Of a stretch of DNA of 64,000 nt, positions 1 to 64,000 are shown piece after piece. This DNA is from Haliotis rubra. Taxonomy: Eukaryota. The stretch lies in contig NW_025767079.1 in the NCBI RefSeq assembly GCF_003918875.1, positions 2,852,001 through 2,916,000 of the forward strand, in the 5' to 3' direction. Positions within the stretch are counted from its first letter, which is position 1, and the number at the start of each line of letters is the position of its first letter. The notes under the pieces were generated by a model. It was not told the DNA's origin and did no database searches. It saw nothing but the letters and a program-made list of their open reading frames with translations. The position numbers were made by a program, and so were the translations under genes.

Positions 1-1415
1 TTATTTTATATCAGTGAAGAATGTTGAAATTGAATTTTTTGAAAAATATGAGTATAACCCTGTATTTGTGATACCATAAAAGGTGAATGATTTTTGTCAA
101 TTCTTGGTGAAGTGAATTTGCCTGTATTAACCAAGCATGGTCACTACTCAGAAGAAATTTTAATTCAGCTTCTACAGTAACTACACCCACAACTTCTTTT
201 TTCATTTGATAGTCACTACATATCATTTATTAAACTTGCATGGTTTCATATACAGTATAATGCACTTGTGGTGATAGAGACTTAAATGTTGCACAGAATT
301 GTGTAAAGGCTCTGTGTGAATGTATTTAATAGACGATACCAAAGACTTTGTAGATTGAACTTTTTTCAATGTTTTTTTAAGACGAAAGATGGAACCTTGT
401 GATATTGATCTATAGCTGAGATAAGATCTTATTTTGTTCGTTTTTTCCATCTCTGCTCATGTCATTGATCTTCCAAATGCAAGTTCACCATGGCAACCAC
501 AGATGTTTTGTTTTTCTATACAAGACAATAATGTTTACATGGTACCGTAGTCAATGAAGTTAGAGTACATAAGCAAATAACCACATCCTGAAATACAAGC
601 GCCATGACACCCTACAACCTACTACCCTCGTCCAGAATCTGTCCTATTTCTAAGCTGTTATAGCATTCTTTTTGCATTAGAATTGAGTTGGTATTAAACA
701 AAAGTAGAATAAAATGTTTGAAGTCGAAAAATATCGCATTCTTCTGCATCTCAGTTTATATCTAAGTCTCGTATATATATTTTTTCAGCTCAGATCACAA
801 ACTGATCATATGATATGGAAGATGGACTAAATTATCAGTTGCTGAAAGAAAATGTGACATTTTTTATTTAGGTGTATCCTCCATTTTTAAATGTGTCTAC
901 AGCAGAATTATGTTCTTTGTTAACCTTAATTTGCTTGGTTATGTTTACTTAAGAGTAAATACGTTTCACCTCAGATAAACCTGCCACTCGCCATCTGAGC
1001 TTTTGCATAGTAATTTTATCATTTCAAGATATTTTGCCTTTGTCAGTGAAGGTTCAAGTTAAGCCATCAATGGATAAAAGTAATAGTGTGTTGGTATGAG
1101 CAAATCTTGTTAATTACCCGCAGTCATCCGACTTGGTTGAAAACATGTACACTAACTACATTGATTACGGTAACACAAGTGAGTTGTATGTGTTCCATTA
1201 CCAAGAAGAATGAACAGTTCAAATATTTAATTTTGAAATGTATACCAAAATCTGACCTGGAAAGTCTTGAAGCATTTACTTTTGACTTGAAAACTGTTTT
1301 GTCACGTGGATTTCAAAATGCTTATGATATGCATGATGCCTTGGCTTTAAATTGTTGGTTATCTTGATATATATGTTTATGAAAATGGCTGACCATGTTT
1401 TGGTTCCTTTCACAG

Positions 1416-1506
1416 TGTTGACTATGAGACTGGGATAAGTATCCACAGCTGCCAAAATACCCTGGGACGGGCTACTGGTGACGATGATGCTCCTGCGTTA
1501 TCTTAA
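1416..1506 (+). CDS. Possible terminal coding exon of an upstream plus-strand gene (VDYETGISIHSCQNTLGRATGDDDAPALS*)
   Basis: Polypyrimidine tract and AG (ttggttcctttcacag), then a relatively GC-rich open frame to TAA, followed by long AT-rich 3'UTR-like sequence. No homology recognised. Confidence 0.25.
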
Positions 1507-2258
1507 CATGTATTTTTCAGTACATGGTTGAAATTTTGAGCAGTTTTTACTAATATTTGTAGCTTTGGCTCGAGGTTATTTTGGACTGAAGGGATTCCCA
1601 GTCGTAATACTGCCTTCAACATGATCACTTTGATTTAAATCAATGTCTTGATTATTTATGATTATTTAAATTAATGAGAATGAAGATGAATGTGCAATTA
1701 AGAGGCATGCTTAATTTGTTTAATTTGAATCTTTTTGTTTATTTTAATCCCAGTTATGGATTGTTGATGGTTTTTTTAATTGTAATACTAACAGTTCCTG
1801 AATTGAGCAGTCCTGCTCGATTTTGCTTGAATTCATTTGATAACCAAATGAATGTTGTATTTTCTCTTTTTTGATAACAAAATACATTTTTTAGTTGTTT
1901 TCCAACATACACTGTAAAATGTTTATTTTTTAGATTTCTTGAAAATTGTAAAACGCAAATTCTTGACCAAAATAGACTGATGAAAATATTATTTTGTATT
2001 TCATTTTTTCTTGAATCTTTGGTTCTTATTTTGTTGAAACATATTGTAAGTTTGATATTTATCGAGAAATCAACTTACAACATGTCCTGTTGCAAGGTTC
2101 TTTTTGTTAAGGGCTGGATCGAAGGGCAGGATCAAGTGGTAGGGTTTGGAAATATGAGTACAACATGTAATAAGATGGGCAAACTGCAGCTATTTTTCCC
2201 CATTACCTTAAAGTCGACTAAGTTTTGATGTCCCCTCTCTGATTGAAAGGAGTAAAGG

Positions 2259-2488
2259 CAGTGTATGAAATAAGTCCCGTCCAACTGCCCGAGACGGGCT
2301 AGATTTCTGACGGTCTAAATTTACAGCCAGCCAGCCCGATGGTCTGGTAATTTTTTAGATATTCCATACATCTGAGTAAATTCACCATATCTTGGTGTCT
2401 GGTCTGGTTGAGTCCATTTGGGGCTGGTAACATTTTAAAGTTACCAGCCCTGATGTCTGGCTGGGTTTTTGGCTTATTTCATACACTG
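2259..2488. mobile_element. MITE (~230 bp, 16-bp TIR CAGTGTATGAAATAAG), copy 1
   Basis: TIRs cagtgtatgaaataag / cttatttcatacactg; flanks gtaaagg and gtcaagg (7-bp TSD, 1 mismatch); second copy at 5129-5362. Confidence 0.85.
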
Positions 2489-2509
2489 GTCAAGGTGCCT
2501 CATGTTGGT

Positions 2510-3320
2510 TGGGGCCCCTTCAATAGCTTGATCTTTGCACTGAGATGTGCAATTGCCATGGTAAAACATAGGCTACAGTTAGTCGTATAGCTTTGTGGAA
2601 CTGGACCCTGGACCCTGATTACAAATTGATTGTACCGCTAAGACGATCGTAAGAGCAATCTTTCAACACAGACTTACAACAGTCATAGGGCTGTAATCAC
2701 TTTGTGGAACTGGACCCTGATTACAAAGTTATCGTACTACTAAGATGATTGTATGAACACAGACTTACAACAGTCATAGGGCTGTAATTACTTTGTGGAA
2801 CTGGACCCTGGGCCTTGATTACAAAGTAATTGTACCGCTAAGACAATCATAAGAGCAATCTTTCAACACAGACTTATGACTATCGTAGGGATGTGATTAC
2901 TTTGTGGAATTGGTCCCTGGGCCCTGATCCACTAAGTAATCGTAGTGCTTAAGCGATCGTAAGACCAGTATTTTAACACAAACTTACGTCATAGAGCTGT
3001 GATTACTTTGTGGAAGGTCCCTGAGCCCAGATCACAAAGTTATCTTACTACTAAGATGATCGTATGAACACAGACTTACGACAGTCGTAGAGCTGATTAC
3101 TTTGTGGAAGGTCCCTGAGCCCTGATCACAAAGTTATCTTACTACTAAGATGATGGTATGAACACAGACTTACAACAGCCGTAGGGCTGTGATTACTTTG
3201 TGGAACTGGTCCTTGGCCTCTTTTCACAAAATGATCTCAGTACTATGATTAAAGACTGTTTAAGTGTTGGGGTTACTGTTGTCTTTGTGCTAAGATTGCT
3301 TTGTGAAGCCAAGCCCAGTT
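2510..3320. repeat. Tandem array of ~8 degenerate 90-110-bp palindromic (MITE-like) units
   Basis: Repeating ccctgattacaaag...aacacagacttacaacagtc...gattactttgtggaactgg; unit ends are imperfect inverted repeats. Confidence 0.8.
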
Positions 3321-4164
3321 AAACTGAAGTTAACCTATTCTGAGCTCTTGACAGCGTGAGGCATACAGTATTTTCTGTCCTGAACATTATGACGATCGGT
3401 CAATTCATGCTCAGAAACTTGTCTTATTGTAAGCACGGTTGTTTTATTAAGTTGTTAATTTTAAATTGTTGAAAATTCCACAAATTAAGCATCCCTCTCA
3501 TCATGGCTGTAGTGTTTATATATAGTTTGGTATAGTGAGTTTTTAACCCAAAAATGTTTGGAAAAAATCACAAATCTTGTGATTTGATAAATATTTGTAT
3601 CAAAGTCGAATGGTTGTGAAGACAAATACCGAAACCTCCTTGTGTCCGTAACTTGCAGCTGTAGATATGTGTATGTGAAAAGGTGTATCTGTTTAGCCTT
3701 AGGTTGTATGTTCACTCAACTCGCTGTCTCACACATATATATCATTATGTTATCACCAGTTTTATCTGTCATTTATTTTTGTTGCGTAGTGTAGATCTCT
3801 ACTCTTAACCATGAAAAATTTACAGTGGTTCTGTCTTGGAACCAGAAGCAAGAGGATGTTGATCATACTGACATTTTGGCATTGAAGTCCTTTGTGTGGA
3901 TGGATGTCTTTCTTGTTCATTCATGATTAAAAATTAGAAATTTGAATCTTGTGAAAATAAATTTTTATATTTTCACTGCAGGAAAGAAATGCTGAAAAAT
4001 CAATAACATTTTTATAGAATTTTTAGAATTTCTCAAAAATCTCTCTATGACGTCTTAGTATTATGAAAGGAAGTTGCTGCAATTTGTTTCTGATTAAACT
4101 TCTTGTAGTGTTCTAGTTTAATTTCGAACAAATTTTTAATTGATTCAGCAGAAAAAAGGATGGT

Positions 4165-4206
<42 letters not shown>
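4165..4206. repeat. (ATG)n microsatellite, ~14 units
   Basis: Directly visible. Confidence 0.95.
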
Positions 4207-5050
4207 GTGATGCACATTTTATGTTTCAAGTACAGTTTCAGAACATTATCAAAGACATCACACATCTTCAGTGCCAAAATGGATGTTGATGTTTTTCCAT
4301 AAGTTAAAAGAACTATCTAAGCCTTATTTGGTGTTAGCCTCTTGTCATTTTCAAAATTGATATCTTTCCTGTCTTATTGAGTAATTTCAGATAAAAACCA
4401 ATAAACTGAATTCTGATTGATAATTGTGAATTTGAACCAGTGCATGCTGGTGCTAGCTTTTTCCTTTAATCCATTAACAATACCCCAGAAGGGCTTAATC
4501 CTGTGAAAGCTATTTGGTGGCTTAAAGCTAAGGGACACTGTCAAAAGTTCTGTCAGCCTTTTTTTTTAACTTAAGCTTCACATGGTGTCGATGTATGACA
4601 TTTTCATACAAATTTCATTAAAATGCCAATATTTCGTGAAAAATGGCTTTAGAACTTTTGACATGACCCCTTTGTTAGTTTCATCCATCATGTTTCATTG
4701 CAAACCAAAGATGCGTCCCAGGACACGGGGCTTGAATTAATGCTTTATAACTGAGAAATATATTTTATTAATTGCTTTGGTGGCTTTTGCCGATCGGCAA
4801 GTGTTGAGTTTGATCAGTGTACAGTGTGCAAAGTTGATAGACTGTATACCTCCTTGCAGACAATCAGTAAATCCAATAAACAAAACAGTTGTGGTCTGTT
4901 CTGTGTTTTTTTCACGATATTTTATTGTATCTTTTGCCTTGTGTATTCATTATAAAACACTCGTTTCAACATGTAATGGGGACATCCGTTTGGCACGGTT
5001 ATTTGGAGTTGTCCCCCTTGTCAGTGTCCTTGTGTTCATCAGGGTGTTCA

Positions 5051-5452
5051 GGGGCGATGGGGCAGCCTGGTGGTTAAAACGTTCACTCGCGCCGATGACC
5101 TGGGTTCGATTCCCCTCATGGGTATAATCAGTGAATGAAATAAGTTCCGTCCGACCGCCCCCGACGGGCTAGATTTCTGACGGACGGTCTAAATTTACAG
5201 CTAGCCAGCCCGATGGTCTGGTAATTTTTTAGATATTCCATACATCTGAGTAAATCCACCATATCTTGGTGTCTGGTCTGGTTAAATCCATTTTGGGCTG
5301 GTAACAGTTTGAAGTTACCAGCCCTGTTGTCTGGCTGGGTTTTTGGCTTATTTCATACACTGGTATAATGTGTGAAGCCCAATTCTGGTATCCCCTGCCA
5401 TGATATTGCTGGAATAATGTTAAAAACAGCATAAAACCATACTCACTCACTC
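5051..5452 (+). mobile_element. tRNA-head SINE (family 1) interrupted by a MITE
   Basis: A-box-like ggcagcctggtggttaa, B-box gggttcgattccc, (CACT)n tail; same family as 21582-21751; approximate TSD cagggtgttca / cagggcattca. Confidence 0.8.
5129..5362. mobile_element. MITE copy 2 nested in a SINE
   Basis: Same TIRs as 2259-2488 (one mismatch); perfect 7-bp TSD GTATAAT at 5122-5128 and 5363-5369. Confidence 0.9.
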
Positions 5453-6119
5453 AAAACAGGGCATTCAGCTCGTTTGAAATTGGCGAAATTGAGTTTGAGT
5501 GTGGCACATGTGTCGCCCTGATGTCCTGACGCCAACCCAACGTAATAGGTCACTTGAGGTGAACCCAGAATATAGAAGGAGTTGACTGCCAAATGTGTTC
5601 CCAATCCCTGCCAATTTGCAGGCCATATGATCTTGGCCAGAAATGTTCTCTAGTACTTCGTGATTTTCAAAAGTGCGCATGATATTTGGATCTGATGGTA
5701 TTTTGTTGTGTCCCAATGTGGAAGAGAAGCGTGAGTGAGTTAAAAGTTAAGTCACGACTGCAATATTTCAGCCATATTTCGGTGACTAGAACAAGTCATA
5801 CATAAATAATACATTTTAAGACTAAAATCTGTTGGCAAAAACTGTAAAAGATCTAGATTATCATACATTTACGTAAAAGGTAGCATTAAAAGTAGTGATG
5901 GAAAAATCAATATGGTCAAACAGGATTATTTCATCACAAGAGATGCAAAATGGAGGAACCTCACCTTTTAATAAATATTTTATTATTATAGCATGAACCG
6001 GGATTTAAATACACATGAGCATTAATCAGGTGAAAGCACCACTCACTTTTTATGTATTTTTATTTATGTTGTATTTGCTTTAAAAACCAAATTCCTCATC
6101 ATTTTATGGATTTCTGCAA

Positions 6120-6325
6120 AAGGTCGATGACGGCTGCAGAACAACGAGGTCAAGTGTTGTCATCGTTGTATATTTAACGACTGGCAATGGGATAGTTATC
6201 AAAATGTGATACGACGGCGGTATCCTGAATATCCTGATGATAACATTGAACACTCAGTGTCCCAGGAACTGTGTTGAGTTCCAAATGGCAGGAATACGAA
6301 ACGCACCCCACGCCATCACCGAACC
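6120..6325 (-). pseudogene. Degenerate Tc1/mariner transposase catalytic-domain fragment
   Basis: Across frames reads GSVMAWGA..SYSCHLELNTVPGTL...YHQDI..VVSHFDNYPIASR*IYNDDNT*PR, matching the Tc1 GSVMxWG ... xxDNARPH motifs also seen in the 7298-8797 element. Confidence 0.65.
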
Positions 6326-6366
6326 AACACAAAACAAATCCAACTATTGATTTAATTTGTAAATTC

Positions 6367-6467
6367 AATTGCCGATAATCTGATGTTGCAGTCGTTGCAC
6401 AGCTGCAGGTAATCTGAAGCTGCAGTCGTTGCACAGCTGCCGGTAATCTTAAGCTGCAGTCGTTGCG
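6367..6467. repeat. 34-bp minisatellite (GCAGTCGTTGCACAGCTGCCGGTAATCTGAAGCT), ~3 units
   Basis: Direct tandem repeats; the same satellite marks each duplicated block. Confidence 0.9.
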
Positions 6468-6596
6468 TGGATCAAATATTTTTAAACGGATATCAAACGT
6501 GATCGAGCAGCCTTGCGAAGCGTACGTAAAATACTGCTATAGGTTTTGGAAACGTTTCATGGGTGTCTTTAATTATTCACCCCAAATTCAGAAGGT

Positions 6597-6811
6597 TTGG
6601 TTTGTTGTGTAACGCCGCACTCAGTAATATTCCAGTAATATGGTTTCTGTCTGTAAATAATCGAGTCCGGACCAGACAATCCACTGGTCAACAGCATGAG
6701 CATTGATCTACCCAAATGGGATACGATGACATGTGTCAACCAATTCAGGTAGCCTGACCTCCCGATCCCGTTAGTCACCTCTTACGACAAGCGTGGGTTG
6801 CTGAAGACCAG
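6597..6811 (-). mobile_element. SINE-like interspersed repeat (family 2) in the esterase 3' flank; paralogs near 18010, 25745, 32195, 40785, 52705
   Basis: Reverse complement of the element at 19611-19877. Confidence 0.75.
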
Positions 6812-6991
6812 GGCCTAGATTTTCGAAGCTCTCTTAGCGCTAAGTGCCATACCTTAACATTAACCGGACTAAAACTAAAACTCAACGCCGATGAGATTAG
6901 ATATATGAACTGTTTACAATAATATCTGCTCCTGACGGCTTTTACATTTGTTACTCAATTACACATTTAAATACAAATGAAATCCCACTTT

Positions 6992-6997
6992 TTTAAT
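6992..6997 (-). terminator. Candidate polyadenylation signal ATTAAA for the constant exon
   Basis: ~35 nt after the TAG, followed by a U/GU-rich tract; present after all six terminal exons. Confidence 0.5.
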
Positions 6998-7030
6998 TCG
7001 AAAAGTCAGCATCTTGCAGTCGTTGCATGG

Positions 7031-7250
7031 CTAACCGACAATGTTAGGGTGGGGGTTCTTCGTCGTGTGATGCTGGTTCTGTGCAGCTTGAAGGAGACGC
7101 GGCAGTGTCTGCGTCCATAAGGTGACCCGGTCCTTGTAGGGCTTGGATCCGACGGACATTGTGGTATTCAGCAGTAGATAGTGTTCCCCTGGCTCCGAGA
7201 ACTGAGGCCAAGTCTGGTGCAGGCCATACTGTACAGCGTTGTTGGGATCA
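7031..7250 (-). CDS. Carboxylesterase terminal ('constant') exon C1: 72 aa, DPNNAVQYGLHQTWPQFSEPGEHYLLLNTTMSVGSKPYKDRVTLWTQTLPRLLQAAQNQHHTTKNPHPNIVG*
   Basis: Acceptor tttctactttacAG; 220 nt completes the phase-2 Gly codon of FARYG, giving the FARxGDPN...WPxF...YL...W C-terminus typical of carboxylesterases; not in the ORF track. Confidence 0.9.
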
Positions 7251-7297
7251 CTGTAAAGTAGAAACAGCCCTCAATGATTATCAGGTCACTTAAAATA

Positions 7298-8797
7298 TAC
7301 TAGGCGCTTAAAGAAACTGCATACAAAAATTTAAAATCTAAACTGATCAAACCTGTGTAGACACATAAGGATTTAAACTCAGAGATTAGTGACATGTATC
7401 CAACATGCATGCACGTGCCACGTTCCGTGACGTCAGTGGGTTCGTCCTTGAGACGTGCAATACGTTGTTGCACGTGCATTCCGCGAAAGAAAACAGCAAA
7501 TGAATGCCACACAATACTGTCACTTTGGAAAGCTCAACCCCTGCCCTTGCGATCGTTCAAAAAAATTAAACGGTTATTGAAACGCATAGCATGCCAAGGC
7601 TCACGTCTGCACAACGTCATGAGGCCATTGGGGTGGTCCGTGGGGGAATGTCTCAACGACAAGTGGCTGCACATTTCCACTGCCACCAGAACACCATTTC
7701 TGCACTGGTGAGACGCTACCAGAATGCAAATGACGTCATCGATCGGCCACGTTCTGGACGTCCACGTGTAACAACGCCAAGACAGGCAGGATAAGGGTGA
7801 CCTATCTTCGCCACAGGTTTCAGACTGCAGTGATGACTGCCCGAATCATCCCAGGACTTCGCCGTATCCACCCCAACACAGTTTGACAACGTTTACGTCA
7901 TCACGGGATCAGACCACGACGTCCCGCCATACGGCCTATCCTGACACAACGTCATCGACAAGCTCGCCGACTGTGGTGCCGAAATCATGCCCGCAGACCC
8001 TTGTTTTGGTGGAGAAATGTTGTTTTTTACAGATGAGTCCAGGTTTAACATTTCCCATAGTGATGGACGTCAACGTGCCTATAGACGCGTGGGAGAACGT
8101 TATGCACAGGCCTGTGTCTTGGAGAGGAATCGCTTTGGTGGTGGTTCCGTGATGATTTGGGGTGGAATAACAGCATGCCAAAGAACTCCTTTGGTGATTG
8201 TTCAGGGCAACTTAACTGGTGTGGGCTACAGGGATCAGATTCTTCGACCTGTGGCAATTCCTTTTCTGCAACGTCATGGCCCTGGGTTAACATTCCAACA
8301 GGACAATGCCCGCCCTCATACGGCAAGGGTTGCTATGGATTACTTGCAACACCACAACGTTGACTTACTGCCTTGGCCTGCAAATTCACCGGATCTCTCC
8401 CCGATAGAGTATGTTTGGGACGAGATGGATCGACGTCTACGCCGTCTTCCTCATCCGCCAGATAACGTCCTTGACCTTGCAACACAACTCGAGAGAATCT
8501 GGCGTGACATCCCACAAGCCTTCCTTGCACGTTTGATAGGCTCTATGCGTCGTCGATGCACTGCTGTTCTCAATGCCGATGGTGGACATACCCGTTATTG
8601 AGCTTGTGACATGGTCGTTTGACCCCTGTCCCGCTTGTGGACTCGTCATTGTGATTGACTTTTCAATTGAAATTCTCCCAAATTGTTATGGTCTCATGAT
8701 CCCTCCATTAAAGTTTATATGTACCTTTGACATTGTTATCGTACATATCAACTGGGATAATATTTTGACAATGCACAGTTTCTTTATGTGGCTAGTA
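7298..8797 (+). mobile_element. Tc1/mariner DNA transposon (1.5 kb) in the esterase intron
   Basis: 22-bp TIRs (19/22 identical); TA TSD at 7296-7297 and 8798-8799; empty site taaaaTAgttcac in the paralog at 18681. Confidence 0.95.
7591..8601 (+). pseudogene. Tc1 DD34E transposase, frameshifted
   Basis: HTH N-terminus with GRPR; FTDESRF, QQDNARPH, SPDLSPIE with 34 residues between D and E; split across frames. Confidence 0.9.
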
Positions 8798-8904
8798 TAG
8801 TTCACACCATTCAGGTGAGCTACATAATGACACAAGAGCCTGAAGTAATAATTTCAAAAGTGAAACAAAATATGTAACTTTGATCATTGGAACATTGCTT
8901 GGTT

Positions 8905-9505
8905 GCAGCTAGTCAAGGATAAGGTAAGTACATATGACCAAATGCAGTTGGTCAATGTACTGCAGCCAAGGTTATTTATCAATAAGATCAGGACATGAAC
9001 ATAGACTATGGATACTCGCTTTAGAACGACCTCAGAACTTCACTGACATTGCGAGAATTACACGGCTAGGTGCAACTCCAAAAGAATCAAAGGAATGTCT
9101 ATGCGGAACAGTTGCTCACGACATTATGAAACATGTTTTTATGTCATGCAAGTATAACCTAGTAGAAAGGGATTCCCTATTTGAAAGAATCTGTGACAAC
9201 CTTGACAAAGACATTTTGTTAAAATGTGGATGGAAGACGATGATGTATTCCTGTCATTCCTCCTTGGAGGGTTATCTGACCACTGTAAAGATGTATTAGT
9301 TGTAACATTTGGTCAGAACTGGTGGTAATCATTAGTTCCTCAGTTCGCAGATGGGAGAGAATACTCCGGCAATGTTCATAAATACCTACATATCTTTCAC
9401 AATGGAACAGCACTGTATAATTCAAGTACTAATAATTTTCTGTACTGTTGTTTATCAGATAAATGTAATCTTCATTTTATGGAGGAAATAAAGAATATCT
9501 ATCTA
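8905..9505 (+). mobile_element. 3' remnant of a non-LTR retrotransposon in the intron; paralogs near 18812, 26585, 33040, 41582, 53495
   Basis: ORF with a CxC...H...C knuckle (ECLCGTVAHDIMKHVFMSC), ending in AATAAA plus a (TATC)n tail. Confidence 0.5.
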
Positions 9506-10047
9506 TTTCCCATTTGTCAAATGAATCTTGGCTTTAATCAAATGAGCTTGAAATTTTTTTTATAACAGTGCAATGACTGTCTGCTGGGGATAGGTGCCTC
9601 ACTCTGGGAGTCTGGGTTCAAATCCCGGATGGGACTCAACCTGACAAAACTATTAAAATCTGTACTTTAGTCAGAAAGTGTAATCCCAAATCCCAATCAT
9701 ATGGGAAAACAATGCAATAGAAATACATTGTGTGTTGCGGAAAGTTTAGCGTATTCTGTAAGTGTAAGAAGTTTACTATACACATGTATTTCAATGTGCC
9801 CATCCATTGCTTACTCACAACACATTTGCACTCTCATCCTACCTTACTGACAGAATCAAACCAACAAAGCTCACCGCATTCCATACAAATGTTCATGAAG
9901 ATTATTTGGCGAACATACCCATGATGTCTTTCAGCAGTTCCAAACAATCAAACGATAATGTCTTTCTCCCATTCTGACACTTTCAAACTAAATTCGTCCG
10001 TCGTATTTCTTACAACCATTCTTGTAAAAACGTTTTACCAAACATAC

Positions 10048-11588
10048 CCATATCTTGCAAAATCTGTCAGCAGTCCCATCAATGTTTGTGAGAGCTTCCT
10101 TTCCGATTCATCTGGATCTGTTGAACTGATGGGGAAAACCTTTGCGAAAGCGCCCAAGATGGCTTTGCTGAGACCAAAAGTGTAATAGAGGTCTTCGCCA
10201 TGATCCATCCCCTTGCCATGACCGCTCATAAAGGATGGGATGTGGTCAAACACATACATGTAGGTCTTCTTCCCCGTTTTCAAGTTGCTGCTCAGCTTTG
10301 AATGCGCTCTCGCAAAGAGCGTCCCTGGGGCAACCATTCCAGCATCACCAAGAGTGTTCATTACTGCCTGAAGAGTAACGCTATGACTTTGAGAGGGGGC
10401 ATACACCTTCGCTACGGCCTGTGTCATGTCAGAAGAGGATGTTCCGAAATAAACCTGAAGAACCTCTGGGATGAAGGTGTTCCTGTAGTATGTCTTGTTT
10501 TGAACTGATGAGGATAATGAGGAGTGGAACAGATAATCAGCTGCTTTTGAAAGTCTCTTGAACAGCCCACCTTCATTGCTTACCACCGACACCATGCAGT
10601 CCAGATTTTGAAGCCCTACCTGCTTTAGATAACCTGGGGAGCTCATTAGTAACAACGGGTCGTCTTTGACAAATATCCCATCAATAGTAGGTACAAAATA
10701 GAACTCGGCTAATGCTGTGACGGGTTCATTTCCCATTGGCCATGATGCTGCAGCCAACGTTTTGGCAGGCACGGTCCTCAGACAGGCGATCATGGATGCG
10801 GAATCGCTCTGGGAGGAACAGTTTACTTTATGAGCCAGTTGTCGTGCATATTTCAGAGAGTTCCTTGTGTGAGCCCATGAGGACGAAACAGACCCACTCT
10901 GCATGATTGTCCTCTGAAACAAACCCTTGGACCCTGAGTACAAGGCCTGGAATGCCACACTGGCGGATCCTGCAGATTCTCCCATGAGGGTAATGCTGTT
11001 GATGTCCCCGCCAAAAGATGCAATGTTTTTCCTAACCCATTGCAGAGCAAGATGTTGGTCCCAGAGGCCATAGTTTCCGGCTGACACATCGTCCTTTGTG
11101 CTGAGGAACCCAAGTGGCCCCAAGCGATATTGGATGGTCACCATTATTACCTGTCCATGGGCAACTATCGATGAAGGGTCATAGACGAAAGCATTCCCTC
11201 CAGTGAATCCCCCTCCATGTATCCAGACAATTACAGGTATGTTCGTGGTTTCCGTAATTGAGGCTGGAGTGAATACATTCAATGTTAAGCAATCCTCGTC
11301 CCCAGTGGCACCATGTCCAACAGTCCGCGTGAGAGTTTGAACGCAAGCTGGACCATACTTGTTGGCTTTGAAGGTGTGATTAAACCCAGGATGTGGTTTG
11401 GGTGGCTTAAACCGTCTGCTCCCAGTAGGCGGAACTGCGAAGGGGATTCCTAAGAATGCATGATAAGGTGTCCAGTCCTCGGTGACGTTTGAGGTCCCCT
11501 CAACTACACCCCACGGGGCGTCTATGACAGGCAGGGCATTAAGGTGTTCGAAGGCTAACAGCAAAGTGAAGACCCCGATGACAACCAT
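10048..11588 (-). CDS. Carboxylesterase type B, large first exon V1 (intact); spliced to C1 gives ~586 aa
   Basis: Signal peptide, FLGIPFA, EDCL, WIHGGGF, GESAG (Ser), SNEG (Glu), MDHGEDL (His); ATG at 11588; donor GG|GTATGT at 10048. Confidence 0.92.
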
Positions 11589-11653
11589 CGTGTTGGATTC
11601 AGGAACGACCACACTTTCGGGTTATTTTATGTGCCAGTCACTTTCTGTGATTG

Positions 11654-11661
11654 TATAAATA
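11654..11661 (-). promoter_or_regulatory. TATA-like element (sense TATTTATA) of V1; repeated at 14839, 21303, 29027 (variant), 35479, 37909, 44364, 47101, 49337, 56514
   Basis: Conserved ~65-90 nt upstream of the ATG of every first exon that keeps its 5' end, in both diverged promoter classes. Confidence 0.6.
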
Positions 11662-12397
11662 GCTGAAGATATGCAAGATACACCTATAACCTCAATTTAA
11701 ACTGCAATATAATATGTGCCAGACACATTGCACAATTCACATGTAAGCAACTGATAGTGAGGGAGATTAAGGCTGCTTTGTGGCTCCTTTGTGTAAATTT
11801 TCCAGATTCAGAACTGGAAAGGATTTGCTCTCTCAAACCGAGAACAAATACGCCTCGACGCTGACTGGTTGATCAGACTGTTCATCTGACCGGACCTCCT
11901 TGGGAGGGCTTGTCCTATCATGAGGGAGAATGATATTGAATCATGGTAACACATGTGGTTTTAAAGTTTCACCAACAATAACCTTGCAAAACATAACACA
12001 CACGTAGAAAAAACATTCTTTGTGAAACCGACTGACAGACCACCTGAAGGAATGGGATTCATTAATGAACCCATCTCTGTTCCTGTAAATATTTCACTCC
12101 ATGCAGGTGAGCTGCTATCCTCGTATTATGTCAGACCTACTGTATAATTATCAAACACAACACAAAAACCTTTGTTTTGTTGAACCTGTCCACAGGAAAC
12201 ATTGATCACAAAGAGGGGAGCATATGTGGTGAAGTCGTCAAGGGAACAACTATCCACTGCCCCAAAACATGCAGCAAATTCATTGTGATAAAAGTCAACG
12301 GTCGGTCAATGTCATCACATTGACACGATGGTGTCCGCAACCTGGGTCACATCGGGCTTACTCCCACATTGAGAGCAGTGTTCCACGCTCCTCCTCG

Positions 12398-12633
12398 GTT
12401 TGTTGGTAGTTTAACGCCGCACCCAGCAGTATTCCAGCTATATGACAGTGGTCTGTCAATAATCGAGCCTGGACCAGACACTCCAGTGATCAACAATATG
12501 AGCATCGATCTACACAACTTGGATACGCTGACGTGTGTCAACCAAATCAGCGAGCCTGACCACCCAATCCCGTTAGTCGCCTTTTATAACAAGCATGGTT
12601 GCTGAAGATCAATTCTAACCCGGATCATCAAGG
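12398..12633 (-). mobile_element. SINE-like repeat family 2
   Basis: Reverse complement of the 19611-19877 family. Confidence 0.75.
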
Positions 12634-12804
12634 GTACACCTCGTGGGCATTCCTGGGTAGAATATGTCCCCAACAAACTATGCTGGTCATTAGAGGCATC
12701 AAGTTTGCTCAGGTGGAAAGACTTGATGAGTTGGATTATTCCATATATCAACATTGGAAAAGTGAAAGAATTGTTACAGATATTACCTGCAACATATTAT
12801 GGAC

Positions 12805-12930
12805 CGAGTGAGTCAGAGAGTATGGTTTCAGCTATATCAAGGCAGGGGCCACTCATTGTACCCATCTTGGGAATCGAACCATGGTCTTCCGGTTGATAAG
12901 TAACGTTGTAACCACTAGGCTACCCAGCTG
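12805..12930 (-). mobile_element. Degenerate tRNA-head SINE (family 1)
   Basis: gggaatcgaacc (B-box, reverse complement) and aaccactaggctacc head. Confidence 0.6.
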
Positions 12931-13209
12931 ACCATATTTTGGATTGGGTCCAGCGAGTTATCATAAGCAAATCTTAAACAAGTGAATACCACCAACTAAC
13001 GAAACTTTCCTACCTTTGGAAAACGACCATTCGTTCTGACTCCGTTCTGATGCAAACTCGAATATGAACAGGCTAAAATATTGCCGAGTTGGACAGGCTA
13101 ACAAGCAATGCATTTGCACTCTGATATCCTACCATTTTGACACAATCAAGCTAAAATAGATCATCGCACTGCCTAGATTTTTCTGATGAAGAATAGTTGG
13201 TGAACATAC

Positions 13210-14774
13210 CCATATCTTGCGAAATCTGTCAGCAGTCCCATCAGTGTGTGTGCGAGCTCCTTTTCCGATAGGTCTGGATGAGATGTACCGTTGGGGAAAA
13301 GTGTTGCCAAAGGAGCCATGATAGCTTTGGTGAGACCAAAAGTGTACATGAGGTCTTGGCCATGATCCGCTCCCTTGCCTTGACTGCTAATAAACGATGG
13401 GACGTGGTCAAACACATACATGTAGGTCTTCTTCCCTGTTTTCATGCTGCTTGTCAGCTTTGCATGTGCTCTCGCAAAGAGCGTCGCTGGGGCAACCATT
13501 CCAGCATCACCAAAGGTGTTCATTACTGCCTGAAGAGTAAAGGTATGGCTTTGAGAGGGGACATACACCTTAGCTACAGCCTGTCTCAAGTCAGTGGAAG
13601 ATGCTCCGAAATATAGCTCCAGAATCTCTGGGACGAAGGTGTTCCTGTAGAATGTCTTATTCTGAACCGATGAGGAAAACGACGAGTGCAAGTGCTTATC
13701 AGCAGCCCTTGCTAGGACCTTATAGATTCCTCCTTCATTGCTTACCACCGACACCATGCAGTCCAGATTTTGAAGTCCTACCTGCTTCAGGTAACCAGGG
13801 GAGCTCATTAGAACCAGTGGGTCATCTTTGACAAATATCCCATCAACAGTAGGTACAAAATAGAACTCGGCTAATGTTGTAACGGGTTCATTTCCCATTG
13901 GCCATGATGCTGCAGTCAACTTCTTGGCAGGGAGAGTCCTCAGACAGGTGACCATTGATGCAGGACTGCTCTGGGAGGAACAGTTTAGTTTATGAGCCAG
14001 TTGGCGTGCATATTTCAGAGAGTTCCTTGTATAAGCCCATGAGGACGAGGCAGACCCACTCTGCATGACTGTCCTCTGAAACAAACCCTTGGACCCTGAG
14101 TACAAGGCCTGGAATGCCACACTGGCGGATCCTGCAGATTCTCCCATGAGGGTAATGCTGTTGATGTCCCCGCCAAAAGATGCAATGTTTTTCTTAACCC
14201 ATTGCAGAGCAAGATGTTGGTCCCAGAGGCCATAGTTTCCCGCTGACACGTGGTCCTTTGTGCTGAGGAACCCAAGCGGTCCCAAGCGGTATTGGATGGT
14301 GACGACTATGACCTGTCCATGGGCAACTATCGATGAAGGATCATAGGAGAAAGCATCTCCTGAAACGAATCCCCCTCCATGTATCCAGACAATTACAGGT
14401 ATGTTACTGGTTTCCGTAATTGAGGCTGGAGTGAATACATTCAGTGTTAAGCAATCCTCGTCCCCAGTGGCACCGTATCCACCAAACGCCTTGAGAGTTT
14501 GGACGCAAGCTGGACCATAACTGTTGGCTTTAAAGATGTGATTAAGCCCAGGATGTGGCTGTGGTCGCTTGAACCGTTTGCTCCTTGTAGGCGGAACTGC
14601 GAAGGGGATTCCTAAAAATGCATGATAAGGTGTCCAGTCCTCGGTGACGTTCGTGGTCCCCTCAACTAAACCCCAAGGGGTGTCGACGATGGGTTGAGCG
14701 TTGAGGAATTGCAAGGTAAACAACAAGGTGAAGACACCGATGAGAACCATTGTGTTGTTATGAAGAACGAACAT
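13210..14774 (-). CDS. Carboxylesterase first exon V2 (intact), with no terminal exon of its own
   Basis: Open frame with signal peptide, GESAG, SNEG, ADHGQDL; donor GG|GTATGT at 13210; no terminal exon between 11.6 and 13.2 kb. Confidence 0.9.
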
Positions 14775-15720
14775 AGTCTTGAAACTTAAAAGCTTATCTT
14801 ATGTAACAGTCACGCGTGTTGTGCAATCGCAATGGTAGTATAAATAGCTTTCAAGATACAAGATGCCCTAGTTAACTCTTCTCTTTCTGCAATGAAGAAT
14901 CAACCAGATACGTTCAACATAAGAAATGCTCACAAATGATAGTCAGCCTTGATTCAAGCCACTTCGATGCCTGTTTATGTTATTTTCTTCACTCGAACTT
15001 CAAAGGCTATGCCCTCTCGTCCCGAGAACTAATTAGACTAGACGCTGATTAGCTGATGAAGCACTTCGGACAAACCTCAGGAGAGGCACAACAGGAACAA
15101 CTGCTTGCTAGCAATTCTGACCACATGTTCGCCTGAACAAGATTCGATTGTTTCACTCTATAAACATTCAGATAGTATTGATGCAAAATGCGACATTAAA
15201 CAAAAACCAACCAAAATATTCTTCGTTCTTAGCCCCATTCCACAAGGCTGTCTTAGCGTCATGTCTGTTGTAAATCTATTTTAAAACATGGACGTCATGG
15301 TCATCTTAACACTTGTTTTTGGCTTTGTGAAACAATTTTTGTGCCCAGTTCCATTCTAAGCCTTAATACTATAAGTATTACCTGGGGAAAATTTGAGACA
15401 TTTCTCATGGAATAGGCCTTACACCTGACTGCGAATTAATCATATTAAAGGAAGTGTGGTTTGCATGACTTCATTTTGAGTTGCTTGGCTTCTTCCACTT
15501 GTCCAGAGCCAGTCAACCCTTAAAAGGCAACAAATGCTTCTCAGTAAATTCTGGTCCATCGTTGATTATGAACTGGCTGGAAAATTGCGGAATGGTGCAT
15601 AACACAACAATCTTAATAACAAAACATCTGCTCATCTCTTTGTAACATATCAACACATTCAAGCTCAAATAGTTCACCGCATTCCAATTTGTTCTTGTAA
15701 AGGATATTTAGCGAACATAC

Positions 15721-16600
15721 CCATGTCTTGCGAAATCTGTGAGCAGTCCCATCACCGTATGTGCAAGCTCCTTTTCGGATTGGTCTGGCTCCATTGTACT
15801 GTTTGAGAACGTTTTTGCCAAAGCAGCCATGTAGGCTTTGTTGAGACCAAACGTGCACATGAGGTCATCACCATGATCCAGCCCCATGCCATGACCGCTC
15901 ATAAAGGATGGGATGTGGTCAAACACATACATGTAGGTCTTCTTCCCCGTTTTCAAGCTGCTGCTCAGCTTTGCATGAGCCCTCGCAAATTGCATCACGG
16001 GAACGACCATTCCAGCATCACCAAGAGTGTTCATTACTGTCTGAAGATTAACGGTATGGCTTTGAGAGGGGGCATACACCTTAGCCACGGCCTGTGTCAT
16101 GTCAGAGGAGGATGTTCCGAAATAAACCTGAAGAACTTCTGGGATAAAGGTGTTCCTGTAGAATGCCTTGTGCTGAACCGATGAGGATGACGACACATGG
16201 AACTGATTATCAGCTGCTCGTGCAAGGAATTTATAGATTCCTCCTTCATTGCTTACCGCGGACACCATGCAGTCCAGTTTTTGAAGCCCTACCTGCTTCA
16301 GGTAAGTTTGGGAGTTCATTAGCGTTAGCGGATCGTCTTTGACAAATATCCCATCAACGGTAGGTACAAAGTAGAACTCGGCTAATGCTGTGATGGGTTC
16401 ATTTCCCATTGGCCATGATGCTGCAGTCAACTTCTTGGCAGACACGGTCCTCAGACAGGCGATCATGGATGCGGAATCGCTCTGGGAGGAACAGTTTACT
16501 TTATGGGCCAGTTGTCGTGCATATTTCAAAGAGTTCCTTGTGTGAGCCCACGAGGAAGAGGCAGACCCGCTCTGCATGACTATCCTCTGGAACAAACCCA
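15721..16600 (-). pseudogene. 5'-truncated first exon V3 (starts at GLFQR, lacks the catalytic Ser)
   Basis: 3' half still open with intact donor; 5' half replaced by the minisatellite junction. Confidence 0.85.
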
Positions 16601-17203
16601 ATTACCGATAATCTGATGTTGCAGTCGTTGCACAGCTGCCGATAATCTCACGGTGCAGTCGTTGCACAGCTGCCGGTAATCTGAAGCTGCAGTCTTTGCA
16701 TAACTGCCGATAATCTGAAGCTGCAGTCGTTGCAAAGCTGCCGGTAATTATAATCTGAAGCTGCAGTCGTTGCACAGCTGCCGGTAATCTGAAATTGCAG
16801 TCGTTGCACAGCTGCCGGTAATCTGAAGCTGCCGGCGTTGCAAAGCTGCCGGTAATCTGAAGCTGCAGTCGTTTCACAGTTGCCGGTAATCTGAAGCTGC
16901 AGTCGTTGCACAGCTGCCGGTAAACTGAAGCTGCAGTTGTTGCACTGCTGCCGATAATCTGAAGCTGCCGTCATTGCACAGCTGCCGGTAATCTGAAGCT
17001 GCCGTCGTTGCACAGCTGCCGATAATCTCATGTTGCAGTCGTTGACAACTGCTAATTATCTGAAGCTGCAGTCGTTGCACAGCTGCCGGTAATCTGAAGC
17101 TGCAGTCGTTGCACAGCTGCCGATAATCTCATGTTGCAGTCGTTGACAACTGCCAATTATCTAAACCTGCAGTCGTTGCACAGCTGCCGATTATCTGATG
17201 TTG
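16601..17203. repeat. 34-bp minisatellite, ~17-18 units, at a duplication junction
   Basis: Direct tandem repeats. Confidence 0.95.
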
Positions 17204-18415
17204 CGGCTTCTTCACGGTGTGATGGGAGAGGCATGTCGGCGGAACTGCGTAGGGGATTTCTAAGACTGCATCGCAGAATGTTCCAGCCACTTGGTGCAAT
17301 TCACATTTTTACAAATGATGTAACATTACAAGAATGTTTCATAATCACACCTGTCTTTGAAATGAATACACAGTTATAGCACTTGTGCATGTTTAAGGAG
17401 TTCATTTTTAGAATGTTGGGGCATCGAGATAGCCTAATGGTGAAAGCGTTTGCTTGTCGCGCCGAAGACCAGGGATCTTTTCCCTTCTTGGGTCCATAGT
17501 GCCTTTTTCTGATGTCCCCATTTCAGAGCCGCGTAAAACCAAATTCACTCACTTTCAGAATGTAGAATCCTCAAGTCGGGTAAACAAACCAAGGCTCTTG
17601 ATAGAAGCTAATCTTGGTTCGAATCATAGCCTAACGGTTCCTGAAATCTGAGTCAGAGGATACTGCGATGTATTAGGTCAGCTGCCAACCGCATTAAGCA
17701 AATCAGTCCTAAGGGAGTATTTATCAGCTGTATATTTTAAACGGCAACTTAGTTTTGCATAAGTTTTGAAAGGACGTGTTCAGTAGATATCATAATTGAT
17801 CCGAACTAACATATGGCTGTTCACGGAAATATTTTAACAACTATCGTGAACATAAGTGCACAGATCGACACAACGCAACTCATGGATCAAATATTTTAAA
17901 ACGGATATCAAACTTGATCGGGCAGCCTTGCGAAGCGTACGTAAAATACTGTTATAGGTTTTGGAAACATTTCATGGGTGTCTTTAATTATTCACCCCAA
18001 ATTCAGATGGTTTGGTTTGTTGTGTAACGCCGCACTCAGTAATATTCCAGTAATATGGTTTCAGTCTGTAAATAATCGAGTCCGGACCACACAGTCCACT
18101 GGTCAACAGCATGAGCATTGATCTACCCAACTGGGATACGATGACATGCGTCAACCAATTCAGCGAGCCTGACCTCCCGATCCCGTTAGTCACCTCTTAC
18201 GACAAGCGTGGGTTGCTGAAGACCAGTTCTAAACCGGATCTTCACCGGACTAGAGCTCAACTCATATGAGCGCCGATGAGATTAGATATATGAACTGTTT
18301 ACAATAATATCTGCTCCTGACGGCTTTTACATTTGTAACTCAATTACACATTTAAATACAAATGAAATCCCACTTTTTTAATTCGAAAAGTCAGCATCTT
18401 GCAGTCGTTGCATGG

Positions 18416-18635
18416 CTAACCGACAATGTTAGGGTGGGGGTTCTTCGTCGTGTGATGCTGGTTCTGTGCAGCTTGAAGGAGACGCGGCAGTGTCTGCGTC
18501 CATAAGGTGACCCGGTCCTTGTAGGGCTTGGATCCGACGGACATTGTGGTATTCAGCAGTAGATAGTGTTCCCCTGGCTCCGAGAACTGAGGCCAAGTCT
18601 GGTGCAGGCCATACTGTACAGCGTTGTTGGGATCA
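18416..18635 (-). CDS. Carboxylesterase terminal exon C2 (intact)
   Basis: 220 nt, identical to C1 by eye; AG acceptor and TAG intact. Confidence 0.85.
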
Positions 18636-19610
18636 CTGTAAAGTAGAAACAGCCCTCAATGATTATCAGGTCACTTAAAATAGTTCACAACATTGAGGTG
18701 AGCTACATAACCTTTGCGTAATATCACTTTTAATGACACAAAAGCCTGAAGTTTAAATCTCAAAAGTGAAACAAAATATGTAACTTTGATCATTGGAACA
18801 TTGCTTGGTCGCAACTAGTCAAGGATAAGGTAAGTACATATGACCAAATGCAGTTGGACAATGTACTGCAGACGATGACGTATTCCTGTCATTCCTCCTT
18901 GGAGGGTTACCTGACCACTGTAAAGATGTATTAGTTGTAACATTTGGTCAGAACTGGAGGTAATCATTAGTTCCTCAGTTCGTAGTTGGGAGAGCATGCT
19001 CCGGCAATGTTCATAAATACCTACAGATCTTTCACAATGGAACATCACTGTATATTTCAAGTACTAATAGACAAATTTCTGTACTGTTGTTTATCAGATA
19101 AATGTAATCTTCATTTTATGGAGGAAATAAAGAATATCTATCTATTTCCCATTTGTCAAATTAATCATAGCTTTAACCAAATGAGCTTGAAATACAAACA
19201 ATAACAGTGCAATGACTGTCTGCTGGGGATAGGTGCCTCACTCTGGGAGTCTGGGTTCAAATCCCGGATGGGACTCAACCTGACAAAACTATTAAAATCT
19301 GTACTTTAGTCAGAAAGTGTAATCCCAAATCCCTATCATATGGGAAAACAAGGCAATAGAAATACATTGTGTGTTGCGGAAAGTTTAGCGTATTCTGTAA
19401 GGGTAAGAGGTTTAAAATATTCATGTACTTCAATGTGCCCATCAATTGCTGACTCACAACACATTTGCACTTTCATCCTACCTTACTGACAGAATCAAAC
19501 CAACAAAGCTCACCGCATTCCATACACATTTTTATGAAGCTTATTTGGCGAACATACCCATGATGTCTTTCAGAAGTCACAAGCAATCAAACGATGGCTT
19601 TCTCCCATTC

Positions 19611-19877
19611 GACCCGTGAAGATCCGGGTTAGAATAGGTCTTCAACAACCCATGCTTGCCACAAAAGGCGACTATGCCTGTCGTAAGAGGCGACTAACGG
19701 GATCGGGTGGTCAGGCTCGCTGACTTGGTTGACACATGTCATCGGTTCCCAATTGCGCAGATCGATGCTCATGCTGTTGATCACTGGATTGTCTGGAAAG
19801 GATTATTTACAGACCGACGCCATATAGCTGGATTACTGCTGAGTATCGGCGTAAAACTAAACTCACTCACTCACTCA
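19611..19877 (+). mobile_element. SINE-like repeat family 2 with 13-bp TSD; paralogs near 27638, 34093, 42378, 54561; absent in block 1
   Basis: TSD CTTTCTCCCATTC at 19598-19610 and 19878-19890; (CACT)n tail; empty site near 9962. Confidence 0.9.
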
Positions 19878-19963
19878 CTTTCTCCCATTCTGACACACTC
19901 AAACTAAACTCGTCCGTCGTACTCCTTACAACCATTCTTGTTAAAACGTTTTACCAAACATAC

Positions 19964-21237
<1,274 letters not shown>

Positions 21238-21581
21238 GGTGTTTGTTTCAGGAACGACCACACTCTCGGGTTATTTTATGTGCCAGTCACACGCTGTGGT
21301 TGTATAAATAGCTTAGATATGGAAGATACACTTATAACCTCAACTTAAACTGCAATATAATATGTGCCAGACACATTGCATAATTCACATGTAAACAAAT
21401 GATAGTGAGTTGGGATTAAAGCCCCACTGATGCCAGTTTATGTTAATTTTCCAAAATTGAGAACTGTAAACGATTTTCTCGCTTGTACCGAGAACAAATA
21501 CGCCTCAACGCTGACTGATTGATCAGAAAATTCATTTAACGGAACCTCCTTCCACACGGAGGTCTGGGCCTATCATGTTGA

Positions 21582-21751
21582 CTGACTGACTGACTGAGTT
21601 TAGTTTACGCCACTTTTAGCAATATTCCAGCAATATCACGGCGGGGGACACCAGAAATGGGCTTAACACATTGTGCCCATGTGGGGAATCGAACCCGTGT
21701 CTTCGGCGTGACGAGCCAACGCTTTAACCACTAGGCTACCCCACCGCCCCA
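21582..21751 (-). mobile_element. tRNA-head SINE family 1, full length
   Basis: A/B boxes, (CAGT)n tail, 10-bp TSD ATCATGTTGA at 21572-21581 and 21752-21761; empty site in the paralog near 38157. Confidence 0.9.
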
Positions 21752-22020
21752 ATCATGTTGAAGAAAGGTATTGAATCGAGGAAAAACATGTGATTTTAAA
21801 CCAGCAACGGCGACGCAAAACATATCTCAAATATAGAAATACATTCTTTGAGAAACAGATTGACTGCTGTCTACTGTTGCTGTAGCCAGTCAGATATGAC
21901 GTCATTCTACAATAGATCAGTTTATGCTCACACTATTGTTCACTGGCTTTGTAACCAGGCTTTTCCCATTTCATGGTTTGTTGTCTATTCTTTCAATCCA
22001 ATCCTCCCTCCCTCACTCAT

Positions 22021-22340
22021 TGAGTGAGTGTGTTTACTTTTACACCGCCTTTAGCAATATATCAGCAATATTACGGCGGGGGACACCAGTAACGGGCTTC
22101 AAACATTGTACCTATACGGGAAATCGAACCCGGGTCTTCGGCGTGACGAGCGAACGCTTTAACCCCTTGGCTTACGGGATCGGATGGTCAGGTTTGCTGA
22201 CTTGGTTGACATATGTCATCGTATCTCAGTTGCGTAAATCGATGCTCATGATGTTGATTACTGGATTGTTACAGACTGCCGACATATAGCTGGAATATTG
22301 CTGCGGTGCAGAACTAAACTCATTGACTCACTCACTCACA
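22021..22340. mobile_element. Adjacent SINE fragments in opposite orientation (family 1 minus, family 2 plus)
   Basis: Similarity to both families; tetranucleotide tails at both outer ends. Confidence 0.7.
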
Positions 22341-23399
22341 CCATAAATCTGTTTTGTGCAAGGAAATTGGCACGTGACACCTACGTTTTCGGACACTTCG
22401 GACACTTTCGATTTTCACTTCATCAAGTTCGTCTTTTGGTGCAAAAGTTGTGACAATTTACCTGCTCGTTTCACAGCCATTTTGCTTCCGAAAATTGAGC
22501 AAAAAAGAGTTATACCTACACTCATATTGCAAGGTGTTCCGTTAGGTGGTGGTATATTCTTATTTGACAGTATTTTATGATAACGCGTTCCTCAATCCCA
22601 AATAGGGGCTGTGGGTGGCCTAACAGTTACAAACAAAGACCAAGAACCCAATTTCTTTGTAGTTCCAGGTGTTGTGTGTACTACCCAGGCGGAAACTGAA
22701 ACAGTTTCCCGTGGAAGAAGGCTAACATTAATGGGAAAGTGATCATATCAGAAGCGATACGATCGCAGACAAAGTTGAGTTATAGGACTTTGAATGTGTT
22801 CTAAAACAAATGTATTTCTCTAACGTTTTTCTTTACTTTTAAGCATCGGAATCTCTGTACGTCTACACAGTAGTCGTAAATCCAAATTATCTAACTGGAT
22901 TTCCCGTTTGATCGATCACTTGATTGTTTGGTTTGTTTATAGACCACTTTCACATGGCAGAAGAACTGGTGAGCATTGTCAGACAAAAAATACTTTCATT
23001 TTGGAAAAAATATTGCGAATGGCCGGCGCTACTGGATGGACAGGAAATGCTTACCCTTTTTGCGAACACCTGGTGTCATTACTGATCTGAAGTGAACCAA
23101 TTATATAGTTTTCACAGCAATTTTCCCTTTATTCCAACAATATTCAAAGGTAATAAAGTCTGGGTATTCTTCTGTACTGGCGTTATATATTCAATTTAAG
23201 CTGCTTGGACTGTCATTCATCCCAGGTCTTGATTCTCTTTCAAAAGGACCAATTCTTACTCCACTCTGGTGTAAACAGGCAGGAACACTATAGGGTGGGG
23301 CAGTCTAACAAACAACACATTTGCACACTCTCATTCTACCATTTTGACACAATCAACGCATTCCCATTTTTCCTTATAAAGAATATTTAGCGAACATAC

Positions 23400-24505
23400 C
23401 CCTGTCTTGCAAAATCTGTCAGCAGTCCCATCAATGTATGTGCCAGGTTCTTTTCGGATTGGTCTGTATCTGTTGTACCGTTGGGGAACGCCTTTGCCAT
23501 AGCAGAGAGGTAGTCTTTGTTGAGACCAAACGTATACATGAGGTCTTCGCCATGATCCAGCCCCTTGCCATGACCAATGATAAAGGATAGGGCGTGGTCA
23601 AACACATACATGTAGGTCTTCTTCCCTGTTTTCAAGCTGCTGCTCAGCTTTGCATGTGCCTTCGCAAAGAGTGTCGCTGGGGCAATCATTCCAGCATCAC
23701 CAAGAGTGTTCATTACTGCCTGAAGATTAATGCTATGGCTTTGAGAGGGGGCATACACCTTCACCACGGCCTGTGTCATGTCAGAAGAAGATGCTCCAAA
23801 ATAAACCTGCAGAAGCTCTGGAATGAAGGTGTTAATGTAGAATGTCTTGTTCTGAACCGATGAGGGAAATGACGTGTGGAACTGTTTATCAGCTGCTTTG
23901 GTCATGTTTTTAAAGATTTCTCCTTCATTGCCCACCATCGACACCATGCAGTCCAGATTTTGAAGTCCTACCTGCTTCAGGTAAGTTTGGGAGTTCTCGG
24001 ATCGTCTTTGACAAACACTCCATCAATAGTTGGTACAAAAAAGAACTCAACTAATGCTGTGACGGGTTCATTGCCAATTGGCCATGATGCTGCAGTCAAC
24101 TTCTTGGCAGACACGGTCCTCAGACAGGCGATCATGGATGCGGAATCGCCCTGGGAGGAAAAGTTCACTTTATGATCCAGTTGTCTCGCGTATTTCAGAG
24201 AGTTCCTGTATATGCTCATGAAGACGATACAGACCCGCTCTGCATGACTGTCCTCTGGTCCTGCTGATTCTCCCATAAGGGTAATACTCTTGATGTCCCC
24301 GCCAAAAGATGCAATGGGTTTTTTAATCCATTGCAGAGCAAGATGCTGGTCCCAGATGCCATAGTTTCTCGCTGACACATCGTCCTCTGTGCTGAGGAAC
24401 CCAAGCGGCCCAAGCAATATTGGATGGTCACAACTATGACCTGTACATGGGCAACGATCAGTGAAGATAGCATCCCCTGCGTCGAATCCCTCTCCATGAA
24501 CCAGA
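23400..24505 (-). pseudogene. First exon V5, 5'-truncated and frameshifted
   Basis: Deletions after GESAG and after DDP; fused at WxHGG to the next fragment. Confidence 0.88.
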
Positions 24506-24791
24506 GTTTATTAGAACCAGTGGATCGTCTTTGACAAATACCCCATCAACGTTAGGTACAAATTAGAACTTGGCTAATGCTGTGACGGGTTCATTTCCCA
24601 TTGGCCATGATGCTGCAGTCAACTTCTTCGCAGACACGGTCCTCAGACAGGCGATCATGGATGCGGAATCGCTCTGGGAGGAACAGTTTACTTTATGAGC
24701 CAGTTGTCGTGCATATTTCAGAGAGTTCCTTGTGTGAGCCCATGAGGACGAGGCAGACCCGCTCTGCATGACTATCCTCTTGAACTAACCC
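24506..24791 (-). pseudogene. Internal first-exon fragment V6
   Basis: MQSGSASSSW...DPLVL segment between a fusion junction and the satellite. Confidence 0.85.
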
Positions 24792-25052
24792 AATTGTCGA
24801 TAATCTGATGTTGCAGTCGTTGCACAGCTGCCGATAATCTCATGGTGCAGTCGTTGCACAGCTGCCGGTAATCTGAAGCTGCTGTCGTTGCACAGCTGAC
24901 CGTAATCTGAAGCTGCAGTCATTGTACAGCTGACCGTAATCTGAAGCTGCAGTCGTTGCACAACTGCCGATAATCTCATGTTGCAGTCGTTGACAACTGC
25001 CAATTATCTGAAGCTGCAGTCGTTGCACAGCTGCCGATTATCTGATGTTGCG
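24792..25052. repeat. 34-bp minisatellite, ~7-8 units
   Basis: Direct tandem repeats. Confidence 0.95.
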
Positions 25053-26187
25053 GCTTCTTCACAGTGTGATGGGAAAGGCATGTCGGCGGAACTGCGTAGG
25101 GATTTTCTAAGAATGCATCGCAGAATGTTCCAGACACTTTGTGCAATTCGAGTTCATTTTAGAATGCCCGGGCATCGAGGTAGCCCAATGGTGAAAGCGT
25201 TTGCTTATTGGCCGAAGACCAGGGATTTTTTCCATTCTTGGGTTCATAGTGCTTTTTTTCTGATGTCCCCTTTCAGAGCCGCGTAAAACCATATTCACTC
25301 ACTTTCAGAATGTAGAATGATCAAGTCGGGTTCACAAACAAAGGCTCTTGATAGAAGCTAATTTTGGTTCGAATCAAAGCCTAACGGTTCCTGGAATCTG
25401 AGTCAGAGAATACTGCGATGTATTAGGACAGCTGCCAACCGCATTAAGCAAATCAGTCCCTAATCAGGGAGTATTTATGAGCTGTTTATTTTAAACGGCA
25501 ACTTAATTTTGCACAATTTTTGAAAGGACGTGTTCAGTAGATATCACCATTGATCCGAACTAACATATTTAACAACTATCGTGAACATAAGTGCACAGAT
25601 CGACACAACGCAACTCATGGATCAAATATTTTTAAACGGATATCAAACTTGATCGAGCAGCCTTGCGAAGCGTACGTAAAATACTGTTATAGGTTTTGGG
25701 AACATTTCATGGGTGTCTTTCATTATTCACCCCAAATTCAGATGGTTTGGTCTGTTGTGTGACGCCACACTCAGTAATATTCCAGTAATATGGTTTCAGT
25801 CTGTAAAAATCGATCGGTCGAGCCAGACAACCCAGTGATCAACAGCAATGGCATTGATCTACCCAACTGGGAAACAATGACATGTGTCAACCAATTCAGC
25901 GAGCCTGACCTCCCGGTCCCGTTAGTCACCTCTTACGACTAGCGTGGGTTGCTGAAGACCAGGGCCTAGATTTTCGAAGCTCTCTTAGCGCTAAGATAGT
26001 CGTAAGTGCCATATCTTAACATTAACCGACTAAAACTAAATTCAACGCCGATGAGATCAGATATATGAACTGTTTACAATGATATCTGCTCCTGACGGCT
26101 TTACATTTGTAACTCATTTACACATTTAAATACCAATGAAATCCACTTTTTAATTCGAAAAGTCAACATCTTGCAGTCGTTGCATGG

Positions 26188-26407
26188 CTAACCGACAATG
26201 TTAGGGTTGGGGTCCTTCGTCGTGTGATGCTGGTTCTGTGCAGCTTGAAGGAGACGCGGCAGTGTCTGCGTCCATAAGGTGACCCGGTCCTTGTAGGGCT
26301 TGGATCCGACGGACATTGTGGTATTCAGCAGTAGATAGTGTTCCCCTGGCTCCGAGAACTGAGGCCAAGTCTGGTGCAGGCCATACTGTACAGCGTTGTT
26401 GGGATCA
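26188..26407 (-). CDS. Carboxylesterase terminal exon C3 (intact)
   Basis: 220 nt; AG acceptor and TAG intact. Confidence 0.85.
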
Positions 26408-28029
26408 CTGTAATGTAGAAACAGCCCTCAATGATTATCAGGTCACTTAAAATACTTCACAACATTGAGGTGAGCTACATAACCTTTGCGTTATGTCACT
26501 TTTAATGACACAAGAGCCTGAAGTAAAATCTCAAAAGTGAAACAAAATATGTAACTTTGATCATTGGAACATTGCTTGGTCGCAACTAGTCAAGGATAAG
26601 GTAAGTACATATGACCAAATGCAGTTGGTCAATGTACTGCAGCCAAGTTATTTATCAATAAGATCAGGACGAGAACATAGACTATGGATACTCGCTTTGG
26701 AACGACCTCAGAACTTCATTGACATTGCGAGAATTACACGGCTAGGTGCAACTCCAATAGAATCAAAGGAATGTCTATGCGGAACAGTTGCTCACGACAT
26801 TATGAAACATGTTTTATGTCCTGCAAGTATAACCTAGTAGAAAGGGATTTCCCTGTTTGAAAGAATCTGTGACATCCTTGACAAAGACATTTTTGTTAAA
26901 ATGTGATTGAAGACGATGATCTATTCCTCCTTGGAGGGTTACCTGACCACTGTAAAGATGTATTAGTTGTAACATTTGGTCAGAACTGGTGGTAATCATT
27001 AGTTCCTCAGTTCGCAGATGGGAGAGCATTCTCCGGCAATGTTCATAAATACCTACAGATCTTTCACAATGGAACATCACTGTATAATTCAAGTACTAAT
27101 AATTTCCTGTACTGTTGTTTATCATATAAATGTTATATTCATTTTATGGAGGAAATAAAGAATATCTATCTATTTCCCATTTGTCAAATGAATCTTGGCT
27201 TTAACCAAATGAGCTTGAAATACAAACTATAACAGTGCAATGACTGTCTGCTGGGGATAGGTGCCTCACTCTGGAAGTCTGGGTTCAAATCCTGGATCGA
27301 ACTCAACCTGACAAAACTATTAAAATCTGTACTCTAGTCAGAAAGTGTAATCCCAAATCCCACTCATATGGGAAAACAATCCAATAGAAATACATTGTGT
27401 GTTGCGGAAAGTTTAACGTATTCTGTAAGTGTAATAAGTTTACTATAAACATGTATTTCAATGTGCCCATCCATTGCTGACTCACAACACATTTGCACTC
27501 TCATCCTACCTTACTGACAGAATCAAACCAACAAAGCTCACCGCATTCCATACAATTTTTTATGAAGCTTATTTGGCGAACATACCCATGATGTCTTTCA
27601 GCAGTCACAAGCAATCAAACGATTGCTTTTTCTCATTCGACCCGTGAAGATCCGGGTTAGAATAGATCTTCAACAACCCATGGTTGCCACAAAAGGCGAC
27701 TATGCTTGTCGTAAGAGGCGACTAACGGGATCGGGTGGTCAGGCTCGCTGACTTGGTTGACACATGTCATCGGTTCCCAATTGCGCAGATCGATGCTCAT
27801 GCTGTTGATCACTGGATTGTCTGGTCCAGACGTGATTATTTACAGACCGACGCCACATAGCTGGAATACTGCTGAGTATCGGTGTAAAACTAAACTCACT
27901 CACTCACTTTCTCCCATTCTCACACACTCAAACTAAACTCGTCCGTCGTACTTCTTACAACCATTCTTGTTAAACTCGTCCGTCGTAATTCTTACAACCA
28001 TTCTTGTTAAAACGTTTTACCAACCATAC

Positions 28030-28962
28030 ACATATCTTGCAAAATCTCTCAGCAGCCCCATCAATGTTTGTGAGAGCTTCCTTTCCGACTCATCTGGATC
28101 TGTTGAACTGATGGGGAAAACCTTTGCGAAATCACCCAAGATGGCTTCGCTGAGACCAAAAGTGTAATAGAGGTCTTTGCCATGATCCATCCCCTTGCCA
28201 TGACCGCTCATAAAGGATGGGACGTGGTCAAACACATACATGTAGGTCTTCTTCCCTGTTTTCAAGCTGCTGCTCAGCATTGAATGAGCCCTGGCAAAGA
28301 GCGTCCCTGGGGCAACCATTCCAGCATCACCAAGAGTGTTCATTCCTGCCTGAAGAGTAACGCTATGGCTTTGAGAGAGGGGGCATACACCTTAGCCACG
28401 GCCTGTGTCATGAAGAGGATGCTCCGAAATAAACCTGAAGAACCTCTAGGATGAAGATATTCCTGTAGAATGTCTTGTTCTGAACTGATGAGGATAATGA
28501 GGAGTGGAACAGATAATCAGCTGCATTGCTTACCACCGACGCCATGCAGTCCAGATTTTGGATACCTGCTTTAGATAACCTAGGGAGCTCATTAGTAACA
28601 ACGTGTCGTCTTTGACAAATATCCCATCAATAGTAGGTACAAAGTAGAACTCGACTAATGCTGTGACGGGTTCATTTCCCATTGGCCATGATGCTGCAGT
28701 CAACTTCTTGGCAGACACGATCCTCAGACAGGCGATCATGGATGCGGAATCGCTCTGGGAGGAACAGTTTACTTTTTGAGCCAGTTGTCTTGCATATTTA
28801 AGAGAGTTCCTTGTATAAGCCCATGAGGACGAGGCAGACCCGCTCTGCATGATTGTCCTCTGAAACAAACCCTTGGACGATGGGTTGAGCATTGAGGTAT
28901 TGCAAGGTAAACAACAAGGTGAAGACACCGATGAGAACCATTGTGTTTTGAAGAACGACCAT
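28030..28962 (-). pseudogene. First exon V7 with a large internal deletion
   Basis: Jumps from the signal peptide (NAQPI) to KGLFQR, losing GESAG; further frameshifts. Confidence 0.88.
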
Positions 28963-29851
28963 AGTCTTGAAGCTTTATTGCATATTTAATGTAACAGTCA
29001 CGTGTGTTGTGCAATCGCAATGGTAGTATAAATGGCTTTCATACAACATACCCTAGTTAACTCCTCTTTATCTGAAATGAAAAATCGGCCAGCGGCTTTG
29101 ATGCCTGTTTATGTTATTTTCTTCACTTTAACTGCAAAGGCCCTGTCCGCTCGTCCCGAGAACTAATTAGACTAGACACTGATTAGCTGATGAAGCACTT
29201 CGAACAAAACCCAGGAGAGGCACAACAGGAACAGCTGCTTGCTAACAATTCTGACCATATGATCGCCTGAACAAGATTCGATTATTTTCACTCTATAAAC
29301 ATCCAGATAATATTATCGCAAAGTGCGACATTAAACAAAAAACAACCAAAATGATCTTCGTTCTTAGCCCCGTTCCACGAGGCTGTCTTAGCGTCATGAC
29401 TGTTGTAAATCTTTGTTAAAACATGGACGTCATGGTCATCTTAACACTTGTTTTTCACTTTGTGAAACATAATTTTTGTGCCCAGTTCCATTCTAAGCCC
29501 TAATACTATAAGTATTACCTAGGGGGAAATGGAGACTTTTCTCAAGGAATAGGCCATACACCTGACTGCGAATTGATCATATCAAAAGAAGTGTGGTTTG
29601 CGTGACTTCATTCTGAGTTAATGGAGTTTTTTATTTGTCCAGGGCCCGTGAACCCTTAAAAGGGGACCAATGTTTCTTAGTAATTTCTGGTCCATAGTTG
29701 ATTATGAACAGGCTGGAATGCTGCCGAACGGAGCATCACACAACAGTCTTACAAACAAAATATTTACTCACTCTCTTTGTAACACATTAAATCTCAAATA
29801 GTTCACCACATTCCCGCGATTTTTCTTCCAAACAATATTTGAGATACCTAC

Positions 29852-30955
29852 CCATGTCTTGTGAAATCTGTGAGCAGTCCCATCACCGTATGCGCAATGT
29901 CCTTGTCGGATTGGTCTGGATCAGTTATATTGTATGAGTACGCTTTTGCCATAGCGACCACGTTTTGGTTGAGACCAAAAGTGTAATAGACGTCATCACC
30001 ATGATCCACCCCCTTGCCATGACCAATGATAAAGGATGGGATGTGGTCAAACACATACATGTAGGTCTTCTTCCCTGTTTTCAAACTGCTGGTCAGCTTT
30101 GAATGAGCCCTCGCAAAGAGTGTCGCGGGGACAACCATTCCAGCATCACCAAGAGTGTTCATTACTGCCTGAAGAGCTACCGCATGGCTTTGAGAGGGGG
30201 CATACACCTTCGCCACGGCCTGTGACATGTCAGAAGAAGATGTTCCAAAATAAACCTGAAGAAGTTCTGTCATGAAGGTGTTAATGTAGAATGTCTTGTT
30301 CTGAACCGATGAGGGAAATGACGTGTGGAACTGTTTATCAGCTGCTTTGGTCATGTTTTTAAAGATTTCTCCTTCATTGCCCACCAGCGACACCATGCAG
30401 TCCAGATTTTGAAGTCCTACCTGCTTCAGGTAAGTTTGGGAGTTCTCGGATCGTCTTTGACAAACACTCCATCAATAGTTGGTACAAAAAAGAACTCAAC
30501 TAATGCTGTGACGGGTTCATTGCCAATTGGCCATGATGCTGCAGTCAACTTCTTGGCAGACACGGTCCTCAGACAGGCGATCATGGATGCGGAATCGCCC
30601 TGGGAGGAAAAGTTCACTTTATGATCCAGTTGTCTCGCGTATTTCAGAGAGTTCCTTGTATATGCTCATGAAGACGATACAGACCCGCTCTGCATGACTG
30701 TCCTCTGGTCCTGCTGATTCTCCCATAAGGGTAATACTCTTGATGTCCCCGCCAAAAGATGCAATGGGTTTTTTAATCCATTGCAGAGCAAGATGCTGGT
30801 CCCAGATGCCATAGTTTCTCGCTGACACATCGTCCTCTGTGCTGAGGAACCCAAGCGGCCCAAGCAATATTGGATGGTCACAACTATGACCTGTACATGG
30901 GCAACGATCAGTGAAGATAGCATCCCCTGCGTCGAATCCCTCTCCATGAACCAGA
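29852..30955 (-). pseudogene. Chimeric first exon V8 (5' part from V5, 3' part from V11)
   Basis: Sequence switches parent within a 62-bp identical stretch at 30272-30333. Confidence 0.88.
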
Positions 30956-31241
30956 GTTTATTAGAACCAGTGGATCGTCTTTGACAAATACCCCATCAAC
31001 GTTAGGTACAAATTAGAACTTGGCTAATGCTGTGACGGGTTCATTTCCCATTGGCCATGATGCTGCAGTCAACTTCTTCGCAGACACGGTCCTCAGACAG
31101 GCGATCATGGATGCGGAATCGCTCTGGGAGGAACAGTTTACTTTATGAGCCAGTTGTCGTGCATATTTCAGAGAGTTCCTTGTGTGAGCCCATGAGGACG
31201 AGGCAGACCCGCTCTGCATGACTATCCTCTTGAACTAACCC
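30956..31241 (-). pseudogene. Internal first-exon fragment V9
   Basis: Copy of 24506-24791. Confidence 0.85.
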
Positions 31242-31502
31242 AATTGTCGATAATCTGATGTTGCAGTCGTTGCACAGCTGCCGATAATCTCATGGTGCAG
31301 TCGTTGCACAGCTGCCGGTAATCTGAAGCTGCTGTCGTTGCACAGCTGACCGTAATCTGAAGCTGCAGTCATTGTACAGCTGACCGTAATCTGAAGCTGC
31401 AGTCGTTGCACAACTGCCGATAATCTCATGTTGCAGTCGTTGACAACTGCCAATTATCTGAAGCTGCAGTCGTTGCACAGCTGCCGATTATCTGATGTTG
31501 CG
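31242..31502. repeat. 34-bp minisatellite, ~7-8 units
   Basis: Direct tandem repeats. Confidence 0.95.
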
Positions 31503-32639
31503 GCTTCTTCACAGTGTGATGGGAAAGGCATGTCGGCGGAACTGCGTAGGGATTTTCTAAGAATGCATCGCAGAATGTTCCAGACACTTTGTGCAATTCG
31601 AGTTCATTTTTAGAATGCCGGGGCATCGAGGTAGCCCAATGGTGAAAGCGTTTGCTTATTGGCCGAAGACCAGGGATTTTTTCCATTCTTGGGTTCATAG
31701 TGCTTTTTTCTGATGTCCCCTTTCAGAGCCGCGTAAAACCATATTCACTCACTTTCAGAATGTAGAATGATCAAGTCGGGTTCACAAACAAAGGCTCTTG
31801 ATAGAAGCTAATTTTGGTTCGAATCAAAGCCTAACGGTTCCTGGAATCTGAGTCAGAGAATACTGCGATGTATTAGGACAGCTGCCAACCGCATTAAGCA
31901 AATCAGTCCCTAATCAGGGAGTATTTATGAGCTGTTTATTTTAAACGGCAACTTAATTTTGCACAATTTTTGAAAGGACGTGTTCAGTAGATATCACCAT
32001 TGATCCGAACTAACATATTTAACAACTATCGTGAACATAAGTGCACAGATCGACACAACGCAACTCATGGATCAAATATTTTTAAACGGATATCAAACTT
32101 GATCGAGCAGCCTTGCGAAGCGTACGTAAAATACTGTTATAGGTTTTGGGAACATTTCATGGGTGTCTTTCATTATTCACCCCAAATTCAGATGGTTTGG
32201 TCTGTTGTGTGACGCCACACTCAGTAATATTCCAGTAATATGGTTTCAGTCTGTAAATAATCGAGTCCGAGCCAGACAACCCAGTGATCAACAGCAATGG
32301 CATTGATCTACCCAACTGGGAAACAATGACATGTGTCAACCAATTCAGCGAGCCTGACCTCCCGGTCCCGTTAGTCACCTCTTACGACTAGCGTGGGTTG
32401 CTGAAGACCAGGGCCTAGATTTTCGAAGCTCTCTTAGCGCTAAGATAGTCGTAAGTGCCATATCTTAACATTAACCGACTAAAACTAAATTCAACGCCGA
32501 TGAGATCAGATATATGAACTGTTTACAATGATATCTGCTCCTGACGGCTTTTACATTTGTAACTCATTTACACATTTAAATACCAATGAAATCCCACTTT
32601 TTTAATTCGAAAAGTCAACATCTTGCAGTCGTTGCATGG

Positions 32640-32859
32640 CTAACCGACAATGTTAGGGTTGGGGTCCTTCGTCGTGTGATGCTGGTTCTGTGCAGCTTGA
32701 AGGAGACGCGGCAGTGTCTGCGTCCATAAGGTGACCCGGTCCTTGTAGGGCTTGGATCCGACGGACATTGTGGTATTCAGCAGTAGATAGTGTTCCCCTG
32801 GCTCCGAGAACTGAGGCCAAGTCTGGTGCAGGCCATACTGTACAGCGTTGTTGGGATCA
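32640..32859 (-). CDS. Carboxylesterase terminal exon C4 (intact); probable partner of V11
   Basis: 220 nt; AG acceptor and TAG intact. Confidence 0.87.
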
Positions 32860-34483
32860 CTGTAATGTAGAAACAGCCCTCAATGATTATCAGGTCACTT
32901 AAAATACTTCACAACATTGAGGTGAGCTACATAACCTTTGCGTTATGTCACTTTTAATGACACAAGAGCCTGAAGTAAAAATCTCAAAAGTGAAACAAAA
33001 TATGTAACTTTGATCATTGGAACATTGCTTGGTCGCAACTAGTCAAGGATAAGGTAAGTACATATGACCAAATGCAGTTGGTCAATGTACTGCAGCCAAG
33101 GTTATTTATCAATAAGATCAGGACGAGAACATAGACTATGGATACTCGCTTTGGAACGACCTCAGAACTTCATTGACATTGCGAGAATTACACGGCTAGG
33201 TGCAACTCCAATAGAATCAAAGGAATGTCTATGCGGAACAGTTGCTCACGACATTATGAAACATGTTTTTATGTCCTGCAAGTATAACCTAGTAGAAAGG
33301 GATTTCCCTGTTTGAAAGAATCTGTGACATCCTTGACAAAGACATTTTTGTTAAAATGTGATTGAAGACGATGATCTATTCCTCCTTGGAGGGTTACCTG
33401 ACCACTGTAAAGATGTATTAGTTGTAACATTTGGTCAGAACTGGTGGTAATCATTAGTTCCTCAGTTCGCAGATGGGAGAGCATTCTCCGGCAATGTTCA
33501 TAAATACCTACAGATCTTTCACAATGGAACATCACTGTATAATTCAAGTACTAATAATTTCCTGTACTGTTGTTTATCATATAAATGTTATATTCATTTT
33601 ATGGAGGAAATAAAGAATATCTATCTATTTCCCATTTGTCAAATGAATCTTGGCTTTAACCAAATGAGCTTGAAATACAAACTATAACAGTGCAATGACT
33701 GTCTGCTGGGGATAGGTGCCTCACTCTGGAAGTCTGGGTTCAAATCCTGGATCGAACTCAACCTGACAAAACTATTAAAATCTGTACTCTAGTCAGAAAG
33801 TGTAATCCCAAATCCCACTCATATGGGAAAACAATCCAATAGAAATACATTGTGTGTTGCGGAAAGTTTAACGTATTCTGTAAGTGTAATAAGTTTACTA
33901 TAAACATGTATTTCAATGTGCCCATCCATTGCTGACTCACAACACATTTGCACTCTCATCCTACCTTACTGACAGAATCAAACCAACAAAGCTCACCGCA
34001 TTCCATACAATTTTTTATGAAGCTTATTTGGCGAACATACCCATGATGTCTTTCAGCAGTCACAAGCAATCAAACGATTGCTTTTTCTCATTCGACCCGT
34101 GAAGATCCGGGTTAGAATAGATCTTCAACAACCCATGGTTGCCACAAAAGGCGACTATGCTTGTCGTAAGAGGCGACTAACGGGATCGGGTGGTCAGGCT
34201 CGCTGACTTGGTTGACACATGTCATCGGTTCCCAATTGCGCAGATCGATGCTCATGCTGTTGATCACTGGATTGTCTGGTCCAGACGTGATTATTTACAG
34301 ACCGACGCCACATAGCTGGAATACTGCTGAGTATCGGTGTAAAACTAACTCACTCACTCACTTTCTCCCATTCTCACACACTCAAACTAAACTCGTCCGT
34401 CGTACTTCTTACAACCATTCTTGTTAAACTCGTCCGTCGTAATTCTTACAACCATTCTTGTTAAAACGTTTTACCAACCATAC

Positions 34484-35414
34484 ACATATCTTGCAAAATC
34501 TCTCAGCAGCCCCATCAATGTTTGTGAGAGCTTCCTTTCCGACTCATCTGGATCTGTTGAACTGATGGGGAAAACCTTTGCGAAATCACCCAAGATGGCT
34601 TCGCTGAGACCAAAAGTGTAATAGAGGTCTTTGCCATGATCCATCCCCTTGCCATGACCGCTCATAAAGGATGGGACGTGGTCAAACACATACATGTAGG
34701 TCTTCTTCCCTGTTTTCAAGCTGCTGCTCAGCATTGAATGAGCCCTGGCAAAGAGCGTCCCTGGGGCAACCATTCCAGCATCACCAAGAGTGTTCATTCC
34801 TGCCTGAAGAGTAACGCTATGGCTTTGAGAGGGGGCATACACCTTAGCCACGGCCTGTGTCATGAAGAGGATGCTCCGAAATAAACCTGAAGAACCTCTA
34901 GGATGAAGATATTCCTGTAGAATGTCTTGTTCTGAACTGATGAGGATAATGAGGAGTGGAACAGATAATCAGCTGCATTGCTTACCACCGACGCCATGCA
35001 GTCCAGATTTTGGATACCTGCTTTAGATAACCTAGGGAGCTCATTAGTAACAACGTGTCGTCTTTGACAAATATCCCATCAATAGTAGGTACAAAGTAGA
35101 ACTCGACTAATGCTGTGACGGGTTCATTTCCCATTGGCCATGATGCTGCAGTCAACTTCTTGGCAGACACGATCCTCAGACAGGCGATCATGGATGCGGA
35201 ATCGCTCTGGGAGGAACAGTTTACTTTTTGAGCCAGTTGTCTTGCATATTTAAGAGAGTTCCTTGTATAAGCCCATGAGGACGAGGCAGACCCGCTCTGC
35301 ATGATTGTCCTCTGAAACAAACCCTTGGACGATGGGTTGAGCATTGAGGTATTGCAAGGTAAACAACAAGGTGAAGACACCGATGAGAACCATTGTGTTT
35401 TGAAGAACGACCAT
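34484..35414 (-). pseudogene. First exon V10 with an internal deletion (copy of V7)
   Basis: Same deletion as V7. Confidence 0.88.
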
Positions 35415-36305
35415 AGTCTTGAAGCTTTATTGCATATTTAATGTAACAGTCACGTGTGTTGTGCAATCGCAATGGTAGTATAAATAGCTTTCATACAACA
35501 TACCCTAGTTAACTCCTCTTTATCTGAAATGAAAAATCGGCCAGACGCTTTGATGCCTGTTTATGTTATTTTCTTCACTTTAACTGCAAAGGCCCTGTCC
35601 GCTCGTCCCGAGAACTAATTAGACTAGACACTGATTAGCTGATGAAGCACTTCGAACAAAACCCAGGAGAGGCACAACAGGAACAGCTGCTTGCTAACAA
35701 TTCTGACCATATGATCGCCTGAACAAGATTCGATTATTTTCACTCTATAAACATCCAGATAATATTATCGCAAAGTGCGACATTAAACAAAAAAACAACC
35801 AAAATGATCTTCGTTCTTAGCCCCGTTCCACGAGGCTGTCTTAGCGTCATGACTGTTGTAAATCTTTGTTAAAACATGGACGTCATGGTCATCTTAACAC
35901 TTGTTTTTCACTTTGTGAAACATAATTTTTGTGCCCAGTTCCATTCTAAGCCCTAATACTATAAGTATTACCTAGGGGGAAATGGAGACTTTTCTCAAAG
36001 GAATAGGCCATACACCTGACTGCGAATTGATCATATCAAAAGAAGTGTGGTTTGCGTGACTTCATTCTGAGTTAATGGAGTTTTTTATTTGTCCAGGGCC
36101 CGTGAACCCTTAAAAGGGGACCAATGTTTCTTAGTAATTTCTGGTCCATAGTTGATTATGAACAGGCTGGAATGCTGCCGAACGGAGCATCACACAACAG
36201 TCTTACAAACAAAATATTTACTCACTCTCTTTGTAACACATTAAATCTCAAATAGTTCACCACATTCCCGCGATTTTTCTTCCAAACAATATTTGAGATA
36301 CCTAC

Positions 36306-37843
36306 CCATGTCTTGTGAAATCTGTGAGCAGTCCCATCACCGTATGCGCAATGTCCTTGTCGGATTGGTCTGGATCAGTTATATTGTATGAGTACGCTTT
36401 TGCCATAGCGACCACGTTTTGGTTGAGACCAAAAGTGTAATAGACGTCATCACCATGATCCACCCCCTTGCCATGACCAATGATAAAGGATGGGATGTGG
36501 TCAAACACATACATGTAGGTCTTCTTCCCTGTTTTCAAACTGCTGGTCAGCTTTGAATGAGCCCTCGCAAAGAGTGTCGCGGGGACAACCATTCCAGCAT
36601 CACCAAGAGTGTTCATTACTGCCTGAAGAGCTACCGCATGGCTTTGAGAGGGGGCATACACCTTCGCCACGGCCTGTGACATGTCAGAAGAAGATGTTCC
36701 AAAATAAACCTGAAGAAGTTCTGTCATGAAGGTGTTAATGTAGAATGTCTTGTTCTGAACCGATGAGGGAAATGACGTGTGGAACTGATTATCAGCTGCT
36801 TTTGCCATGTTTTTAAATATTCCTCCTTCATTGCTCACCACGGACACCATGCAGTCCAGATTTTGAAGTTCTACCTGCTTCAGGTAAGTTTGGGAGTTAA
36901 TTAGAACCAGTGGATCGTCTTTGACAAATACCCCATCAACAGTAGGTACAAAGTAGAACTCGACTAATGCTGTGACGGGTTCATTTCCCATTGGCCATGA
37001 TGCTGCAGTCAACCTCTTGGCAGACACGGTCTTCAGACAGGCGATCATGGATGCGGAATCGCTCTGGGAGGAACAGTTTACTTTTTGAGCCAGTTGTCGT
37101 GCATATTTCAGAGAGTTCCTTGTATATGCCCACGAGGACGAGGCAGATCCGCTCTGCATGATTGTCCTCTGAAACAAACCCTTGGACCCTGAGTACAAGG
37201 CCTGGAATGCCACACTAGCGGATCCTGCTGATTCTCCCATGAGGGTGATGCTGTTCATGTCCCCGCCAAAAGATGCAATGTTTTTCTTAACCCATTGCAG
37301 AGCAAGATGTTGGTCCCAGAGGCCGTAGTTTCCCGCTGACACATCGTCCTTTGTGCTGAGGAACCCAAGTGGCCCCAAGCGATATTGGATGGTTACCACT
37401 ATGACCTGTTCGTTGGCTACGATCAGTGAAGGGTCATAAGTGATAGCAGCCCCTGCGATGAATCCCCCTCCATGTATCCAGACAATTACAGGTATGTTAC
37501 TGGTGTCCGTAATTGAGGCTGGAGTGAAAACATTCAGTGTTAAGCAATCCTCGTTCCCAGTAACACTATTACTGCCAATCAAGTTGAAGGCCTGAAGGCA
37601 TGCTGGACCATACTTGTAAGCTTTGAAGGTATGGTTAAACCCAGGATGTGGCTGTGGTCGCTTGAACCGTCTACTCCCAGTAGGCGGTACAGCGAAGGGG
37701 ATTCCTAAGAATGCATGATAAGGTGTCCAGTCTTCTGTGACGTTTGTGGTCCCCTCAACTACACCCCACGGGGCGTCGATGACAGGCAGGGCGTTAAGGT
37801 GTTGCAGGGTTAACAGCAAAGTAAAGACCCCAATGAGAACCAT
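36306..37843 (-). CDS. Carboxylesterase first exon V11 (intact)
   Basis: ATG at 37843, signal peptide, GESAG, SNEG, VDHGDDV; donor GG|GTAGGT at 36306, phase 2. Confidence 0.9.
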
Positions 37844-38512
37844 TGTGTTGGTTTCAGGAACGACCACACTCTCGGGGTATTTTATGTGCCAGTTACTCGC
37901 TGTGTTTGTATAAATAGCGGAAGATAACGTCAACCTTATCTCCATTGTAACGTGTACTAGACAGATTGGACAATTCACATGTTCACAAATTGGGTTGGGA
38001 TTAAAGTCTCTCTGATTGCAGTTTATGTACATTTTCCCCAACTGAGAATTGGAAAGTATTTGCTCGCTCGTACCGAGAACAAATAACCGTCAACGTTGAT
38101 TGCTTGATCAGGCTGTTCATCTGATGGGACCTCCTTACCTACGGAGGTCTCATCCTATCATGTTGAAGGAAGGTAGGGAATTGAAGGCATTTCACGTGAA
38201 ATAGGCTTTATACCTGACTGCGAATAGATCATATTAAAAGAGATCGGGGTAACAGGACTTCATTTTGAGCTGCTTGGAGTTTTTAATTTGTCCGGGGCCA
38301 GTCAACCCTTCAAAGAGGACCAATGCTTCTTAGTAATTTCTGGTCCATAGTTGATTATGAACAGACAGTAATACTGACGAATGGTGCATCACACAACAGT
38401 CTTACAAACATTATATTTACTCACTCTCCTTGTAACATATCAACACATTCAAGCTCAAACAGTTCACCGCATTCCCGAGATTTTTCTTCTAAACAATATT
38501 TGAGATACCTAC

Positions 38513-39387
38513 CCATGTCTTGCAAAATCTGTGAGCAGTCCCATCACCGTATGTGCAATCTCCTTGTCGGATTGGTCTGGATCAGGTATATTGTATGAGT
38601 ACGCTTTTGCCATAGCAACCACGTTTTGGCTGAGACCAAAAGTGTATACGAGGTCTTCACCATGATCCACCCCCTTGCCATGACCGCTCATAAAGGATGG
38701 GATGTGGTCAAACACATACATGTAGGTCTTCTTCCCCGTTTTCAAGTTGCTGCTCAGCTTTGCATGTGCCTTCGCAAAGAATGTCGCGGGGGCAACCATT
38801 CCAGCATCACCAAGAGTGTTCATTACTGCCTGAAGAGTAACGCTATGGCTTGAGAGGGGGCATACACCTTAACCACGGCCTGTGTCATGTCAGAAGAGGA
38901 TGATCCAAATTAAGCCTGCAGAACTTCTGGGATGAAGGTGTTCCTGTAGAATGCCTTTTTCTGAACCGATGAGAGTAATGACGTGTGGAACTGTTTATCA
39001 GCTGAATTTGCGAGGCCTTTTAAGATTCCTCCTTCATTGCTCACCACGGACACCATACAGTCCAGTTTTTGAAGTCCTACCTGCTTCAGATAAGTTTGGG
39101 AATTCATTAGCATTAGCGGATCGTCTTTGACCAACACCCCATCAACGGTAGGTACAAATTAGAACTCGGCTAATGCTGTGACGGGTTCGTTTCCCATTGG
39201 CCATGAAGCTGCAGTCAACTTCTTGGCAGACACTGTCCTCAGACAGGCGATCATGGATGCGGAATCGCTCTGGGAGGAACAGTTTACTTTATGAGCCAGT
39301 TGTCTTGCATATTTAAGAGAGTTCCTTGTGTGAGCCCACGAGGAAGAGACAGGCCCGCTCTGCATGACTATCCTCTGGAACAAACAC
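38513..39387 (-). pseudogene. 5'-truncated first exon V12
   Basis: Cut at LFQR by the satellite; in-frame stops and a frameshift. Confidence 0.87.
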
Positions 39388-39992
39388 AATTACCGATAAT
39401 CTCATGGTGCAGTCGTCGCACAGCTGCCGGTAATCTGAAGCTGCAGTCGTTGCACAACTGCCGGTAATCTGAAGCTGCAGTCGTTGCACAGCTGCCGGTA
39501 ATCTGAAGCTGCAGTCGTTGCACAACTGCCGGTAATCTCATGTTGCAGTCGTTGCACAGCTGCCGGTAATCTGAAGCTGCAGTCTTTGCACAACTGCCGA
39601 TAATCTGAAGCTGCAGTCGTTGCATAGCTGCCGGTAATCTGAAGCTGCAGTCGTTGCAAAGCTGCCGGTAATTATAATCTGAAGCTGCAGTCATTGCACA
39701 GCTGCTGGTAATCTGAAGCTGCTGTCGTTGCACAGCTGCCGGTAATCTGGAGCTGCCGTCGTTGCACAGCTGCCGATAATCTCATGTTGCAGTCGTTGAC
39801 AGCTGCCAATTATCTGAAGCTGGAGTCGTTTCACAGCTGCCGGTATTCTGAAGCTGCTCTCGTTGCACAGCTGCCGGTAATCTGGAGCTGCAGTCGTTGC
39901 ACAGTTGCCGATAATCTCATGTTGCAGTCGTTGACAGCTGCCAATTATCTGAAGCTGGATTCGTTGCACAGCTGCCGATTATCTGATGTTGC
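39388..39992. repeat. 34-bp minisatellite, ~17-18 units
   Basis: Direct tandem repeats. Confidence 0.95.
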
Positions 39993-41189
39993 GGCTTCTT
40001 CACGGTGTGATGGGAGAGGCATGTCGGCGGAACTGCGTAAGGGATTTCTAAGACTGCACCGCAGAATGTTCAGAATGACACTTGGTGCAATTCACATTTT
40101 TACAAATGATGTAACATTACAAGAATGTTTCATAATCACACCTGTCTTTGAAATGAATACACAGTTATAGCACTTGTGCATGTTTAAGGAGTTCATTTTT
40201 AGAATGTTGGGGCATTGAGGTAGCCCAATGGTCGAAAGCGTTTGCTTGTCACGCCGAAGACCAGGGATCTTTTCCCTTCTTGGGTCCATAGTGCCTTTTT
40301 CTGATGTCCCCATTTCAGAGCCGCGTAAAACCAAATTCACTCACTTTCAGAATGTAGAATCGGGTAAACAAACCAAGGCTCTTGATAGAAGCTAATCTTG
40401 GTTCGAATGAAAGCCTAACGATTCCTGGAATCTGAGGCAGAGGATACTGTGATGTATTAGGACAGCTGCCAACCGCGTTAAGCAAATCAGTCCTAAGGGA
40501 GTATTTATGAGCTGTATATTTTAAACGGCAACTTAGTTTTGCACAATTTGTGAAATGACGTGTTCAGTAGATATCATAATTGATCCGAACTAACATATGG
40601 CTGTTCACATAAATATTTTAACAACTATGGTGAACATAAGTGCAGAGATCGACGCAACGAAACTCATGGATCAAATATTTTTAAACGGATATCAAACTTG
40701 ATCGAGCAGCCTTGCGAAGCGTAAGTAAAATACTGCTATAGGTTTTGGAAACATTTCACGGGTTTCTTTCCAAATTCAGATGGTTTGGTTTGTTGTGTAA
40801 CGCCGCACGCAGTAATACTCCAGTAATATGGTTTCAGTCTGTAAATAATCGAGTCCAGTCCAGACAGTCCTGTGGTCAACAGCAATGGCATTGATCTACC
40901 CAACTGGGATACGATGACATGTGTCAACCAATTCAGCGAGCCTGACCTCCCGATCCCGTTAGTCACCTCTTACGACAAGCGTGGGTTGCTGAAGACCAGT
41001 TCTAAACCGGATCTTCACCGGACTAAAACTCAACTCATATCAGCGCCGGTGAGATTAGATATATGAACTGTTTACAATAATATCTGCTCCTGACGGCTTT
41101 TACATTTATAACCCAATTACACATTTAAATACAAATGAAATCCCACTTTTTTTAATTCGAAAAGTCAGCATCTTGCAGTCGTTGCATGG

Positions 41190-41409
41190 CTAACCGACAA
41201 TGTTAGGGTTGGGGTCCTTCGTCGTGTGATGCTGGTTCTGTGCAGCTTGAAGGAGACGCGGCAGTGTCTGCGTCCATAAGGTGACCCGGTCCTTGTAGGG
41301 CTTGGATCCGACGGACATGGTGGTATTCAGCAGTAGATAGTGTTCCCCTGGCTCCGAGAACTGAGGCCAAGTCTGGTGCAGGCCATACTGTACAGCGTTG
41401 TTGGGATCA
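41190..41409 (-). CDS. Carboxylesterase terminal exon C5 (intact); probable partner of V14
   Basis: 220 nt; AG acceptor and TAG intact. Confidence 0.87.
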
Positions 41410-42735
41410 CTGTAATATAGAAACAGCCCTTATCAGGTCACTTAAAATACTTCACAACATTCAGCTGAGCTACATAACCTTTGCGTTATATCACTTTTAA
41501 TGACACAAGAGCCTGAAGTAAAAATCTCGAAAGTGAAACAAAATATGTAACTTTGATCATTGGAACATTCTTTGGTCGCAACTAGTCAAGGATAAGGTAA
41601 GTACATATGATCAAATACAGTTGGTCAATGTACTGCTGACGATGACGTATTCTTGTCATTCCTCCTTGGAGGTATCCCTGACCCCTGTAAAGATGTATTA
41701 GTTGTAACATTTGGTCAGAACTGGTTGTAATCATTACTTCCTCAGTTCGCAGTTGGGAGAGCATACTCCGGCAATGTTCATAAATACCTACAGATCTTCC
41801 ACAATGGAACATCACTGTATAATTCAAGTACTAATAGACAAATTTCTGTACTGTTGTTTATCAGATAAATGTAATCTTCATTTTATGGAGGAAATAAAGA
41901 ATATCTATCTATTTCCCATTTGTCAAATGAATCATACCTTTAACCAAATGAGCTTGAAATACAAACAATAACAGTGCAATGACTGTCTGCTGGGGATAGG
42001 TGCCCCACTCTGGGAGTCTGGGTTCAAATCCCGGATGGGACTCAACCTGACAAAACTATTAAAATCTGAACTTTAGTCAGAAAGTGTAATCCCAAATCCC
42101 TATCATATGGGAAAACAAGGCAATAGAAATACATTGTGTGTTGCGGAAAGTTTAGCGTATTCTGTAAGGGTAAGAAGTTTAAAATACTCATGTACTTCAA
42201 TGTGCCAATCAATTGCTGACGAACAACACATTTGCACTTTCATCCTACCTTACTGACAGAATCAAACCAACAAAGCCCACCGCATTCCATACACATTTTT
42301 AAGAAGATTATTTGGTGAACATACCCATGATGTCTTTCAGAAGTCACAAGCAATCAAACGATTGCTTTCTCCCATTCGACCCGTGAAGATCCGGGGTAGA
42401 ATAGGTCTTCAACAACCCATGCTTGCCACAAAAGGCGACTATGCCTGTCATAAGAGGCGACTAACGGGATCGGGTGGTCAGGCTCGCTGACTTGGTTGAC
42501 ACATGTCATCGGTTCCCAATTGCGCAGATCGATGCTCATGCTGTTGATCACTGGATTGTCTGGTCCAGACTCGATTATTTACAGACCGACGCCATATAGC
42601 GGGGATACTGCTGAGTATCGGCGTAAAACTAAACTCACTCACTCACTCACTTTCTCCCATTCTGACACACGCAAACTAAACTCGTCCGTCCTAATTCTTA
42701 CAACCATTCTTGTTAAAACGTTTTACCAAACATAC

Positions 42736-44296
42736 CCATATCTTGCAAAATCTGTCAGCAGACCGATCAATGTTTGTGAGAGTTTCCTTTCCGATTTATC
42801 TGGATCTGTTGAACTGATGGGGAAAACCTTTGCGAAAGCACCCAAGATGGCTTTGCTGAGACCAAAAGTGTAATAGAGGTCTTCGCCATCATCTATCCCC
42901 TTGCCCTGACCGCTCATAAAGGATGGGATGTGGTCAAACACATACATGTAGGTCTTCTTCCCCGTTTTCAAGCTGCTGGTCAGCTTTGAATGGGCCCTCG
43001 CAAAGAGCGTCCCTGGGGCAACCATTCCAGCATCACCAAGAGTGTCCATTACTGCCTGAAGAGTAACGGTATGGCTTTGAGAGGGGGCATACACCTTAAC
43101 CACGGCCTGTGTCATGTCAGAAGAGGATGTTCCGAAATAAACCTGAAGAACCTCTGGGACGAAGATGTTCCTGTAGAATGTCTTGTTCTCAACTGATGAG
43201 GATAATGAGGAGTGGAACAGATAATCAGCTGCTTTTCAAAGTCTCTTGAACAGCCCATCTTCATTGCTTACCACCGACACCATGCAGTCCAGATTTTGGA
43301 TACCTGCTTTAGATAACCTGGGGAGCTCATTAGTAACAACGGGTCGTCTTTGACAAATATCCCATCAATAGTAGGTACAAAATAGAACTCGGCTAATGCT
43401 GTGACGGGTTCATTTCCCATTGGCCATGATGATGCAGTCAACTTCTTGGCAGACACGGTCCTCAGACAGGCGACCATGGATACGGAATCGCTCTGGGAGG
43501 AACAGTTTACTTTTTGAGCCAGTTGTCGTGCATATTTCAGAGGGTTCCTTGTATAAGCCCATGAGGACGAGGCAGACCCGCTCTGCATGATTGTCCTCTG
43601 AAACAAACCCTTGGACCCTGAGTACAAGGCCTGGAATGCCACACTAGCGGATCCTGCTGATTGTCCCATGAGGGTAATGCTGTTGATGTCCCCGCCAAAA
43701 GATGCAATATTCTTCTTAACCCATTTCAGAGCAAGATGCTGGTCCCAGAGGCCATAGTTTCCCGCTGACACGTGGTCCTTTGTGCTGAGGAACCCAAGTG
43801 GCCCCAAGCGGTATTGGATGGTGACGACTATGACCTGTCCATGGGCAACTATCGATGAAGGATCATAGGAGAAAGCATCTCCTGAAACGAATCCCCCTCT
43901 ATGTATCCAGACAAGTACAGGTATGTTACTGGTTTCCGTAATTGAGACTGGAGTGAATGCATTCAATGTTAAGCAATCCTCGTCCCCAGTGGCACCATAT
44001 CCACCAAACGCCTTGAGAGTTTGGACGCAAGCTGGACCATAACTGTTGGCTTTAAAGATGTGATTAAACCCAGGATGTGGTTGTGGTCGCTTGAACCGTC
44101 CGCCCCCAGTAGGCGGAACTGCAAAGGGGATTCCTAAATATGCATGATAAGGTGTCCAGTCCTCGGTGACGTTCGTGGTCCCCTCAACTATACCCCAAGG
44201 GGTGTCGATGATGGGTTGAGCGTTGAGTTATTGCAAGGTAAACAACAAGGTGAAGACACCGATGAGAACCATTGTGTTGTTTTGAAGAACGAACAT
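42736..44296 (-). pseudogene. Full-length but disabled first exon V13
   Basis: TAA in the signal peptide, HRGGF, frameshift after LKQV, His->Asp (IDDGEDL). Confidence 0.9.
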
Positions 44297-45494
44297 ACTC
44301 TTAAAGTTTTAAAGCTTATTATTTTATGTAACAGTCACGTGTGTTGTTCAATCGCAATGGTAGTATAAATAGCTTTCAAGATACAAGATACCCTAGTTAA
44401 CTCCTCTTTATCTGCAATGAAAAATCGGCCAGACAATTTCAACATTTGTGCATAAATGATAGCTTGGATTCAAACCACTTCGATGCCTGTTTATGTTATT
44501 TTCTTCACTCGAACTGCAAAGGCTATGCCCACTCGTCCCGAGAACTTATTAGAATCAACGCTGATTAGCTGATGAAGCACTTCGGACAAAACCCAGGAGA
44601 GGCACAACAGGAACAACTGCTTGCTAACAATTCTGACCACATGATCGCCTGAACAAGATTCGATTATTTTCACTCTATAAACATCCAGATAGTATTATCG
44701 CAAAGTGCGACATTAAACAAAAACAACCAAAATGTTCTTCGTTCTTAGCCCCGTTCCACAAGACCGCCTTAGCATCATGATTGTTCGACTCTGTTGTGAA
44801 TATTTGTTAAAACATAGACGTCATGGTCATCTTGACACTTCTTTTTGACTTTGTGAAACATGATTTATGTGCCCAGTTCCATTCTAAGCCTCAATACTAT
44901 AAGTATTACCTAGGGGGAAATTTAGACATTTCTCATGGAATAGGCCTCACGCCTGACTGCGAATTGATCATGTTAAAAGAAGTATGGTTTGCATGACTTC
45001 ATTCTGAGTTGCTCGGACTGTCATTTGTCTAGAGCCAATCCACCCTTCAAAGAGGACCAGTGCTTCTTAGTAACTTCTTGTCCATAGTTGATTATGAACA
45101 GACTGGACTTCTGCCGAATGGTGCATAACACAACAATCTTACAAGTGAGGTTTGCATGACTTCATTCATTCTTAGTTGCTTGGATTTTTTAATTTGTCAA
45201 GAGCCAGTTCAGCCTTCAAAGAGGACCAATGCTTCTTCGTAATTCCTCATCCATAGTTGATTATGAACAGGCTGGAATACTGCCGAATGGTGCATCTCAC
45301 AACAGTCTTACAAACAAAATATTTGCTCACTCTCTTTGTAACATATTAACACATTCAAGCTCAAATAATTCACCGCGTTCCAGAGATTGTTCTTGTAAAC
45401 AATATTTGACACACCTACATATTAACACATTCAAGCTCAAATAATTCACCGCGTTCCAGAGATTGTTCTTGTAAACAATATTTGACACACCTAC

Positions 45495-47035
45495 CCATGT
45501 CTTGAGAAATCTGTGAGCAGTCCCATCAATGTATGTGCCAGCTTCTTTTCGGATTGGTCTGGATCTGTTAAAGTGTTGGGGAACGCCTTTGCCATAGCAG
45601 CGAGGTAGGCTTTGCTGAGACCAAACGTGTACATGAGGTCTTCACCATGATCCATCCCCTTGCCATGACCAATGATGAAGGATGGGATGTGGTCAAACAC
45701 ATACATGTAGGTCTTCTTCCTTGTTTTCAAGCTGCTGGTCAGCTTTGCATGAGCCCTCGCAAAGAGCGTCGCCGGGGCAACCATTCCAGCATCACTAAGA
45801 GTGTTCATTACTGCCTGAAGAGTAACGCTATGACTTTGAGAGGGGGCATACACCTTAGCCACCGCCTGTGTCATGTCAGAAGAGGATGCTCCAAAATAAA
45901 CCCGCAGCATCTCTGGGATGAAGCTGTTTCTGTAGAATCGATTGTTCTCAACTGATGAGGATAATGAGGAGTGGAACTGTTTATCAGCTGCTTTTGTAAC
46001 TATTTGAATCCGTCCACCTTCACTGCTTACCACCGACACCATGCAGTCCAGATTTTGAAGTCCTACCTGCTTCAGGTAAGTTTGGGAGTTCATTAGCTTT
46101 AGCGGATCGTCTTTGACAAACACCCCATCAATAGTAGGTACAAAGTAGAACTCGGCTAATGCTGTGACGGGTTCATTTCCCATTGGCCATGATGCTGCAG
46201 TCAACTTCTTGGCAGACACGGTCCTCAGACAGGCGACCATGGATGCGGAATCGCTCTGGGAGGAACAGTTGACTTTTTGAGCCAGTTGTCTTGCATATTT
46301 CAGAGGGTTCCTTGTGTAAGCCCATGAGGACGAGGCAGACCCGCTCTGCATGATTGTCCTCTGAAACAAACCCTTGGACCCTGAGTACAAGGCCTGGAAT
46401 GCCACACTAGCGGATCCTGCTGATTGTCCCATGAGGGTAATGCTGTTGATGTCCCCGCCAAAAGATGCAATGTTTTTCTTAACCCATTGCAGAGCAAGAT
46501 GTTGGTCCCAGAGGCCATAGTTTCCCGCTGACACTTTGTCCATTGTGCTGAAGAACCCAAGTGGCCCCAAACGATATTGGATGGTCACCACTATCACCTG
46601 TCCATGGGCAACGATCGATGAAGGATTATAGGTGATAGCATTCCCAACGATAAATCCCCCTCCATGTATCCAGACAATTACAGGAATGCTCCTGGTTTCC
46701 GTAATTGAGGCTGGTGTGAAAACATTGAGTGTTAAGCAATCCTCGCTCCCAGTAACACTACTTCTGCCAATCAAGTTGAGAGACTGAAGGCACGCTGGAC
46801 CATACTTGTAAGCTTTGAAGGTATGGTTAAACCCAGGATGTGGCTGTGGTTGCTTGAACCGTCTACTCCCAGTTGGCGGAACAGCGAAGGGGATTCCTAA
46901 GAATGCATGATAAGGGGTCCAGTCTTCTGTGACGTTTGTGATCCCCTCAACTACACCCCACGGGGCGTCGATGACAGGCAGGGCGTTAATGTGTTGCAAG
47001 GCGAACAGCAACGTGAAGACCCCGATGAGAACCAT
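45495..47035 (-). CDS. Carboxylesterase first exon V14 (intact, GQSAG variant)
   Basis: Open 514-aa frame; GQSAG, SSEG, MDHGEDL; donor GG|GTAGGT at 45495. Confidence 0.9.
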
Positions 47036-47704
47036 GGTGTTTGTTTAAGGAACGACCACACTCTCGGGTTATTTTATGTGCCAGTCACTCGCTCTGATTG
47101 TATAAATAGCTGAAGATAACCTCAACTTTATCTCCATTGTAACATGTACTAGACAGATTGGACAATTCACATGTTCACAAATTGAGTTGGGATTAAATTC
47201 TCTCTGATGGCAGTTTATGTACATTTTCCCAAACTGAGAATTGGAAAGGATTTTCTCGCTCGTACCGAGAACAAATAAACCTCAACGTTGATTGCTTGAT
47301 CAGGCTGTTCATCTGAGGGGACCTCCTTACCTACGGAGGTCTCATCCTATCATGTTGAAGAAAGGTAGGGAATTGAAGGCATTTCACGTGAAATAGGCTT
47401 TATACCTGACTGCGAATAGATCATATTAAAAGAGATCGGGGTTACAGGACTTCATTTTGAGCTGCTTGGAGTTTTTAATTTGTCCGGGGCCAGTCAACCC
47501 TTCAAAGAGGACCAATGCTTCTTAGTAATTTCTGGTCCATAGTTGATTATGAACAGACAGTAATACTGACGAATGGTGCATCACACAACAGTCTTACAAA
47601 CATTATATTTACTCACTCTCCTTGTAACATATCAACACATTCAAGCTCAAACAGTTCACCGCATTCCCGAGATTTTTCTTCTAAACAATATTTGAGATAC
47701 CTAC

Positions 47705-49269
47705 CCATGTCTTGCAAAATCTGTCAGCAGTCACATCATCATATGTGCAAGCTTCTTTTCGGATTGGTCTGGATCTGTTATTGTGTTGGGGAACGCCTTT
47801 GTCATAGCAGCGAGGTAGGCTTTGCTGAGACCAAACGTGTACATGAGGTCTTCACCATGATCCATCCCCTTGCCATGACCAATGATAAAGGATGGGATGT
47901 GGTCAAACACATACATGTAGGTCTTCTTCCCCGTTTTGGAGCTGCTGGTCAGCTTTGAATGAGCCCTGGCAAAGAGTGTCGCTGGTGCAACCATTCCAAC
48001 ATCACCAAGAGTGTTCATTCCTGCCTGAAGAGTAACAGTATGACTTTGAGAGGGGGCATACACCTTAGCCACGGCCTGTGTCATGTCAGAAGAGGATGTT
48101 CCGAAATATAGCTGTAGAATCGCTGGGATGAAGATGTTTCTGTAGAATCGATTGTTCTCAACTGATGAGGATAATGAGGAGTGGAACTGTTTATCAGCTG
48201 CTTTTGTAACTATTTGAATCAGTCCACCTTCATTGCTTACCACCGACACCATGCAGTCCAGATTTTGAAGTCCTACCTGCTTTAAATAACCTGGGGAGTT
48301 CATTAGCTTTAGCGGATCGTCCTTGACAAACACCCCATCAATAGTTGGTATAAAATAGAACTGGAATAATGCTGTGACGGGTTCATTTCCCATTGGCCAT
48401 GATGCTGCAACCAACTTCTTGGCAGGAATACTCCTCAGACAGGTGAGCATTGATGCCGGGTCGCTCTGGGAGAAACAGTTAAGCTTATGAGCCAGTTGTC
48501 GAGCATATTTCAGAGGGTTCCTTGTGTGAGCCCATGAGAACGAGGCAGACCCGCTCTGCATGATTATCCTCTGAAACAAATCCTTGGACCCTGTGTACAA
48601 AGCCTGGAATGCCACACTAGCGGATCCTGCTGATTCTCCCATGAGGGTAATGCTGTTGATGTCCCCGCCAAAAGATGCAATATTCTTCTTAACCCATTGC
48701 AGAGCAAGATGTTGGTCCCAGAGGCCATAGTTTCCGGCTGACACTTTGTCCTTTGTGCTGAGGAACCCGAGCGGCCCCAAACGATATTGGATGGTCACCA
48801 CTATTACCTGACCATGGGCAACGATCGATGAAGGATCAAAGGTGAAAGCATCCCCACCAATGAATCCCCCTCCATGTATCCAGACAATTACAGGTATGTT
48901 ACTGGTTTCCGCAATTGAGGCTGGTGTGAATACATTCAGTGTTAATCAATCCTCCTTTCCAGTGACACCATATCCAACAGTCGTCTTGAGAGTTTGGGGG
49001 CATGCTGGACCATAACTGTTGGCTTTGAAGGTGTAGTTAAACCCAGGATGTGGTTGTGGTCGCTTGAACCGTTTGCTCCCTGTAGGTGGAACTGCAAAAG
49101 GGATTCCTAAAAATGCATGATAAGGTGTCCAGTCCTCGGTGACGTTCGTGGTCCCCTCAACTATACCCCAAGGGGTGTCGATGATGGGTTGAGCGTTGAG
49201 TTATTGCAAGGTAAACAACAAGGTGAAGACACCGATGAGAACCATTGTGTTGTTTTGAAGAACGAACAT
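47705..49269 (-). pseudogene. Full-length but disabled first exon V15
   Basis: Same signal-peptide TAA as V13, TGA replacing the Cys of EDCL, and a stop near the 3' end. Confidence 0.88.
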
Positions 49270-50218
49270 ACTCTTAAAGTTTTAAAGCTTATTATTTTAT
49301 GTAACAGTCACGTGTGTTGTGCAATCGCAATGGCAGTATAAATAGCTTTCATGCAAGATACCCTAGTTAACTCTTCCTTATCTGCAATGAAAAATCGACC
49401 AGACACTTTCAACATTAGAAATGTTCACAAATGATAGTCAGGATGGATTCAAGCCGCTTTGATGCCTGTTTATGTTATTTTCTTCACTCGAACTGCAAAG
49501 GCCCTGTCCGCTCGTCCCGAGAACTAATTAGACTAGGCGCTAATTAGCTGATGAAGCACTTCGGACAAACATCAGGAGAGGCACAACAGGAACAACTGCT
49601 TGCTAACAATTCTGACCACTTGATCGCCTGAACAAGATTCGATTATTTTCACTCTATAAACATTCAGATAGTATTATCGCAAAGTGCGACATTAAACAAA
49701 AACAACCAAAATGATCTTCGTTCTTAGCCCCGTTCCACAAGGCCGTCTTAGCGTCATGACTGTTCGACTCTGTTGTGAATATTTGTTAAAACATGGACGT
49801 CATGGTCATCCTGACACATCTTTTTGACTTTGTGAAACATAAGTTTTGTGCCCAGTTCCATTCTAAGCCTTAATGCTATAAGTATTACCTAGGGGATGGA
49901 GACATTTCTCATGGAATAGGCCTTACACCTGACTGCGAATTGATCATATCAAAAGAAGTGTGGTTTGCATGACTTCATTTTGAGTTGCTTGGAGTTTTTC
50001 ATTTGTCCAGGGCTAGTCAACCCTTAATAGAGGCCAATGTTTCTTAGTAATTTCTGGTCCATAGTTGATTATGAACAGGCTGGAATACTGCCGAATGGTA
50101 CATCACACAACAGTCTTACAAACAAAATATGTGCTGACTCTCTTTGTAACACATTAAATCTCAAATAGTTTGCCACATTCCCGAGATAGTTCTTGTAAAC
50201 AATATTTGAGATACCTAC

Positions 50219-51295
50219 CCATGTCTTGTGAAATCTGTGAGCAGTCCCATCACCGTATGTGCAAGCTCCTTGTCCGATTGGTCTGGATCAGTTATATTGC
50301 ATGAGAACGCTTTTGCCATAGCAACCACGTATTCTTTGAAACCAAAAGTGTATACGAGGTCTTCACCATGATCCATCCCCTTGGTCAAACACATACATGT
50401 AGGTCTTCTTTCCCGTTTTCAAGCTTCTGCTCAGCTTTGCATGTGACCTCGCAAAGAGTGTCGCTGGGGCAACCATTCCAGCATCACCAAGAGGGTTCTT
50501 TCCTGCCTGAAGAGTAACGCTATGGCTTTGAGAGGGGGCATACACCTTCGCCACCGCCTGTGTCATGTCAGAAGAAGATGTTCAGAAATATAGCTGTAGA
50601 ATCTCTGGGATGAAGGTGTTTCTGTAGAATCGATTGTTCTGAACTGATGAGGATAATGAGGAGTGGAACTGTTTATCAGCTGTTTTTGCAACTATTTGAA
50701 TCAGCCCACCTTCACTGCAGTCCAAATTTTGAAGTCCTACCTGCTTTAAATAACCTGGGGAGTTCATTAGCGTCAGAGGATCGTCTTTGACAAACACCCC
50801 ATCAATAGTTGGTACAAAATGAAATCGACTAATGCTGTGACGGGTTCATTGCCCATTGGCCATGATGCTGCAGTCAACTTCTTCGCAGACACGGTCCTCA
50901 GACAGGCGATCATGGATGCGGAATCGCCCTGGGAGGAGAAGTTCATTTTATGAGCCAGTTGTCGAGCATATTTCAAAGAGTTCCTTGTATAAGCCAGTGA
51001 AGACGATGCAGACCTGCTCTGCATGACTGTCCTCTGATCCTGCTGATTCTCCCATGAGGGTAATACTCTTGATGTCCCCGCCAAAAGATGCAATGGTTTT
51101 TTTAATCCATTGCAGAGCAAGATGTTGGTCCCAGAGGCCATAGTTTCCCGCTGACACATCGTCCTCTGTGCTGAGGAACCCAAGCAGCCCAAGCGATATT
51201 GGATGGTCACAACTATGACCTGTACAAGGGCAACGATCAGTGAAGAGTCATAAATGATAGCATCCCCTGCGACGAATCCCCCTCCATGTATCCAG
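50219..51295 (-). pseudogene. First exon V16, truncated and frameshifted
   Basis: Shares the post-GESAG deletion and the fusion junction with V5 and V8. Confidence 0.87.
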
Positions 51296-51582
51296 AGTTA
51301 ATTAGAACCAGTGGATCGTCTTTGACCAACACCCCATCAATAGTAGGTACAAAATAGAACTAGGCTAATGCTGTGACGGGTTCATTTCCCATTGGCCATG
51401 AGGCTGCAGTCAACCTCTTGGCAGACACGGTCCTCAGACAGGCGATCATGGATGCGGAATCGCTCTGGGAGGAACAGTTTACTTTATGAGCCAGTTGTCT
51501 TGCATATTTCAGAGAGTTCCTTGTGTGAGCCCACGAGGAAGAGGCAGACCCACTCTGCATGACTATCCTCTGGAACAAACCC
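51296..51582 (-). pseudogene. Internal first-exon fragment V17
   Basis: GLFQR...DPLVL segment abutting the satellite. Confidence 0.85.
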
Positions 51583-51943
51583 AATTACGGATAATCTCAT
51601 GGTGCTGTCGTTGCACAGCGGCCGGTAATCTGAAATTGCAGTCGTTGCACAGCTGCCGGTAATCTGAAGCTGCAGTCGTTGCACAACTGCCGATAATCTG
51701 AAGCTGCAGTCGTTGCACAGCTGCCGGTAATCTGAAGCTGCCGTCGTTGCACAACTGCCGGTAATCTGAAGCTGCAGTCGTTGCACAGCTGCCGATAATC
51801 TCATGTTGCAGTCGTTGACAACTGCCAATTATCTGAAGCTGCAGTCGTTGCACAGCTGCCGATAATCTCATGTTGCAGTCGTTTACAAGTACCCATTATC
51901 TGAAGCTGCAGTCGTTGCATAGCTGCCGATAATCTGATGTTGC
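51583..51943. repeat. 34-bp minisatellite, ~10-11 units
   Basis: Direct tandem repeats. Confidence 0.95.
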
Positions 51944-52053
51944 GGCTTCTTCACGGTGTGATGGGAGAGGCATGTCGGCGGAACTGCGTAGGGGATTTCT
52001 AAGACTGCATCGCAGAATGTTCCAGCCACTTGGTGCAATTCACATTTTTACAA

Positions 52054-52210
52054 NNNNNNNNNNNNNNNNNNNNNNNNNNNNNNNNNNNNNNNNNNNNNNN
52101 NNNNNNNNNNNNNNNNNNNNNNNNNNNNNNNNNNNNNNNNNNNNNNNNNNNNNNNNNNNNNNNNNNNNNNNNNNNNNNNNNNNNNNNNNNNNNNNNNNNN
52201 NNNNNNNNNN
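52054..52210. other. Assembly gap (N run)
   Basis: 157 Ns; the flanks match paralogous sequence around 17313-17520. Confidence 0.99.
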
Positions 52211-52798
52211 CTCCTTTCAGAGCCACGTAAAACCATATTCACTCACTTTCAGAATGTAGAATCCTCAAGTCGGGTAAACAAACCAAGGCTCTTGATAGAA
52301 GCTAATCTTGGTTCGAATCAAAGCCTAACGGTTCCTGGAATCTGAGGCAGAGAATACTGCGATGTATTAGGACAGCTGCCAACCGCGTTAAGCAAATCAG
52401 CCCTAGGGGAGTATTTATCAGCTGTATATTTTAAACGGCAACTTAATTTTGCACAATTTGTGAAATGACGTGTTCAGTAGATATCATCATTGATCCGAAC
52501 TAACATATGGCTGTTCACAGAAATATTTTAACAACTATCACGAACATAAGTGCACAGATTGACACAACGCAACTCATGGAACAAATATTTTTAAACGGAT
52601 ATCAAACTTGATCGAGCAGCCTTGCGAAGCGTACGTAAAATACTGTTATAGGTTTTGGAAACATTTCATGGGTGTCTTTAATTATTCACCCCAAATTCAG
52701 ATGGTTTCGTCTGTTGTGTAACGCCGCACTCAGTAATATGGTTTCAGTCTGTAAAAAATCGATCCGGACCAGAAATTCCAGTGGTTGCTGAAGACCAG

Positions 52799-52903
52799 GG
52801 CCTAAATTTTTGAAGCTAGATTTTTGAAGACAGTCGTAAGTACCATACATTAACATTTACTTACGACTATCTTATCGCTAAGAGAGATTCGAAAATCTAG
52901 GCC
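52799..52903. mobile_element. Short palindromic MITE with 3-bp CAG TSD (PIF/Harbinger-like); left-half remnants near 6812, 25963, 32412
   Basis: gaagacCAG-ggccta...taggcc-CAGttcta, versus empty site gaagacCAGttcta near 18222 and 40995. Confidence 0.75.
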
Positions 52904-53093
52904 CAGTTCTAAACCGGACCTTCACCGGACTAACTCAACTCATATGAGCGCCGATGAGATCAGATATATGAACTGTTTACAATAATATCTGGTCCTGACG
53001 GCTTTTACATTTGTAACTCAATTACTCATTTAAATACAAATGAAATCCCACTTTTTTAATTCGAAAAGTCAGCATCTTGCAGTCGTTGCATGG

Positions 53094-53313
53094 CTAACCG
53101 ACAATGTTAGGGTGGGGGTTCTTTGTCGTGTGATGCTGGTTCTGTGCAGCTTGAAGGAGACGCGGCAGTGTCTGCGTCCATAGGGTGACCCGGTCCTTGT
53201 AGGGCTTGGATCCGACGGACATTGTGGTATTCAGCAGTAGATAGTGTTCCCCTGGCTCCGAGAACTGAGGCCAACTCTGCTGCAGGCCATACTGCACAGC
53301 GTTGTTTGGATCA
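53094..53313 (-). CDS. Carboxylesterase terminal exon C6 (intact)
   Basis: 220 nt; acceptor catttcAG; ORF track 53094-53297. Confidence 0.87.
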
Positions 53314-54906
53314 CTGAAATGTAGGAACAGCCCTCAATAATTATCAACTCACCTAAAATATTTCACAACATTGAGGTGAGCTACATAACCTTTGCGTTAT
53401 GTCACTTTTAATGACACAAGAGCCTGAAGTAAAAATTTCAAAAGTGAAACAAAATATGTAATTTTGATCATTAGGAACATTGCTTGGTCGCAACTAGTCA
53501 AGCATAAGGTAAGTACATATGGCCAAATGCAGTTGGTCAATGTACTGCAGCCAACGTTATCTATCAATAAGATCAGGACGAGAACATAGACTATGGATAC
53601 TCGCTTTGGAACGACCTCAGAACTTCACTGACATTGCGAGAATTATACCGCTAGGTGCAACTCCAATAGAATCAAAGGAATGTCTATGCGAAACAGTTGC
53701 TCACGACATTATGAAACATGTTTTTATGTCATGCAAGTATAACCTAGTAGAAAGGGATTCCCTATTTCAAAGAATCTGTGACATCCTTGACAAAGACATT
53801 TTGCTAAAATGTGGATGGAAGACGATGACGTATTCCTGTCATTCCTCCTTGGAGGTATACCTGACCCCTGTAGAGATGGACTAGTATTGGATTGTAACAC
53901 CTGGTCAGAACTGATCGTAATCATTACTTCCTCAGTTGGATGAGCATACTCCGGCAATGTTCATAAATACCTACAGATCTTTCACAATGGAACATTACTG
54001 TATAATTCAAGTACTAATAGACAATTTTCTGTACTGTTGTTTATCAGATAAATGTAATCTTCATTTTATGGAGGAAATAAAAAATATCTATCTATTTGCT
54101 ATTTGTCAAATTAATCTTGGCTTTAACCAAATGAGCTTGAAATACAAACTATAATAGTGCAATGAATGTCTGCTGGGGATAGGTGCCTCACTCTGGGAGT
54201 CTGGGTTCAAATCGCGGATGGGACTCAACCTGACAAAACTATTAAAATCTGTACTTTAGTCAGAAAGTGTAATCCCAAATCCCAATCATATGGGAAAACA
54301 AGGCAATAGAAATACATTGTGTGTTGCGGAAAGTTTAGCGTATTCTGTAAGTGTAAGAAGTTTACTATATACATGTATTTCAATGTGCCCATCCCTTGCT
54401 GACTAACAACACATTTGCACTCTCATCCTACCTTACTGACAGAATCATACCAACAAAGCTCACCGCATTCCATACACATTTTTATGAAGATTATTTGGCG
54501 AACATACCCATGATGTCTTTCAGCAGTTCGAAACAATCAAACGATGGCTTTCTCCCATTCGACCCGTGAAGATCCGGGGTAGAATAGGTCTTCAACAACC
54601 CATGCTTGCCACAAAAGGCGACTATGCCTGTCGTAAGAGGCGACTAACGGGATCGGGTGGTCAGGCTCGCTGACTTGGTTGACACATGTCATCGGTTCCC
54701 AATTGCGCAGATCGATGCTCATGCTGTTGATCACTGGATTGTCTGGCCCAGACTCGATTATTTACAGACCGACGCCATATAGCTGGAATACTGCTGAGTC
54801 TAAACTTACTCACTCGGTCACTTTCTCCCATTCTGACACACTCAAACTAAACTCGTCCGTCCTAATTTTTACAACCATTCTTGTTAAAACGTTTTACCAA
54901 CCATAC

Positions 54907-56424
54907 CCATATCTTGCAAAATCTGTCAGCAGCCCAATCAATGTTTGTGAGAGCTTCCTTTCCGATTCATCTGGATCTGTTGAACTGATGGGGAAAACCT
55001 TTGCAAAAGCACCCAAGATGGCTTTGCTGAGACCAAAAGAGTAATAGAGGTCTTCGCCATGATCTATCCCCTTGCCATGACCGCTCATAAAGGATGGGAT
55101 GTGGTCAAACACATACATGTGTTTTCAAGCTGCTGGTGAGATTTGAATGCGCCCTCGCAGAGAGCGTCCCTGGGACAACCATTCCAGCATCACCAAGAGT
55201 GTTCATTACTGCCTGAAGAGTAACAGTATGGCTTTGAGAGGGGGCATACACCTTAGCCACGGCCTGTGTCATGTCAGAAGAGCATGCTCCGAAATAAACC
55301 TGAAGAACCTCTGGGATGAAGATGTTCCTGTAGAATGTCTTGTTCTTAACTGATGAGGATAATGAAGATTGGAACAGATAATCAGCTGCTTTTGAAAGTC
55401 TCTTGAAGAGCTCACCTTTTTTGCTTACCACCGACACCATGCAGTCCAGATCTTGGATACCTGCTTTAGATAACCTGGGGAGCTCATTAGTAACAACGGG
55501 TAGTTTTTGACAAATATCCCATCAATAGTAGGTACAGAATAGAACTCGGCTAATGCTGTGACGGGTTCATTTCCCATTGGCCATGAGGCTGCAGCCAACC
55601 TCTTGGCAGACACGGTCCTCAGACAGGCGATCATGGATGCGGAATCGCTCTGGGAGGAACAGTTTACTTTATGACCCAGTTGTCGTGCATATTTCAGTGG
55701 GTTCCTTGTGTGAGCCAATGAGGACGAAACAGACACACTCTGCATGATTGTCCTTTGAAACAAATCCTTGGGACCATGAGTACAAGGCCTGGAATGCCAC
55801 ACTAGCGGATCCTGCTGATTGTCCCATGAGGGTAATGATGTCCCCGCCAAAAGATGCAATGTTTTTCTTGACCCATTGCAGAGCAAGATGCTGGTCCCAG
55901 AGGCCATAGTTTCCCGCTGACACGTGGTCCTCTGTGCTGAGGAACCCAAGCGGTCCCAAGCCGTATTGGATGGTGACGACTATGACATGTCTATGGGCAA
56001 CTATCGATGAAGGGTCATAGGAGAAAGCATCTCCTGAAACGAATCCCCCCTCCATGTATCCAGACAATTACAGGTATGTTACTGGTTTCAGTAATTGAGG
56101 CTGGAGTGAATACATTCAGTGTTAAGCAATCCTCGTCCCCAGTGGCACCATATCCACCAAACGCCATGAGAGTTTGGACGCAAGCTGGACCATAACTGTT
56201 GGCTTTAAAGATGTGATTAAACCCAGGATGTGGCTGTGGTCGCTTGAACCGCCTGCCCCCAGTAGGCGGTACTGCGAAGGAGATTCCCAAAAAGCATGAT
56301 AAGGTGTCCAGTCCTCGGTGACGTTCGTGGTCCCCTCAACTATACCCCAAGGGGTGTCGACGATGGGTTGAGCGTTGAGGTATTGCAAGGTAAACAACAA
56401 GGTGAAGACACCGATGAGAACCAT
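54907..56424 (-). pseudogene. Full-length first exon V18 with multiple frameshifts
   Basis: Esterase motifs spread over five ORFs in different frames. Confidence 0.9.
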
Positions 56425-56726
56425 TGTGTTATTTTTTAAGAACGACCATACTCTTGAAGCTTAAAAGCTTATTTTATGTAACAGTCACGTGTGTTGTTCA
56501 ATCGCAATGGTAGTATAAATAGCTTTCAAGACACAAGATACCCCAGTTAACTCCTCTTTATCTACAATGAAAAATCGGCCAGACACTTTCAACATTTGTG
56601 CATAAATGATAGCTTGGATTCAAGCCACTTCGATGCCTGTTTATGTTATTTTCTTGACTCGAACTTCAAAGGCTATGCCCGCTCGTCCCGAGAACTTATT
56701 AGAATCAACGCTGATTAGCTGATGAT

Positions 56727-57518
56727 GAGAGGCATAGTAGCTTGGTAACAAACTGGTTTTATACCGGGTAGTGAAAATACAAGATTGTTATATGATATAA
56801 TGTTTGAAACAAAGAAACAAAACATTCCTGGTTTGCTGATTCTGATTGACTTTGAAAAAGCGTTTGACACTGTTTCAAAATATTTTATCAACCTGGTTTT
56901 ACATAAACTTGAATTTGGCCCTGAAATGATAAGATGGATAAATATATTAACCTATGAAACAACATCTTGTGTTATCAAACATGGTAATCTATCCGAATTC
57001 TTTGCAAATGAAAGGGGATGTAGACAGGGAGACCCACTATCCCCATATCTTATCCTTTTTGTGGCTGAGATTCTTGGTTGCATGATAAGAAATAATGAAA
57101 ACATCAAAGGTATTGTCATCAATGATAATGAATATAAATTGGATCAATATGCCGATGATACTGAACTATTTCTTGATGGAACTGAAGAGAGTTTGTACTC
57201 TGCTATTGACACAATTAATAAGTTTTACAAAATGTCAGGCTTGAAAATTAATTTAGACAAATCAAAAGCAATCTGGATTGGATCCAAAGCTAAATCTATG
57301 GATAAAATATGTAATGATCTGAAAATTGAATGGGTAATTGGTGAATTTGATGTACTAGGTATTACATTTACACCAGATCTTAAAGACTTATGGGTAATCA
57401 ACACAAGAAAGAGAATGGAGGGAATTAATAGACTCTTAGCATCTTGGAGAAAAAGAAAGTTAACACTTATTGGTAAAATAACAGTATTAAAAACTCTAGC
57501 AATCTCCAAATTGGTCCA
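56727..57518 (+). mobile_element. Non-LTR retrotransposon RT fragment (L1/Tx1-like)
   Basis: IDFEKAFD, RGCRQGDPLSP, QYADD, SGLKIN, LTLIGKITVLKTLAISK; truncates the esterase promoter region and is itself interrupted by the LTR. Confidence 0.9.
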
Positions 57519-58042
57519 TGTTCTGAAGGCATTTTGGTTTTATCACTTAAACTGCTTGCTCAAACGCACTCAGTGCATACTAGGCGTATCGCCTGAACAC
57601 ACCTGGAGAAGTGCACGGGAAAAGGAATAGGTTTTGCATATATAAGACGGTGGTCAGCGATACACGGGACATTCGCTCCTTTCTGCCATTCGGTGCTATT
57701 ACTTACAGTTCGTGTTTAGGCATTTAGACTACGAATGACTTTCCTGTTAGATGTGTAGGTTCAATTGGCTATTGTGGCGTTAGATTGTTGAACTTGCATT
57801 AGTATGTTTGAAGGTTAGGCAATTAGCGGTAGTTAGCGGGTCATTTCATTTCAAAGTTCATTTAGAATCACTTAAGAGAATCACGTTTAGTTCTTTGTAA
57901 ATTTCTATAGTTTTCTCACTTATAATAGTTATCACGTTTAGTTCTCTTTTAGACCAAAAGGTAAGTTCACAATTTTAGTTGATTAGGATTTCAGTTAATT
58001 TGCATAGCTCTGCCCAATCGTTTTATTTTCCACTGCGCAACA
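57519..58042 (+). repeat. 5' LTR (524 bp, TG...CA)
   Basis: Matches 63722-64000; immediately followed by the PBS. Confidence 0.9.
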
Positions 58043-58044
58043 TT

Positions 58045-58062
58045 TGGTAGCAGAGCATGGTT
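58045..58062 (+). other. Primer-binding site complementary to the initiator tRNA-Met 3' end
   Basis: TGGTAGCAGAGCATGGTT, 2 nt after the LTR end. Confidence 0.8.
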
Positions 58063-58180
58063 CCTCTGGTTAGAATATTCAGTTATAGTTGTGTTAGCAT
58101 TTAGTTCAGTTAGATAGTTTAAGACATAGAAATAGGTACTGTGAAATAAGTCAACTGAGTCCAAGCCAACTGCTAAGTCT

Positions 58181-61100
58181 ATGTTAGAGGTCGCTCCTGG
58201 CGAGATAGAACTGAGAATAGCCAAACTTAAGCATCAGAAGACTGTATCAAAGTCGGCTTTAACTAAAGCAAAGAACAAATTGTTGAATTTAGTTGAAATT
58301 GAGACTCCAGATCGTAAAACAATCAGGAATGCCATAGACCAGGTTAGTTCCCTGCAGAGCAAGGCTATAGGTATCATAGTTGAGTTATTAGAGGCTTACA
58401 GCTTGATTGGTGACTCTGACAAGTTCAGAAAACTAGTAAGGAAATTGAAATTGTTGAAGATGAGATTCAACTGGCCCTTGATAATGCTGAAGGGTTTCTT
58501 AGAACCAATGCACCTGCTAGTTCAAAGGCATCGATCATTAAGTCTGGAATATCAAGGTTATTTCATTCTGACGCAGGTCATTCGCATGAGAACTGTAAAG
58601 GTTCACAACATGGTTCAGGCGTTAGTCAAGGTGACAAACCTAGTTCACCCAACATAGGCTGTGTTTCACAAGAGTCAAATGTGGTTAGTAAGCTTCCACT
58701 TAACACCGAAGGGTATTATTCCTCTTCAGATAAGTCATCTAGGCAGCACAAATTAGGTGAAGACATGTGGAAACAATTGAAGCGAGTATCCATCCCAGTA
58801 TTTCATTGTGACACTAGAGAATACGAAGGCTGGAAAGCTGCTTTCATGGCATGTGTTGATAAAGCTCCAGCCACTAATGAGTATAAGCTTCTGCAGCTTA
58901 AACAGTATCTTTCTGGTGAAGCAGCACAACTTGTAGCTAAGTTAGGTCACAGTGCCTCAGTCTATGATGTGGCCTTAGAAAGGTTGGATAGAAAGTATGG
59001 CGGCAAACGACGTCAGATAGCACTGAAACTGGAAGAAATATATAATTTCAGGCCAATACGACCAGGGAGTGCTAAAGATTTGGACAATTTTGCTGACATG
59101 CTTGATGTAGCTGTGGTCAGTTTGAGGGAATCTGACACGATAGAGGAATTGGGGAGTGGGTGTTTGTATTCACTACTGGTTAAAAAGATGAATGAGGCTA
59201 TGATAACGCAGTTTCACAGATGGATGTTTGAGCACCAAAGACAAGAGTCAGTTGAGACACTTAGGAATGGGTACTACAAGAGGCAGAGTTCCAGACAATA
59301 GCTTCAGAGGTAAAACATGGAATAGTTAACAAATCAAAGACAACAGATAGGAGAGATAGTTACAAGAAAGGAACATTCGCAAACACTCATAACCGAGCTA
59401 AGGCAAGGCAATGTCATGTTTATCATGGAACAGATCATGACACGTGGGGCTGTGCACAGTTCAAATCTCTTGGTCTACCTTGGCAAAACAGTTAGGTTTA
59501 TGCTTTCGCTGTCTTGACATCGGTCATCTGGGTAAATCATGCAGTAGAATTGTGAAATGTGGGCTTGATGGCTGTAAGGCAAATCATAACAGGTTACTTC
59601 ATGACAACAGCAAAGTGGCCAGGAACGATAGGGCTGACAGTACTAGTATTGCGGAGGTTAATGATACAACCACAAAGTCTCATGAAAGTAGATCAGAGAC
59701 AACCACCTTGTCAACTTCTAAACAGGAAGCACATTATCTTGCTCTTAGGACAATTCCTGTCGTTCTTAAGAATGGTAATCACAGAATGACAGTGAACGCA
59801 TTGCTCGATGATGCTAGTACGCATACTTACATCAACAAGGATGTAGCATATGAACTTGGTGTGCAAGGTAATACACAACAAGTGTCGGTCAATGTCCTGA
59901 ATAATAAACAGGAGACCTTTGACAGTATGCTTATTGATGTTGGCCTAGAGAGTATGGATGGTTAAGTAGACATGACCATTACAGCTTTGACAACTTCCAA
60001 AGTAACAGGTAGAATGGCAGCTATTGATTGGCGTAAACATGCAAAGCAATGGCCACATTTGAGGAATATTCAATTCCCAGAGGTAAGTTCTCGGCCCATA
60101 GTTGACATCCTAATAGGTATGGACTATTTAGAACTGCATTCTTCTCTCAAAAAAATCTGTGGGCTTCCAAGAGAGCCAGTAGCTAGGTTGACACCTTTAG
60201 GCTGGACTTGTGTGGGTCAGATACCAGGTTTAGACAGGCATGCAACACATGTTGCAGGTTCATTCTTCATACAGAATACAGAGGTAGAAGCAGATACAAA
60301 TCTTGAGTCTTTGATTCATTCATTTTGGGAATCTGAAAGCATTTCGGGTTCAACAACAGTTAGAAGTCTTGATGATGATGTTGCGGTTAAGGCTGTAAAA
60401 CAATCTCTTGTGTACAAAGAAGACAGATATCAGGTTGGCATTCCATGGAAGGAGGGTCGTGATAGTCTGCAAAACAATTATGACATGGCATACAGTCGTC
60501 TTGTCAATATAGAAAAGAAGTTGTCAAAAGATCAAACCATTTCAGAAGCCTACAATGACGTAATAGAACAGTACATACAAAAGGGTTACATTAGAAAAGT
60601 ACCTGAAACTGAAATAGGTCAAAGTAAATGGTTCTTGCCTCATTTTCCGGTCATTAAACCTGACAGAAGTACAACAAAGGTAAGAATAGTATTTGATGCG
60701 TCGGCAAGGAATAAAGGCATTTCCTTGAATGATGTTATTCATCAAGGCCCTAAAGTACAGAATGATCTGTTTGAGATCTTGCTGCGGTTTCGGAAACACC
60801 CTGTTGCAATCATTTGTGATGTTGCTGAAATGTACCTCCAAATTGAACTTGCTCAGGATGACCGTACATATCTAAGGTTTCTTTGGAGATCGATGGATCA
60901 AAACAAAAAGCCAGATGTGTTTGAGTTCTCAAAGGTTGTATTTGGACTAAATTGTTCTCCATTTTTAGCTCAGTATATCACTCAGGAACATGCGAAATCA
61001 CTTCAGAAAGAACTTCCATTAGCTGCAGCTACAATAGAAAAGTCAACCTACATGGATGACAACATTGATTCTGCAGAGACAAACAGCAAAGCTATAGAGC

Positions 61101-63598
61101 TCTACAAACAGCTGCAACAGCTGTGGAGTAGTGCAGGAATGCATGCTCGTAAGTGGGTCTCTAATTCCATACCAGTCCTCCAACAAATACCAGAAGAAGA
61201 CAGACTAAAGAGATAAACATTCAAATGAGTGAATTGCCATCTGTAAAAGCATTGAGCTTACTATGGAGTGCTGACTCAGATGAGTTTAGGTTCTCATTCA
61301 TGTCGTCTAAGCAGGATATCAAGATGACTAAGAGGAACTTCTTGAAAAGAAACTGCTAGGTTGTTTGATCCTCTAGGGTTCCTAGGTCGATTCACCATAA
61401 GAGCTAGAGTTATCCTGCAAAGAGATCGGGTGTTAACTGGGATGACACTATTAGTCCAGATCTGGAACAAAAAGCATGGACTTGGTACCAAGAGGTTGAA
61501 AGTTTGTGCTCGCTTAGAGTTCCAAGGGGACTCAAGATCAACTTAGATACTTCAAGAATGAAGTTGCACACATTTGTAGATGCATTTGGAGCTGTAGTTT
61601 TCTCAGTTACAACTCAAGGGGATTGTCAAAGGACTAGTCATCTGGTAGCTTCAAAGTGTCGTGTAGCCCCTCTCAAAGCAGTTAGTATGCCACGGTTGAA
61701 GCTTCTCGCTGCTGTTCTTGGGGTTAGACTGATTCTTGCAGTAGCAAATGCATTAGAGTTGCCTCTACAATGTGTAACATTGTGGTCGGACAGTCAGAAC
61801 GTCCTTTGGTGGATTAGAAGACAAAGTAGATGTTTTAAACCATTTGTAGCAAACAGGATTGCATACATACAGGAACATACAAACATCAGTCAATGGAAAT
61901 ACGTCCCTTCCAATCAGAATGCTGCAGACATTCTTAGTAGAGGTGCAGATGTTGAAACCCTTTCCACTGACAAATGGCTGCATGGACCTACATTTCTGAC
62001 TCGTGATGAAGATGAGTGGCCAAAACAGACAGTTGCCTCTGACAACTGTGAGAATCCAGAACTGAAAAGGCCTTCTCAAGTAAACGTAGTCATGTTTACT
62101 AAATCTGACTCAAACACTGATAGGTTAGAACCAAATAGATATTCTAGCTGGAAGAGACTCTGCAGAGTGTATGCTTGGGTCTATAGGTTTCTTAACAATG
62201 CTAGAGCTCCCTGTTCACTTAGAAAGAAGGGTGAACTGGATGCGGAGGACATTGAGGACGCAGAAACAGCAATACTGGTAAGAAATCAAAGGGAAGAATT
62301 TCCTGATGATTATTCTTCACTGATGAGAAAATCAGAGTTGTCAGCAAACAGTAAGTTGGTCGGCCTACAACCTTTTGTTGATGACAATGGGCTAATGAGA
62401 GCAGGAGGCAGACTGAGGTTTGCGGATGTATTGTCTTTTGATGCCAGACATCCTATTATACTCCAAAGACATTCCTGGGTCACCAAACTGATTGTCAAAT
62501 ATTATCATGAGCAGGTGAGTCACATGGGTACAAATAGTACGTTGTCAGCATTGTCCACTAGATTCTGGATTATTTCAGCTAGAGAGGAAATACGTCAGTG
62601 GGAAAGTCAGTGTTCATGGTGTAGAAGGCAAAAAGCCAAACCAGCACATCAGATAATGGCAGATCTCCCTAAAGTTAGGGTACGATGTTCAATGAAAGCA
62701 TTTGTGACAACAGGTGTGGATTATGCAGGTCCGTTTTACACGGTACAAGGTCGAGGTAGGAGTCAACAAAAACGTTATCTCTGCCTTTTCACATGTCTGT
62801 CAACACGAGCAGTACATTTAGAAATGGCTTTTGGGTTAGACACGGATTCGTTTCTGAATGCCTTGTTTCGTATGGCGCACAGACGAGGTAGGCCAAAGGA
62901 AATAATCTCGGACAACGGGACTAACTTCGTTGGTGCTGCAAAAGAGCTGAAACAGCTCGTTGCTGGCCTAGATTCAGGCGTAGTTAAATCAGCTTTGGCT
63001 AACAAAAGTTTCAACTGGATTTTCAATCCCCAAATGCACCATACTTTGGAGGAGTCTTTGAGTCGGTGGTGAAGTCGGCCAAAAGAGCTTTTATGCGATT
63101 TTGAGTTCAGGGGATGTTAGTTATGAGGAACTCATGACAGCCGTCATAGGAGTGGAAGTTCTTATGAATTCTAGACCTTTGACGTATCAAAGCGCACATC
63201 CACAGGATGATGTTCCACTCACGCCCAATCATGATCATTTCCTACATGGTCAGGTAGGTGGGGAATTTGCGCCAGAGTTGGACTCTACCTCCTTCAGCCC
63301 TAAGAAGCGATGGGGAAGAGTTCAAGAACTCATTAGACACGTGTGGAAAAGATGGATGAGAGAGTGGCTCCCATCTCTCAACATCAGGAAGAAATGGTTC
63401 ACACCATACCGAGACCTACAGGTGGATGACGTTGTGATTGTAGTATCTTCGGATACTCCTCGTGGAGTTTGGCCTCTAGGCAGAGTATTGAAGACCTATC
63501 CTGGAAAGGAAGGTCACGTGCGCGTTCTTGATGTTCAGGTTGGCTCTACAGTCTTGAAAAGGCCTATCACAAAGGTCTGCCCTCTTGAATGGAGTTAA
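58181..63598 (+). pseudogene. BEL/Pao gag-pol polyprotein with multiple frameshifts
   Basis: Gag (YKLLQLKQYLSG), Cys/His knuckles (CFRCLDIGHLGKSC), protease ALLDDAS, RT LPHFPV...KVRIVFDAS...YMDD, RNase H ASKCRVAP / WSDS, integrase GVDYAGP and SDNGTNF, C-terminal NSRPLT...WPLGRV. Confidence 0.92.
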
Positions 63599-63710
63599 TG
63601 GTGAACTGGTGAAATGATGCTTGTAACAGCAAATGATGTACATACTCATAGATAGTTTTCCTTTGCTTCTCCCATTTAGTCAGTTTTAATGATAGACAGG
63701 GGTCTATCAT

Positions 63711-63721
63711 GGAGGGGGGCA
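63711..63721 (+). other. Polypurine tract
   Basis: GGAGGGGGGCA directly before the 3' LTR. Confidence 0.85.
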
Positions 63722-64000
63722 TGTTCTGAAGGCATTTTGGTTTTATCACTTAAACTGCTTGCTCAAACGCACTCAGTGCATATTAGGCGTATCGCCTGAA
63801 CACACCTGGAGAGGTGCACGGGAAAAACGAATAGGTTTTGCATATATAAGACGGTGGTCAGTGATACACGGGACATTCGCTCCTTTCTGCCATTCGGTGC
63901 TATTAGTTACAGTTCGTGTTTAGGCATTTAGACTACGAATGACTTTGCTGTTAGATGTGTAGGTGGCGTTAGATTGTTGATCTTGCATTAGTATGTTTAA
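63722..64000 (+). repeat. 3' LTR (partial)
   Basis: About 8 substitutions and one ~14-bp deletion relative to the 5' LTR over 279 bp (counted by eye). Confidence 0.92.

Follow-up and report, generated by a model that had tools for sequence, protein, structure and literature searches.

The locus described here would, as we propose, follow the splicing logic of UGT1A, UGT2A, GCNT2 and the clustered protocadherins. The constant exons of UGT1A encode the entire cofactor-binding half of the enzyme, the variable exon of GCNT2 encodes most of the enzyme, and the choice among protocadherin promoters is stochastic and works through CTCF and enhancer looping. In ordinary carboxylesterase clusters, such as mammalian CES1/CES2 and the insect alpha-esterases, each copy is a complete gene. 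The organisation of Ugt1, Gcnt2 and Ugt2a has been called vertebrate-specific; UGT2A has exactly two variable exons, and UGT1A shows species-specific exon duplications, pseudo-exons within the array and birth-and-death evolution (Li & Wu 2007, PMC1885805).

The window analysed here, a stretch of 64,000 nucleotides from Haliotis rubra (blacklip abalone) scaffold QXJH01000004.1, contains the 1541-nt first exon (V) of a type-B carboxylesterase in 15 copies, whole or fragmentary, but the 220-nt terminal exon (C) in only six. All lie on the minus strand, and coordinates are given as positions in the whole window. The reading that we favour, with a probability of roughly 0.7, is that secreted type-B carboxylesterase genes form a tandem cluster here, evolving by birth and death, in which a distal V exon would be joined to the next C exon. 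We found no paper describing a shared-terminal-exon esterase array in abalone, and an earlier note on this DNA had likewise known of none, although RefSeq already predicts the joins.

Organisation of the first and terminal exons

Seven of the V exons are full-length (Va, Vc, Vd, Ve, Vg, Vn and Vo) and four, Vo, Vn, Vg and Vd (V1, V2, V11 and V14 of the earlier note), are intact. The other 11 of the 15 are broken or truncated, and no C exon in the window has more than two live V exons. The earlier note had counted about 18 copies or fragments of V; those pieces are all present, but Vb, Vi and Vk have each been rearranged into two, which accounts for the higher figure, and as separate loci they number 15. 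All six of the terminal exons that it reported were located. Most of the window is pseudogene debris, and locally it is a birth-and-death patchwork and not an 18-exon variable array. The H. rubra cluster as a whole has seven tandem copies of the V(n)-C unit, most of them with zero to two live V exons.

Vo (10048..11588; ATG at 11588, donor GG/GTATGT) is intact, adjoins C1 and is 100% identical to residues 1-514 of RefSeq model P0005. Vn (13210..14750), an intact distal first exon for which RefSeq takes an upstream ATG at 14774 as the start, is 100% identical to residues 1-522 of P0001, and its joining to C1 requires that Vo be skipped. The two other intact distal first exons are Vg (36306..37843; donor GG/GTAGGT), which is 100% identical to residues 1-513 of P0011 and meets an immediate stop on read-through, and Vd (45495..47035), in which the nucleophile elbow reads GQSAG instead of GESAG. 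No model joining Vd to C5 was present among the proteins retrieved.

Of the six V exons next to a C exon, five are dead and have a single 4-bp deletion in common: Vl (19965..21168, beside C2), with further frameshifts and stops; Vj (28031..28885, beside C3) and Vh (34485..35337, beside C4), both internally deleted; Ve (42735..44272, beside C5), full-length with two stops; and Va (54906..56424, beside C6), full-length with four more frameshifts. Vn, Vg and Vd are indeed intact and without an adjacent C exon of their own, as had been proposed; however, two of the exons to be skipped, Vh and Ve (V10 and V13), are dead relics and not live alternatives. Vm (15720..16599) is a 5'-truncated copy that begins at reference nt 663 and keeps an open frame, without promoter or ATG. 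The remaining copies are dead: Vk (23399..24791) and Vi (29851..31241), both rearranged; Vf (38512..39385), 5'-truncated; Vc (47704..49245), full-length with three in-frame stops; and Vb (50218..51582), rearranged and 5'-truncated. The 3' tail of Vk is joined to a C1/C2-type exon in the 106-aa RefSeq model P0126, and the 254-aa model P0124 links a 182-codon open frame of Vi with an exon of C3 type.

The C exons are mutually 96-100% identical, and all six have the acceptor ...ttacag/TGATCC, a 72-codon open frame with its stop, and the poly(A) hexamer ATTAAA 34 nt past the exon, a hexamer that is conserved after C in all three Haliotis species compared. C1 (7031..7250) and C2 (18416..18635) are 100% identical; C3 (26188..26407) lies in a 7.4-kb duplicate of the unit of C4 (32640..32859), with 23301-30707 matching 29744-37171 at 97.8% identity. 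Neither the C2 nor the C3 unit contains an intact V exon. C5 lies at 41190..41409 and C6 at 53094..53313; the peptide GLQQSWPQF, which none of the other five encodes, shows C6 to be the final exon of RefSeq model P0131.

A single assembly gap (157 N, 52054..52210) falls in non-coding spacer, with the 3' flank of C6 on one side and Vb on the other. It adjoins a 68-bp minisatellite (51582..51943) at a repeat-unit boundary, with paralogous arrays near 16.6-17.2 kb, 24.8-25.1 kb, 31.2-31.5 kb and 39.4-40.0 kb. Since both flanks of the gap align colinearly with the paralogous spacers (104-208 bp at this place), no V or C exon is interrupted. At least one RefSeq model here, P0016, is plainly spurious, being a translation of the minisatellite. 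A DDE_3 transposase fragment (7987..8601, plus strand) has inserted in the Vo-C1 intron, which for this reason is longer than the others and differs from them. A BEL/Pao LTR retrotransposon (57517..63964, plus strand; LTRs 97-98% identical) with gag-like DUF1759, protease, reverse transcriptase, integrase and DUF5641 domains lies within a 13-kb intron of model P0131.

Division of the protein between V and C

The V exon matches positions 2-472 of the 515 in Pfam COesterase PF00135 (E 3.5e-130). It encodes about 88% of the protein, including the signal peptide and the complete Ser-Glu-His catalytic domain. The remainder of the profile beyond position 472 is encoded by C, which adds the final 72 residues with the stop codon and poly(A) signal, so that the in-phase completion of the C-terminus described previously is borne out. 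Three near-invariant residues of the family, P524, W536 and W567, fall in the C-encoded part. In an AlphaFold2 model (mean pLDDT 90.7), which aligns with solved structures of acetylcholinesterase, butyrylcholinesterase, human CES1 and neuroligin, a helix, a hairpin and a long helix are confidently predicted for this part. Diversity among the intact paralogues is concentrated in three loops, a pattern that the dead copies lack, and these hypervariable loops may have allowed specialisation in substrate range.

A model for the array

We propose that the ancestral gene would have had two exons, V (1541 nt) and C (220 nt), and that unequal crossing-over repeatedly copied a promoter and V module without C, and afterwards whole V...V-C blocks. 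A transcript from a distal V exon would run through any downstream V exon, live or dead, and its donor would then join the next C acceptor in phase 2. No sign was seen of V exons using an upstream acceptor; as each V exon has its own promoter and donor, a distal transcript should run to the next C exon. With many V exons and few C exons, the intact upstream V exons probably splice past their neighbours to a shared C. The workable units in the window would be Vn to C1, Vo to C1, Vg to C4, Vd to C5 and an out-of-window V exon to C6, with two live first exons, Vn and Vo, sharing C1; the remaining V copies (about 10-11) and the C2 and C3 units would be relics.

Promoter, splice and polyadenylation signals

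Every V exon with an intact 5' end has an ATG and a conserved TATA-like box, and the box lies upstream of all V exons with a 5' end in all three Haliotis species. In the window there are ten occurrences of the element GCTATTTATAC, each on the minus strand with a V ATG 65-98 nt downstream of it (at 56513..56523, and starting at 11653, 14838, 21302, 29026, 35478, 37908, 44363, 47100 and 49336), compared with 0.68 matches in shuffled sequence. Five of the ten are preceded by a GATAAR...TATCTT pair. A phase-2 donor, GG/GTAGGT or GG/GTATGT, is present in every V exon that has a 3' end. The TATA-like elements, start codons and shared donor described in the earlier note are therefore all found here, and its observation that read-through stops within 0-11 codons was reproduced for the V exons of the window.

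Such stops raise the alternative that distal V exons are independent single-exon genes, ending by read-through (within 0-20 codons) and intronic polyadenylation as working, C-terminally truncated esterases, with C serving the adjacent V exon only. Many V exons end GG/GTAG, so that a TAG stop follows at once, and poly(A) hexamers lie 217-302 nt past the donors of Vd, Vg, Vc and Vf; transcripts from Vd and Vg could end early at these hexamers. However, the read-through tails vary in length and sequence and are not conserved, no poly(A) hexamer was found between Vn and Vo, and a V-only product would, according to the structural model, lack the folded helix-hairpin-helix and the three near-invariant residues.

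Predicted transcripts are divided on this question. In RefSeq, Vn with C1 forms P0001 (isoform X1) and Vo with C1 forms P0005 (X2), the C-termini of both matching the common C1; Vg with C4 forms P0011, and in P0131 a V exon 2.2-3.8 kb past the right end of the window is joined to C6 across the retrotransposon and the dead Va. A V-V-V∗-C unit just upstream of the window has P0007 and P0125 as its isoforms, and with P0010 and P0129 there are eight models in which a distal V is predicted to join the next C with the intervening V skipped. Isoforms X1-X3 of H. rufescens show the same pattern. By contrast, H. rubra P0002 and P0004 are annotated as stand-alone read-through genes, and so, in H. asinina, are six distal V exons (513, 514 and 532 aa) out of seven, the remaining one, A6, being dead; such models measure 513-534 aa overall, and the RefSeq annotations thus disagree. 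The predicted models P0001, P0011 and P0131 agree with the joining of distal V exons to non-adjacent C exons proposed in the earlier note, and the H. asinina annotation does not. In the protein collection no junction-spanning fragments were found from Logan assemblies of public sequencing runs. We infer V-to-C splicing itself from the RefSeq predicted models only; promoter choice among the V exons is likewise inferred. The truncated-esterase alternative has further to explain why six of the seven C exons in the cluster adjoin V exons that died before the units were copied, and yet are intact and diverge threefold more slowly than their flanks, and we regard it as unlikely.

Evolution of the array and selection

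The check for the same V(n)-C layout in related genomes showed that it recurs in three independently assembled Haliotis genomes, as V-V∗-C, V∗-C and V-V-C in H. rufescens and, in the clearest case, H. asinina, as one C preceded by a tandem run of eight V exons of which seven are intact, with no N in that assembly. V exons group by species, indicating that each lineage expanded its array independently. In the whole H. rubra cluster the 4-bp deletion is shared by six of the seven C-adjacent V exons; this frameshift points to one death before unit copying, the dead V and its C having then been copied repeatedly as a unit.

It could be argued that only C-adjacent V exons function and that the distal ones are silent, recent, decaying partial duplicates, pseudogene litter from unequal crossing-over. 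Rapid turnover of this kind would predict the grouping by species, 11 of the 15 window copies are indeed broken or truncated, and dN/dS lies only modestly lower in intact pairs (0.26-0.45) than in dead pairs (about 0.5), a weak separation. However, six of the seven V exons adjacent to a C in H. rubra are dead and seven distal ones intact, and the loop diversity of the intact copies is absent from the dead ones. Across the three species 15 of 17 full-length distal V exons are free of stops, compared with about 4 expected under neutrality, the neutral probabilities multiplying to about 1e-12. Distal V frames stay open far more often than neutrality predicts, and we consider their silence improbable.

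Within the units whose C-adjacent V exon is dead, C diverges by 2.0%, compared with 5.7% for the dead V exons and 5.7% for the intron, and is the slower, by about threefold, in all ten unit pairs. This supports constraint on C exons that stand beside dead V exons, although gene conversion instead of selection could also account for it, as C2 and C3 are conserved without an intact V in their units.

An assembly artefact, in which near-identical C segments were collapsed or dropped from a genome that really has a C after every V, might be suspected from the identity of C1 and C2, the 97.8% match between units and the gap beside the minisatellite, but is most improbable given that V-V junctions run without N through spacers as short as 668 nt, that V-V-C and eight-V, one-C arrays stand without N in separate assemblies, and that the single gap sits in a spacer with flanks colinear to paralogous units. 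We conclude that the V(n)-C layout is real.

Comparison with known systems

Joining of distal V exons to the next C exon, our preferred reading, would make the array resemble UGT1A, a comparison that is well supported, if indirectly, by layout, recurrence across species, predicted joins and constraint; the intactness of only four of 15 V exons and the limit of two live V exons per C in the window detract from it. In both, the first exons are large, paralogous and tandem on one strand; each has a promoter, an ATG and a donor of its own but lacks an acceptor, and is joined in phase, or in abalone would be joined, to shared downstream sequence. Both have species-specific exon duplications, pseudo-exons within the array and birth-and-death evolution, in a detoxification-type enzyme family whose paralogue diversity lies in a few segments. 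The abalone array differs in enzyme family and phylum, in the sevenfold tandem repetition of a unit with mostly none to two live V exons, and in that its splicing and promoter choice are putative. It also differs in the division of the protein, as all of the catalytic triad falls in V and only the final 72 residues come from C.

In its small size the array is closer to UGT2A1/UGT2A2 and GCNT2, where two or three variable first exons have constant exons in common, as Vn and Vo share C1 and the L005 pair shares C0; however, the exons of those genes are orthologous across mammals, whereas abalone V exons group by species. The clustered protocadherins (Pcdh alpha and gamma) likewise have variable first exons with their own promoters, cis-spliced to shared constant exons, in arrays that expand separately by lineage. 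They are neuronal adhesion receptors and not esterases, and the likeness covers exon layout and not the mechanism of promoter choice; docking or selector RNA pairing was sought in the abalone array and not found. With ordinary carboxylesterase clusters the locus shares PF00135, tandem duplication, many pseudogenes and presumed roles in detoxification or digestion, but most of the abalone duplicates lack a terminal exon and would have to borrow one.

Exon anatomy and splice signals

The carboxylesterase gene is made up of two coding exons, a large first exon (V) and a small terminal exon (C), and all copies in the window lie on the minus strand. V is 1541 nt long and carries the ATG, the signal peptide, the HGGGF and GESAG motifs and the catalytic His before ending in ...FARxG, while C is 220 nt long, with 72 codons (DPNN...WPQF...YLLL...LW...) followed by a stop codon and, 34 nt further on, by ATTAAA. 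All V copies in the three Haliotis species have a donor that reads GG/GTAGGT or GG/GTATGT (the slash marks the exon boundary), and this is in phase with the C acceptor, cag/TGATCC, so that joining the two restores ...FARxG-DPNN....

The TATA-like motif GCTATTTATAC occurs 10 times in the window against an expectation of 0.68 matches, always on the minus strand and 65-98 nt upstream of a V ATG. The box and the ATG may give each V exon a promoter and start codon of its own. The V promoter block of the window was also found in H. rufescens and H. asinina, and in all three species most V promoters have a conserved inverted GATA-like pair (GATAAR ... TATCTT) just 5' of the TATA-like box; in the window the pair precedes five of the 10 TATA-like copies, examples being 37909-37940, 47101-47132 and 44364-44412. 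The first GATA-like motif has been lost upstream of the V exons Vn and Vo, and promoter motifs thus vary among V exons. The pair may be a module for GATA factors of the gut or digestive gland, altered in individual copies.

On the intron side, the intron start (GTAGGTATCTCAAATATTGTTTAGAAGAA; approximately the first 30 nt of introns with a donor of the GTAGGT type) is almost identical between V copies of H. rubra and H. asinina (the window and loci L007 and L005), despite a synonymous divergence of about 0.3 in the exons. This stretch may be a splicing-regulatory element. A Dscam-like docking/selector pairing of the intron start that follows each V with sequence upstream of C was also sought and not found: helices reached at most 9-13 bp and did not surpass those in shuffled controls (mean about 11 bp, reaching 15-18). 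There is no poly(A) hexamer between Vn and Vo, and one lies 217-302 nt into the introns that follow Vd and Vg, so a truncated read-through product is possible from these two exons.

The predicted enzyme

The long minus-strand ORFs match the PF00135 profile with 435.8 bits (E 3.5e-130; the cut-off for family membership is 27 bits), identifying the product as a type-B carboxylesterase or cholinesterase-like alpha/beta hydrolase, and the V exon encodes profile positions 2-472 of 515. In a 52-sequence alignment G133, G134, S213, H471 and the cysteine pairs C90/C108 and C265/C277, which form the two conserved disulfide loops of the family, are invariant. HGGGF is found at residue 132, GESAG at 211 and DHG at 470, and the NEGG motif points to the putative catalytic acidic residue. 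The part encoded by C holds three near-invariant family residues, P524, W536 and W567.

An AlphaFold2 model of V joined to C has a mean pLDDT of 90.7 and a pTM of 0.91, with the C-encoded part forming a confident helix, a hairpin and a long terminal helix. When this model was compared with the PDB using Foldseek, neuroligin, acetylcholinesterase, butyrylcholinesterase and human CES1 were retrieved with E values of 1e-42 to 1e-46 and target-normalised TM scores of 0.77-0.87 over 563-622 alignment columns. The cholinesterase-like fold is thus predicted to span the entire V+C protein. We also observed that the nucleophile elbow of Vd, an intact distal exon (45495-47035, minus strand), reads GQSAG and not GESAG; across the family alignment this Glu has a conservation of at least 90%.

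Inventory and history of the H. rubra cluster

The earlier note had described many copies of the first exon but only six terminal exons, and the inventory confirms this: there are six C exons (C1-C6), 96-100% identical to each other, and 15 V loci (Va-Vo), or 18 pieces when the three rearranged copies are counted as two each. Of the 15 loci four are intact, all on the minus strand: Vo (11588..10048), Vn (14750..13210), Vg (37843..36306) and Vd (47035..45495). Vm is truncated at its 5' end and still has an open frame, and the remaining 10 of the 15 loci contain frameshifts, stops or deletions; the window is mostly relics. In order of transcription, with a dagger for dead copies, the units are Va†-C6, Vb†-Vc†-Vd-Ve†-C5, Vf†-Vg-Vh†-C4, Vi†-Vj†-C3, Vk†-Vl†-C2 and Vm-Vn-Vo-C1. 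An intact distal V, that is, one with another V before the next C, is present upstream of a single C in Vn-Vo-C1, Vg-(Vh†)-C4 and Vd-(Ve†)-C5. The entire cluster in H. rubra covers about 76 kb and has seven C exons and 21 V copies, eight of which are intact.

The same 4-bp deletion is found in five of the six C-adjacent V exons of the window and in the unit just upstream of it, and is absent only from Vo. Because this deletion is shared, a unit consisting of an already dead proximal V, the intron and C must have been copied at least five times. A tree of V exons recovers block duplicates that pair Vd, Vg and Vc with L5e, L5b and L5d, three V copies outside the window, together with a clade of dead proximal copies; the other V exons cluster by species, with no one-to-one orthologues between species. 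The sole very recent duplication is that of 23301-30707, which matches 29744-37171 at 97.8%.

The earlier note had allowed that the true assembly might place a C exon after every V exon. The assembly gap at 52054-52210 interrupts neither a V nor a C exon: it falls in the spacer that separates Vb from the 3' flank of C6, and both its flanks are colinear with three paralogous spacers that have 104-208 bp at this point. The spacing fits the estimated gap length. An overlapping locus (L009), by which the window is placed at QXJH01000004.1:2,852,001-2,916,000, matches the window everywhere except at the 157 positions of the gap. The gap lies beside a 68-bp minisatellite (51582-51943), which has paralogous sites near 16.6-17.2, 24.8-25.1, 31.2-31.5 and 39.4-40.0 kb and is found at each repeat-unit boundary, directly upstream of 5'-truncated V copies. 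The minisatellite probably marks the breakpoint of unequal crossing-over, and it likely caused the assembly gap.

Transposable elements were seen in two introns. A BEL/Pao LTR retrotransposon (57517-63964, plus strand) lies antisense in the intron between C6 and a V exon outside the window; its LTRs (57517-57760 and 63720-63964) are 97-98% identical and its ORFs are mostly open (gag-like DUF1759, protease, reverse transcriptase, Peptidase_A17, integrase and DUF5641), and it is apparently young. A separate reverse-transcriptase fragment is present at 56785-57630. The Vo-C1 intron contains a fragment of a DDE_3 (Tc1/mariner-like) transposase (7987-8601, plus strand), and this insertion accounts both for its length of about 2.8 kb and for its failure to align with the other V-C introns.

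Gene models and layout in other Haliotis species

The best protein matches of the window are H. rubra RefSeq models on a 7.4-Mb scaffold, and two of the distal junctions put forward in the earlier note have already been predicted by RefSeq. XP_046579765 (isoform X1) joins Vn to C1, XP_046579766 (isoform X2) joins Vo to C1, and XP_046579689 joins Vg to a C4-type exon. In XP_046579688 a V exon 2.2-3.8 kb beyond the right end of the window is joined to C6, crossing the BEL/Pao element and the dead Va; since the C6 peptide is unique, this match is unambiguous. RefSeq also predicts isoforms X1 and X2 for the V-V-V†-C unit upstream of the window. For the proposed junction of Vd with C5, no such model was among the proteins retrieved. 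One further model, XP_046579526 (584 aa; 47734-48945 and 51584-51871, minus strand), was rejected as spurious, its N-terminus being translated minisatellite and the rest stitched pieces of dead V exons.

A 145-aa query spanning the V/C junction retrieved no transcript-derived protein from assemblies of public sequencing runs, returning three RefSeq proteins only, and the close matches of a full-length protein query were likewise all RefSeq models. Joining of V to C across intervening V exons is a prediction of the RefSeq models.

The layout that the earlier note had suggested looking for in related genomes, several V exons followed by a C, is present in three Haliotis species. In H. rufescens the units are V-V†-C, V†-C and V-V-C, and RefSeq gives isoforms X1-X3, one of which skips two C exons over 31 kb. 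This isoform, X3 (XP_048250063; locus L001, 10001-41473), joins the first V to the third C and bypasses four V exons as well as two C exons that are intact; if it is real, a V exon does not always use the nearest C exon downstream. In H. asinina a 24-kb array consists of eight full-length V exons in tandem and one C after them, in a chromosome-level assembly with no N in the array region. Seven of these eight V exons are intact and one has a stop, and donors are present in all eight. Six of the seven distal V exons are annotated by RefSeq as stand-alone genes of 513-532 aa, and no model covers the seventh, A6, which is the dead copy. Genes with a single V and a single C exist too, in H. cracherodii, H. 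asinina and H. rubra. RefSeq thus annotates the same structure in contradictory ways, as isoforms in some abalone species and as truncated stand-alone genes in others, and esterase gene counts in abalone genomes are therefore unreliable until this is resolved.

Selection on V and C exons

For 17 full-length distal V copies we simulated the neutral appearance of stop codons by placing random substitutions on each terminal branch. The probability of remaining stop-free ranged from 0.02 to 0.76 for the 15 intact copies, with a product of about 1e-12, and 15 of the 17 frames are open against about four expected under neutrality.

Pooled over pairs of the five units with a dead proximal V, the dead V and the intron each diverge by 5.7% and the C exon by 2.0%. 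C is the least divergent part in 10 of 10 unit pairs; as these pairs are not independent the Fisher p value is inflated, the direction being uniform. The adjacent V was already dead when the units were copied, and for this reason constraint on C is best explained by its use from distal V exons, with gene conversion as the alternative. The layout in three Haliotis species, the open distal V frames and the constrained C exons indicate that the V(n)-C organisation is maintained by selection in related species, although V exons have no one-to-one orthologues among them.

The dN/dS check on V exons proposed in the earlier note gave a contrast too slight to serve as a test of function: pairwise Nei-Gojobori ratios were 0.26-0.45 for intact pairs and about 0.5 for dead pairs. 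This weak contrast is probably due to gene conversion or composition bias.

In all three species amino-acid diversity among intact paralogues peaks in three segments: the Cys-loop (residues 89-104), a stretch that immediately follows the catalytic Glu (348-365) and another that follows the catalytic His (483-501). Dead V copies do not show this pattern. The three segments were picked with the data in view, and dN within them is 4-7 times higher than elsewhere. Positive selection was considered and not adopted: diversity is concentrated there, but H. rubra and H. asinina have a dN/dS of 0.6, values above 1 occur only in three H. rufescens pairs, and with post hoc windows this falls short of proof.

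Proposed mechanism and comparison with known systems

The most likely course of expression is that transcription would start at a V-specific promoter and run through the downstream V exons, that the cap-proximal donor would be joined to the next C acceptor, and that polyadenylation would follow after C. The UGT1A-like reading offered in the earlier note is supported in part: the indirect evidence from the anatomy, the layout in three species and the signals of selection is strong, but the window is mostly relics and the splicing is that of predicted models. We consider it somewhat better than an even bet (a probability of roughly 0.55) that the abalone clusters are an independent invertebrate counterpart of UGT1A, in which up to seven live first exons (in H. 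asinina) with their own TATA-like promoters, some with GATA-like motifs, encode complete catalytic domains that vary mainly in three loops and are spliced in cis to a shared terminal exon, giving promoter-switched secreted esterases of different substrate range.

If a mollusc enzyme family did reach this layout independently, the design would arise readily once a module of promoter and first exon is duplicated without the 3' end of the gene. The 24-kb H. asinina array, with eight V exons and one C, and the repeated V(n)-C units of H. rubra would then be compact systems in which to study cap-proximal donor choice, transcription across promoters further downstream, and the conservation of a shared exon while adjacent first exons die. 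A full-text search of the literature found no account of a V(n)-C layout, whether for esterases, for abalone or for invertebrates.

Sharing of constant exons by an array of variable first exons is a textbook feature of vertebrates, as in UGT1A, UGT2A, GCNT2 and the clustered protocadherins. The abalone arrays, with the splicing predicted for them, follow a matching logic. A comparative study called the organisation of the Ugt1, Gcnt2 and Ugt2a clusters vertebrate-specific (PMC1885805), and the known clusters resemble those of abalone in their pseudo-exons, lineage-specific duplication and birth-and-death turnover (PMC1885805). The abalone clusters differ in that they belong to another protein family and another phylum, the constant part is very small, whole V(n)-C units are tandemly repeated, and V exons lack one-to-one orthologues between species.
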